Sequence record: SRR20825010_1094
Direction: 5' to 3' (one strand)
Length of the DNA stretch: 38,763 nucleotides
The translations under genes were made by a program, and so were the position numbers. The number at the start of each line of letters is the position of its first letter. Positions within the stretch are counted from its first letter, which is position 1. The notes beneath the pieces were generated by a model, which was given only the letters and a program-made list of their open reading frames with translations, made no database searches and had not been told where the DNA came from. Positions 1 to 38,763 of this stretch are shown here, one piece after another.

Positions 1-1
1 G

Positions 2-871
<870 letters not shown>

Positions 872-896
872 TGATACGAAGCAGAGAGGCAAGGGC

Positions 897-1736
897 ATGA
901 CAGACACGGATACCCTTGCCACGCTTCTGATCCTCGCATCCGCCCTGTTGCACGCAAGCTGGAACGCCGCAACAAAACGCACCGAAAACAAGCTGGGCAC
1001 CATTGCCTTCATGTCGATTTTCGGCAGCCTGCTTTATATACCGCTTGTGCCGTTTTTCCCGCTGCCTATCGGGGTGATGTGGGTTTTTATTCTGGCGTCT
1101 GTCGCCGCGCATATCGTCTACCAGTTGGCACTTGCCCGCGCCCTTGAGTTTGGCGACCTCACCTTCATTTACCCCATCGCACGCGGGCTTGGGCCACTTC
1201 TGGTCGGGCTTTTCAGTCTCATATTCCTCTCCGGCACCCTAAGTCTGCCGGAATTTTTAGCCATTCTGACGCTTGTGGGCGGTATTTTCCTCACCATCAG
1301 CGCACGCGCAGGTAACAGCAAAGCCTTCATCGCCGCCGTTATCTGCGGCCTCATGATCGCCACTTATACTCTTATTGATGGCTTTGCCGTTAAAAGCGCC
1401 AGCGAGCCGATGATCTTCATCATCTGGGGCGCGCTGGTCTTCTCCCCCATCTTTGCCACCTTCCTCACCCTCACCCATGGGCGTAGCTTCCTGAAGGAAA
1501 GCCTCAGCACATGGCGTGTCAGCCTGCCGATCGCACTTCTGGCGCAAAGCGGCTATGCACTGGCGCTCTATGCCCTCAGCCTTGGGGATATTGGTGAAAT
1601 CGCGGCACTCCGGGAAACCAGCATTGTGTTTGCAACCCTTATTGGCGCGCTCTGGCTCAAGGAAGATATCCCCGGTAAAAAGCTCATCGCCGTGCTGCTT
1701 ATAGCCATTGGTGCCGTTTCCCTGAAACTTGTTTGA
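897..1736 (+). CDS. EamA/DMT family transporter
   Basis: About 10 hydrophobic segments in two repeats; motifs SALLHASWN, YPIARG, ALRETSIVFA. Confidence 0.88.
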   Translation: MTDTDTLATLLILASALLHASWNAATKRTENKLGTIAFMSIFGSLLYIPLVPFFPLPIGVMWVFILASVAAHIVYQLALARALEFGDLTFIYPIARGLGPLLVGLFSLIFLSGTLSLPEFLAILTLVGGIFLTISARAGNSKAFIAAVICGLMIATYTLIDGFAVKSASEPMIFIIWGALVFSPIFATFLTLTHGRSFLKESLSTWRVSLPIALLAQSGYALALYALSLGDIGEIAALRETSIVFATLIGALWLKEDIPGKKLIAVLLIAIGAVSLKLV

Positions 1737-1745
1737 TCCACCCTC

Positions 1746-1790
1746 TTGACATTCTCCCTTGCGCTTGTTATTTCGGTATTTAGCGAATAA
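1746..1790 (+). promoter_or_regulatory. Putative sigma70 promoter with overlapping ArsR/SdpR-type operator
   Basis: TTGACA at 1746-1751, 17-bp spacer, TATTTC at 1769-1774; imperfect inverted repeat TTATTTCG...CGAATAA (1768-1790) upstream of the ArsR gene. Confidence 0.5.
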
Positions 1791-1807
1791 ACGAAAAAGG
1801 AGCGACA

Positions 1808-2113
1808 ATGTCAGACGTATTCAACGCTCTATCCTCTCCCGTCCGGCGGCAAATTCTATCGATGCTGAAGTCCCGAGACATGACAGCGGGGGAAATCTCA
1901 AGTCGGCTTTCTGTGGCGAAATCCACACTTTCAGGGCATTTCAATGTCCTTAAGGCAGCCGATCTTGTGGTGACGGACCGCGACGGCACCACCATTACCT
2001 ACAGCCTCAACACCAGCGTCGTAGAAGACCTGCTGTCGTTGATGGTTGGCTTATTAGCCCCGGAGGGGGAAACAAAACAAAAGAAGGAGGCGGCAGATGG
2101 CGACCTTGGGTAA
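1808..2113 (+). CDS. sdpR: ArsR family transcriptional repressor, SdpR-like
   Basis: VFNALSSPVRRQIL...MTAGEI...STLSGHFNVLKAADLV...YSLNTSV; SD AAGGAG; overlaps the downstream SdpI gene. Confidence 0.85.
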   Translation: MSDVFNALSSPVRRQILSMLKSRDMTAGEISSRLSVAKSTLSGHFNVLKAADLVVTDRDGTTITYSLNTSVVEDLLSLMVGLLAPEGETKQKKEAADGDLG

Positions 2114-2756
2114 ATTCAAGCTGGCATGGGGCATCACCCTGGCCACTATGGCCGCGAGCCTTGTGGGCTATGCAACACTCGGCGATGTCACTGAAATTCC
2201 TGTGCACTGGAACACGGAAGGCAAGGTAGACGGCACTGCAAGTCCGCTCATGGGGCTCGGTCTCATGCCGGCTATACAGGTTATTATGATCGGCCTTTTC
2301 TCTGCGCTGTCGTTCATTGAACCCCGGAAAGCCAACATCGAGAACTCCGCCAAAGCGATAAGCGCCACGGTAACTGCCACCGTCGCCCTTTTGGCCGTCG
2401 TGCAGGTGGGGATTATTTTTGAGGCACACGGCATCCACGCCATGAATGTCACCACCATTATGGTTTCCATGGGGTTGTTGCTGGCGGTGCTGGGTAACTA
2501 TCTACCCAAGCTTCGCTCCAGCTTTTTCGTTGGCATCCGCACACCCTGGACACTGTCCAGCGACACGGTGTGGCGCAAAACTCACCGCCTTGGCAGCAAA
2601 CTGTTCATTGCGGCAGGTATTGTCAGCATTCTGGCCGCGCTATTGGCTCCCTCTGACATAGCCTTGAAAACAATGCTTGGCATGGTGGTTATCGCCGCCG
2701 TCGTTCCCACAGTTTATTCCTGGGTTGTGTGGCGGCGGGAAAACGAAGCCAAATAA
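2097..2756 (+). CDS. sdpI: SdpI family membrane protein (with DUF1648-like IPVHWN motif)
   Basis: IPVHWNTEGKVDG, GNYLPK, FVGIRTPWTLSSDTVWRKTHR; about 6 TM helices; SD GGAGG. Confidence 0.87.
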   Translation: MATLGKFKLAWGITLATMAASLVGYATLGDVTEIPVHWNTEGKVDGTASPLMGLGLMPAIQVIMIGLFSALSFIEPRKANIENSAKAISATVTATVALLAVVQVGIIFEAHGIHAMNVTTIMVSMGLLLAVLGNYLPKLRSSFFVGIRTPWTLSSDTVWRKTHRLGSKLFIAAGIVSILAALLAPSDIALKTMLGMVVIAAVVPTVYSWVVWRRENEAK

Positions 2757-2770
2757 TCGATATTATCGAT
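2756..2770. promoter_or_regulatory. LysR/OxyR-like palindrome upstream of dps
   Basis: ATCG-N7-CGAT (ATCGATATTATCGAT) resembles the OxyR ATAG-N7-CTAT unit and the T-N11-A LysR motif; dps genes are commonly OxyR-activated. Confidence 0.45.
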
Positions 2771-2844
2771 CATATCTTCCATTTTAATCTGTTGGAGAGA
2801 TATCCAGAAACACCCTATATTCTCTTCAACAGACAAGGAGGACC

Positions 2845-3312
2845 ATGACCGTGACAACCGAATTTAACACTGCCAACCAGAACCAGATCGCAAATGCACT
2901 CAAGCCTGTGCTGGCAGAAAGTGTTCAGCTTTATGTGTTGACCCAAAATGTGCACTGGAACGTAACCGGCCCGATGTTTCAGGCTGTGCATACGCTGACA
3001 GAAGCACAGTATCTGGAGCTTGCACCTGCGATTGACGAGATTGCGGAACGTATCCGCACCCTTGGTCAGAAAGCGCCTGCAAGCCTTCAGGCATATGCGA
3101 GCCTTGGTGATATTGATGACGGTGACGAAAACGCCTCAGCTGAAGCCATGGTGAAAGCGCTTGTGGCGGCTCACGCCCAGATCGCGAACCGTATTCGCCC
3201 CATCATCGGCGTTGCGGGTAAAGCAAATGACGAGGTTACCGCAGGCCTGTTGACCGACCGCCTGACAGTGCACGAGAAAGCCCAGTGGATGCTGCGCGCC
3301 ATGCTTGGCTAA
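2845..3312 (+). CDS. dps: Dps family DNA-protection / mini-ferritin protein
   Basis: Ferroxidase motif HWNVTGPMFQAVH...DEIAERI, C-terminal HEKAQWML; SD AAGGAGG. Confidence 0.93.
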   Translation: MTVTTEFNTANQNQIANALKPVLAESVQLYVLTQNVHWNVTGPMFQAVHTLTEAQYLELAPAIDEIAERIRTLGQKAPASLQAYASLGDIDDGDENASAEAMVKALVAAHAQIANRIRPIIGVAGKANDEVTAGLLTDRLTVHEKAQWMLRAMLG

Positions 3313-3334
3313 GCCACACGGTCCGGCAGCACGG

Positions 3335-4633
3335 TTAAAGGCGGTCTTTGAGCCAATAATATAATATGGCGCTTGAGACCGCCTGCCTCCCGAGCCACGC
3401 CCCAATTGGCAATCGCCATTTGGGGACAGCCGCAAACAGCTCAAACCGGCCCATGTGGCCGGTGATGGCCTCACCCAGCACCTGCCCCATCAGGTTTCCC
3501 ATATTCACACCGTGGCCTGTATAGCCGAAGCTGTACCAGATATTTTCACCGATACGGCCCACAAGCGGCACCTCTCCAAGCGACACACCAAGTTTGCCGC
3601 CCCATTCATGCGTGACCTTGATGCCCTCAAGCTCTGGCCAGACCTTAAGGAGGCGCGGCATCAGTTTGTCTTTCACCGATTTTGGCTTGCGGCCCGAGAA
3701 ATTGACACGCCCACCAAACAGCACCCGCCCATCCGCCGACATACGGAAATAATCACACACCTTTTTAGTATCGCAAATCGCGTAGCGGTTCGGGTTCAGG
3801 CGATCGAGCACATCCTCCGCCAGCGGTTCGGTCGCGATCAGGAAACTGCCCGCCGGGAAAGCATAACCACCTAGCTTGCGCCTGAGCAAATTGTGGTGCG
3901 CGTTGGCCGCCATCACAACATGTTTGGCCCGCACGCTGCCCGTGCCCGCATGCACACGAGCCTCTGCTCCCTCTTCAATCTTGTGTACCGGGCTGCGCTC
4001 GTAAATCTGTACACCAAGCTTTTTGCACGCTTTATAAAGCCCCAGGCATAATTTCAGTGGATGCAGGTGCCCGTCAGACATGCTCCGGAGCCCGCCCTGA
4101 TACACGTCGCTGCCGATGGTGTCCGCAAGCTCAGCCGCACCCATGAAATGCCAACCACGGTCGGGGCAATCACTCTCCATCTCATTATAGCTGTGGTAAA
4201 GGCCCGCAAGCTGGCGCGGCGTAGGTGCTACCTCCAGCCAACCGGGGGTGAGGTCACAGTCGATATCATAATCATCTATCCGGCGGCGGATCAGATCATG
4301 CCCCGCCCATGTGAGCGCACGCACATCTTTCGCCCGAGACGCACCCCAGTATTTCGCGAGCCGTTCCTGCCCGACAAAGCCACGAATAAGCTGACCACCA
4401 TTGCGGCCAGATGCGCCCCACCCCACCTGCCGCGCTTCAACAAGCGTAACCGTGCGCCCTGCTTCCGCCAGCGTCAGCGCCGCAGACAGGCCGGTGAAAC
4501 CGCCGCCAATAACACATACGTCTGTTTCCACATGCGTGCTCAGCGTGTCTTCCGGCTCATGCAGCGGCGCAGATGCAGCATACCAGCTATCAGGCCAGCT
4601 ATCAGGCCTGCGATCCGTATGGGTGTTTTGCAT
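3335..4633 (-). CDS. FAD-dependent oxidoreductase, DAO/PuuB (gamma-glutamylputrescine oxidase)-like
   Basis: DVCVIGGGFTGLSAA, GWGASGRNGGQ, HLHPLKL, GYTGHGV; start placed at ATG 4633, which follows SD GGAGG. Confidence 0.85.
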   Translation of the reverse strand: MQNTHTDRRPDSWPDSWYAASAPLHEPEDTLSTHVETDVCVIGGGFTGLSAALTLAEAGRTVTLVEARQVGWGASGRNGGQLIRGFVGQERLAKYWGASRAKDVRALTWAGHDLIRRRIDDYDIDCDLTPGWLEVAPTPRQLAGLYHSYNEMESDCPDRGWHFMGAAELADTIGSDVYQGGLRSMSDGHLHPLKLCLGLYKACKKLGVQIYERSPVHKIEEGAEARVHAGTGSVRAKHVVMAANAHHNLLRRKLGGYAFPAGSFLIATEPLAEDVLDRLNPNRYAICDTKKVCDYFRMSADGRVLFGGRVNFSGRKPKSVKDKLMPRLLKVWPELEGIKVTHEWGGKLGVSLGEVPLVGRIGENIWYSFGYTGHGVNMGNLMGQVLGEAITGHMGRFELFAAVPKWRLPIGAWLGRQAVSSAILYYWLKDRL

Positions 4634-4733
4634 GTCATGTCCTCCGGGCATGCAGGGCCAATGAGAGGGGCCCAATATCGCGATACGCTATCATGGTGGC
4701 GAAATGAGGCAAACGCCATAAGCGCAATTTCGC

Positions 4734-4777
4734 TTGACATATTAGTAAGCTTATACTTACGGTAAGTCATGACTTAC
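4734..4777 (+). promoter_or_regulatory. Promoter with tandem GTAAG-N6-CTTAC operators, probable leaderless start
   Basis: TTGACA 4734-4739, TACGGT 4758-4763; GTAAGCTTATACTTAC (4745-4760) and perfect palindrome GTAAGTCATGACTTAC (4762-4777) spanning the ATG. Confidence 0.65.
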
Positions 4778-5080
4778 GATTTAATATTCTCGGCGCTTGC
4801 CGACCCAACAAGGCGCAGCATCTTCGAAGCTTTACGCACCGAGGAACGCACCGTGGGTGATATCGCACTTAATCAGCCGGTTAGCCGCCCCGCGGTATCG
4901 CAGCACCTGAAGGTCCTTGAGACAGCGGGCCTTGTCACCGTGCGCTCGGAAGGCAACCGGCGGTTCTATGCCTTGCGCCGCGACGGCCTTGAAGACCTCA
5001 GGCGATATCTGGACAGTTTCTGGTCTGATGCTCTGTCCGCCTACGCCGCAGAAATCGAACGCCGCATGAAAACCAATTAG
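4769..5080 (+). CDS. ArsR/SmtB family transcriptional regulator
   Basis: FSALADPTRRSIFEAL...VSRPAVSQHLKVLETAGLV...GNRRFY. Confidence 0.9.
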   Translation: MTYDLIFSALADPTRRSIFEALRTEERTVGDIALNQPVSRPAVSQHLKVLETAGLVTVRSEGNRRFYALRRDGLEDLRRYLDSFWSDALSAYAAEIERRMKTN

Positions 5081-5089
5081 GAGCCGAAT

Positions 5090-5575
5090 GTGCTTGACCC
5101 AATCATCAAACGAATTGAAGTGCCATGCAGCCAGAAAAAGGCATTTAACGTTTTCCTGAATGAAATGGACAGCTGGTGGCCGATGGATAAGTTTACCGTA
5201 TCTGTCATGGCGGGCACTAAAGCCGCTAGGATCACGGTCACACCTGAAGTTGACGGCAAGATCATTGAAGTAAGCGCCAACGGCACGGAGTATTACTGGG
5301 GAACCATAAAAAAATATAACCCCTTCAACGGTTTCAGCATGCGATTTCACATCCCTCACCCGGAACATATGCCGTGCCCACCGGACCATGCCGGCGGCGG
5401 CGAAACTCTGGTTGAAGTCTCTTTCATATCCCTTGACGCCAGCCGCACCCTTGTTGAGCTAAAACAAAGCGACTTCGAAGCTCTGGGCGAAATGGCCGAA
5501 GGCGTACACGGCGGATACGGCTTCGGATGGACGATGATTTTCGAGACTGCCTATAAAGCCGCTTGCGAAGCGTAG
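5090..5575 (+). CDS. SRPBCC (START/Aha1-like) domain protein
   Basis: GTG start after SD AGGAG; AFNVFLNEMDSWWP, TLVEVSF...TLVEL, C-terminal GWTMIF helix; typical ArsR-SRPBCC pairing. Confidence 0.8.
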   Translation: MLDPIIKRIEVPCSQKKAFNVFLNEMDSWWPMDKFTVSVMAGTKAARITVTPEVDGKIIEVSANGTEYYWGTIKKYNPFNGFSMRFHIPHPEHMPCPPDHAGGGETLVEVSFISLDASRTLVELKQSDFEALGEMAEGVHGGYGFGWTMIFETAYKAACEA

Positions 5576-5710
5576 CCAGCTCCTCGCTGACGATTAGCAT
5601 GGTTCGACTACCCGATGATTATCGCGTGGTCGAGCTGTGTCAAAATGCCCAGCCCTCTCTTACCGTTCGCGCTTGCCCGCCCCTGCCTTCCATGCTATCA
5701 GCAAGCAAGA

Positions 5711-5727
5711 TTGAGAAGCATTCTCAA
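5711..5727. promoter_or_regulatory. Fur-like iron box upstream of feoAB
   Basis: TTGAGAAGCATTCTCAA is a near-perfect inverted repeat matching the 7-1-7 TGAGAATnATTCTCA form; lies just after a candidate TTGCCC-17-TATCAG promoter. Confidence 0.7.
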
Positions 5728-5771
5728 GTTGTAAACCAGAATGTAAAAGCGTTACCACAGGCGAGCCAACC

Positions 5772-6053
5772 ATGAACAACGAAACCCCAGTTGCCGCACC
5801 CGGCATCGAAAGCCTTGGCCAGATGCGGCCCGGCGCACGCGGGCGTATTGCATCTTTTGATGCTGCGGCGTCCCACTGCCATCACAACGATATGGTGGAC
5901 CGGTTGCGCGAGATGGGGTTCGCTGAAGACCTTGAGATAGAAGTGTTGCACCAGAGCCCGTTCGGCCGTGACCCGATTGCGGTGCGCGTCGGCAAAATGA
6001 CAGTGGCCCTGCGCCGCAAGGATGCCCATATCGTCAAGGTGCAACTGGCATGA
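5772..6053 (+). CDS. feoA: Ferrous iron transport protein A
   Basis: RLREMGF...SPFGRDPIAVRVG...ALRRKDA; overlaps feoB start (ATGA). Confidence 0.92.
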   Translation: MNNETPVAAPGIESLGQMRPGARGRIASFDAAASHCHHNDMVDRLREMGFAEDLEIEVLHQSPFGRDPIAVRVGKMTVALRRKDAHIVKVQLA

Positions 6054-7891
6054 CAAAAGCAAAACTCGTTGCGGTTGTCGGCAACCCGAACTGTGGTAAG
6101 TCGGCCCTTTTTAACGCGCTTACAGGCCTGAGGCAGAAGGTTGCCAACTATCCCGGCGCCACCGTTGAGCGCCGCGCTGGCCCCCTTCTCGGCAACACCA
6201 GTGTTGAACTGATCGACCTGCCCGGCACCTATAGCCTGACACCCAGAAGCCCTGATGAAGCCGTTACCCGTGATGTGATTATGGGTACTTATAAGGCGGA
6301 AGGTAAACCCGACGCGCTTATCTGTGTTGTTGACGCCACCAATCTGGAACAGCACCTCAGGTTTGTGCTTGAGCTGAAAGCCATCGGCCTGCCAACTGTT
6401 GTTGCGCTCAATATGACAGACTTGGCCGAGCGGGAGCAGATCCGCATTGACGCGGATGCTCTTTCCAAAAAGCTTGGCCTGCCTGTGGTGGAAACTGTGG
6501 CCGTGCGCCGCAAAGGGCTTGATAGCCTCAAGGACAAACTGCTTGATGCTGCTGGTGATTTCACCAACAAGGCCATGGATTTTGGCACCAGCACGCGCGA
6601 CCGCCAGCGGGCTGCCCGCAAGATCGCCAAGGACGTAACGCTCAGCGAAGGCATTGGTCACCGCACCACCCGCGTGCTGGACAATGTCCTCCTGAACCCG
6701 ATTGTTGGCCCCATTGTGCTGTTTGGCATTCTGTTCCTGATGTTTCAGGCTGTATTCGCTTGGGCGGAAGCACCCATGGGCTGGATTGAAGACAGCATAA
6801 TGATACTTCAGGGTCTTGCATCAAGCGCCCTGCCCGATAACTGGCTTTTGAGCTTCATCAACGACGGCATCCTTGCCGGTGTTGGAGCCGTGATTGTCTT
6901 CTTTCCGCAAATCATCATCCTGTTTGCCTTCATTCTGGTGCTGGAAAGCTCGGGCTATATGGCACGTGCTGCTTTTTTGATGGACAAGCTTATGGCGTCC
7001 GTCGGGCTGAATGGCCGCGCGTTTATTCCGCTGCTGTCATCTTTCGCATGCGCGATCCCTGGCATCATGGCGGCTCGCACCATCTCGGACCAGAAAGACA
7101 GGCTGACCACAATACTTATCGCACCGCTGATGACCTGTTCAGCCCGCCTGCCCGTTTACACGCTTATCATTGCGGCTTTCATTCCCAACACTGATATCTG
7201 GGGCGGCATGGTTGGCCTGCAGGGGCTGGTGATGTTCACGCTATATATGGCGGGCATCGTGTTTGCGCTGATCGTTGCAGCGGTGATGAAACGCACCATC
7301 ACCAAAGGCGAAAGCCAGACTTTCATGCTGGAGCTGCCGAAATACCAACCGCCGCACTGGCGTTTTGTACTTGTGGGGCTTTATGAGCGCTGCCGCGTAT
7401 TTTTGCGCCGCGCGGGGACCATCATCCTCACGGTCACTGTGGTATTGTGGGCGCTTGCGAGCTTCCCGGGTGCCCCGGAAGGCGCAACCGAGCCCGCTGT
7501 CACCTACAGCCTTGTGGGCATCATTGGTGGCTGGCTTGAAGTGATCTTTGCCCCCATTGGTTTTAACTGGGAAATCTCAGCCGCGCTTGTACCCGGTATG
7601 GCTGCGCGTGAAGTAGCCGTCGCCGCCCTTGGTACTGTCTACTCACTTTCCGGCAGTGAAGATACTGTCACGGAAGGCCTTGTGGGCATGCTTAACGGCG
7701 CCTGGAGCCTGCCGACCGCGCTTTCATTCCTTGCGTGGTATGTGTTTGCGCCGCAATGCCTTTCCACCATCGCGGTGGCGCGGCGCGAAACCGGTGGCTG
7801 GAAATGGCCTCTCGTTATGGTGGGTTACCTGTTTGGCCTTGCATACTTGGCGGCCTTCATCACCTTCCAGCTTTCAAGCGCACTTATGTAA
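6050..7891 (+). CDS. feoB: Ferrous iron transport protein B
   Basis: G1 GNPNCGKS, VANYPGATVE, G3 DLPGTYSL, G4 NMTD; membrane motifs SGYMARAAF, FACAIPGIMA, PLMTCSARLPVY. Confidence 0.96.
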   Translation: MTKAKLVAVVGNPNCGKSALFNALTGLRQKVANYPGATVERRAGPLLGNTSVELIDLPGTYSLTPRSPDEAVTRDVIMGTYKAEGKPDALICVVDATNLEQHLRFVLELKAIGLPTVVALNMTDLAEREQIRIDADALSKKLGLPVVETVAVRRKGLDSLKDKLLDAAGDFTNKAMDFGTSTRDRQRAARKIAKDVTLSEGIGHRTTRVLDNVLLNPIVGPIVLFGILFLMFQAVFAWAEAPMGWIEDSIMILQGLASSALPDNWLLSFINDGILAGVGAVIVFFPQIIILFAFILVLESSGYMARAAFLMDKLMASVGLNGRAFIPLLSSFACAIPGIMAARTISDQKDRLTTILIAPLMTCSARLPVYTLIIAAFIPNTDIWGGMVGLQGLVMFTLYMAGIVFALIVAAVMKRTITKGESQTFMLELPKYQPPHWRFVLVGLYERCRVFLRRAGTIILTVTVVLWALASFPGAPEGATEPAVTYSLVGIIGGWLEVIFAPIGFNWEISAALVPGMAAREVAVAALGTVYSLSGSEDTVTEGLVGMLNGAWSLPTALSFLAWYVFAPQCLSTIAVARRETGGWKWPLVMVGYLFGLAYLAAFITFQLSSALM

Positions 7892-8013
7892 AATGACCGA
7901 ATGACCCGTATTTATCGGTGCGGGTCTTGCTGCAAGCACAAATATGCGGTAGCCACAGAAGGCATAGTAAAAGAATAAAATATTCAACACATGTCACATC
8001 AGGGAGCAATATC

Positions 8014-9210
8014 GTGAAACAATTATTCGCAGCAGTATCCTTGCTTGCGCTCGCCGCCTGCTCGAGCGAAGCGCCAGAGGATACATCTGGCGACGCCAAT
8101 CGCATCGCTCAGGACACCATCATCGTTGATGGGCATATCGACGTACCATACCGCCTGGACGCAGCATGGGAAGATGTGAGCGGCAGCACCGAAAAAGGCG
8201 ATTTCGACTATAACCGTGCCGTGGCCGGGGGCCTGAATGCACCGTTCATGTCGATCTATACGCCCGCCCATTATGACGGCACCGAAAAAGCGAAAACCCA
8301 TGCAGAAGACATGATCGCGATCGTGGAACGCATGGTGGCTGAAGCACCAACGAAATTCCGCATCGCTAAATCTGTGGCGGATGTTGAACAGGCTTTTGCT
8401 GACGGTGTGATTGCATTACCTCTTGGCATGGAAAACGGCTCACCCATCATGGGCGACCTTGAGAATCTGGATTATTTTTACGAGCGCGGCATTCGCTACA
8501 TCACACTCGCGCACTCCAAATCAAATGATATCTCGGATTCGTCCTATGACGTGAACCGTCAGTGGAACGGCCTGTCTGACTTTGGCCAAAGCGTAGTGCA
8601 ACGCATGAACGAGCTGGGCATCATGGTCGATATCAGCCACGTCTCTGACGACGCTTTCTGGCAGGTGATGGACCTGGCTGCTGTGCCTCCAATCGCAACC
8701 CACTCATCCGCACGCCACTTCACACCAGGCTTTGAGCGCAACATGTCAGACGACATGATCAAGGCGCTGGCAAACAAGGGCGGCGTGATCATGATCAACT
8801 ATGGCTCTGCATTCCTGACCGAGGCTGCCAATAAATATGGCCCGGCGATGGATGAAGAATACCTGAAGTATCTGGCGGACAATGGCCTTGAGGATTCAAC
8901 CGACCTGAAGGACCAGTTTGAAACCAACTACCGCAAAACCAACCCCTATCCTTATGCCACCACAGATGATGTGCTCGATCATATTGACCATGTAGTGAAA
9001 CTAGCCGGCATTGATTATGTGGGTATCGGCTCAGATTATGACGGTGTTGGCGACAGCCTGCCGACGGGCCTGAAGGATGCCGCATCATACCCGGCGCTGG
9101 TCGCAGGCCTTATTGAACGTGGTTACGCGGAAGAGGACATCAAAAAAATCCTCTCTGGTAATATCCTGCGCGTGTGGCGCACCACTGAGGCATACGCCGC
9201 GTCTCACTAA
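8014..9210 (+). CDS. Membrane dipeptidase (peptidase M19), predicted lipoprotein
   Basis: GTG at 8014 after SD AGGGAG gives lipobox signal MKQLFAAVSLLALAA-C; motifs DGHID, GMENG, YITLAH, DISH, ATHSS, RNMSD, GIGSDYDG. Confidence 0.9.
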   Translation: MKQLFAAVSLLALAACSSEAPEDTSGDANRIAQDTIIVDGHIDVPYRLDAAWEDVSGSTEKGDFDYNRAVAGGLNAPFMSIYTPAHYDGTEKAKTHAEDMIAIVERMVAEAPTKFRIAKSVADVEQAFADGVIALPLGMENGSPIMGDLENLDYFYERGIRYITLAHSKSNDISDSSYDVNRQWNGLSDFGQSVVQRMNELGIMVDISHVSDDAFWQVMDLAAVPPIATHSSARHFTPGFERNMSDDMIKALANKGGVIMINYGSAFLTEAANKYGPAMDEEYLKYLADNGLEDSTDLKDQFETNYRKTNPYPYATTDDVLDHIDHVVKLAGIDYVGIGSDYDGVGDSLPTGLKDAASYPALVAGLIERGYAEEDIKKILSGNILRVWRTTEAYAASH

Positions 9211-9230
9211 GCGAATAAAAGATATATAGT

Positions 9231-9270
9231 GCAACAGGCCGTGCCCTCCGGGGTGCGGCCTGTTGTTTAT
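9231..9270 (+). terminator. Intrinsic terminator after dipeptidase
   Basis: CAACAGGCCGTGCC...GGTGCGGCCTGTTG stem followed by TTTAT. Confidence 0.7.
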
Positions 9271-9352
9271 CTGGGGCACATTTGCGTCTAAAGGGCTGGA
9301 CGGCAGGACAAAAATTGTTAAAGTTTCGCGTGAAACTTGAGGGGGATAATCC

Positions 9353-12300
9353 GTGAAAAAAATAACGACGACAGCAACACTTGCTGCCATGTTGGGCTGC
9401 GCAAGCACAACAGCAATGGCGGAAGCAAACAGTGATTGGTTCGCCGAGGCGGCGATCTCACCAGACGCCAATACCATCGTGTTCACCTATAAAGGCGACC
9501 TTTATAAGGTCTCGGCTCAAGGCGGTAACGCCGTGCCTCTTACCGTAAACGCCGCGTGGGAAGGCCATCCTGTGTGGTCGCACGACGGCAAGAAAATCGC
9601 TTTTGCGAGCGACCGGGGCGGTAGCCTGGATGTTTATGTGATGTCAGCATCCGGCGGTGAAGCCACACGCCTCACCTACCATAGCGCCAATGACATCCCA
9701 CACGATTTCACAGCTGACAATAGCGCAGTAACCTTCAGTTCCACCCGTATGGATAGCGCTGAAAGCAGCCTGTTCCCGCGCGGCTCACTATCGGAACTTT
9801 ATAATGTGCGCCTCACCGGCGGCACCCCAGAGATGGTGCTAACCACACCCGCAACCGAAGCCCGCTGGAACGACAAGGGCGACAAACTGCTTTACCGTGA
9901 GGAAAAAGCGCTCGAGAGCGACTTACGGAAACACGATACATCTGCGTTCGCGCGCGACATATGGATGTATGACGCAAAAAGCGGCAAGCACACTCAACTC
10001 ACTACCTACCTCGGCGGTGATCACAACCCGGTTTGGGGGCGCGGCAATACGGTGTTTTATACGTCTGATGAAGGCGACAGCACTTTCAATGTTTGGCAGC
10101 TTGACCTTGAAAGTGGCGAACGCCAGCAGCAAACAGAATTTAAAGAACACCCTGTACGCAGCCTGACCCGATCGGAAAACGGCACGCTGGCCTTTGTCCA
10201 CCATGGTTCCATCTACACAGCAAAGAGCCGTAGCCGCCTGAGCAAGCTTGATATCAACGTCAGCACAGACGGACACGGCCGCGACGGTGAAGTGATTTCG
10301 GTTACAGATGATGTGAGCGAATTTGCAGTCTCACCAAACGGCAAGGAAGTTGCTTTTGTGGCGCGCGGTGAGGTGTTTGTGACCTCCACCGAGTTCAAGA
10401 CAACCAAGCGCATCACCGATACACCAGCGCAGGAGCGCAGCGTTGATTTTGCGCCGGATGGCAAGAAAATTGTTTTTGCCGCAGAGCGAGACGGCAAATG
10501 GAAACTGGTTGAAGCCAGCATCCGGGATGAAAAAGAGAAATATTTCTTCGCCAGTACCCTTGTTGACGAAAAAGTGGTTTTCGACACAGACGATGAGGCG
10601 TTCCAGCCAAAATATTCGCCGGACGGCAAAAAGATTGCCTTCCTCTCCAGCCGCGATGTGCTCAAGGTCCTGACACTTGAAACTGGCGAAGCTGTTGAGG
10701 TGCTGGGCGCAGACTATAACTACTCCTACGCTGACGGTGATATCACCTTCGCATGGTCTCCTGACAGCAACTGGCTGACGGTCGATTTTATCGCCCGCAA
10801 GCGCATCTTTATCACCAACATCGCTGTTGTGCCTGCGGATGGTTCCGCGCCTCCGCGTGATATCAGCCTCTCAGGCTATCAGGATGGTTTCCCCAAGTGG
10901 CATGCCGACGGTGGGGCTGTGATCTGGGCCAGTTCACGATACGGCCAGCGCGACCACGGCAGTTGGGGCCGCGAGTTTGATGTGATGGCAGCTTTCCTCA
11001 CTCAGGACGCTTTTGACAAATTCTCCATGTCCAAAGAGGACTATGAGCTCATGAAAGAGCTTGAAAAGGAGAAGGAGAAGGAGAAGGAGAAGAAGAAAAA
11101 AGAAGAAGAAGCCAAAAAAGAAGCTGAAAAATCTGAAGGCGACGATGGCGCCAAAGATAAAACTGACGATAAAAAAGATGAGACTAAACCGACAGAGATT
11201 GAATGGGACGGCATGCAGGACCGCACGGTTCGCCTGACAGAACATTCAAGCGACCTGGCGGACATGGCGCTCACCAAAGAAGCAGACAAGCTCTATTACC
11301 TTGCCCGCTTTGAAGGGGGCTATAACCTCTGGGTTCAGGAGCTTAAAGAGCATAGCACCAAGCTTCTGCTCAAGATGGACGCCCGCAACGCATCGTTTGA
11401 GCTTTCAGATGATGAAAAAACCGCCTTTGTGTTGGCCGACGGCAGTATCGCCAAGCTTGAACTGAAAGATGACAGTGCAAGCCGTAAACCTGTAAAGCTC
11501 AGCGCATCCATGGTGTTGGATGCGGACGCTGAGCGCGCCTATTTCTTTGAGCATATCTGGCGCCAGGTACGGCATAAATTCTATAACCCCAACATGCACG
11601 GCGTGGATTGGGACCGCATTAAAGCCGAATATGCACCCAAGCTCGAAAGCATTGGCAACAACCGCGATTTTGCGCGCGCAATGGAAGAGATGCTCGGTGA
11701 GCTGAACGCTTCTCACACTGGTGCTTATTATCGCGGCAGCGTGAAGGGGTGTGACGACACTGCGGCCCTCGGCCTGATCTTTGATATGAGCGATACCTCA
11801 GGCGGTCTCAAAATTGCTGAAGTGATCGACCGCAGCCCACTTGTAAAAGCCGATAGCAAAATCAAGGCTGGCATGACGCTGGTTGCCATTGACGGTGTCG
11901 AGCTTGGCCAGGACGTGAACTATGCGTCCCTCCTGAACCACAAAACAGGTGATCGTGTACGCCTGAGCGTGGAGATGGAAGACGGCACACGCTTTGACGA
12001 AGTGATGAAGCCGATCAGCCGCCGTGATGAAAGCAACCTTCTCTATGAGCGCTGGGTGAAGGCCCGCCGCGCATATGTTGAAGAAATTTCAGATGGCCGT
12101 ATTGGCTATGTGCATGTGCGCGGCATGAATGACACCAGCTACCGCGATGTCTATTCAGACCTGTTGGGCCGCAACTTTGAGAAAGATGCCGTTGTGGTAG
12201 ACACCCGTTGGAACGGCGGCGGCTGGCTACACAATGATCTCGCCAAACTGCTTGCCGGTAAACAGTACCTGCAGATGAAAGTACGCGGCGACCGTGTGTT

Positions 12301-12658
12301 TGCCGGTGACCCTCTGGACCAATGGACCAAACCTTCCATCGTTGTGATGGGTGAAGGCAACTATTCAGATGCCCACGCCTTCCCATACACCTACAAGGTG
12401 CTTGGCATTGGCGAACTGGTGGGCATGCCCGTGCCGGGCACCATGACAGCCGTTTGGTGGGAGCGCCTGCACTCAGGCGACATTACGTTCGGCATCCCGC
12501 AGGTTGGCCAGATCGACGCTGACGGCAACTACCTTGAGAACCTGCAGCTTGAGCCTGACTACCGGGTTAAAAAACTGCCCGAGGACAGTGCGGAGGGCCG
12601 TGACCCACAGCTCAAGAAGGCTGTTGAGGTTATGCTGGAGCAAACAAAAAGCGAGTAG
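9353..12658 (+). CDS. Tricorn-like S41 family protease (PD40 beta-propellers, PDZ, S41 catalytic domain), exported
   Basis: Signal peptide; repeated SPDGKKIAF-type PD40 motifs; ELNASHTG, IGYVHVRGM, DTRWNGGG, catalytic NYSDAH, GMPVPGT. Confidence 0.92.
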   Translation: MKKITTTATLAAMLGCASTTAMAEANSDWFAEAAISPDANTIVFTYKGDLYKVSAQGGNAVPLTVNAAWEGHPVWSHDGKKIAFASDRGGSLDVYVMSASGGEATRLTYHSANDIPHDFTADNSAVTFSSTRMDSAESSLFPRGSLSELYNVRLTGGTPEMVLTTPATEARWNDKGDKLLYREEKALESDLRKHDTSAFARDIWMYDAKSGKHTQLTTYLGGDHNPVWGRGNTVFYTSDEGDSTFNVWQLDLESGERQQQTEFKEHPVRSLTRSENGTLAFVHHGSIYTAKSRSRLSKLDINVSTDGHGRDGEVISVTDDVSEFAVSPNGKEVAFVARGEVFVTSTEFKTTKRITDTPAQERSVDFAPDGKKIVFAAERDGKWKLVEASIRDEKEKYFFASTLVDEKVVFDTDDEAFQPKYSPDGKKIAFLSSRDVLKVLTLETGEAVEVLGADYNYSYADGDITFAWSPDSNWLTVDFIARKRIFITNIAVVPADGSAPPRDISLSGYQDGFPKWHADGGAVIWASSRYGQRDHGSWGREFDVMAAFLTQDAFDKFSMSKEDYELMKELEKEKEKEKEKKKKEEEAKKEAEKSEGDDGAKDKTDDKKDETKPTEIEWDGMQDRTVRLTEHSSDLADMALTKEADKLYYLARFEGGYNLWVQELKEHSTKLLLKMDARNASFELSDDEKTAFVLADGSIAKLELKDDSASRKPVKLSASMVLDADAERAYFFEHIWRQVRHKFYNPNMHGVDWDRIKAEYAPKLESIGNNRDFARAMEEMLGELNASHTGAYYRGSVKGCDDTAALGLIFDMSDTSGGLKIAEVIDRSPLVKADSKIKAGMTLVAIDGVELGQDVNYASLLNHKTGDRVRLSVEMEDGTRFDEVMKPISRRDESNLLYERWVKARRAYVEEISDGRIGYVHVRGMNDTSYRDVYSDLLGRNFEKDAVVVDTRWNGGGWLHNDLAKLLAGKQYLQMKVRGDRVFAGDPLDQWTKPSIVVMGEGNYSDAHAFPYTYKVLGIGELVGMPVPGTMTAVWWERLHSGDITFGIPQVGQIDADGNYLENLQLEPDYRVKKLPEDSAEGRDPQLKKAVEVMLEQTKSE
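11069..11092 (+). repeat. In-frame (GAGAAG)x4 microsatellite in the Lys/Glu-rich linker of the S41 protease
   Basis: Four perfect GAGAAG units within a purine-only tract encoding EKEKEKEKEKKKKEEE. Confidence 0.85.
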
Positions 12659-12682
12659 TTGAAACCAAGCTAATCCAAGCAC

Positions 12683-12717
12683 AAGGCGCCTGCATTCCGT
12701 GCGGGCGCCTTTTTATT
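12683..12717 (+). terminator. Intrinsic terminator after S41 protease
   Basis: AAGGCGCCTGCA-TTCCG-TGCGGGCGCCTT stem followed by TTTATT. Confidence 0.85.
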
Positions 12718-12850
12718 ACCCTCCGCCACCCCTTATTGCCTTGCCGCTACGGATATCTGCCCTAAGCTCATATAGCGCGCTTGGGGAAGGGCGCACTATT
12801 ACGCTGTGCCAGACAACAACAAACAGCGGCAAGACACCAAGGGGAGATAG

Positions 12851-14143
12851 ATGAAGAATACCAATGGGGTACCGCTTGTTCGCGAGCTGTCAAAAGGCGT
12901 TAAAACATACACACTTCTCGTCCTGACAATTGTATATGCTTTCAACTTCATCGACCGGCAAATCCTGGTCATCCTGCAGCCACTTCTGAAAGCAGAACTT
13001 AATCTGAGCGATACACAGCTCGGCCTGCTGTCCGGTTTCTCTTTCGCAATCTTCTATACCGCGCTTGGTATCCCCATCGCCCGGTTGGCTGACCGTCATA
13101 ACCGGCGCAACATCATCGCGATCGCGCTTACGGTCTGGAGCGGTATGACAGCCCTTTCAGGCATGACCCAAAACTTCTTCCAGCTCCTGCTGGCTCGTAT
13201 GGGGGTTGGTGTTGGTGAAGCGGGCGGCAGCCCACCAGCCCACTCCATGATCTCGGACATGTATGAACCCCGGCGCCGTGCAACTGCACTCGCAATCTAT
13301 TCAGCCGGGCTCTATCTGGGCGTGATGATCGGTTATTCGTCAGGCGGTATCCTTGGTGAATTATACGGCTGGCGCACGACGTTTTTCATTGTCGGTATTC
13401 CCGGTATTCTGCTTGCTCTCTTGCTGCGTTTCACTGTGAAGGAGCCGCCCCGCGGCCTATATGATAAAGGCGCCGAAGTTGCCCAACCCACAATAAAAGA
13501 CACCTTCACATATGTGCTCAGGCTGAAGTCTTTCCCCTATATCGCCTTCGGCTGCGCCATGTCTGCTTTTGTAAGCTACGGCACCAGCAACTTCATGCCC
13601 GGCTTCATGATCCGCTACCACGGCATTTCACTCTCAAACATTGGTGTTATTCTGGGCCTGCTGGCCGGTGGTGGCGGTATGATCGGCACCTTCCTTGGCG
13701 GGTATCTGACCGACAAACTGGGTGCGAAGGACCCTCGATGGTATCTATGGCTTCCGGGCCTGTCTGCAGTGTGCGCCATCCCGCTTGCGCTTGTCACCTA
13801 TCACACCGGCAGCCGTGAAATCATGCTCGCCACCTATTTTGTTGTGGTCGTCCTGTCCACCTTCTATCTGGCGCCTGCAATTGCGGTAACCCACAGGCTT
13901 GTTAGTCCGCGCATGCGGGCTATGTCTTCCGCGATCCTCTTCTTCGTGCTTAATCTCATCGGTATGGGGCTAGGCCCTGTGCTTGTGGGCGCGATTAGCG
14001 ATTTTGAGCTGGCCCGTACTGGCATGGACGGCCTGCGCACTGCGCTGACCATCGGCACCATGATTGCACTTGTTAAAGGCTATCTGTTTTTCATGGCCGG
14101 ACGGAAACTGCCCGAGGACCTGGAGCGGGAAAACAAAACCTAA
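12851..14143 (+). CDS. MFS transporter, spinster-like
   Basis: FNFIDRQIL, LSDTQLGLLSG, ARLADRHNRR (motif A), ARMGVGVGEAG, HSMISDMY; about 12 TM helices. Confidence 0.9.
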   Translation: MKNTNGVPLVRELSKGVKTYTLLVLTIVYAFNFIDRQILVILQPLLKAELNLSDTQLGLLSGFSFAIFYTALGIPIARLADRHNRRNIIAIALTVWSGMTALSGMTQNFFQLLLARMGVGVGEAGGSPPAHSMISDMYEPRRRATALAIYSAGLYLGVMIGYSSGGILGELYGWRTTFFIVGIPGILLALLLRFTVKEPPRGLYDKGAEVAQPTIKDTFTYVLRLKSFPYIAFGCAMSAFVSYGTSNFMPGFMIRYHGISLSNIGVILGLLAGGGGMIGTFLGGYLTDKLGAKDPRWYLWLPGLSAVCAIPLALVTYHTGSREIMLATYFVVVVLSTFYLAPAIAVTHRLVSPRMRAMSSAILFFVLNLIGMGLGPVLVGAISDFELARTGMDGLRTALTIGTMIALVKGYLFFMAGRKLPEDLERENKT

Positions 14144-14168
14144 CGCACTCAGCCAGATAAAAAACAAT

Positions 14169-14195
14169 GCGCGCTGGTAATCCGGCGCGTTCTCT
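14169..14195 (+). terminator. Possible terminator hairpin after MFS gene
   Basis: GCGCGCTGG-TAAT-CCGGCGCGT stem with weak TCTCT tail. Confidence 0.45.
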
Positions 14196-14234
14196 GCCAG
14201 CATAAAGTCGTTTCATTTGAGCGACTTGGACCCT

Positions 14235-15887
14235 ATGACATCCATAAAAGACAGACAGAGCCTGTTTGAGGTCGGCATCACCGTGATGCTGATCTCACTG
14301 GTGCTTGTACCGGCCGTCTCCGCCACCTTGAACCTGACCCTTGTTATCGGGCATTGGCTGTTTCTCACCAGTCTTGCGCTGTTTGCCCTTGAAGGGGCAC
14401 GCCGGGTGCACCCCTTGGCAGGCTCCCTGCTCTTCAGCCTGATCACGGCCGTGCTGGCCGTGGAAATTCTGGTGCAGCGGCTTACTGGCCTGCACCTCAA
14501 TACTTTTACCTTGAGCCTGATGTTCGAGAGCGGGTGGCAGGAAAATATTGGCCTCTCGGTTACCGCTGGACTGGCACCGCTTGGCTTGATCGGGCTGAGT
14601 TTTTTCCTCGCACGGGCGCGGCCTCGCAAACCACTCAGACTACCGCTTCGCCCAGCGCTTTTCGCGGCACTCCTTGGTGTGGGGCTGGCTCAAATTACCT
14701 ACGCTGTGCTTTATTTTGGGGCCGATACCCACGTTATGGAAACCCGCCGTAAGCTGCCGTTTTTCACAGCAATGCATCCTTACCGGGCTGAAAAACTTCT
14801 GCAGCCGTTTCTGGGCAATCGGCCTTTAAATCCTTTCGCCCTGTCGCGGGTAAAGGCTGCCAGCGCTCCGACACCTCAAGGTAATTTGAACATCACTCGC
14901 TCACGCAATATCCTGTTCATTATTGCTGATAGTATACGCGCAACAGATATTCAGGCAGACGCGGGCGTCGCCCCTAACATCGCTGCACTCAGCGAGAAGG
15001 GACAATTGTCGCTTTCCCATTACGCAGCCTCCAATTGCACACATTTCAGCATGTACAGCATGTTTACCGGCAATCTGCCCACAGGCTATGAAGCGGCACG
15101 CCGCGCTGCCGCGCCTGTCGGGCTCATGAACTGGCTCAAGGGCGCAGGCTACAGCCTCTCAAGTGCTGAAGCTCTTTCCCTTGATTGGTACGATCTCTCA
15201 ACCCTGCTCTTTACCCCCGCAACCCGAAACACTGCCCATGGTGGGACCGCTGTCACCAGGGATAGTTTCGTAACCGAAACAACAATTCGAATACTTGAAG
15301 AAGCAGGTGAAAAACCTTTCTTCCATCTGGCATACTATAACGGCGCACACTTTCCCTATGGCGACAATGATCCCCTGCCCGGCCTTGCGGGTGGCACACC
15401 AGAGAGCTACCGCGCTGCCGTGCGTGCTACCGATGCTGAGATCGGCAAGCTACTGGACAGTGTAGCCCGAAGGGAAGATGACACTTTGGTGATTGTGACA
15501 TCTGACCACGGTGAGGCGGTGTTCGAGAATGGTATCGTAGGCCACGCTAGTGAACTTACCGATGAGCAAATGATTGTACCGTTCGGTGTTATGGGGGAGA
15601 TACACGAGCCACTTCCCACCAGCCAACTTGGTATTGCAGATTTCATTCTGGCTCAACTGGGAGCTGGAACCAAAAGTCACAGCGCCCCGACCATCCTCAG
15701 CAATTGCAGCTATGCCTTCCCCAACGGGTTCGCTGTTATTGACGGCGAAAGACGAGCCGACTTCATTTTTGAGGATGGCTTCCTGAGCCCTGTGCCTTCC
15801 CCGAACGGCAAAATGCCGCCTAAAGCGTTTCAGCTTGAAGCGGCACAGCAGCTTGTTAAAGCGATCAACAGCGATACGCCTGAATAG
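14235..15887 (+). CDS. Membrane-anchored alkaline-phosphatase/sulfatase superfamily hydrolase (YejM/LtaS-like); start uncertain (TTG 14217 or ATG 14235)
   Basis: 4-5 N-terminal TM segments, then NILFIIADSIR, SNCTHFSMYSMFTG (Thr nucleophile position), HFPY, IVTSDHGE, GHAS; no CxPxR sulfatase motif. Confidence 0.75.
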   Translation: MTSIKDRQSLFEVGITVMLISLVLVPAVSATLNLTLVIGHWLFLTSLALFALEGARRVHPLAGSLLFSLITAVLAVEILVQRLTGLHLNTFTLSLMFESGWQENIGLSVTAGLAPLGLIGLSFFLARARPRKPLRLPLRPALFAALLGVGLAQITYAVLYFGADTHVMETRRKLPFFTAMHPYRAEKLLQPFLGNRPLNPFALSRVKAASAPTPQGNLNITRSRNILFIIADSIRATDIQADAGVAPNIAALSEKGQLSLSHYAASNCTHFSMYSMFTGNLPTGYEAARRAAAPVGLMNWLKGAGYSLSSAEALSLDWYDLSTLLFTPATRNTAHGGTAVTRDSFVTETTIRILEEAGEKPFFHLAYYNGAHFPYGDNDPLPGLAGGTPESYRAAVRATDAEIGKLLDSVARREDDTLVIVTSDHGEAVFENGIVGHASELTDEQMIVPFGVMGEIHEPLPTSQLGIADFILAQLGAGTKSHSAPTILSNCSYAFPNGFAVIDGERRADFIFEDGFLSPVPSPNGKMPPKAFQLEAAQQLVKAINSDTPE

Positions 15888-15897
15888 AGTTCCGTTT

Positions 15898-16554
15898 TTA
15901 AGCTGTTGTGTCCGCCGCACTTAGGCCAACGCTTTTGAGCACAAGATCGATCACGGTCGTCTTGGCCTCCTCAAACTGAGCGTCGTCAAGCGGGTCACCC
16001 TCGTTCATCACATCAATCTGCGCGGCGAAATCCGCATAATGCTGGGTTGTGGCCCAGATCATGTAAAACAGGTAGCGCGACTTAACAGGGGAAAGCTTGC
16101 CCTCGGCTATCCAGCGTTCCAGCACACGCTCGCGGCTCTCAAGCCATGGCTTCACCGTACCAATCAGATATTCCTGCAGAAACGGTGCGCCAGAGGCCAT
16201 CTCTATCGCCCAAAGCCGGGAACCATGAGGACGCGAACGGGCCAGATCCATCTTGGAAGCCACATAGGTACGCAGCGCCTGCGCCGGGTTTTCCGTCTCA
16301 TCGAAAGTATCGGCCGCATGCAGCCAGATCGAACACACGCCTTCTATCACCCGGCGGTAAAGGTCTTCCTTCGCGCCGAAGTAATAATAGACATTGGGTT
16401 TGGGTACACCAGCGCGCTCGGCAATCAAACCGACGCTCGCTCCCTTAAAGCCCTTCTCAGCAAATACTGTTTCCGCCGCCACCAGTATCTTAGCTACATT
16501 TTCTCGGCGGATCCCGGCTTTATGGCCGGTTTCTTTTTTTGTTTTGTCCGTCAT
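15898..16554 (-). CDS. rutR: TetR family regulator, RutR-like (uracil/thymine-responsive)
   Basis: TetR HTH (ILVAAETVFAEKGF...IAERAGVPKPNVYYYF) plus RutR C-terminal signature IWATTQHYADF; start at ATG 16554 after SD GGGGA. Confidence 0.85.
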   Translation of the reverse strand: MTDKTKKETGHKAGIRRENVAKILVAAETVFAEKGFKGASVGLIAERAGVPKPNVYYYFGAKEDLYRRVIEGVCSIWLHAADTFDETENPAQALRTYVASKMDLARSRPHGSRLWAIEMASGAPFLQEYLIGTVKPWLESRERVLERWIAEGKLSPVKSRYLFYMIWATTQHYADFAAQIDVMNEGDPLDDAQFEEAKTTVIDLVLKSVGLSAADTTA

Positions 16555-16616
16555 AGGTCCCCCTAAGGCCACCTTTAACCACACTTCAACACAAAGGTCT
16601 ATTCAGATGTGGTGCT

Positions 16617-16648
16617 AAAGAAAACGCCCGGGAGGGTCCCCCGGGCGT
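16617..16648 (-). terminator. Intrinsic terminator of the TonB-dependent receptor gene
   Basis: ACGCCCGGG...CCCGGGCGT stem followed on the minus strand by TTTCTTT. Confidence 0.8.
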
Positions 16649-16673
16649 CATATATGGGGTCACAAGTTCAGGA

Positions 16674-19600
16674 TTAGAACTTGTATTTCGCACCAATCTG
16701 CAGAACCCAAACAGAGCTCGTGTCTTGGAAGCGGAAGAACGGATCGCTTACGCTGCCGTACGTGATCTGACCAGTTGCCGCGTCAACATCCGCGTCAACC
16801 ATCGCTTGCTGACCAAACTGAGAATCGTAAGCTTCGCCCCAGGCACTGTTGAGGAAGTTCAGAACGTTTTCCATGTTCATGAACAGCTCAACCTTACCGA
16901 AGCCAACGCCCACTTCCTGTGCAATGCGCAGGTCAAGGTCGTTGATCCAAGGGCCACGCTCGCTTTGAAGGCCGACAGACTTACCACGCTCCAGATCGTA
17001 GGTATCTACAAGCTGGTTAAATGCTGTGCGTGCATCTGCATCTTCAAAGAGCACCTTGGCACCAGCTGCATTTGCGCCGCCAACCAAAGCTGCTTCGCCA
17101 GCAGCAGGTACGTAGATGAGGTGACCATCACCACTATCGATCGAGCTTGAACCACCAAACTGGAGGAACTCATCCATAGCGATAGAGAATGGCTTGCCAC
17201 TACGACCCTGGTAGTAAAGGCCAACAGTGGTGAAGTTATCGCCCCAGAAAGCTTTCTGGTATGTCAGGCCGAGTTTAACCTGGTGGCGAGTTTCAAACAC
17301 CGATGTACCACGCAGACGGTTATTCCGATCGAGGTGTGCCGCGAAATTATAGTTCGACGAGGCTGTCGAGCTTGTTCCTTCGTTGGCAACTTCAGAGTCG
17401 TTGAACGCGTATGAACCGAAGATCGACACGCCGTTATCCCAAGACTTGTCAAAGGATACTGCATAAGTTTCTGATTTCGCTTCAGCACCGTTTGTCAGCA
17501 GGATGTCGTAACCCTGGGTCGCACTGTAGATCGGTGAACCGTCAGCAGCAGTGTTAATTACTTCACGACGCAGTTCTTTCCAGTCTGCGGCATTTTGTGA
17601 ACGAGCCCACAGAGCTTCAAGAGTTACGTGCCAGTCGTCACCTAGGGCACCGAGATCAAAGTAACGATCAATTCCTAGGTTGAACTTCCAAACGCCTGGT
17701 ACCTTGAAATCCGGGTCGATAGCCGCAACGTCACCGCCGTCCGGATTCCCACCGAGCCCGTCAAGTGCGAACTGTGGCACTTGTGAAAAGTCAGGGTTAG
17801 CAATCAGGGCAGCGTCGTTCGAGAAATATGTCAGCGTCGTTACACCATCAAGCGAGTATGCGTTTGAAACCCACACAAGCGGATCGCCACCAGCGAAACG
17901 GCCGAAGCCACCACGAAGCGTGGTTTTATCGTCGAGATCATAGGTGAATGCAAAACGAGGTTGAATGATGCTCTTGCCGTCCAGCGTTGCTGTATTGGCA
18001 AAACCGTTACGATCAACAAAGTTTTGGTTCAGCGCTGGCTCGTCACTGGTTTTCCAGAAATCGACACGCAAGCCGCCTGTAAGGGTGAGCTTGTCGCTCA
18101 TGTCCCAACGGTCTTGAAGGTAGAGCGTGTGTGTTGCCAGTTTAAACGAAGCTGCGCCGTCATCTGGGTTGTTCGAAGCAGCGTTCTGGTATGAGAAAGT
18201 AGCAGGTGCACCAGCTTCGAAATCATCGATGCTGTTAAACTGCCAAATACCGCGGGTACGCTGGATAAACAGGTTAAACACGTCAACAGCGTCATACTCG
18301 TAACCGGCAGTGATCGTGTGATCGCCGCTTACATAGTCAGCTTTGAGTTTAGCCTGCCATGTTTTGTTGTTGAGCGCGTTTGAGTGACGGCTGTCATCAA
18401 TACCCATGTAGACGGTACCGCTGTTCCCATCATCGCTGGTGCGAACCTGGATCTCACCAATACCTTGGTCAAGCGCAAGGCCAACCTGGCCAGTTTCGTT
18501 TTTCTTGTAACCGACTTTAAGTTCGGTTGAGAAATTGTCTGTCCAGTCAGAGAAAACCTGGAAGTTATAGGCTTGCAGTTTTTCCGAACGGTTATAGTTG
18601 TGAGACAAGAAAGCAAATCGGTTGCCGCCGTGATCTGTCAGCGAAAGCGAGTTACCGTCTGTGTACTGATAGGAAGCAAATGCACGGTGGTTGTCGTTGA
18701 TGTTCCAGTCGAGTTTGAAGAAAATCTTCTCGTCAGACTCGGCAATGCTATCATCGCCACCATACATATTGTCGATGCCGTAGCTTGAAGCAATCGCATC
18801 AATACGCTCTACATCCGCAACATTCACGCCGGAAACTTCACTCGCAGCGCCTGAACCTGTAGCGCCTGTAGTGTTTGGCGTGGAGCCATCAAACTTCTCG
18901 TATGAAGCAAAGAAGAAGAGTTTGTCTTTGATGATTGGCCCGCCGAGGGTAGCACCCCAGAATTTATTCTCGAACGTGCCGAGATCAACATCAAGGTCAT
19001 CACCGTCCACCGTTACCGACTTGTCGCCTGCGAGGCTTTGGTCGCGGTACTGATAGAAAGCTGTACCATGGAACTCGTTGGTACCGGATTTGGTTACAAC
19101 GTTGATCTGGCCACCGGTGAATTTGTTGAATTCTACGCTAAACGGAGCCGGGGAAACACCCACCTGCTCAACCGCATCGATGGAAATGGGTGAACGCTGC
19201 GTTGGGTAACCGTTGCCGTTCAGGCCGAAGTCATCATCCTGACGGATACCATCAACCGTAAGGCTGTTGAAACGGTTGTTCGCCCCACCGATTGAGAGCG
19301 CATCGTTGCTGCCGCTGTCGATGGATACAAACGGGTTCGCACGAATAGTGCTTTTAAGGTCACGACCGATCGACGGCATCTTGTCGATCATGTCTGCGCC
19401 GTAAGAAGATGACCCACCGGAGCGGATGGCCGCGATACGGCTTGCTACGACTTCAATCTCTTCAACACTCGCGCCAGAAGCTGCCAGTGGAATTGTGAGA
19501 GGGAGTGGTTCGCTTACATTCAAAGTCAAACCTTCGAAAGACTGGCCTTGGTAGTTGCCGGAAGCAGCTACATCTACATTGTAAGGGCCACCTGGACGCA

Positions 19601-19826
19601 GGCCGCGCGCAAAAAATGCGCCCGAGCTATTGGTTGTGTATGTACCACGCGACCCGGATGGGACGTGTACTACAGTTACTTCAACACCGGAAATTGGGTT
19701 CCCGGATGCATCAACGACCGTACCACGGATCGAGGACGTAATTTCCTGCGCTATTACAGGTACACTTACCGCCATTGCGGCCAGTGCAACGCTGCTACAA
19801 AGAGCAGCTCTCATTTGGCGTTTCAT
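16674..19826 (-). CDS. TonB-dependent receptor, Oar-like, with N-terminal carboxypeptidase-regulatory-like domain
   Basis: Signal peptide; ITSSIRGTVVD...GLRPGGPY; IEEIEVVAS-type TonB-box region (VEEIEVVAS); plug NSLTVDG..DDFGL, GGQINVVTKSGTNEFHG; C-terminal IGAKYKF. Confidence 0.93.
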   Translation of the reverse strand: MKRQMRAALCSSVALAAMAVSVPVIAQEITSSIRGTVVDASGNPISGVEVTVVHVPSGSRGTYTTNSSGAFFARGLRPGGPYNVDVAASGNYQGQSFEGLTLNVSEPLPLTIPLAASGASVEEIEVVASRIAAIRSGGSSSYGADMIDKMPSIGRDLKSTIRANPFVSIDSGSNDALSIGGANNRFNSLTVDGIRQDDDFGLNGNGYPTQRSPISIDAVEQVGVSPAPFSVEFNKFTGGQINVVTKSGTNEFHGTAFYQYRDQSLAGDKSVTVDGDDLDVDLGTFENKFWGATLGGPIIKDKLFFFASYEKFDGSTPNTTGATGSGAASEVSGVNVADVERIDAIASSYGIDNMYGGDDSIAESDEKIFFKLDWNINDNHRAFASYQYTDGNSLSLTDHGGNRFAFLSHNYNRSEKLQAYNFQVFSDWTDNFSTELKVGYKKNETGQVGLALDQGIGEIQVRTSDDGNSGTVYMGIDDSRHSNALNNKTWQAKLKADYVSGDHTITAGYEYDAVDVFNLFIQRTRGIWQFNSIDDFEAGAPATFSYQNAASNNPDDGAASFKLATHTLYLQDRWDMSDKLTLTGGLRVDFWKTSDEPALNQNFVDRNGFANTATLDGKSIIQPRFAFTYDLDDKTTLRGGFGRFAGGDPLVWVSNAYSLDGVTTLTYFSNDAALIANPDFSQVPQFALDGLGGNPDGGDVAAIDPDFKVPGVWKFNLGIDRYFDLGALGDDWHVTLEALWARSQNAADWKELRREVINTAADGSPIYSATQGYDILLTNGAEAKSETYAVSFDKSWDNGVSIFGSYAFNDSEVANEGTSSTASSNYNFAAHLDRNNRLRGTSVFETRHQVKLGLTYQKAFWGDNFTTVGLYYQGRSGKPFSIAMDEFLQFGGSSSIDSGDGHLIYVPAAGEAALVGGANAAGAKVLFEDADARTAFNQLVDTYDLERGKSVGLQSERGPWINDLDLRIAQEVGVGFGKVELFMNMENVLNFLNSAWGEAYDSQFGQQAMVDADVDAATGQITYGSVSDPFFRFQDTSSVWVLQIGAKYKF

Positions 19827-19955
19827 TCCCTAAGCTCCATTAACGTGCCGATGTATCTTCTGGAAGGGCCCCCTTCGATCCCGGCACTGAACGACTAATT
19901 CGCTGTTTTAAAAAAAGTCTCACACACAGAACATGCACATCGAAACAACCAAATC

Positions 19956-19971
19956 CTGACCGAAAGGTCAA
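19956..19971. promoter_or_regulatory. RutR-like box upstream of TonB receptor (proximal)
   Basis: CTGACCGAAAGGTCAA; 11/12 match to TTGACC-N4-GGTCAA. Confidence 0.75.
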
Positions 19972-20036
19972 GTCAGGCCGTTCCTGCGCACAATTGCTGC
20001 GTCGCATGACTTTTATGCTCGGTTTTTTTCAGTTTT

Positions 20037-20052
20037 TTGACGAAAGTGTCAA
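20037..20052. promoter_or_regulatory. RutR-like box upstream of TonB receptor (distal)
   Basis: TTGACGAAAGTGTCAA; perfect TTGAC-N6-GTCAA with the same flanks as the 28860 site. Confidence 0.75.
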
Positions 20053-20170
20053 GATTCATTGGAAGGCTGCGATTTATAGCAACCGCAATTCCCTTTAAAG
20101 TGACGCAAAGGGCACAGCTCCGCCACTTTTCGCAGAAATCTGCGCTTTCGCTTTCATATGAAACTGTGGC

Positions 20171-20207
20171 TTAAAAACAACAAGGAGGGCGCTCATCACG
20201 CCCTCCT
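20171..20207 (-). terminator. Intrinsic terminator ending the bmp-ABC-cdd-deoA-deoB-S1/P1 operon
   Basis: AGGAGGGCG-N7-CGCCCTCCT stem followed on the minus strand by TGTTGTTTTT. Confidence 0.75.
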
Positions 20208-20255
20208 CACACCCATTATGCGAATCGTTTAGTCCCACACCGGGGTTTTATCTCG

Positions 20256-21047
20256 TTATTCTCCGATGTCAGCGAACAGCTTGTTCAGGTGGCCAGCAAG
20301 CCGAATTCCGCCCTTTGAAAGCTGTGATTTAATCACCGGCGTGTATTTATAAACATAGTCGTAGCTGAAGATCGCGTTGCCCACATTATAGATATCGGCC
20401 CGCATCGCAATCAGCTCACGCACCCAATCTATAGGCTGCGCGCCCTGCCACTCTGTTACCTGTGCCGGGGTAATCTTGGGCTCAAGAAAGCGCACCCATT
20501 CAGTGAAAGAAAGCAGCTTGTAATCAATCAGGTCCTCATCCCACACCTTGTGAAGGTTGCTCATCTCCTCAAACCACACCACGTCAATACGGTTTCCGCC
20601 CCAATCTTCAGCGCGACCCGCGTGAAGTGGCTGGTGCAGGTCGCCAACAATATGGATGATAAAACGAAGCGCGAGTTGGCGTTCTTCCAGCGGCAACGCC
20701 GCGTCCTTCACCTTTTCGCTATACATCGCGAGCGCTGTCAGCGCGTCACCGGCAGGGTTCTTGACGCTGTCTTCATACGTCACACCGTCTGGCAGGTTAA
20801 TGTAGTGGTAGGTCTGTGATTCCTTGCGCCAGAAGGCATCGGGGTTAGAGCGCATTTCGTCGGGCCAGTTTGCAGCTTCGGCCATAAACTCGGTGCCCAG
20901 CAGTTCCTTCACCGCTGCCTCAGCCTCAGGCGTGAGGTGGCGTGATGCCAGCTCCGCGATCACCCGGTGGCCCGTTGGCCCGTAAGCGCTGGCCGCAGCA
21001 GAAAGGCCCGCCACCATTACCAACCCACAAAATAGTTTGCGCAACAT
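20256..21047 (-). CDS. S1/P1 nuclease, exported
   Basis: Signal peptide ending AAASA then YGPTGH; zinc-ligand motifs WPD, HYIN, HIVGDLHQPLH, NLHKVWD, GGIRLA. Confidence 0.93.
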   Translation of the reverse strand: MLRKLFCGLVMVAGLSAAASAYGPTGHRVIAELASRHLTPEAEAAVKELLGTEFMAEAANWPDEMRSNPDAFWRKESQTYHYINLPDGVTYEDSVKNPAGDALTALAMYSEKVKDAALPLEERQLALRFIIHIVGDLHQPLHAGRAEDWGGNRIDVVWFEEMSNLHKVWDEDLIDYKLLSFTEWVRFLEPKITPAQVTEWQGAQPIDWVRELIAMRADIYNVGNAIFSYDYVYKYTPVIKSQLSKGGIRLAGHLNKLFADIGE

Positions 21048-21087
21048 ACCCCTTGCTCCCCTCAATCAAATATTCAGTCTGAATTTG

Positions 21088-22305
21088 TTAAAATGCGTTT
21101 TCGCCGTCATCCAAAGCGGCGATACCCAAGTGATGCGCCACACTTTGCCCGATATCGGCGAAGCTTTTACGAACGCCCTTGCTACCCGGCCCTAGGTTGG
21201 GGCCATAAGCCACAAAAGGCACATGCTCACGTGTATGGTCGCTGCCCGGCCAAGTCGGGTCGCAGCCGTGGTCGGCCGTCAGGATAACAACATCGTCCGC
21301 CTTCATGCCGTTTAGAAACTCTGGCAGGCGGCCATCAAAATATTCCAGTGCGGCAGCATAGCCCCCCACGTTGCGGCGATGCCCAAAGGACTGGTCAAAA
21401 TCGACAAAATTAACGAAGGTCAACGAGCCTTCCGGTGCGCTGTCAAGTTTCTCGAGCGATACTTCAAAAAGCCCATCCAGGCCGTTAGCTTTTACCTTCT
21501 GGGTCAAACCACGGTGCGCAAATATATCTGCAATCTTGCCAACAGAGATCACTTCCCTGCCCGCGTCCTCCAGCTTTTCCAGAAGGGTTGGCTTGTGGGG
21601 CGGTGTAGCAAGGTCGCGGCGGTTGCCGGTACGCTCAAACGTGCCGTTCTCCCCCACAAAGGGCCGTGCGATCACGCGGCCAATGTTATATTCATCCACC
21701 AGTTCCCGCGCGACAGCACAAACTTCATAAAGCCTCTCAAGGCCGAAATGCTCTTCATGCGCTGCAATCTGGAACACACTATCGGCTGAGGTGTAAACAA
21801 TCGGCTTGCCGGTGCGGATATGCTCATCGCCAAGCTCTTCCAATATCACCGTGCCCGAGGCCGCCTTATTGCCAATCACGCCCGGTAGGCCACACCGTTC
21901 AATCAGCTCATTCAAAAGCTTTTCAGGAAAGCTCGGGTATTTCTGCTCAAAATAGCCCCAGTCAAATTCAACCGGCACACCCGCCATTTCCCAATGGCCA
22001 GATGGTGTGTCTTTCCCGAAAGACCGTTCCGCGCACGCCGCATAAAGCCCGGTGACCTTGCCGTCCAGCTCCAGCCCTTTTGGCTCCTTACCTGTTGCCA
22101 GCTCCGCCGCTTTACCAAGCCCAAGCCGTGCCATGTTTGGCAGAGACAGCGGGCCCGCGGTCTCGCGCTCCGGTGCCGTATTGCCCGCCGCGCACCAATC
22201 CGCAATATGGCCAAGCGTATCCGCGCCCACATCACCAAATTTTTCCGCGTCGGGGGCTGCACCAATGCCAAAACTGTCGAGAACCAAAATAAAGGCCCGT
22301 GCCAT
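21088..22305 (-). CDS. deoB: Phosphopentomutase
   Basis: [68 protein letters not shown]. Confidence 0.97.
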
Positions 22306-22307
22306 CT

Positions 22308-23654
22308 CTATTCTCCGATTGTTTGTGCGACGATCGGGCCTGCGCTCACGGCGGCCGCAGATATCGTCACTGCACTATGGAAACGGCTGATCGCATCATC
22401 TGCTGCCGCCTCTGTCTTAGCATACACCATCGCAAGCGGTTGGTCCGCCTGCAGACTATCGCTGATCTGACAAATCTCCGTGAACCCAACGCTGTGATCA
22501 ACGGCTTGCGAGGGGCTTGTACGTCCGCCACCAAGCGCCACCACAGCCATGCCAATCGCGCGCGTATCCATCGCCGCCACATATCCCGCCTTGCCTGCCA
22601 ATACCGGTTTCACAATAGGCGCAAGCTTGAGGTAGCTGTCTTTCTTTTCAAACAGGTCATTGGGGCCACCTTGCGCGGCCACCATTTTTTCAAACAGGCC
22701 AGCTGCATCGCCGCGCATCAGGGCAACCGCAGCCTTGTCGCGCGCGGTGTCAAAGTTTGGTTGCGCGCCAGAAAGGCTGAGCATATGGGCAGCGAGATCA
22801 AGGGTGATATCCACGAGCCGCTTGTCAGCTGTCTTGGGGTTTACCAGAAACTCGATGGTCTCAAAAACCTCAACCGCGTTGCCTGCTGTACGGCCAAGCA
22901 CCTGGTTCATGTCGGTCAGAAGGGCTGTTGTTGGCACACCAGCAGCGCCCGCAACACGCACAATATTGCGCGCAAGCTCTTCTGCTTTCTCATAGCTGTC
23001 CATAAAGGCGCCATTGCCGAACTTCACGTCCATCACCAAAGCATTCAGCCCGGCAGACAGTTTTTTCGACAAGATGGAAGCGGTGATCAGCGGGATGCTC
23101 TCGACCGTCGCGGTCACGTCGCGGATACCATAGAAGCGCTTGTCCGCAGGGGCGAGGTCGCCCGTTTGACCGATAATCGAACAACCAACGGTTTTTACGA
23201 TATCTGCAAACTTGTTAATGCTCGGGTATGGGTCGTAGCCTGGGATGGACTCGAGCTTGTCGAGCGTGCCGCCCGTGTGGCCAAGCCCACGACCAGAAAT
23301 CATCGGTACATAACCACCACATGCCGCCACAATCGGCGCCAGCATAAGGCTTACCTTATCACCCACACCACCCGTGGAGTGTTTGTCCACAATCGGCGCA
23401 CCAGCTTCAAAACCCAGCTCTGTCCAGTTCATAACATCGCCGCTGTCCCGCATGGCAAGCGTCAGCGCTGCGCCCTCTTCCGGGCTCATGCCGTTAAAGA
23501 ATACCGCCATACCAAGGGCTGCAACTTGCCCGTCCGTTACGCTGCCATCCGTAATGCCCGCGACAAAACGCTTGATATCGGCATCGGGAACCACACCGCC
23601 ATCACGTTTGATGCGGATCACTTCTTGCGGCAAAAAGGCGCCAGCTTCACTCAT
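22308..23654 (-). CDS. deoA: Thymidine phosphorylase
   Basis: [60 protein letters not shown]. Confidence 0.96.
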
Positions 23655-23683
23655 CACACTTCCTCTGCTTCTCAGCGTTCTGG

Positions 23684-24091
23684 TTATTCAGAAAGGTTTT
23701 CAGGCCCGAACGAGTGCGGCAACAGCTCGGCGCTCGTGGTTTCCAGCAACACGGTGCCTTTGTGGTCAACAATTGTGACAGGCGCGCCAGCCTGGCCTGC
23801 AAACTCGCGTATCTGCTGCCTGCAACCACCACAGGGGGTGCACACATGTGTGCCCGGCCCCGCAATCACGATATGCTTGATCTGGTTTGCGCCCTGCATG
23901 ATCATATTGCCAATGGCATTGGCCTCCGCGCAGAAGCTGAGCGGATAGGCCGCGTTTTCCACATTGCAGCCAGCTACCACCTTGCCGTCTGAGGTCAGCA
24001 GCGCTGCCCCCACCGGGTGGTTGGAATAGGGGGCGTAGGCTTTAGCTTGCGCCTCAAGCGCAGCATCAATCAATTGTTTAACATCCGCCAT
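23684..24091 (-). CDS. cdd: Cytidine deaminase (homotetrameric type)
   Basis: AYAPYS, GCNVENAAY, CAE, PCGGCRQ. Confidence 0.95.
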   Translation of the reverse strand: MADVKQLIDAALEAQAKAYAPYSNHPVGAALLTSDGKVVAGCNVENAAYPLSFCAEANAIGNMIMQGANQIKHIVIAGPGTHVCTPCGGCRQQIREFAGQAGAPVTIVDHKGTVLLETTSAELLPHSFGPENLSE

Positions 24092-24093
24092 GC

Positions 24094-25068
24094 TTAGTGG
24101 TCCTTCTCATACGGGATACCGCTTGCTTTCGGTGCATCCATCTTGCCCGCAAAACCGGCAAGGATAATCACCGTCAGCACATAAGGCAGCATGATGGTGA
24201 ACTGCACCGGCACCTCGCCAATAAGGGGCAGGCTTTCGCCCTGCAGGCGGCCCTGAAGCGCGTCAACAAAACCAAACAGCAAGCAAGCCAGAAGGGTTGG
24301 CACAGGTTTCCAACGGCCAAAAATCATCGCGGCAAGTGCTAAATACCCTTTACCCGCAGACATGTCCCGGATGAAAGCTGCCCCCATGCCGGTTGAAAGC
24401 ACCACGCCTGAAAGCCCGCATAGCATGCCTGCAATCATCATGGCCTGATACCGCAGTTTCGTGACAGAAATGCCAGCGGTGTCCACGGCTTCAGGGTTCT
24501 CGCCCACTGCGCGCAGGCGCAAGCCAAAGCGGGTGCGATACAGCATCCATGCAACAAGCGGGATGATAAAAACGGTCAGATAGGTGATCAGGTTGTGGCC
24601 AGAAATGATCTCGCTATAAAGCTGACCGATAACCGGCACGTCACTCAGGCTATCCGCAAACGGCCATTTGATGGCGCTGAAGCGCGCCTCCTCCCCCAGA
24701 AGCGGGGTCTGCCCACCTTGATGGAACCAAAAGTTCGCGAGCGTAGGCGCGAGGCCCGCAACCGCAATATTGATCGCCATGCCGGAGACGATCTGATTAC
24801 CGCGCTGCGCGATCGATACATAGCCATGAAGAAGCGCCAGCATCACTGAGGCCAGCACCCCGGCCACAAGTCCCGCCCAAGGCGAACCTGTAACCGCCGC
24901 AGCCGCCGCAGCCGCAAACGCAGCGCCCAGCATCTTGCCTTCAAGCCCGATGTCTACAATGCCTGCGCGTTCCGCCACAAGGCCGGCAAGGCCGGCAAGC
25001 ACAAGCGGCGTTGCGGTGCGGAACGTGCTGTCGCTCAGGAGCGTGAGGTCAGTCAAAAACTCGATCAT
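24094..25068 (-). CDS. Nucleoside ABC transporter permease (NupC-like)
   Basis: ERAGIVDIGLEG, GLRLRAVGENP, GKGYLALAAMIFGRW. Confidence 0.9.
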   Translation of the reverse strand: MIEFLTDLTLLSDSTFRTATPLVLAGLAGLVAERAGIVDIGLEGKMLGAAFAAAAAAAVTGSPWAGLVAGVLASVMLALLHGYVSIAQRGNQIVSGMAINIAVAGLAPTLANFWFHQGGQTPLLGEEARFSAIKWPFADSLSDVPVIGQLYSEIISGHNLITYLTVFIIPLVAWMLYRTRFGLRLRAVGENPEAVDTAGISVTKLRYQAMMIAGMLCGLSGVVLSTGMGAAFIRDMSAGKGYLALAAMIFGRWKPVPTLLACLLFGFVDALQGRLQGESLPLIGEVPVQFTIMLPYVLTVIILAGFAGKMDAPKASGIPYEKDH

Positions 25069-26168
25069 GCCGCCCTCCTCTCGAACCGCATGAACAGGCG
25101 CTCAATCGGGTCGCGGAACATATGCTCCATCGCACCAGCGAACAAGATCACAAGCCCCTGGATCATCACGATCAGATCTCGGGTGATATTGGGCATTTCA
25201 AACGCCAGTTCCGCCCCGCCCTGATAAAGTGCCCCAAAGAGGACTGCTGCCAGCACAATGCCTAAAGGATGGTTGCGCCCCATGAAGGCCACGGCAATGC
25301 CAACGAAGCCGTAACCAAGCGTGAAATTGCCAATAAGGCGGTGCTGTTCACCAAGGATTTCATTCAGCCCCATCATGCCCGCAAGCGCGCCGGAAATCAT
25401 CATCGCCACAATGGTCATGCGCGCTACAGGCACACCGGCAAACCGCGCCGCACTGTGGTTTTTGCCCACCACACGCAACTCATAACCAAACCGCGTACGG
25501 TTCAACGTAAACCAAACCGCAATTACACATAGAAGCGCGATGAGGGCAGAGATGTTCAACGGGCTTTCTTCAAAACTGACCCCAAGAGCGCCAAACAGCT
25601 CGTGCATGGGCGTGAGGCCTGTGCCCGGCGGGAAATCCGCGCTTTCAGGCATCTGGCCGCCGGGGCGCTGCAATGGGCCCACAAGCAGATAGGCCAGAAG
25701 AGCCGAGGCGATAAAATTGAACATGATGGTGGTGATCACAATATGGCTGCCACGCTTGGCCTGTAACCACGCCGGGATAAAGGCCCACGCGGCACCAAAA
25801 AGCGCCGCCCCCACGATACCTGCGAGGGCCGCAAGCATGGGCGCGTCACCACCAACCATAAACACAGCGAGCGTGAGGCCAAGCCCGCCCAGCATCGCCT
25901 GTCCTTCACCGCCGATGTTAAAAAGCCCGGCATGATAGGCAACAGAGACCGCAAGCCCGGTAAAGACAAAATTGGTGGCGTAATAAAAGGTATAGCCGGT
26001 GGCTTCTTCAAACCCGAATGCCCCCTCCCACATCAGGGAAAGTGCCAGAAACGGGTCTTCGCCCAACCCCCAAATTACAAGGCCAGAGACGATGAAGGCC
26101 GCGAGCAGGTTAAGCGCAGGCAGTAGCCCGACTTCCGCCCACAACGGCAGTTTGGATGCGCGCGCCAT
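25065..26168 (-). CDS. Nucleoside ABC transporter permease (NupB-like)
   Basis: GLFNIGGEGQ, VITTIMFNFIA, GYGFVGIAVAFMGRNHP. Confidence 0.9.
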   Translation of the reverse strand: MARASKLPLWAEVGLLPALNLLAAFIVSGLVIWGLGEDPFLALSLMWEGAFGFEEATGYTFYYATNFVFTGLAVSVAYHAGLFNIGGEGQAMLGGLGLTLAVFMVGGDAPMLAALAGIVGAALFGAAWAFIPAWLQAKRGSHIVITTIMFNFIASALLAYLLVGPLQRPGGQMPESADFPPGTGLTPMHELFGALGVSFEESPLNISALIALLCVIAVWFTLNRTRFGYELRVVGKNHSAARFAGVPVARMTIVAMMISGALAGMMGLNEILGEQHRLIGNFTLGYGFVGIAVAFMGRNHPLGIVLAAVLFGALYQGGAELAFEMPNITRDLIVMIQGLVILFAGAMEHMFRDPIERLFMRFERRAA

Positions 26169-27703
26169 CAGACAGCCATCCTTTTTTCACCCGCCATCAT
26201 CAGGCCAAGGGTCTGCTCGTCCGCATCCTCAACATTGAGCGTACCAACAATCTCCCCCTCGCACATTACCGCAATGCGGTCAGAGATCGCGAGCAACTCG
26301 TCAAGGTCGGCGGAGACAACCAACATAGCCTTACCTGCGTTCCGGAGGGTGGTGATCTGGTCATGGATTTTGGTTACCGCGCCGATGTCCACACCGCGGG
26401 TTGGTTGGCCAATAACCATCAGTTGCGGATCGCGAGCAATCTCGCGGGCGATCACAAGCTTCTGTTGGTTCCCGCCGGAAAATGAGCCAATGGCGAGGCT
26501 TGGGTTTCGCGGCCGCACGTCCTGGCTTTCAAAATAACCTGCGGCTTTCGTCGCAATATCCTTCAACTTAAGAAGGCCATTCTTGGAGAAATCTTCTTCG
26601 CGCTGATAACCGAGGATGGCGTTTTCGCGCGCCGACATGCTTTCCACCACCCCGGTTTTTAGGCGGTCTTCTGCTACATGGGCCATGCCCATGCGCCGAA
26701 GTGCTATCGGGCTTGTAACCGTGCCCGCGTCCGCGATCACATCGTCACCATAGGTGATGGTGCCTGCGCTTACCTGTCGAAGGCCGGTGATGACCTCAAG
26801 AAGTTCTGTTTGCCCATTTCCTGCCACGCCTGCGATGCCAAGCACCTCGCCGTCCCGCACCTCAAGCGATACATTCTTGAGTGCTTCATGGCCTCGGCCA
26901 TCCAGCGCTGAAACGGCTGAAAGCGACAGTCGAAGCGGGTGACCTGAAACCTCAGCCCTGCTGGCGGTACGGGCAATTTTCGCCCCCACCATCAGCTCCG
27001 CCAGTTCTGCGGCAGACGTTTCACTTGTCTTCTTGAGCGCCACAATTTTGCCAGCCCGCATGACAGTCACGTCATCGGTAATGGCCATAATTTCATGCAG
27101 CTTGTGAGTGACAAAAAGCACCGTTTTACCCTGTGCCTTCAACTGGCGGACAAGATCAAAAAGCTGTTCTGTCTCCTGAGGGGTCAACACCGCCGTTGGC
27201 TCATCCAGAATCAGCGTATCAGCCCCTTTATAAAGTGCCTTCAGGATTTCAGCCCGCTGTCGCACCCCAACGGAGAGGTTTTCAACCGGCTCATCAAACG
27301 GCAGATCAAAACCAAACTTGCTTTCAAGCGCCTTGAGCTTGTCCCGCGCCGCAGCCTTTGCAAGGCGCAGGTTAGAAGACCCTTCAGCACCGAGGATGAT
27401 ATTCTCTAAAACCGTGAAGGGTTCCACGAGCATGAAGTGCTGGTGCACCATACCAATGCCCGCAGCCATTGCGGCCATTGGGTTAGGGAAGTGGCTATGC
27501 ACACCGTCCACCAAAATATCGCCGCCATCGGGGCGATAGAAGCCGAACAACATCTTGAGAAGTGTGGATTTTCCGGCACCGTTCTCCCCCACGATACCGT
27601 GCACGCTGCCCTTTTCCACCTGCAGTGAAAGGCCATCGTTGGCACGCACGTCCCCAAAATGTTTAGAAAGCTCTCTGGTTTCTATCGCCAACACCTGGGT
27701 CAT
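26168..27703 (-). CDS. Nucleoside ABC transporter ATP-binding protein (CUT2, two NBDs)
   Basis: GENGAGKST, GIGMVHQHF, ILDEPT; second NBD GVAGNGQ, SGGNQQK, QPTRGVD. Confidence 0.93.
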   Translation of the reverse strand: MTQVLAIETRELSKHFGDVRANDGLSLQVEKGSVHGIVGENGAGKSTLLKMLFGFYRPDGGDILVDGVHSHFPNPMAAMAAGIGMVHQHFMLVEPFTVLENIILGAEGSSNLRLAKAAARDKLKALESKFGFDLPFDEPVENLSVGVRQRAEILKALYKGADTLILDEPTAVLTPQETEQLFDLVRQLKAQGKTVLFVTHKLHEIMAITDDVTVMRAGKIVALKKTSETSAAELAELMVGAKIARTASRAEVSGHPLRLSLSAVSALDGRGHEALKNVSLEVRDGEVLGIAGVAGNGQTELLEVITGLRQVSAGTITYGDDVIADAGTVTSPIALRRMGMAHVAEDRLKTGVVESMSARENAILGYQREEDFSKNGLLKLKDIATKAAGYFESQDVRPRNPSLAIGSFSGGNQQKLVIAREIARDPQLMVIGQPTRGVDIGAVTKIHDQITTLRNAGKAMLVVSADLDELLAISDRIAVMCEGEIVGTLNVEDADEQTLGLMMAGEKRMAV

Positions 27704-27727
27704 GGGAATGTGTGCCTGCCTTAAGCC

Positions 27728-28744
27728 TTAGTGACCGGAGTTGCTGCCAGCCACGTCACCAACGACGATTTCACCGCTGATAATGGCGGCCCGCGCTGCA
27801 TCCAGCGCGGTTTTCATATCGTCGGTAATCAGGCCTGCGTTATGCTCATCAAGCGCATAATCAACACCGCCAGCCTCAAGGCCCATCACACGGTGGCCGG
27901 CCTCCCATGTGCCTTCGCGTGCTTCTGTCATTGCAGTATAGACGGCAAGGTCCACCCGCTTGAGCATGCTGGTAAGCACCGAACCAGGCGCAACATGATT
28001 TTGGTTGCTATCCACACCAATCGCGAGTTTGCCGCTGTCTTTCGCGGCCTGAATAACACCAAGACCGGAGGGGCCAGCGGCAGAAAACACAATGTCCGCA
28101 CCCCGCGCATATTGGCTTCGTGCCATCTCAGATGCCTTGATCGGGTCATTCCACGCACTTGGCGTTGTGCCTACATAATTCTCGATAATGGTCATGTCAT
28201 CACGCACATAGGCGATGCCTTCACGGTATCCTTGCTCAAACCGGCGAATGAGCGGGATGTCCATGCCACCGATAAAACCAACGGTGCCCGATTCGCTCTT
28301 CATCGCCGCAATCATGCCCACAAGGAACGATCCTTCGTTTTCCTTGAAAGTGATGGATTGCACGTTGGGAAGATCAATAATCGCGTCAATAACGGTGAAT
28401 TTTACGTCCGGGTACTGGCTTGCCACATTACGAACCGCAACGGAATAGCCAACACCCACGGCCACAATCAGGTCTGCCTTACGGCGGGCAAAACGCTTGA
28501 GCGCCTGTTCATACTGGGTTTCGCTCGAAGGCTCGAAGTCGCGGAAATCCGCGCCTGTCTCTTCCTTGAAACGCGCAGCACCCACATAAGCCGCTTCGTT
28601 GAAGGATTTATCGAATTTGCCGCCGATATCATAAAGCAGCACGGGCTGTACTTCTGCGGCCTGCACGGCACCCAAAGTAGCCCCCACAGCCACAAGACCA
28701 ACAGCCAGCGCTTTCAAGCAAAATGCCTTCACCAAATTCGTCAT
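27728..28744 (-). CDS. BMP family nucleoside-binding periplasmic protein
   Basis: Signal peptide from ATG 28744 (SD GGAG); GGKFDKSFNE, EGSFLVG, GFIGGMD, AIGVDSNQ, SMLKRVD. Confidence 0.92.
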   Translation of the reverse strand: MTNLVKAFCLKALAVGLVAVGATLGAVQAAEVQPVLLYDIGGKFDKSFNEAAYVGAARFKEETGADFRDFEPSSETQYEQALKRFARRKADLIVAVGVGYSVAVRNVASQYPDVKFTVIDAIIDLPNVQSITFKENEGSFLVGMIAAMKSESGTVGFIGGMDIPLIRRFEQGYREGIAYVRDDMTIIENYVGTTPSAWNDPIKASEMARSQYARGADIVFSAAGPSGLGVIQAAKDSGKLAIGVDSNQNHVAPGSVLTSMLKRVDLAVYTAMTEAREGTWEAGHRVMGLEAGGVDYALDEHNAGLITDDMKTALDAARAAIISGEIVVGDVAGSNSGH

Positions 28745-28837
28745 GTATTTGTCACTCCCAGGCAGCATAAAGTTGAGCGGAAAATTGCGTCTTCATTTAT
28801 GCCCTTATATTGTGGATTGGCGCAAGGGAACCAGAGC

Positions 28838-28853
28838 AGGACCGGTGGGTCAA
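28838..28853. promoter_or_regulatory. Weaker RutR-like box in bmp/upp divergent region
   Basis: AGGACCGGTGGGTCAA, 22 bp from the strong site. Confidence 0.45.
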
Positions 28854-28859
28854 CCATTT

Positions 28860-28875
28860 TTGACGTTTTGGTCAA
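28860..28875. promoter_or_regulatory. RutR-like box in bmp/upp divergent region
   Basis: TTGACGTTTTGGTCAA; 12/14 match to the E. coli RutR consensus TTGACCAnnTGGTCAA. Confidence 0.8.
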
Positions 28876-28945
28876 GATTAGGTCGACATTTGCTGCCCAT
28901 GCCCCTATGAAATGGACATTTCCGGTAGGTGACGGAGTCTGAAGA

Positions 28946-29584
28946 ATGACCCAAAATGTTACTGTGGTGGACCATCCGCTGGTGCAGCACAAACTCACAC
29001 TGATGCGGCGCAAAGAGGCGAGCACAGCTGAGTTTAGAAAGCTTCTGCGTGAGATTGGCCTGTTTTTGGGCTATGAGGCGCTCAGGGATTTGCCGCTTGG
29101 CAAAATCCAGATCGACACGCCCATTTGCACAATGGAAGCCCCCGTACTTGCAGGCAAAAAGCTCACGTTTATCTCTGTGCTGCGGGCGGGTGATGGCCTT
29201 TTGGGGCCAATGCTTGACCTCGTGCCAAGTGCCCGGGTTGGCCAGATTGGCCTCGCACGTGATGAAGAAACGCTTCAACCCACAAAATATTTCTTTAAAG
29301 TACCAAACGATCTGACCGACCGGCTGAATGTGGTTCTTGACCCCATGCTCGCGACCGGTCATTCAGCTGTTCGGGCTGTGCAGGAAATCAAGGATGCGGG
29401 TGCTGTGGACATCAAGTTTGTCTGCCTGCTAGCCGCACCTGAAGGCATCAAAACCTTCACGGAAGCACACCCGGACGTGCCTGTTGTCACCGGCGCTATC
29501 GATGAGAGGCTGAATGAAAAAGCCTATATCGTGCCGGGCCTGGGCGACGCTGGCGACAGACTGTTTGGAACCAAAGGGGTTTAA
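28946..29584 (+). CDS. upp: Uracil phosphoribosyltransferase
   Basis: [45 protein letters not shown]. Confidence 0.97.
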
Positions 29585-29589
29585 GAAGT

Positions 29590-30144
29590 ATGAGCGTTAC
29601 CAAAAAATATGTAACCGCGCAGGAATTGCTGGACGATTCGTTCCAGCTCGGCATCCAAATTCTCCAAAGTGATTTCCGGCCCAAGTTCATTGTCGGTGTC
29701 TGGCGTGGTGGCACACCAACCGGTATCGCTGTGCAGGAAATCATGGATTATTACGGTGTTCACACCGACCATATCGCCATCCGCACCTCAAGCTACATTG
29801 GCATGCAGCAGCAGAAAGAGGTGAAGGTTCACGGGCTTGAGTACATCATCAACAACATCAATGCGGAAGACAGCCTTCTCATTGTGGATGACGTGTTCGA
29901 CAGCGGCCGTTCGATTGACGCTATCGTCAATCACCTGAAGGCAAAATGCCGCCGCAACACGCCTGAGGTGATCAAGATCGCGACGGTGTTTTATAAACCA
30001 GAGCGCAATGTCACCAATCTGGTGCCGGACTTCTATTGCCATGAAACCGATGACTGGCTTGTGTTCCCACACGAACTTTCAGACATGACCAAAGAAGAAA
30101 TCAAGAACCATAAAGGCCTTGTTCTGCCTGAGATTGAAGTCTAA
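29590..30144 (+). CDS. Type I phosphoribosyltransferase, probably hypoxanthine/xanthine/guanine PRTase
   Basis: GVWRGG, PRPP loop LIVDDVFDSGRS, WLVFPHE; sits between upp and PNP. Confidence 0.8.
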   Translation: MSVTKKYVTAQELLDDSFQLGIQILQSDFRPKFIVGVWRGGTPTGIAVQEIMDYYGVHTDHIAIRTSSYIGMQQQKEVKVHGLEYIINNINAEDSLLIVDDVFDSGRSIDAIVNHLKAKCRRNTPEVIKIATVFYKPERNVTNLVPDFYCHETDDWLVFPHELSDMTKEEIKNHKGLVLPEIEV

Positions 30145-30183
30145 TCAAGCCTGCTGGAGTGGGGCGAGTATAGGGGATGAGTA

Positions 30184-31002
30184 ATGAGCTTTGAGGACGT
30201 GCAAACCTGCGCAGGTTTTATTCGCGAGCGTTTCACCGGCGACATGCCCAAATTGGCCATGGTGCTTGGCAGCGGGCTCAACAGCCTCGCAGATGCCATT
30301 GAGGACGCCACCGTATTTTCCTTCATCGACCTGCCCGGCTTCCCGAAGCCAACGGTAGAAGGCCACGCGGGCCGCATGCTGATCGGAAAACTGGGCGGCA
30401 AGCCCGTTATTTGTATGCAGGGCCGCGCGCATGCTTATGAAGGCCATTCGGAAGAAAAGGTCGGTTTTGCAACGCGCGTCCTGTGGGCCTTGGGCGTTGA
30501 AATTCTGGTGCTCACCAATGCGGCGGGTAGCCTGCGTACAGAAGTTGGCCCCGGCAGCCTGATGGCGATCACCGACCATATCAATTTCTCGGGCATCAAC
30601 CCGCTTGTGGGCGTGAACGACGACCGCTTCGGTCCCCGTTTCCCAGATGTCACCGAGGCCTGGAACAAGAAGCTCACCAAAAAGCTGCATAAGTGCGCCA
30701 CCAGCCTGAACATCGACCTGCATGACGGTGTTTATCTGATGGCCAAGGGGCCTAATTTTGAAACACCCGCGGAGATCCGTGCTTTCAAAGTTATGGGCGC
30801 GGACGCGGTCGGCATGTCCACCGTGCCGGAATGCCTTGTGGCCAAACATGGCGGCATGAAGGTTGTGGGCATCAGCTCCATCACCAATCTGGCTGCTGGC
30901 ATGCAGGCGGAACTTACTCACCATGAGACCATGGAATACGGCGCCATCGCTGCGGTAAATCTTGAGAAACTGCTTCGCGCCTTTGTGGAAGAAGTGCTCT
31001 GA
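30184..31002 (+). CDS. punA: Purine nucleoside phosphorylase, trimeric (PunA/XapA) type
   Basis: LGSGL, GHAG, QGRAHAYEG, TNAAG, GPNFETPAE, VGMSTVPE, ITN. Confidence 0.92.
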   Translation: MSFEDVQTCAGFIRERFTGDMPKLAMVLGSGLNSLADAIEDATVFSFIDLPGFPKPTVEGHAGRMLIGKLGGKPVICMQGRAHAYEGHSEEKVGFATRVLWALGVEILVLTNAAGSLRTEVGPGSLMAITDHINFSGINPLVGVNDDRFGPRFPDVTEAWNKKLTKKLHKCATSLNIDLHDGVYLMAKGPNFETPAEIRAFKVMGADAVGMSTVPECLVAKHGGMKVVGISSITNLAAGMQAELTHHETMEYGAIAAVNLEKLLRAFVEEVL

Positions 31003-31033
31003 AGCTTCCTATTCTACGACCCGAGCAGAATTG

Positions 31034-31061
31034 GCCCGAACATTAGTTCGGGCTTTTTTTT
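31034..31061 (+). terminator. Intrinsic terminator of upp-PRT-PNP operon
   Basis: GCCCGAAC-ATTA-GTTCGGGC followed by 8 T. Confidence 0.9.
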
Positions 31062-31100
31062 ATCCAATTTGAGCTGGAAAGCCGTGCTGAGCACAAACAA

Positions 31101-31130
31101 TAAAAAGGCCTGAACCGAGTTCAGGCCTTT
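31101..31130 (-). terminator. Intrinsic terminator of deoC-ALDH (possibly bidirectional)
   Basis: AAAGGCCTGAAC-CGA-GTTCAGGCCTTT perfect 12-bp stem with A/T flanks. Confidence 0.85.
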
Positions 31131-31172
31131 GTTATATTTTGGATCTAAAGCCCCATACCTATTGGTGTTTGA

Positions 31173-33581
31173 TCAGTAGGATTTGCCGCCTTCATTGGCG
31201 TCGCCGTAGGGCACCCAGATGTTTTTCACGTCCGTTGCCCGGCCCATCATGGCGCGGGCCGACATCTGCTCAGGGCTGGTGAAATCATAGGCTTTGCCAT
31301 AGCTCAGCCACGCCCGCTTCATGTTGTCTGCCGTCGCTTCTTCAACGGCTTTTGAGCCCTCGCGGCTACCGAAATACCAGATACCGTCCACGCCATAGTG
31401 TTTGGCCAGCGGCATTGCCATCTCATCGCGTTTACCGGTAACGATATTGACCACGCCACCCGGCAGGTCTGAGGTTTCAAGGATCTGGTAAAAATCTGTC
31501 GCCAGCAGCGGATAGCGCTCTGACGGCACGATCACCGATGTGTTGCCAGCCGCAACCGCGTACGCCATCAGCGTTACAAACCCGAGAAGCGGGCTTTCAT
31601 CGGGGCATATAATGCCAAGTGTGCCAATAGCCTCATTCATCGCCAGCGCCACACCGCGCATGGGCGGGCTATGCACCGCACCGTCATGCTTATCGGCAAT
31701 CGCGGCGGCTGAGAACAAACGTTCGACTGAAAGCTCAACCTCACGCACCGCAGCTTTCTCCGTGGCGCCGGTCAGGCTCATCAGCTTCTCGGTAAATTCG
31801 TCAGCGCGGTAACTCAGGTTCTCTGCGATATAATAGAGGATCTGGGCTTTAAGATGTGCCGTTGTGCCAGCCCAACCAACCGCTTTTGTCGCTGCCTCAA
31901 CCGCATTGCGAATATCCTTGTAGTTACCCTCGCCCACGAGGCTAACAAGGTTGCCCTTCTTGTCGACCACAGCTTTGCTGTCGCCGCCGTCTGGTCGCGC
32001 CTGCTTGCCGCCAATATACATTTTGGCGGTACGGTCCAGCCCCGGCATACCGGTGCCTGCTTTTGGCATCGCCGCCACTTCCGGGGCCGCAATCGGCGCC
32101 CAATCCCTAAGGGCAGCTTCATATTTTGGCTTGAGGTATGCGAGCATGCCTTCACGGCCACCTTCGCGGCCAAAACCACTTTCACGGTAACCACCAAACC
32201 CAACGGCCGCATCAAACATGTTGGTGCCGTTGATCCACACCACACCGGCCTTGAGCGCTGGCGCCACTTCAAGCGCACGGTTCAGGTTCTCAGACCACAC
32301 GGTCGCCGCGAGGCCATAACGGGTGTTATTACCAAGCGCCACCGCTTCCGCCTGTGTGCGGAAGGTGATAGCCGTCAGCACCGGCCCAAACACTTCTTCT
32401 TTGAAGAGTATGTTGTCTGTGCCCACATCGGTCACTAGGGTTGGCGGGTAGAACACACCCTCGCCCGGCATGGCGCACGGTGCCTGCCAGATGGTGGCCC
32501 CTTCGCTTTCGCCCAAACGCACAAGGCTTTCAATGCGGTCCTTCTGTTCTTGGTCAACCACCGCGCCAATATCGATGCATTTATCCAGGCTATGCCCGAC
32601 GCGCAGCGCCGCCATGCGGTGCTTCAGCTTTTCGAAAAAGCGGTCCGCAATGCCTTCCTGCACCAGAAGGCGGGAGCCCGCACAGCATACCTGCCCCTGA
32701 TTGAACCAGATAGCATCAACCAAGCCTTCAATCGCACCGTCGATATCCGCATCCTCAAACACAATGTATGGCGACTTGCCTCCAAGCTCGAGGGTGAGTT
32801 TTTTGCCTGACCCCGCAATTGCACGGCGAATGATCTTGCCAACGTCGGTGGAGCCAGTGAAGGCGATCTTGTCGACATCTGAGTTAACAAGCATCGCGCC
32901 AGTGTCACCCTCGCCGGTAATGATATTCACCACACCTTTAGGCAGGCCCGCCTCCACACACAGTTCCGCGAACTTGAGCGCCGTGAGTGATGTGAACTCA
33001 GCTGGTTTCATCACCACTGTGTTGCCTGCGGCCAAAGCCGGTGCAATTTTCCAAGCGAGCATCAGAAGCGGGAAGTTCCAAGGGATCACCTGCCCGGCAA
33101 CACCAATCGCTTCATGGCTTGGAAACTCTTCATTTATCAACTGCGCCCAGCCGGCGTGGTGATAGAAGTGACGCGCGACCAAGGGGATATCGATATCCCG
33201 GCTTTCACGGATCGGCTTGCCGTTATCAAGGCTCTCAAGCACAGAGAGCACCCGGCTGTGCTTCTGTACCAGCCGCGCCAAAGCATAAAGATAACGTGCA
33301 CGACCGTGCCCACCGAGAAGCGCCCAGCGCCCCTGCGCCTTGCGGGCAGCAGCAACGGCGGCATCAACGTCGTCCTGCCCTGCGGCAGTGATATCAGCGA
33401 GCTTTTCGCCTGTTGCCGGGCTATAGGTCGCAAATGTTTTGGCATCCTTTGGTTTTACCCATTCGCCGTCGATAAACAGGCCAAAGCTGTGCCCATTGGC
33501 CTCAAGCCATGCGTCAACATTTTTACGGCTTTCCGGTGCAGGGCTATAGTCCATGCTCTCAAAACTTTCTTTGATTGTCAT
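31173..33581 (-). CDS. Aldehyde dehydrogenase with extra C-terminal non-catalytic Rossmann-like domain (ALDH16-type)
   Basis: N-part has IPWNFP, FTGST, LELGGKS, catalytic GQVCCAG, EEVFGP; after a Pro/Ala linker a second degenerate copy (MYIGGKQ..., LPGGVVNIVTG, WYFGS) lacks the catalytic domain. Confidence 0.88.
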   Translation of the reverse strand: MTIKESFESMDYSPAPESRKNVDAWLEANGHSFGLFIDGEWVKPKDAKTFATYSPATGEKLADITAAGQDDVDAAVAAARKAQGRWALLGGHGRARYLYALARLVQKHSRVLSVLESLDNGKPIRESRDIDIPLVARHFYHHAGWAQLINEEFPSHEAIGVAGQVIPWNFPLLMLAWKIAPALAAGNTVVMKPAEFTSLTALKFAELCVEAGLPKGVVNIITGEGDTGAMLVNSDVDKIAFTGSTDVGKIIRRAIAGSGKKLTLELGGKSPYIVFEDADIDGAIEGLVDAIWFNQGQVCCAGSRLLVQEGIADRFFEKLKHRMAALRVGHSLDKCIDIGAVVDQEQKDRIESLVRLGESEGATIWQAPCAMPGEGVFYPPTLVTDVGTDNILFKEEVFGPVLTAITFRTQAEAVALGNNTRYGLAATVWSENLNRALEVAPALKAGVVWINGTNMFDAAVGFGGYRESGFGREGGREGMLAYLKPKYEAALRDWAPIAAPEVAAMPKAGTGMPGLDRTAKMYIGGKQARPDGGDSKAVVDKKGNLVSLVGEGNYKDIRNAVEAATKAVGWAGTTAHLKAQILYYIAENLSYRADEFTEKLMSLTGATEKAAVREVELSVERLFSAAAIADKHDGAVHSPPMRGVALAMNEAIGTLGIICPDESPLLGFVTLMAYAVAAGNTSVIVPSERYPLLATDFYQILETSDLPGGVVNIVTGKRDEMAMPLAKHYGVDGIWYFGSREGSKAVEEATADNMKRAWLSYGKAYDFTSPEQMSARAMMGRATDVKNIWVPYGDANEGGKSY

Positions 33582-33592
33582 CTGGCCCTCCC

Positions 33593-34564
33593 TTAGCCCA
33601 TTGGATGGCGGTAACCCGCCGAGTAGCCGCCAAAGGCATGATATTCTAACTGCCGCTCAAGATCGCCCAAGAGGCTTGATGCCCCGAAGCGGAACAGCTC
33701 CGGTTCAAGCCACGCGCGGCCAAGTTCTTCTTTCACCAATGTGAGATAAGTAACCGCATCTTTCGCGGTTTTAATGCCGCCTGCAGGTTTGTAGCCAACC
33801 TTGATACCGGTACGGTCATAAAAGTCACGGATCTGACGCATCATCACAAGGCTTACAGGAAGGGTCGCGTTCACGCCTTCCATGCCGGTGGATGTCTTGA
33901 TGAAGTCTGAGCCTGCCATCATGGCAACCATGGATGCTTTGGCGACCTGATTGAGACTGCCGTGCTCCCCTGTCGCCAAAATGGTCTTCATGTGGGCCGA
34001 GCCGCAGGCTGCCTTAAAGGCTTTCACTTCGTCGTACAGCGCTTCCCAGTTTCCTGTGAGCACGTTGGAGCGGGTTACAACAATGTCGATCTCCCGAGCC
34101 CCTGCTTCAACGGAGCGTCGAATTTCCTCGAGCTTGGTCTCAAGCGGCGCAAGTCCCGCCGGAAAACCTGTGGACACAGCGGCGATCGGTACACTGGACC
34201 CCTTGAGCACCTTCGCCGCATCGGCCACCATGGCGTGGTACACACATACGGCACCGGTGGTAAGGCCCATATCAGCCATGCCAAATACATCAAGGATATC
34301 ACGCCGGACCGGGCTCATGGCCTTCTGGCACAGGCGCTTCACACGGCCTGCCGTGTCGTCGCCTGCCAGCGTCGTCAAATCGATGCAGCTGATTGCCTTT
34401 AGCATGAACGCAATCTGAGCATCTTTTTTGACAGACCGGCGGGTGGCGATGGTGCCGGTGCGGCGCTCCACCGCGCTTTTATTGACACGGATGCTGTCCA
34501 GCCAATCGGCGTGGAAGCTTGTGCCCTGATTAACACAGGTCTCAGGTCTCGTCGCAGAAGTCAT
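33593..34564 (-). CDS. deoC: Deoxyribose-phosphate aldolase (long, eukaryote-DERA-like form)
   Basis: IDLTTLAGDDT, AVCVY, GFPAG, EIDIV, DFIKTSTG, GYKPAGGI, FRFGASSLL; about 55-aa N-terminal extension. Confidence 0.96.
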   Translation of the reverse strand: MTSATRPETCVNQGTSFHADWLDSIRVNKSAVERRTGTIATRRSVKKDAQIAFMLKAISCIDLTTLAGDDTAGRVKRLCQKAMSPVRRDILDVFGMADMGLTTGAVCVYHAMVADAAKVLKGSSVPIAAVSTGFPAGLAPLETKLEEIRRSVEAGAREIDIVVTRSNVLTGNWEALYDEVKAFKAACGSAHMKTILATGEHGSLNQVAKASMVAMMAGSDFIKTSTGMEGVNATLPVSLVMMRQIRDFYDRTGIKVGYKPAGGIKTAKDAVTYLTLVKEELGRAWLEPELFRFGASSLLGDLERQLEYHAFGGYSAGYRHPMG

Positions 34565-34608
34565 CGTCTGTCCCGGTATTGATTAAACTCGTGACTAAAA
34601 GCCAGTTC

Positions 34609-34624
34609 CTGACTGTAAGGTCAA
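34609..34624. promoter_or_regulatory. RutR-like box upstream of deoC
   Basis: CTGACTGTAAGGTCAA, overlapping the stop codon of the upstream permease; its minus-strand start TTGACC is also a -35-like hexamer. Confidence 0.65.
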
Positions 34625-36240
34625 GAATTTGTTTTGGCTGGTTCCTCGTTTTTCAAGAAGCCTGCTGCATATAACATCAGGCCCGCAATGAGATAACCCG
34701 CTGCCAGTCGGTGTGCCAACACTTCAGCGCCACCAAGGCTTGGGATTGCCCATGGCAGGTACATCTCGGACGTGGGCATGACCGAATGGATAATACCAAA
34801 TTCAGTGCACAGGGCGGCAGCAAAAGCCGCGCAGGCCGCGCGGGTCATCTTGCGGTCAATGATCCAAACAATCATCGCCCCCCAGATGAGGCTTGTGAGG
34901 ATATAGCCCCGCGCCATCGCACCCAGCAGCATATAGCCCGCAAGCCATTCTTGCGTGAGAAGCCCGTCCGCCACATTCACGACCCTACCGTACAAGTCTG
35001 ACACTTTTGTGTGCGCATAATTAAGGATGGCGGGAACAGTTGCGAATAGCAGCGCCGGTGCATGCCGCGCATCACCACCCGCAAACGCAAGGCGCAGGAT
35101 ATCGCTTGCTACCACCACCAAAATCGGCTTCAGCACCGCTTCGGGGATCAACTGTGAAGCCAGCTCAATAATGCCGAGAAAACCGATTACAGTGACAACC
35201 GCAGTTGCGCCCAGAGCATACCCCGTGCGCGCACCCATGCGCTTGTAGGTGGCGTGGCCAAAATAGGGTGTGGTTTGCACAACACCGCCAAAAAGCGCGC
35301 TCACGGCTGTCGCCGCCGCATCAAGCCGCACTACTTTACCGGCGTCAAACTCATCGCCCGCAATGCGTGCACCCGCCACCACATTCACCGCGCTTGCAGC
35401 GATAAGAAGAGCGAACGGCAGAATAATACCAAGCTGATTGGTCACATCACCAAACACTGCCAGATAGCCTTCAATGGTCGGCATCGGCAACACGGGGCGG
35501 AAATCCACCGCAACGTTGATCACATAACCTTCGCCCGCGCCCGCAAATGCCAGCACATAATAAAGGATAGTGCCCGCCACAATCGCGAGGATCGAGCCCG
35601 GCATGTTAAAGGGCAACCGGTGGCCTGCGATCAGCGCAAACGCCATGATCACGAGCGATACAATGCCCACTTCCGGCAGGGAGAAGATGCCGTATATGGC
35701 CTCAGCCCCTAGCCACACGGTTGCGATACCCGCCATAGCGCCCACAAGCGCCATTTGCGGCAATTGCTGCTGCATAGCTCGGCCAAAGTAGGAAAGCCCG
35801 AACTTGATAGCTGCCATCCATACGGTTGCCGCCATGCCCAAAATCCAGGCTTTATCGGCCGCAGCTTCAACGCCCATGGCGTCCACATTCATGGCATAGG
35901 CTGGACCAATGATGAAGAAGCACATGCCAAAGAGCGTGGGCAAATCCATACCCAGTGGAATGCTGGTAAGCTTCTGGTTGCCTGTTTCCTCAACCGTTTT
36001 TTTGGTAAGCCAGGCAAACACAAGGTTGCCGAAAATGATACCAACGATAGCGCCCGGAATAATACGGGAGAAGATATGTTCCGCCGGGAAACTGAACGCG
36101 CCCATCAGCACGCTCGCCAGCACAAACATATTTACCGTTACGTCCAGAAAAAAAGCAACGCCCGCATTCAGGTCCGCTGAAAACTGTGATGGTGGCGGCG
36201 CGACCCCGCCCAGCGAACCCGTGTTGTTACTATCGGCCAT
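34621..36240 (-). CDS. Nucleobase permease (NCS2/AzgA-like xanthine/uracil permease family)
   Basis: About 14 hydrophobic segments; TSIPLGMDLP, TTPYFGHATYKRMGARTGY, GYILTSLIWGA; nucleoside-locus context. Confidence 0.7.
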   Translation of the reverse strand: MADSNNTGSLGGVAPPPSQFSADLNAGVAFFLDVTVNMFVLASVLMGAFSFPAEHIFSRIIPGAIVGIIFGNLVFAWLTKKTVEETGNQKLTSIPLGMDLPTLFGMCFFIIGPAYAMNVDAMGVEAAADKAWILGMAATVWMAAIKFGLSYFGRAMQQQLPQMALVGAMAGIATVWLGAEAIYGIFSLPEVGIVSLVIMAFALIAGHRLPFNMPGSILAIVAGTILYYVLAFAGAGEGYVINVAVDFRPVLPMPTIEGYLAVFGDVTNQLGIILPFALLIAASAVNVVAGARIAGDEFDAGKVVRLDAAATAVSALFGGVVQTTPYFGHATYKRMGARTGYALGATAVVTVIGFLGIIELASQLIPEAVLKPILVVVASDILRLAFAGGDARHAPALLFATVPAILNYAHTKVSDLYGRVVNVADGLLTQEWLAGYMLLGAMARGYILTSLIWGAMIVWIIDRKMTRAACAAFAAALCTEFGIIHSVMPTSEMYLPWAIPSLGGAEVLAHRLAAGYLIAGLMLYAAGFLKNEEPAKTNS

Positions 36241-36305
36241 TTTGTCCCCTAACTTCCATTTTTACGCATACCGCCCCCCGCGGCACGAGCATGTGTTCGT
36301 TTGTA

Positions 36306-37856
36306 TTAGTTGAATGATGTGCGCTTGCGAACCGGAATGCGCATGCTGTCCTCGAAGGTGCGGAACCGCTCCTCCAGTTTCCATTGCATGCGCGCTTTTT
36401 CACTCTCGTTCAGCAGGGCCTGACACTCAGCGCCAGGATCTTGCCCTCTATCCACATCACGTGAGCACGCTTCACTGCCCCACAGGCTACTACCCGGCAG
36501 GAAGCTATAGGTTAGCGCGTTGCGTGAGGTGTGGCGAAGCTCAAAATACGGCACATCATATTCCGTATAGAACCGCATATATTCGTGTGTCAGATCGATG
36601 CGTGACACGCCCTCGTCATCGGTTGAAAGCGCATAAGGCACCAGCATATCGCGGTAAAGCGCGAGCGGATGTTCGGTGCCTGAAACACCAAGAATTGTGT
36701 CATTGCTGGTGAGGTTGATCTCAACCATGATCTCGTTTTCGACCATATGTTTGATCAGGCCTTCCATGTCCCACTCATAAACCACAGCAATACCGTGGCC
36801 AATGCGTTTGGCGTGGCCGATCTCAATGGCTTCACGCATATGGAAGGTAAGCTGATGAGGCCGCACAAGGCCAAGCGTCAGTTCACCCGCATGCAGCGCC
36901 ACATTGCGCGGGCCCAAATTATTATAGAGATGGTCGATCATGCGCATATGCAGCGTGTAATCACGCAGCGCACGGAAGCCATCCTCTGGCGCCACAAGGT
37001 TCATGCCCACCATCTTCGGCTCGTCCGCCATCAGTTGCCAGCCAAGGATAAACTGGCCAAACACCATGGCCGGGTCAAACTCGCGCACCACCTGATGCAA
37101 GAGGCGAATTTCAACATCACACCCGGCATCAGGCGTATCGGAGCCACAGCCAAGAAGCTTGTTTTTTTTGGCATAGGCCGCGGCAATCTGCTTGCGAGCA
37201 GATGCCACCAGTTCCGGCATCTGTTGCCCGAACTTGCCTTTCATCAAAGCCTGATAATCTCCATTCAAATCGCCAGACAATTTCACATTGCCCAGAAGCG
37301 GAAACAGCTCAGGAAAGATGATGGTTTCCATCAGTTCTAGGTACAGAATGTTCTGCCGCCCCGCCCTGCGCGCCACTTCAGCAAGCTGGTCACCAAGCCG
37401 CTTGGGCGATGCTGCAATACGGGGAAAGGTGGCAAAAAAATCATTATGGCCAGACCAGTTGAGCGTCGGCACATAGGAACGGTTCGAAAGCGAGTTGATG
37501 ATCTCCCTGCGGTGATCCTCATCCATGCGCGCTTCTTCCGCTGTCAACCAACCGCTGGCGGCGCATGTCTCTGCCGCTTTAAACTTGAGGGCTGGCACGC
37601 TCATGTCTGCGCAAAGACCATCTTCTGCGGCCCAATCGAGCCACGATTCGGCATATACAGCGCCGCGTAGGTGGTTGTGCAGGTCACCCCCCTTGGGGAA
37701 GCTTTCCATCATGGGGCGCAGGCGGCCATTTTCAGCCGACCAGGCGAGCACATCACCTGCCGTACGAGCCTTCAGGGCGCGCAAATCATCGGCCTCGGCT
37801 GACGGTCGGCACAGAAGCGCCACCACCAAAAGCAAGGTAAAACCGATGGTCCGCAT
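36306..37856 (-). CDS. Adenosine deaminase family protein with Sec signal peptide (ADA2/ADGF-like size)
   Basis: ATG 37856 after SD GAGGAG gives signal MRTIGFTLLLVVALLCRPSAEA; PKGGDLHNHL, ALHAGE, RIGHG, STDDEG. Confidence 0.87.
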   Translation of the reverse strand: MRTIGFTLLLVVALLCRPSAEADDLRALKARTAGDVLAWSAENGRLRPMMESFPKGGDLHNHLRGAVYAESWLDWAAEDGLCADMSVPALKFKAAETCAASGWLTAEEARMDEDHRREIINSLSNRSYVPTLNWSGHNDFFATFPRIAASPKRLGDQLAEVARRAGRQNILYLELMETIIFPELFPLLGNVKLSGDLNGDYQALMKGKFGQQMPELVASARKQIAAAYAKKNKLLGCGSDTPDAGCDVEIRLLHQVVREFDPAMVFGQFILGWQLMADEPKMVGMNLVAPEDGFRALRDYTLHMRMIDHLYNNLGPRNVALHAGELTLGLVRPHQLTFHMREAIEIGHAKRIGHGIAVVYEWDMEGLIKHMVENEIMVEINLTSNDTILGVSGTEHPLALYRDMLVPYALSTDDEGVSRIDLTHEYMRFYTEYDVPYFELRHTSRNALTYSFLPGSSLWGSEACSRDVDRGQDPGAECQALLNESEKARMQWKLEERFRTFEDSMRIPVRKRTSFN

Positions 37857-37955
37857 ATTTTCCTCCCTCAAGGCTTGCCGAAGCCAGACGAACTGCCTAG
37901 GCTCGCGTCACACCATATCCCAACATTCGGGCAAAGAACATAAGACAGATCGCGC

Positions 37956-38582
37956 ATGGCCAAACTGTATTTTTATTATTCCGCGATGAATGCGGGTAAA
38001 ACCACAACTCTCCTGCAATCCAGCTTCAACTATCAAGAGCGCGGCATGAACACAATGTTGTTCACGGCGTCTATTGATGACCGTTTTGGTGAGGCTGTCA
38101 TTGCTTCCCGTATCGGCCTCAAAGCTGGTGCACATCTATTCGACGCGAATATTGACCTTTTTGTCAAGATTGCAGATGCGCTAAAAACGCGCCCCATCCA
38201 TTGTATCCTTGTGGACGAGGCCCAATTCCTGACCAAGGACCACGTATTCCAGTTGGCGTCGGTGGCCGATGTGCTGAAAATACCGGTGCTTTGTTACGGC
38301 CTTCGAACTGACTTCCAAGCCACGCTTTTTGAAGGCAGCAAATGGCTTCTCGCCATCGCCGATGAACTGCATGAGTTGAAGACAATATGCAAATGCGGCT
38401 CTAAGGCCACCATGAACCTGCGCATTGATGCTGAAGGCCGTGCGGTAAGCGAGGGTGCGTCTATCGAGATCGGAGGCAACGACCGTTATATCGCGCTGTG
38501 CCGCAAGCATTTCATGGAGAAATTGAACGGCCCCGGCAAGTTGCCGGAGCTTTCACCAACCGCGCTGGATATGGACAGCTGA
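37956..38582 (+). CDS. tdk: Thymidine kinase
   Basis: [42 protein letters not shown]. Confidence 0.96.
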
Positions 38583-38585
38583 GGG

Positions 38586-38762
38586 CTAGGATTGCCTTAT
38601 ACGCTTTTTGGGTTTGAGGCCAAAATCCCGGCGACCAAAGCGGTAGATGAGAAGCGCCAAGCCTGAGAGCGCAAAGATAAAAGCCGTTCCCGCAGCCACC
38701 ATCACAAGCGGGTTATTGAAATTATCTCGCGTGTCATAATCCATGATGTGCAGCATCCAGAA
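38586..38762 (-). CDS. C-terminus of a PepSY-associated TM-helix protein (truncated by window edge; not in ORF track)
   Basis: Minus-strand frame reads FWMLHIMDYDTRDNFNNPLVMVAAGTAFIFALSGLALLIYRFGRRDFGLKPKKRIRQS*; WMLHIMDY..NFNNPL is typical of PepSY-TM proteins. Confidence 0.7.
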   Translation of the reverse strand, partial: FWMLHIMDYDTRDNFNNPLVMVAAGTAFIFALSGLALLIYRFGRRDFGLKPKKRIRQS

Positions 38763-38763
38763 G

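Follow-up and report, generated by a model that had tools for sequence, protein, structure and literature searches.

Our analysis describes an 18-gene locus in the genome of a Kordiimonas-like alphaproteobacterium (a marine Kordiimonas), which resembles a system for feeding on nucleic-acid debris and is presented here as a candidate for one. We propose, tentatively and with a probability that we put at roughly 45%, that the locus forms one regulon under a RutR-type repressor and scavenges such debris by way of a TonB-dependent receptor through which the breakdown products would enter. The observations on which this reading draws are the gene identities, the synteny, the conservation of the operator sequences and the linkage, across taxa, of the receptor to nucleotide and nucleoside genes.

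Gene content and organization of the locus

Within the window, that is, the whole 38,763-nucleotide stretch of sequence record SRR20825010_1094, 18 contiguous open reading frames span positions 15898-38582, and each was assigned to a family by Pfam or NCBIfam models where these matched (Table 1). The genes listed in a first-pass annotation of this DNA are all found where it placed them, and in the families that it named, bar a 539-aa protein without a family match. The nucleoside genes are all single-copy in the 4.18-Mb genome and every one of them lies within this locus, and clustering to this extent did not come about by chance; a NupC-type gene was looked for in the genome and not found. 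Rather than a single operon, the locus holds at least six transcription units with strong terminators between them. A terminator lies on either side of the receptor gene, the one at its 3' end making it a monocistronic unit, and the terminator downstream of the nuclease gene marks the end of an eight-gene BMP-to-nuclease operon.

Table 1. Genes, intrinsic terminators and operator-like palindromes of the locus, in order of position in the window.
Feature	Position	Strand	Basis or remark
RutR-like TetR-family regulator	15898..16584	-	TetR_N + TetR_C_3
Intrinsic terminator 3' of receptor gene	16623..16649	-	12-pair stem (9 G-C), then T run
TonB-dependent receptor, Oar-type architecture, 1050 aa	16674..19826	-	CarboxypepD_reg + Plug + OMP_b-brl_4
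Operator-like palindrome, box 2, 5' of receptor	19956..19971	.	TTGACCTTTCGGTCAG on - strand; conserved across genus
Operator-like palindrome, box 1, 5' of receptor	20037..20052	.	TTGACACTTTCGTCAA; exact TTGACN6GTCAA
Intrinsic terminator 3' of nuclease gene	20180..20210	-	13-pair stem, then T run
Exported S1/P1 nuclease	20256..21065, probable ATG start 21047	-	PF02265 192.7 bits (cut-off 29.5)
Phosphopentomutase DeoB	21088..22305	-	NF003766 553.5 bits (cut-off 256)
Thymidine phosphorylase DeoA	22308..23657	-	TIGR02643 620.7 bits (equivalog cut-off 570.7)
Cytidine deaminase Cdd, tetrameric type	23684..24091	-	NF004064 139.5 bits (cut-off 74)
Two ABC permeases	24094-25068, 25065-26168	-	BPD_transp_2 141.9 and 135.7 bits
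Double-domain ABC ATPase	26168..27703	-	ABC_tran, two matched stretches
BMP/PnrA-like periplasmic binding protein	27728..28768	-	PF02608 218.7 bits
Operator-like palindrome, divergent BMP/upp promoter region	28860..28875	.	TTGACGTTTTGGTCAA, exact match
Uracil phosphoribosyltransferase Upp	28946..29584	+	NF001097 274 bits (cut-off 114)
Phosphoribosyltransferase (PRT), weakly HGPRT-like	29590..30144	+	Pribosyltran 43.7 bits; TIGR01203 46.7 (cut-off 150)
Exact palindrome within PRT gene	29915-29930	.	Genome scan for TTGACN6GTCAA
Purine nucleoside phosphorylase (PNP), inosine/guanosine type	30184..31002	+	NF006054 360 bits (cut-off 218); TIGR01700 309 (cut-off 293)
Bidirectional terminator, PNP/aldehyde dehydrogenase gap	31104..31130	.	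12-pair stem, both strands
Aldehyde dehydrogenase, 802 aa	31173..33581	-	Aldedh 633.8 bits, residues 41-486
Deoxyribose-phosphate aldolase DeoC	33593..34564	-	TIGR00126 148 bits (cut-off 117)
Operator-like palindrome directly 5' of deoC	34609..34624	.	TTGACN6GTCAA with one mismatch
539-aa membrane transporter, candidate nucleobase permease	34621..36240	-	UraA/SLC26-type predicted fold
Exported adenosine-deaminase-like (ADA-like) protein, 521 aa	36306..37871, probable ATG start 37856	-	A_deaminase 61.9 bits, residues 283-459
Thymidine kinase Tdk	37956..38582	+	NF003300 296 bits (cut-off 195)
Exact palindrome within tdk (+196)	38152..38167	.	Same position in 5/7 relatives

The ABC genes comprise the set by which BMP/PnrA systems are recognized, namely a Bmp-family binding protein, two BPD_transp_2 permeases and a fused double ATPase; solved relatives of the binding protein include TmpC (2fqw) and Basic membrane proteins A and D. 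From its context, and by analogy with TmpC and BmpA/BmpD, this transporter would be specific for nucleosides. The aldehyde dehydrogenase, whose C-terminal 309 aa form a second, partial Aldedh domain (profile positions 17-237), presumably oxidizes the acetaldehyde released by DeoC.

Both the nuclease and the ADA-like protein carry N-terminal signals, in agreement with their original designation as exported enzymes. The nuclease begins with a signal peptide; when it is aligned with the S1/P1 structures 8qjl and 1ak0, the first residue of these chains falls on its residue 28, and the mature protein starts with Tyr in place of the Trp of solved members. Seven relatives keep the HxxGDLHQPxH and NLHxxWD motifs without change, and the zinc-ligand residues H26, D62, H131, D135, H137, H141, H165 and D169 are invariant in a seven-sequence alignment; the compartment in which the enzyme acts is probably the periplasm. 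The ADA-like protein has a hydrophobic N-terminal signal, keeps the HxH, HAGE, GHG and TDD motifs and weakly matches the ADGF-related model TIGR01431.

S1/P1 enzymes release 5'-mononucleotides, and BMP systems take nucleosides. The locus holds no nucleotidase or phosphatase, and neither a UshA-type (PF02872) 5'-nucleotidase nor PhoX is present in the whole genome; the pathway is thus incomplete, and to speak of a 'complete' locus with 'full' uptake and catabolism was too strong. Phosphatases of the PhoD and PhoA types are encoded in the genome outside the locus, and the step from nucleotide to nucleoside would thus rest on these unlinked genes.

For the 539-aa membrane protein, Pfam, NCBIfam and PDB sequence searches gave no match. 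Its homologues are named, in one source only, AGZA-family xanthine/uracil permease-like or adenine/guanine/hypoxanthine permease, and its AlphaFold2 model (pLDDT 82.6) is matched by Foldseek to prestin/SLC26, SVCT1, BicA, UraA and UapA (probability 1.00, TM about 0.45), a fold of the SLC26/SLC23/UraA superfamily, which includes anion transporters too. The proposal of a nucleobase permease is left without a Pfam or NCBIfam match but keeps the homologue names and the UraA/SLC26-type predicted fold, which make the protein a candidate for this role.

A RutR-like regulator and conserved palindromes

The regulator scores 151 bits against TetR_C_3, the YcdC-like C-terminal domain, and is without a second close copy in the genome. 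Among proteins of solved structure it is most similar to E. coli RutR, aligned over the full length (E 2.6e-41, residues 11-216); the RutR chains 6z1b and 3loc match at E of about 3e-41, and the next TetR match follows at E 4e-9. The protein falls under both NCBIfam RutR equivalog cut-offs (TIGR03613, 179 against 368 bits; NF011584, 165 against 230), which counts against our main explanation. What stands of the local RutR reported in the first-pass annotation is a RutR-like TetR protein with conserved operator sequences, which the NCBIfam models do not call as RutR itself. By analogy with the E. coli protein, its ligand would be uracil or thymine.

Exact TTGACN6GTCAA palindromes occur 14 times in the genome, four of them in the 22.7-kb locus (binomial P 8e-7); none of the other exact genomic sites examined adjoins nucleotide genes. 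Upstream of the receptor gene, all 23 Kordiimonas loci have at least one site and 22 of them have two. Box 1 overlaps a TTGACA -35-like hexamer and falls within a stretch of ~27 bp identical in 9/9 aligned species, the rest of the spacer being divergent. The site between BMP and upp recurs in each of the 18 Kordiimonas loci containing that spacer, and the site before deoC in all eight relatives that have the corresponding spacer. The palindrome within tdk may be an operator or simply conserved coding sequence. When the window was scanned with the RutR operator consensus, which we take to be TTGACCAnnTGGTCAA (type TTGACC-N4-GGTCAA), nine matches at three mismatches or fewer were obtained against 1.87 expected. 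To judge from their sequence, the palindromes are putative RutR-type operators common to the receptor, BMP/upp and deoC units.

The receptor, its slot and its linkage across taxa

The receptor has a signal peptide, a CarboxypepD_reg domain (PF13620, residues 32-114, 63.4 bits), a Plug at residues 140-234 that scores 22.7 bits, just below the cut-off of 23.9 (E 1.4e-4), and a barrel matched by OMP_b-brl_4 (PF25183, 182.6 bits) and PF00593 (35.9 bits); it ends in ...KYKF. The combination of a CarboxypepD_reg N-terminal extension with plug and beta-barrel places it in the Oar subclass. No close paralogue was found in the genome. It was also observed that the receptor gene has been exchanged among ancient lineages while its slot stays fixed.

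The order RutR-receptor-nuclease-deoBA-cdd-ABC-BMP is kept in 16/16 congeneric loci, with the receptor between the regulator and the nuclease/deo/BMP operon. Because it occupies this fixed slot throughout and has conserved RutR-type palindromes of its own, the receptor is part of the locus system. Receptor, nuclease and nucleoside genes also cluster, in a different arrangement, in two further families of the order: complete clusters with receptor, ADA-like gene and nuclease are found in another family (L016/L046/L113), and the nuclease adjoins the receptor in an Emcibacter locus (L043).

Outside the order, 26 loci with receptor homologues of 33-46% identity were surveyed in other alphaproteobacterial families and another class, and nucleotide or nucleoside genes lie beside the receptor in 10 of them. 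These neighbours are PhoD-like-deoB-deoA-cdd-ABC-BMP (L128), tdk, ADA-like and 539-aa permease genes (L129), a divergent UshA-like 5'-nucleotidase (L130), 5'-nucleotidase-BMP-ABC (L132), an EEP-family nuclease and/or a uridine kinase (L141, L143, L144) and, in a locus with two receptors, an S1/P1 gene (L142). Two genomes of another class (L139, L146) have the arrangement RutR-receptor-cdd-deoA-upp-tdk-deoC-deoB, each with a TTGACCATATGGTCAG site and with no hydrolase adjoining the receptor. Where hydrolases do adjoin receptors (S1/P1, UshA-like, PhoD-like, EEP), all act on phosphoesters. The synteny expected of receptor, nuclease and nucleoside genes is thus borne out, in conserved order across the genus and in rearranged form in two other families, and in unrelated families and another class the receptor family has nucleotide or nucleoside genes as neighbours; the layout is, by the same token, not particular to this lineage.

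It is conceivable that the substrate of the receptor has nothing to do with nucleic acids and that its gene is a mere neighbour of nucleoside genes. Its gene is monocistronic, and 16 of the 26 distant loci show no nucleotide gene with the queries used here, three of them carrying agmatine-deiminase or CN-hydrolase genes instead. We regard this as improbable in view of the conserved operators common to the receptor and the nucleoside units, the persistence of the slot despite replacement of the receptor lineage, and the recurrence of the linkage in at least four other families and a second class.

Substrate and direction of transport

We infer both the substrate of the receptor and the direction of transport, and the oligonucleotide import put forward at the outset has the same standing. 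The nuclease is missing in two of 24 congeners, in which the receptor-deo locus and its operators are intact, and is thus dispensable; together with the two other-class loci that have no hydrolase, this indicates that the conserved core does not require an oligonucleotide substrate and that the receptor could equally take nucleotides or nucleosides.

Within the same regulon it is possible, although on balance we doubt it, that the receptor imports free nucleosides or bases with high affinity, as an energized functional analogue of Tsx, and that the nuclease is optional and serves extracellular or other substrates. The core found across taxa, which consists of RutR, receptor and pyrimidine-nucleoside enzymes (cdd, deoA, upp, tdk, udk) with no hydrolase (L139, L146, L144), fits such an importer, as do the two nuclease-less congeners that keep receptor, operators and deo genes, and the E. 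coli regulator of this type senses a free pyrimidine base. TonB-dependent receptors for small nutrients are known, for example for N-acetylglucosamine uptake in Caulobacter (as given in the table of a review). Against this, a Tsx-family channel is encoded elsewhere in the genome, so that free nucleosides already have an entry, which makes a larger or a charged substrate more likely for the receptor. Moreover, Kordiimonas, L128 and L132 each have a phosphoester hydrolase gene beside the receptor, within the nucleoside-uptake operon, and periplasmic phosphoester hydrolases make sense only if phosphorylated substrates enter.

The receptor could also face outward in function, like Myxococcus Oar, and secrete the S1/P1 nuclease and/or the ADA-like enzyme, so that DNA or RNA would be digested extracellularly; we consider this very improbable. 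The Oar-subclass architecture (the subclass as defined in the parts of PMC6434023 drawn on here) would suit this role, the neighbours of the receptor in several taxa are exported enzymes, and the nuclease has a Sec signal only, so an outer-membrane route would be needed for it to meet polymeric DNA. Yet the receptor and its operators persist in both nuclease-less congeners, the other-class loci hold a receptor with no exported enzyme alongside, and the adjoining enzymes have unrelated folds, all of which one channel would need to recognize. The same N-terminal extension is, furthermore, common among importing receptors in the domain survey of that paper.

A model for the use of nucleic-acid debris

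In the scavenging model that we favour, the TonB-dependent receptor would be the energized outer-membrane entry for breakdown products, of which nucleotides and short oligonucleotides are the likeliest. Single-stranded fragments would be cleaved in the periplasm by the Sec-exported S1/P1 nuclease to 5'-mononucleotides, from which PhoD- or PhoA-type phosphatases encoded elsewhere would take off the phosphate, and the exported ADA-like enzyme could convert adenosine to inosine, fitting a PNP of the inosine/guanosine type. Nucleosides would enter through the BMP-type ABC system and be broken down by Cdd, DeoA, PNP, DeoB, DeoC and the aldehyde dehydrogenase to bases, glyceraldehyde-3-phosphate and acetate or acetyl units; the rest would be salvaged by Upp, PRT and Tdk, and free bases would be moved by the UraA-fold permease. 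Breakdown would set free uracil or thymine, which would lift RutR-type repression at the TTGACN6GTCAA operators. Taken as a whole, the interpretation given in the first-pass annotation is partly supported.

Comparison with known systems

In E. coli the deo/cdd/udp/tsx nucleoside regulon is under CytR/DeoR control. It has DeoA, DeoB, DeoC, Cdd and PNP in common with the Kordiimonas locus, as well as a co-regulated, dedicated outer-membrane route, but this route is the passive Tsx in E. coli and a TonB-energized receptor of 1050 aa here, the regulator is of another family, and NupC or NupG takes the place of the ABC/BMP system. The E. coli RutR regulon (rut operon, carAB) has a regulator of the same TetR subfamily and an operator of the same type; its targets belong to the Rut pyrimidine-ring pathway, whereas the putative targets in Kordiimonas are nucleoside uptake and catabolism, the nuclease and the receptor. 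Leyn et al. 2016 reconstructed the RutR regulons of 68 Proteobacteria, and a RutR-controlled receptor may already stand in their gene lists, which extend beyond the portion of the paper used here (PMC5343134).

Vibrio cholerae uses extracellular DNA by means of secreted nucleases and periplasmic phosphatases, encoded by unlinked genes, for the acquisition of phosphate (PMC4714964). The succession of extracellular or periplasmic nucleases, dephosphorylation and uptake would be common to both systems, and the passages of that description drawn on here mention no dedicated TonB receptor. Unlike it, the Kordiimonas locus would serve carbon and nitrogen use and the salvage of nucleoside moieties, and has no phosphatase of its own. 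Oar of Myxococcus xanthus, which exports the protease PopC, has the same architecture as our receptor, with a CarboxypepD_reg extension, plug and 22-strand-type barrel (PMC6434023, in the parts cited); the two are compared at the level of common Pfam domains, and the context here points to nutrient uptake.

PUL-like ddbABCDEF loci for DNA utilization in gut Bacteroidales were published in 2025 (PMC12478041), so the general concept is not new here. In the parts of that paper considered, the likeness lies in the PUL-like logic, which is explicit in ddb, in downstream deamination (to uracil and xanthine in ddb) and in the replacement of receptor subtypes at one fixed genomic site. The hosts belong to different phyla, and ddb pairs DdbC, its transporter, with DdbD, a DUF5689 surface protein, and encodes three nucleases that belong to other families, whereas none of the 18 locus proteins matches DUF5689 and the nuclease here is of the S1/P1 type. 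Nor does ddb, as described there, include downstream genes for nucleoside uptake and catabolism or a RutR, which in Kordiimonas are clustered and have common operators. No locus protein (0/18) matches the SusD family, and no unassigned open reading frame adjoins the receptor; the adjacent SusC-like and SusD-like pair of a Bacteroidota-type PUL is absent from the locus. By its gene content, and with the receptor and DdbC compared by description, the locus may represent a proteobacterial form of PUL-like DNA use that is non-homologous to ddb.

Gene content and transcription units

The window belongs to a complete chromosome of 4.18 Mb, and we treat the source organism as a Kordiimonas (Kordiimonadales, Alphaproteobacteria), since its closest named relatives, as judged from the nuclease (84-93% identity to Kordiimonas MAGs, K. 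gwangyangensis and K. aestuarii), belong to that genus. Pfam and NCBIfam searches bear out the first-pass annotation of 18 contiguous genes and the families assigned to them. DeoA, DeoB, DeoC, Cdd, PNP, Upp, Tdk, the BMP protein, the adenosine-deaminase-like (ADA-like) protein, a 539-aa permease and the regulator are each encoded by a single-copy gene, all within the locus. Strong intrinsic terminators follow the receptor and nuclease genes, and a bidirectional terminator lies between the PNP and aldehyde dehydrogenase genes; their positions divide the locus into six predicted transcription units: BMP-ATPase-permease-permease-cdd-deoA-deoB-nuclease, the receptor alone, the regulator, upp-PRT-PNP, ADA-like-permease-deoC-aldh, and tdk.

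Features of the nucleic-acid locus and its surroundings (window positions unless a contig is named)
Feature	Position	Strand	Remark
18-gene locus	15898-38582		
RutR-like TetR regulator	15898-16584	-	
TonB-dependent receptor	16674-19826	-	1050 aa, Oar architecture
Terminator	16649-16623		3' of receptor gene
Terminator	20210-20180		3' of nuclease gene
Operator-like box 2	19956		upstream of receptor
Operator-like box 1	20037		upstream of receptor, 81 bp from box 2
Operator-like box	28860		divergent BMP/upp spacer
Operator-like box	34609		directly before deoC
Palindrome in PRT	29915-29930		exact copy, coding
Palindrome in tdk	38152-38167		exact copy, coding
Aldehyde dehydrogenase fusion	31173-33581		802 aa, beside deoC
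539-aa membrane protein	34621-36240		
556-aa gene	14217-15887		beside regulator
Tricorn-like protease	9353-12658		1101 aa; PD40, Tricorn_C1, PDZ, S41
M19 dipeptidase	7918-9210		
Second S1/P1 paralogue	G000:C1:3712629-3713504		chromosome contig; L103 5624-6535
Intergenic palindromes	G000:C1 994636, 1340364, 1394256		chromosome contig

The nuclease has a signal peptide, with residue 28 aligned to residue 1 of the mature solved S1/P1 chains, and its metal-ligand motifs are invariant among relatives. An N-terminal signal sequence is likewise present in the 521-aa ADA-like protein, which keeps the HxH, HAGE, GHG and TDD motifs. Neither a solved relative by sequence (E <= 0.001) nor a close paralogue within the genome was found for the receptor. 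The 539-aa membrane protein has no Pfam or NCBIfam match, and profile searches for solved relatives returned chance-level matches only; its homologues are named 'AGZA family xanthine/uracil permease-like' or 'adenine/guanine/hypoxanthine permease' (one source), and its AlphaFold2 model (pLDDT 82.6) matches the 7+7 fold of UraA/SLC23/SLC26. It is a plausible candidate nucleobase permease. Members of this UraA/SLC26-type family are regular neighbours of the exported ADA-like gene, a distant family (locus L129) included.

Three further observations concern the gene content. The aldehyde dehydrogenase is a fusion in which a full Aldedh domain is followed by a second, partial one (profile positions 17-237), and it is 77-97% conserved across the genus. 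The second S1/P1 paralogue of the genome (303 aa, 27% identity) adjoins an SRAP gene and has no link to nucleoside genes. The Tricorn-like protease and M19 dipeptidase encoded upstream are unrelated to the nucleic-acid locus.

The pathway and its missing steps

S1/P1 enzymes yield 5'-mononucleotides and BMP systems bind nucleosides. Because no nucleotidase for the step between the two is present in the locus, the earlier description of it as complete is too strong. Neither a PF02872 5'-nucleotidase nor PhoX was found anywhere in the genome; outside the locus there are three genes of the PhoD type and one of the PhoA type, one of these four being 12 kb past the window. The 556-aa gene beside the regulator was considered as a nucleotidase and rejected, as its product is membrane-anchored and resembles sulfatases and phosphoethanolamine transferases.

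No match to the nuclease was found in 2 of 24 congeners (L154 in genome G004, L155 in G011), where the S1/P1 gene is missing and the receptor directly follows deoB. Both keep operator sites upstream of the receptor and of BMP, and the nuclease is not essential to the arrangement. A stop codon or change of frame interrupts the deoB match in G011, and the pathway of this genome may therefore be undergoing decay.

Conservation and distant linkage of the receptor

Three independent lines of evidence, namely synteny, shared operators and linkage in distant taxa, indicate that the receptor belongs to the nucleoside system. The co-occurrence of receptor, nuclease and nucleoside genes expected from the first-pass annotation is found in all 16 congeneric loci, each with the order regulator-receptor-nuclease-deoB...BMP, and in other Kordiimonadales. 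A second family of Kordiimonadales (L016, L046 and L113) has all of the parts, rearranged as tdk, receptor, ADA-like, nuclease, PNP-PRT-upp, BMP...deoB-deoC-aldh, and in Emcibacter (L043) the nuclease directly adjoins the receptor.

Receptor homologues of 33-46% identity are encoded by 13 alphaproteobacterial genomes out of 301 sampled (E <= 1e-60) and, in a sample drawn across the phylum, by 36 out of 401 (E <= 1e-100). Nucleotide or nucleoside genes stand beside the receptor in 10 of the 26 loci examined outside the genus. The spacers between regulator and receptor carry TTGACCATATGGTCAG in L146 and TTAACCGTTCGGTCAA in L139.

Nucleotide and nucleoside genes beside distant receptor homologues
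Locus	Neighbouring genes
L128	PhoD-like phosphatase-deoB-deoA-cdd-ABC-BMP operon
L129	tdk, ADA-like gene, 539-aa permease
L130	divergent UshA-like 5'-nucleotidase
L132	5'-nucleotidase-BMP-ABC operon
L139, L146	RutR-receptor-cdd-deoA-upp-tdk-deoC-deoB (two genomes of another class)
L142	two tandem receptors adjoining S1/P1 gene
L141, L143, L144	EEP-family nuclease and/or uridine kinase

No nucleotide or nucleoside gene was found in the other 16 of these 26 loci, most of which were screened solely by tblastn with the window proteins and three added queries. Of these 16, three (L131, L134 and L138; receptor identity 39-43%) have agmatine-deiminase (PAD_porph), CN-hydrolase and PMT_2 genes beside the receptor, and their receptors may constitute a polyamine-related offshoot of the family.

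Viewed from the nuclease, a receptor is present in 24 of 80 S1/P1 homologue loci, all of them titled Kordiimonas, Kordiimonadaceae, Kordiimonadales or Emcibacter, or belonging to MAGs that are mislabelled or labelled to class only. The remaining loci have no receptor of this family within 10 kb, bar one weak match (L079, 41 bits); S1/P1 homologues outside Kordiimonadales are thus not linked to the receptor family. Nine Hyphomonas-type loci (L044-L065) have a cdd homologue about 2.3 kb from the S1/P1 homologue, with neither receptor nor deo genes, a smaller nuclease-deaminase pairing.

The regulator and its predicted operators

The regulator has a TetR_C_3 domain, and its best solved relative, over the full length, is E. 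coli RutR; its score is below the NCBIfam RutR cut-offs. For the E. coli RutR consensus, the window holds 9 matches where 1.87 would be expected. Of the 14 exact copies of the core TTGACN6GTCAA in the genome, 4 fall inside the 22.7-kb locus (P 8e-7). At least one site precedes the receptor in 23/23 Kordiimonas loci and two do so in 22/23, the BMP/upp spacer has its site in all 18 Kordiimonas loci that contain this spacer, and the site before deoC is present in all eight relatives having that spacer. An alignment of nine receptor-upstream regions highlights box 2, kept within an otherwise poorly conserved spacer, and box 1, which lies inside about 27 bp of invariant sequence starting with a TTGACA -35-like hexamer. 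This sharing of operators is hard to square with a receptor substrate unrelated to nucleic acids, which we regard as improbable.

Ten exact palindromes lie outside the locus, five of them intergenic or at gene starts. Those whose neighbours were checked adjoin no nucleotide genes, and for this reason the regulator appears to act locally. The two best outside candidates for a wider RutR regulon (a pseudouridine synthase with a beta-lactamase-like protein, and LptF/G with a DUF2141 protein) were rejected, neither being nucleotide-related. Three intergenic palindromes of the form TTGACA-GCGC-TGTCAA / TTGACA(G/C)CGCTGTCAA look like the operator of another regulator. The palindromes within tdk and PRT are either internal operators or merely conserved coding sequence; that in tdk recurs at the same position, +196, in 5 of 7 relatives.

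Receptor exchange in a fixed slot

The identity of the receptor to the window copy falls to 33-43% in many congeners, with the flanking genes staying at 60-90%. Four receptor types (A-D), 33-45% identical to one another, occupy the same operator-flanked slot (loci L021-L049), and their distribution conflicts with a tree of six flanking genes. In this tree type B is polyphyletic: K. gwangyangensis (type B) is nested within a type-A clade and L026 (type B) is sister to the type-A K. lacus/lipolytica group, and K. marina (type C) is sister to a type-A genome, each with SH-aLRT support of 99-100. In a wider receptor tree A/C, B and D lie in separate deep clades, among which homologues from another class and from other families are interspersed. 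The signal peptide and upstream operators are conserved across the types. On this evidence the receptor gene has been exchanged within a fixed slot, which suggests cassette replacement. Pressure from phages or bacteriocins is a possible driver, as are differences in the range of substrates.

Discussion

As the most likely reading, with a probability of roughly 0.45, we propose a model in which the receptor would be the TonB-powered entry for nucleotides or short oligonucleotides. The entering material would be converted to nucleosides by the periplasmic nuclease and unlinked phosphatases; the exported deaminase would turn adenosine into inosine, a step that fits the inosine/guanosine-type PNP; the ABC system would bring nucleosides in, and the deo enzymes and aldehyde dehydrogenase would consume the sugar. 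Free uracil or thymine would relieve repression. Uptake of free nucleosides at low concentration is the main rival, and the hydrolase-free core of L139 and L146 and the nuclease-less congeners fit it; we hold it to be somewhat less likely, favouring nucleotides or oligonucleotides because receptor neighbours encode phosphoester hydrolases and because a Tsx-family channel, whose gene is present elsewhere in the genome, could already admit nucleosides. The domain architecture of the receptor also suggests a role in Oar-like secretion (cf. PMC6434023), a most improbable one given that the receptor persists where its neighbours encode no exported enzyme.

The sea holds a large pool of carbon, nitrogen and phosphorus in the form of dissolved DNA and RNA, and to our knowledge the passage of charged nucleic-acid material across the outer membrane of Proteobacteria is poorly defined. 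The hypothesis of nucleic-acid scavenging is drawn wholly from sequence and has good comparative support. It is directly testable here, in a culturable genus with a single-copy receptor gene and a predicted regulator with defined operators, and nuclease-less species and four receptor lineages in one slot offer natural variants. If true, it would add a new substrate class to proteobacterial TonB transport and provide a genomic marker by which nucleic-acid foragers could be recognised in metagenomes. More broadly, and tentatively, the receptor may represent a widespread Oar-architecture family of marine Alpha- and Gammaproteobacteria dedicated to nucleotide or oligonucleotide import in RutR-controlled loci, analogous and non-homologous to Bacteroidota PULs and the ddb loci for DNA utilisation, with an interchangeable hydrolase (S1/P1, EEP, UshA-like or PhoD-like) and a receptor repeatedly replaced by anciently diverged lineages in the operator-flanked slot.

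Each enzyme taken singly is well known, as are the BMP system and regulators of the RutR type. Literature searches on the question yielded no proteobacterial TonB-dependent receptor for nucleotides or oligonucleotides. RutR regulons have been reconstructed across Proteobacteria (PMC5343134), in a paper whose main text, the gene tables being in its supplements, makes no mention of a RutR-controlled receptor. The first-pass annotation suggested that the integrated layout may be undescribed in this lineage, and the literature searches found no account of the locus in Kordiimonas; the general concept is already published, a 2025 study having demonstrated by experiment that Bacteroidales possess a PUL-like locus for DNA utilisation built around a TonB-dependent transporter (PMC12478041). 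Among the literature found, this ddb system is the only described analogue. As described there, it differs from the Kordiimonas locus in its DUF5689 partner, in its nucleases and in being without the downstream pathway. The two are alike in having alternative subtypes in one genomic site, mutually exclusive subtypes at a single site being reported for ddb also (PMC12478041).

Follow-up and report, generated by a model that had tools for sequence, protein, structure and literature searches.

Dissolved DNA and RNA are major phosphorus, nitrogen and carbon pools of seawater and sediments. To our knowledge, the passage of their breakdown products through the outer membrane has been little described in Gram-negative heterotrophs other than Bacteroidota. 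Within a stretch of 38,763 nucleotides from record SRR20825010_1094 (hereafter the window), a Kordiimonas island of about 23 kb for nucleoside catabolism encloses a gene for a large TonB-dependent transporter (TBDT). This raises the question of what the transporter carries and in which direction.

The transporter and its genomic setting

The N-terminus of the transporter, MKRQMRAALCSSVALAAMAVSVPVIA followed by QE, reads as a signal peptide, and the protein ends in KYKF with an aromatic Phe last, as expected of an outer-membrane barrel. Pfam matched CarboxypepD_reg (PF13620) at residues 32-114 with 63 bits and OMP_b-brl_4 at residues 353-1006 with 183 bits, and also matched TonB_dep_Rec_b-barrel, while the Plug match at residues 140-234 fell slightly under the cut-off (22.7 vs 23.9 bits). 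The linker of residues 120-137 has a pLDDT below 50 in the AlphaFold2 model and contains EEIEVVAS, which looks TonB-box-like by what we take to be the consensus of this motif; the homologue alignment reads ExIxVTG at the same position. The N-terminal CarboxypepD_reg domain is what defines the Oar subclass of TBDTs in the available text of PMC6434023, and the occurrence of this extension in place of an STN domain, in sequence and model alike, places the transporter in it.

The AlphaFold2 model (pLDDT 86.4, pTM 0.84) predicts a plugged TonB-dependent transporter barrel, with the plug at residues 140-245 and the barrel at 253-1049, and Foldseek returned over 300 solved TBDT chains at a probability of 1.0. 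The best solved-structure matches were FusA (4zgv, E = 2e-32) and YddB (6ofr, E = 2e-30), at TM-scores of 0.67-0.71 on target and 13% sequence identity; phmmer found no PDB relative by sequence. Both are large plugged barrels like the one modelled here but are without an N-terminal extension, and FusA imports ferredoxin. As TBDTs for large substrates, these two were counted in favour of import. The mature transporter is strongly acidic (net charge -56), which was counted against it.

The gene is flanked on the same strand by an S1/P1 nuclease gene upstream, and by a gene for a RutR-like regulator downstream. The nuclease N-terminus (MLRKLF...AAASA, then YGPTGH) resembles a Sec-type signal and a lipobox is absent. 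The terminator hairpin of the transporter gene begins 25 nt past its stop codon, and the hairpin behind the nuclease gene would set the deo operon apart, making the transporter a separate transcription unit. The original prediction, of a 1050-aa Oar-type receptor with its own terminator, sandwiched between an S1/P1 nuclease and rutR, is borne out by the intact reading frame, the hairpin with its T-run and the Pfam assignments (Table 1).

The island also holds genes for a BMP-ABC transporter, cdd, deoA, deoB, upp, hpt, pnp, deoC, aldH, an adenosine-deaminase-like gene and tdk. Annotation of the window turned up no Ton genes, and Pfam scans of the window found no SusD-like or DUF5689 surface lipoprotein partner next to the transporter. 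A transporter, a nuclease, processing enzymes and an inner-membrane importer, putatively under one regulator, give the window a PUL-like composition, and analogous sets occur at loci L006, L008, L015, L016, L022, L029, L045, L056 and L072 of our comparison.

Table 1. Features of the window, with positions counted from its first nucleotide
Feature	Position	Strand	Basis or remark
RutR/PydR-like TetR regulator	15898..16584	-	TetR_N + TetR_C_3 (YcdC/RutR-type), 151 bits
Terminator-like hairpin 3' of transporter gene	16623..16649	-	12 pairs, 9 G-C, then T-run
Oar-type TonB-dependent transporter, 1050 aa	16674..19826	-	intact ORF, ATG start, Pfam domains
Beta-barrel, residues 253-1050, end ...GAKYKF	16677..19070	-	Pfam PF25183 + PF00593; model strand pattern
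Plug domain, residues 140-245	19092..19409	-	Pfam Plug 140-234; folded in model
TonB-box-like motif EEIEVVAS, residues 122-129	19440..19463	-	within disordered linker
CarboxypepD_reg beta-sandwich N-terminal extension, residues 31-114	19485..19736	-	PF13620; seven strands in model
Signal peptide, about residues 1-25 (end ...VIA, then QE)	19752..19826	-	read off sequence; low pLDDT at 1-27
RutR-type box 2, TTGACCTTTCGGTCAG	19956..19971	.	-145..-130 from ATG
RutR-type box 1, exact palindrome TTGACACTTTCGTCAA	20037..20052	.	-226..-211 from ATG
Terminator-like hairpin 3' of nuclease gene	20180..20210	-	13 pairs
S1/P1 nuclease, Sec-type signal peptide	20256..21065	-	Pfam, 193 bits; likely start 21047
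Nucleoside uptake and catabolism operon: BMP/PnrA-type ABC transporter (4 genes), cdd, deoA, deoB	21088..28768	-	Pfam, NCBIfam
RutR-type box, ABC transporter operon / upp divergent region	28860..28875	.	exact palindrome
RutR-type box, 1 mismatch, directly 5' of deoC + aldehyde dehydrogenase gene	34609..34624	.	

Palindromic boxes and the neighbouring regulator

The intergenic region 5' of the transporter gene is 429 bp long, about 350 bp of it beyond the nuclease terminator. A search of the 38.8-kb window for TTGAC-N6-GTCAA, tolerating at most one mismatch, returned eight boxes against 0.96 expected, a number that none of 100 shuffles reached. The 4.18-Mb genome contains 14 exact copies, among them box 1 of the transporter; four of the 14 lie in the window, which makes up 0.9% of the genome. 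The genome search placed another box outside the window, about 110 bp 5' of preT in the preTA pyrimidine-degradation operon. When the intergenic regions of nine loci were aligned, conservation was concentrated in the two boxes and around the ribosome-binding site and first codons. The TTGAC/GTCAA half-sites of box 1 are invariant in all nine (spacer bases differ in L002, L030 and L049), and box 2 is kept in eight, being degenerate in L049, which retains box 1 only. A counterpart of the ABC/upp box, variable in sequence, has the same place in L001-L004, L014 (one mismatch) and L049.

Because the boxes are enriched in the window and genome and conserved among related loci, we take them to be operators of a conserved RutR-type regulon that covers the transporter, the nucleoside ABC/upp region, deoC and preTA. 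The original prediction had proposed a separate upstream region of about 340 bp with two RutR-like boxes, and an agreement between regulation and gene position; the measured length comes close, both palindromes were found, and the regulatory link emerged stronger from the predicted regulon. As for its remark that no Fur-like box was noticed, the best match to the E. coli-type 19-mer in the intergenic region was 11/19, a level reached 92 times in the window (maximum 13/19). That part stands as a weak negative, the window having no strong positive control for the iron box of this organism.

The regulator matches E. coli RutR structures with E = 3e-41 and probably starts at the ATG at 16554. It keeps three of the four uracil-contact residues (RutR W77, L78 and W167 correspond to W87, L88 and W177, while C84 stands in place of L74), and is predicted to be the cognate RutR-type regulator with a uracil pocket. 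Its score of 179 bits lies below the NCBIfam RutR equivalog cut-off of 368, so that it is RutR-like and orthology to RutR is putative. The RutR regulon of E. coli and the PydR regulons have in common with the present one the TetR_C_3 domain, a TTGACC-N4-GGTCAA-like palindrome, the uracil-contact residues and control of preTA, as far as the available text of PMC4325133 and PMC5343134 goes, whereas here the predicted reach extends to nucleoside uptake, deo genes and an outer-membrane transporter. The same portion of the 2016 regulon survey mentions TBDTs for HypR, HutC and NagR and not for RutR, although its supplementary tables may list one (PMC4325133, PMC5343134).

Homologous loci and exchange of the transporter in one slot

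The comparison set comprised 79 loci encoding the closest transporter homologues, from which 209 flanking proteins (68 + 60 + 81) were passed through Pfam. A nucleic-acid context adjoins the transporter in 30 of the 79, a count which, like the others given here, includes related genomes that are not independent of each other. This context consists of nucleases, nucleotidases or phosphatases, nucleoside or nucleobase transporters and enzymes of nucleoside catabolism or salvage. When random 23-kb windows were drawn from the genome to which our window belongs, only about 10% contained any gene of the same query panel. By class, a nuclease (S1/P1, EEP or Endonuclease I) was found in 20 loci, an inner-membrane nucleoside or nucleobase transporter (BMP-ABC, NupC or NCS1) in 18, and a 5'-nucleotidase, class-B acid phosphatase, PhoA or PhoD in 12, while cdd, deoA, udk, preTA or AMP nucleosidase occur in many. 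The loci with nucleases, nucleotidases and nucleoside importers belong to Kordiimonadaceae, Alteromonadales, Woeseiaceae, Caulobacterales and SAR86. Since at least eight distinct architectures were seen across families of Alpha- and Gammaproteobacteria, a single inherited synteny does not account for the association. Lipoprotein signals are present on the nucleotidases and phosphatases of the gammaproteobacterial loci, and on most of the nucleases there. The regulatory link also recurs: a divergent RutR-like gene is present in L016 and L022, a box lies between preT and the transporter gene in L011, and boxes lie upstream of the homologue in L017 and L025. The original prediction had named glycoside hydrolases and iron genes as the contrary sign beside homologues; Pfam found neither these nor siderophore genes among the 209 flanking proteins.

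The remaining loci are less telling. A further 23 have PpnN, a nucleotide nucleosidase, directly downstream as the sole such gene, and count for little because they are mostly from Lysobacteraceae and PpnN is cytoplasmic. In 12 loci, from Caulobacterales and Hyphomonadaceae relatives, the transporter gene lies between genes for a PMT_2 glycosyltransferase and an agmatine deiminase/CN-hydrolase, and the family is therefore not uniformly linked to nucleic acids; the neighbours of 14 more are uninformative. Around ten other alphaproteobacterial S1/P1 nuclease loci, no transporter homologue was found within about 9 kb, and pairing with this nuclease specifically is not general.

Among Kordiimonadaceae, L014, L030, L043 and L049 have flanks 54-94% identical to those of the window and keep the promoter, boxes and signal peptide, while in L010 the flanks are shared just in part (58-82% identical) and the boxes are absent. 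The mature transporters of all five are just 35-40% identical to ours and belong to other lineages, whereas identity over the signal peptide stays at 57-70% even for the divergent occupants L014, L030 and L049. A single clade for the slot occupants was rejected by an AU test (p = 0.0002), and DNA homology ends about 110 nt inside the transporter gene and returns at the terminator. By these comparisons the slot has undergone a cassette swap: promoter, boxes and signal peptide are common to transporters of three unrelated lineages. The presence of different transporters in one regulated slot argues for an equivalent job, although replacement by divergent lineages could alternatively mean differing specificities; the exchange is perhaps driven by phages or bacteriocins that use the transporter as a receptor.

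Probable import of nucleic-acid breakdown products and competing explanations

Taking the predicted regulon and the genomic context together, we infer that the transporter probably imports breakdown products of nucleic acids through the outer membrane and is derepressed by uracil. Extracellular DNA or RNA would first be cut; the Sec-exported S1/P1 nuclease, acting in the periplasm or extracellularly, would degrade single strands to 5'-mononucleotides. The TonB-energised transporter would move the products through the outer membrane, a putative periplasmic phosphatase would turn nucleotides into nucleosides, and the BMP/PnrA-type ABC system would bring these in for catabolism by Cdd, DeoA, PNP, DeoB, DeoC and the aldehyde dehydrogenase, the freed bases passing to Upp/Hpt or to the reductive PreTA pathway. 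The neighbouring RutR/PydR-type regulator would repress the transporter through its two operators and uracil would derepress it, so that pyrimidine from the first imported molecules may switch on the whole route. Periplasmic processing of phosphorylated products fits the lipoprotein nucleotidases and phosphatases of the gammaproteobacterial loci and the Sec signal of the local nuclease. Against import as proposed stands the genome itself, in which no UshA-type 5'-nucleotidase was found and the only phosphatase candidates found were PhoD homologues, leaving the nucleotide-to-nucleoside step with no assigned enzyme.

Myxococcus xanthus Oar offers a precedent for the opposite direction, by which the transporter would carry the periplasmic nuclease, or else further hydrolases, out through the outer membrane. 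In the available part of PMC6434023, Oar has the same plan (signal peptide, CarboxypepD_reg extension, TonB box, plug, 22-strand barrel, about 1000 aa) and is required for export of the protease PopC; its gene lies beside exbB, exbD and tonB, whereas the context here is nutrient catabolism. Oar-dependent, TonB-/pmf-dependent secretion of a 50.8-kDa protein is described in the accessible text (PMC6434023, PMC11658791). The shared PF13620 extension, plug and large barrel, the adjoining nuclease with a Sec signal and no lipobox, and the nucleases of 20 loci would fit export, but 59 of the 79 loci have no nuclease nearby, and in L020, L024, L025, L028, L033 and L055 only NupC, udk or phosphatases adjoin the transporter. 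The mostly lipoprotein nucleases of gammaproteobacterial loci would follow a different sorting route, the ten other S1/P1 loci have no such transporter, and the terminator hairpin predicts separate transcripts for nuclease and transporter. Export is in our judgement very improbable.

It is unlikely, though less so than export, that the substrate is unrelated to nucleic acids (such as peptides, compounds like agmatine or polyamines, or some other nutrient in short supply) and that the gene occupies a recombination-prone slot whose boxes serve the neighbours. The agmatine-deiminase and uninformative loci, the refilling of the slot by unrelated lineages, the GC3 of the transporter gene (0.53 vs 0.57-0.66 in neighbouring genes) and the protein cargo of the nearest solved structures agree with it. 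However, the nuclease terminator and the transporter start enclose both boxes, and no other gene can use them there; they are kept with all slot occupants but L010; and nucleases, nucleotidases and nucleoside transporters recur beside homologues in unrelated families.

A narrower form of import would have the transporter stand in for Tsx as a TonB-driven gate that admits only free nucleosides of extracellular origin, mainly those of pyrimidines, and excludes phosphorylated products and oligomers; we regard it as possible but doubtful. The pyrimidine-nucleoside context (cdd, deoA, udk, NupC, preTA and a uracil-type regulator) suits it, as does a genome in which no periplasmic 5'-nucleotidase was found, and small-sugar TBDTs such as NagA for N-acetylglucosamine are tabulated in the part of the Braun review at hand (PMC11658791). 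The lipoprotein nucleotidases, phosphatases and nucleases flanking gammaproteobacterial homologues, the adjoining Sec-type nuclease and the large FusA/YddB-like barrel point the other way. Within import of breakdown products, nucleotides and short oligonucleotides appear somewhat likelier than free nucleosides. The original prediction of short ssDNA/RNA, nucleotides or nucleosides as ligand retains its nucleic-acid link, backed by the 30 loci and the predicted regulon.

Tsx of E. coli is likewise an outer-membrane nucleoside route within a nucleoside-catabolism regulon, but it is a small passive 12-strand channel, whereas the transporter here is plugged, 1050 aa long and presumably energised. 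One Tsx-like gene (PF03502, 45.7 bits) lies elsewhere in the genome and was counted against import by the transporter, although it adjoins a B12-type ABC system and has no box. The available text of a 2024 review of TBDT substrates mentions nucleosides only for the Tsx porin (PMC11658791). The closest published analogue is the ddbABCDEF locus of Bacteroidales (PNAS 2025, PMC12478041, in the part accessible), a DNA-utilisation locus of gut species encoding DdbC/DdbD, in which transport by the TBDT is put forward as likely ('likely transports'). Unlike DdbCD- or SusCD-type systems, the transporter here has no adjacent partner lipoprotein gene, its neighbours being a nuclease and a regulator; it is Oar-type, proteobacterial and associated with a RutR-type regulator.

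Judged from sequence and context, the transporter most likely admits nucleic-acid breakdown products through the outer membrane, a function so far undescribed for its class in Proteobacteria. We tentatively extend this to proteobacterial PUL-like nucleic-acid loci, in which an Oar-type TBDT might actively import phosphorylated fragments, mononucleotides or short oligonucleotides, released by co-encoded nucleases, with lipoprotein nucleotidases and phosphatases trimming them in the periplasm ahead of NupC or BMP-ABC, and in which the Kordiimonadaceae cassette would be exchangeable among at least three unrelated lineages in a uracil-controlled slot. The only DNA path across the outer membrane named for Pseudomonadota in the available text of PMC12478041 is pilus-based; if our reading is true, a TonB-dependent route of nucleic-acid nutrition would stand beside it. 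With its promoter fixed, the swapped cassette offers a clean natural case of non-orthologous outer-membrane protein replacement. Under import as proposed, part of a very large subclass of orphan transporters would also gain a substrate class, metagenomes could be screened for nucleic-acid foraging with a marker gene, and a system open to direct testing would be available.

The transporter gene, its island and its predicted operators

The window comes from a Kordiimonas-like alphaproteobacterium, the genome of which is complete at 4.18 Mb and has its closest relatives among Kordiimonas records. Every element of the original description of the locus was found: the open reading frame, its neighbours, its own terminator, the upstream region, two RutR-type boxes and the lack of a Fur-type box upstream of the transporter, where none was observed above chance. 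The Pfam architecture is that of an Oar-type TonB-dependent transporter (TBDT). An AlphaFold2 model built with 43 homologues as input (pLDDT 86.4, pTM 0.84) comprised a beta-sandwich extension, a disordered linker (residues 120-137) carrying a TonB-box-like EEIEVVAS, a plug and a large barrel. It matched solved TBDTs in Foldseek with a probability of 1.0, the best being the ferredoxin importer FusA and YddB; no relatives among PDB sequences were recovered using phmmer, and the fold search alone was informative. The net charge of -56, similar to that of its relatives, is a whole-protein value and an uninformative proxy for a basic lumen.

The minus strand encodes, in this order, a BMP/PnrA-type substrate-binding protein, an ABC ATPase, two permeases, cdd, deoA, deoB, the S1/P1 nuclease, the transporter and a TetR_C_3 (RutR-type) regulator. 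DeoA scored above the NCBIfam equivalog cut-off for thymidine phosphorylase. Farther along the island lie upp, a phosphoribosyltransferase, a purine-nucleoside phosphorylase, deoC, an aldehyde dehydrogenase, an adenosine-deaminase-like gene and tdk. The nuclease begins with a Sec-type signal (MLRKLF...AAASA/YGPTGH) without a lipobox. A strong terminator-like hairpin begins 25 nt past the transporter stop codon, and since the nuclease gene upstream also has its own terminator-like hairpin, the transporter gene appears to be a separate unit. Of the 429-bp intergenic region upstream of it, about 350 bp belong to this unit alone, and the GC3 of the gene is 0.53 as against 0.57-0.66 in its neighbours.

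The palindrome TTGAC-N6-GTCAA was observed eight times in the window with at most one mismatch, compared to 0.96 expected, and none of 100 shuffles reached eight. Four of the 14 exact copies in the genome fall in the window, which makes up 0.93% of it. Their placement makes sense: a pair precedes the transporter, another site lies where the ABC operon and upp diverge, and one sits just before deoC, overlapping the 3' end of the gene for a 539-aa membrane protein. A further one-mismatch box lies about 110 bp before a preT-preA-(beta-ureidopropionase-like)-NCS1 operon at 867-873 kb. We refer to these boxes as predicted operators of a RutR-type regulon. The regulator aligned end to end with E. 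coli RutR (E = 3e-41) and keeps the uracil-pocket residues W77, L78 and W167, with L74 replaced by Cys (pocket residues from the available part of PMC4325133). Its score is below the NCBIfam RutR equivalog cut-off, and it is therefore named RutR/PydR-like. On aligning the region upstream of the transporter from nine Kordiimonadaceae-type loci, a few strongly conserved islands stood out from a background of 64% identity, the main ones being the boxes themselves, together with a few adjacent bases, and the ribosome-binding site plus the first codons. No Rfam family matched anywhere in the window, and hence no known riboswitch or leader in the long 5' region; no promoter-like site of the sigma-70 consensus was detected in 15800-21200. 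None of the 23 public runs found was listed as an RNA run.

Several other products deserve mention. The nearest ESM-Atlas clusters (0.98) of the 539-aa membrane protein are unnamed or 'AGZA family xanthine/uracil permease', and it is probably a nucleobase permease of a family missed by Pfam. The aldehyde dehydrogenase and the adenosine-deaminase-like protein may be fusions or divergent forms. Apart from L010 and the truncated L043, every Kordiimonadaceae-type locus has the alkaline-phosphatase-superfamily gene next to the regulator gene (35-77% identity); a tie to nucleotide dephosphorylation is possible, at present an unsupported suggestion. The genome has a second, distant S1/P1 nuclease; the DNA around its gene, to a distance of about 9 kb, contains neither a transporter homologue nor a nucleoside gene.

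Coordinates of the features discussed (window positions unless a chromosome, C1 of the window's own genome, or another stretch, L, is named)
Feature	Position	Strand	Remarks
Transporter ORF	16674..19826	-	intact, 1050 aa
CarboxypepD_reg	residues 32-114		Pfam
Plug	residues 140-234		Pfam, 22.7 bits, below the cut-off of 23.9
OMP_b-brl_4 and TonB_dep_Rec_b-barrel	residues 353-1006		Pfam
Regulator	15898-16584	-	longest ORF overcalls the start; aligns with E. coli RutR from ATG 16554 (residue 11)
S1/P1 nuclease	20256-21065	-	longest ORF overcalls the start; signal peptide from ATG 21047 (residue 7)
Polytopic membrane protein	34621-36240	-	539 aa; no Pfam match; between the adenosine-deaminase-like gene and deoC
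Aldehyde dehydrogenase, after deoC	31173-33581	-	802 aa; extra sequence beyond the Aldedh domain
'Adenosine deaminase'	36306-37871	-	521 aa; family match over residues 283-459 only
Alkaline-phosphatase-superfamily protein	14217-15887	+	membrane-anchored; Sulfatase/Phosphodiest matches; several N-terminal hydrophobic segments
Second S1/P1 nuclease	C1:3712632-3713465		about 27% identical; 169.5 bits to Pfam
Tsx-like gene	C1:3155551-3156129 (L080 5019-5855)		45.7 bits
2OG-Fe(II) oxygenase	L008 4706-5545; L017 6577-7575; L055 13232-14134		DIOX_N and 2OG-FeII_Oxy; also L020, L024, L025, L033
Pair of ~300-aa genes	L008 7862-8800, 8784-9707		also L025, L006, L021

Genomic context of homologous transporters

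The related-locus search matched 599 stretches, of which 590 encode relatives; the best 80 gave 79 loci for the survey. Their flanks were annotated by tblastn with the window proteins and a panel of neighbour proteins, and by Pfam on 209 flanking proteins (68 + 60 + 81). The original prediction named homologues mostly beside glycoside hydrolases or iron genes as the context that would speak against it, and no glycoside hydrolase or siderophore gene was observed in the flanks of these 79 loci, drawn from the best 80 of 590 relatives. Direct nucleic-acid or nucleoside context was present in 30 of the 79; a nuclease was found in 20, an inner-membrane nucleoside or nucleobase importer in 18, and a nucleotidase or phosphatase in 12. 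For rough comparison, at least one panel gene occurs in about 10% of 23-kb windows taken at random from the genome to which the window belongs. Since related genomes are not independent, we place weight on the number of architectures in different families, which is at least eight.

Gene arrangements around homologous transporters (L, stretches of other genomes)
Group	Loci	Arrangement
Kordiimonas proper	L001-L004	full synteny; transporter 69-88% identical
Other Kordiimonadaceae-type	L010, L014, L030, L043, L049	same deo/ABC/nuclease/regulator surroundings (only part of them in L010), flanks 54-94% identical; transporter 35-40%
Colwellia	L016, L022	PhoA, EEP nuclease, divergent RutR-like gene, transporter, cdd-deoA
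Woeseiaceae, Chromatiales, other Gammaproteobacteria	L015, L029, L039, L045, L056, L072	second TBDT and EEP nuclease, transporter, 5'-nucleotidase and/or class-B acid phosphatase; also cdd, deoA, deoC/aldH, preTA or NCS1 permease
Pseudoalteromonas	L006, L021	5'-nucleotidase, two unknown genes, S1/P1 nuclease, transporter
Alteromonadaceae and others	L008, L017, L020, L025, L033	2OG-Fe(II) oxygenase, NupC, udk, transporter; EEP nuclease downstream in L008, L017
	L028	NupC, udk, transporter, NupC, AMP nucleosidase
	L024	PhoD, NupC
SAR86	L055	2OG oxygenase, NupC
	L013	EEP nuclease
	L065	1357-aa protein with lamin-tail repeats, Endonuclease I
Emcibacter	L011	preTA, box, transporter
Lysobacteraceae clade, and L066	L027, L032, L036, L038, L044, L047, L050, L051, L053, L054, L057-L059, L062-L064, L068, L069, L071, L074, L075, L078; L066	ppnN
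Caulobacterales, Hyphomonadaceae, Maricaulaceae	L005, L009, L012, L019, L026, L031, L034, L046, L052, L073, L076, L079	PMT_2, transporter, agmatine deiminase and/or CN-hydrolase

In a further 23 loci, 22 from the Lysobacteraceae clade together with L066, the sole link was PpnN, a nucleotide 5'-monophosphate nucleosidase. In the loci checked with Pfam for this gene (L044, L053 and L066), it lies about 130-140 bp downstream of the transporter on the same strand; in L064 it lies upstream. L066, with a transporter from another clade, shares the pairing. Twelve loci showed a different context, with one conserved slot running from a PMT_2 glycosyltransferase to agmatine deiminase and N-carbamoylputrescine-amidase-like genes and occupied by transporters from several tree clades. 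This has the appearance of a second slot, whose occupants diverge and whose likely substrate is a different one. The remaining 14 of the 79 were uninformative, six of them being on contigs below 10 kb or having a truncated transporter.

In Alteromonadaceae, SAR86 and an alphaproteobacterium, NupC, udk and the transporter were accompanied by a 2OG-Fe(II) oxygenase, which may be a nucleoside- or pyrimidine-modifying enzyme. Two conserved genes, each coding for about 300 aa, occur on the stretch from udk (or the 5'-nucleotidase) to the transporter; one product has no Pfam match, the other is weakly phosphonate-binding-protein-like (30 bits), and both have N-terminal hydrophobic segments. L007 and L066, labelled as Actinomycetota MAGs (Planktophila, Acidimicrobiia), carry TBDTs, which are outer-membrane proteins, and these contigs are probably mis-binned proteobacterial ones.

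Replacement of the transporter in a conserved slot

In trees generated using FastTree and IQ-TREE, the window transporter and those of L001-L004 grouped in one clade, with Emcibacter (L011) and L018 as its neighbours. The transporters of L014 and L010, which occupy the same slot between nuclease and regulator, grouped with Woeseiaceae sequences, that of L014 being 57% identical to L015, and those of L030 and L049 formed a third group with L072 and L042. An AU test rejected the joint grouping of the seven slot occupants, a group defined after the first tree (log-likelihood 831.6 lower, p = 0.0002). In DNA alignments, L004 matched the window without interruption over the whole region (71%). With L014, identity was 71-76% until about 110 nt into the transporter gene (window 19717), only short patches were shared within the gene, and homology returned at 16647, in the terminator, and continued through the regulator gene. 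Together, the trees and alignments indicate that the part of the gene coding for the mature protein has been replaced at least two times, whereas the promoter and both operators were retained, as was the signal peptide. We take this exchange of the mature part behind constant elements as evidence that the slot occupants serve the island in an equivalent way; their fine specificity may differ.

Direction of transport, ligand and known systems

The genomic context supports the original interpretation that the ligand is of a nucleic-acid type. On the most economical reading, the transporter would be an energised outer-membrane importer of nucleic-acid breakdown products, derepressed by uracil, and we consider it likely that such products cross the outer membrane through it. 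Another, unlikely explanation is that it works outward and exports the nuclease or other hydrolases, for which Oar/PopC offers a precedent (PMC6434023, PMC11658791, as far as the available text of each goes). This is weakened by the many homologous loci that are nuclease-free, and by the co-encoded nucleases being mostly lipoproteins. In the reciprocal test from the nuclease side, the S1/P1 family was found in 10 of 301 alphaproteobacterial genomes; none of the ten other S1/P1 loci fetched had a homologous transporter and one had NupC, which also tells against export and indicates that the nuclease pairing is lineage-specific. Alternatively, Tsx could be the real nucleoside gate of this genome, a possibility on which the evidence is neutral. 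The sole Tsx-family gene adjoins a BtuF-like/FecCD/ATPase (B12-type) ABC system and cobQ rather than nucleoside genes, and no RutR-type box within two mismatches was detected upstream of it.

With respect to the size of the imported ligand, phosphorylated products seem marginally more probable than free nucleosides. They are favoured by the lipoprotein signals on almost all the nucleotidases, acid phosphatases, PhoA and PhoD of the gammaproteobacterial loci, by the Sec signal of the local nuclease, and by the large cargo handled by the nearest solved structures. Free nucleosides are favoured since pyrimidine nucleosides are the common theme of the genes surrounding the transporter, since no UshA-type nucleotidase was found in this genome, and since TBDTs for small sugars are known, such as NagA, listed in a table of the Braun review (PMC11658791).

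Among published systems, the nearest is the ddbABCDEF locus of gut Bacteroidales, which combines nucleases with a SusC-type transporter and a DUF5689 partner, and for which, as here, transport is also inferred; in the available part of that paper, only a pilus-based route is named for Pseudomonadota (PMC12478041). The available text of the 2024 review of TBDT substrates mentions nucleosides only for Tsx (PMC11658791), and that of a 2016 survey of proteobacterial regulons places TBDTs under HypR, HutC and NagR, not RutR, though its supplementary tables may list one (PMC5343134). Full-text searches of openly accessible papers yielded no account of a proteobacterial TBDT that takes up nucleosides, nucleotides or DNA fragments. 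We therefore rate this as an ordinary class of transporter whose probable substrate class and locus organisation are so far undescribed in this phylum, and the exchange of transporters in its slot as an unusually clean cassette replacement.
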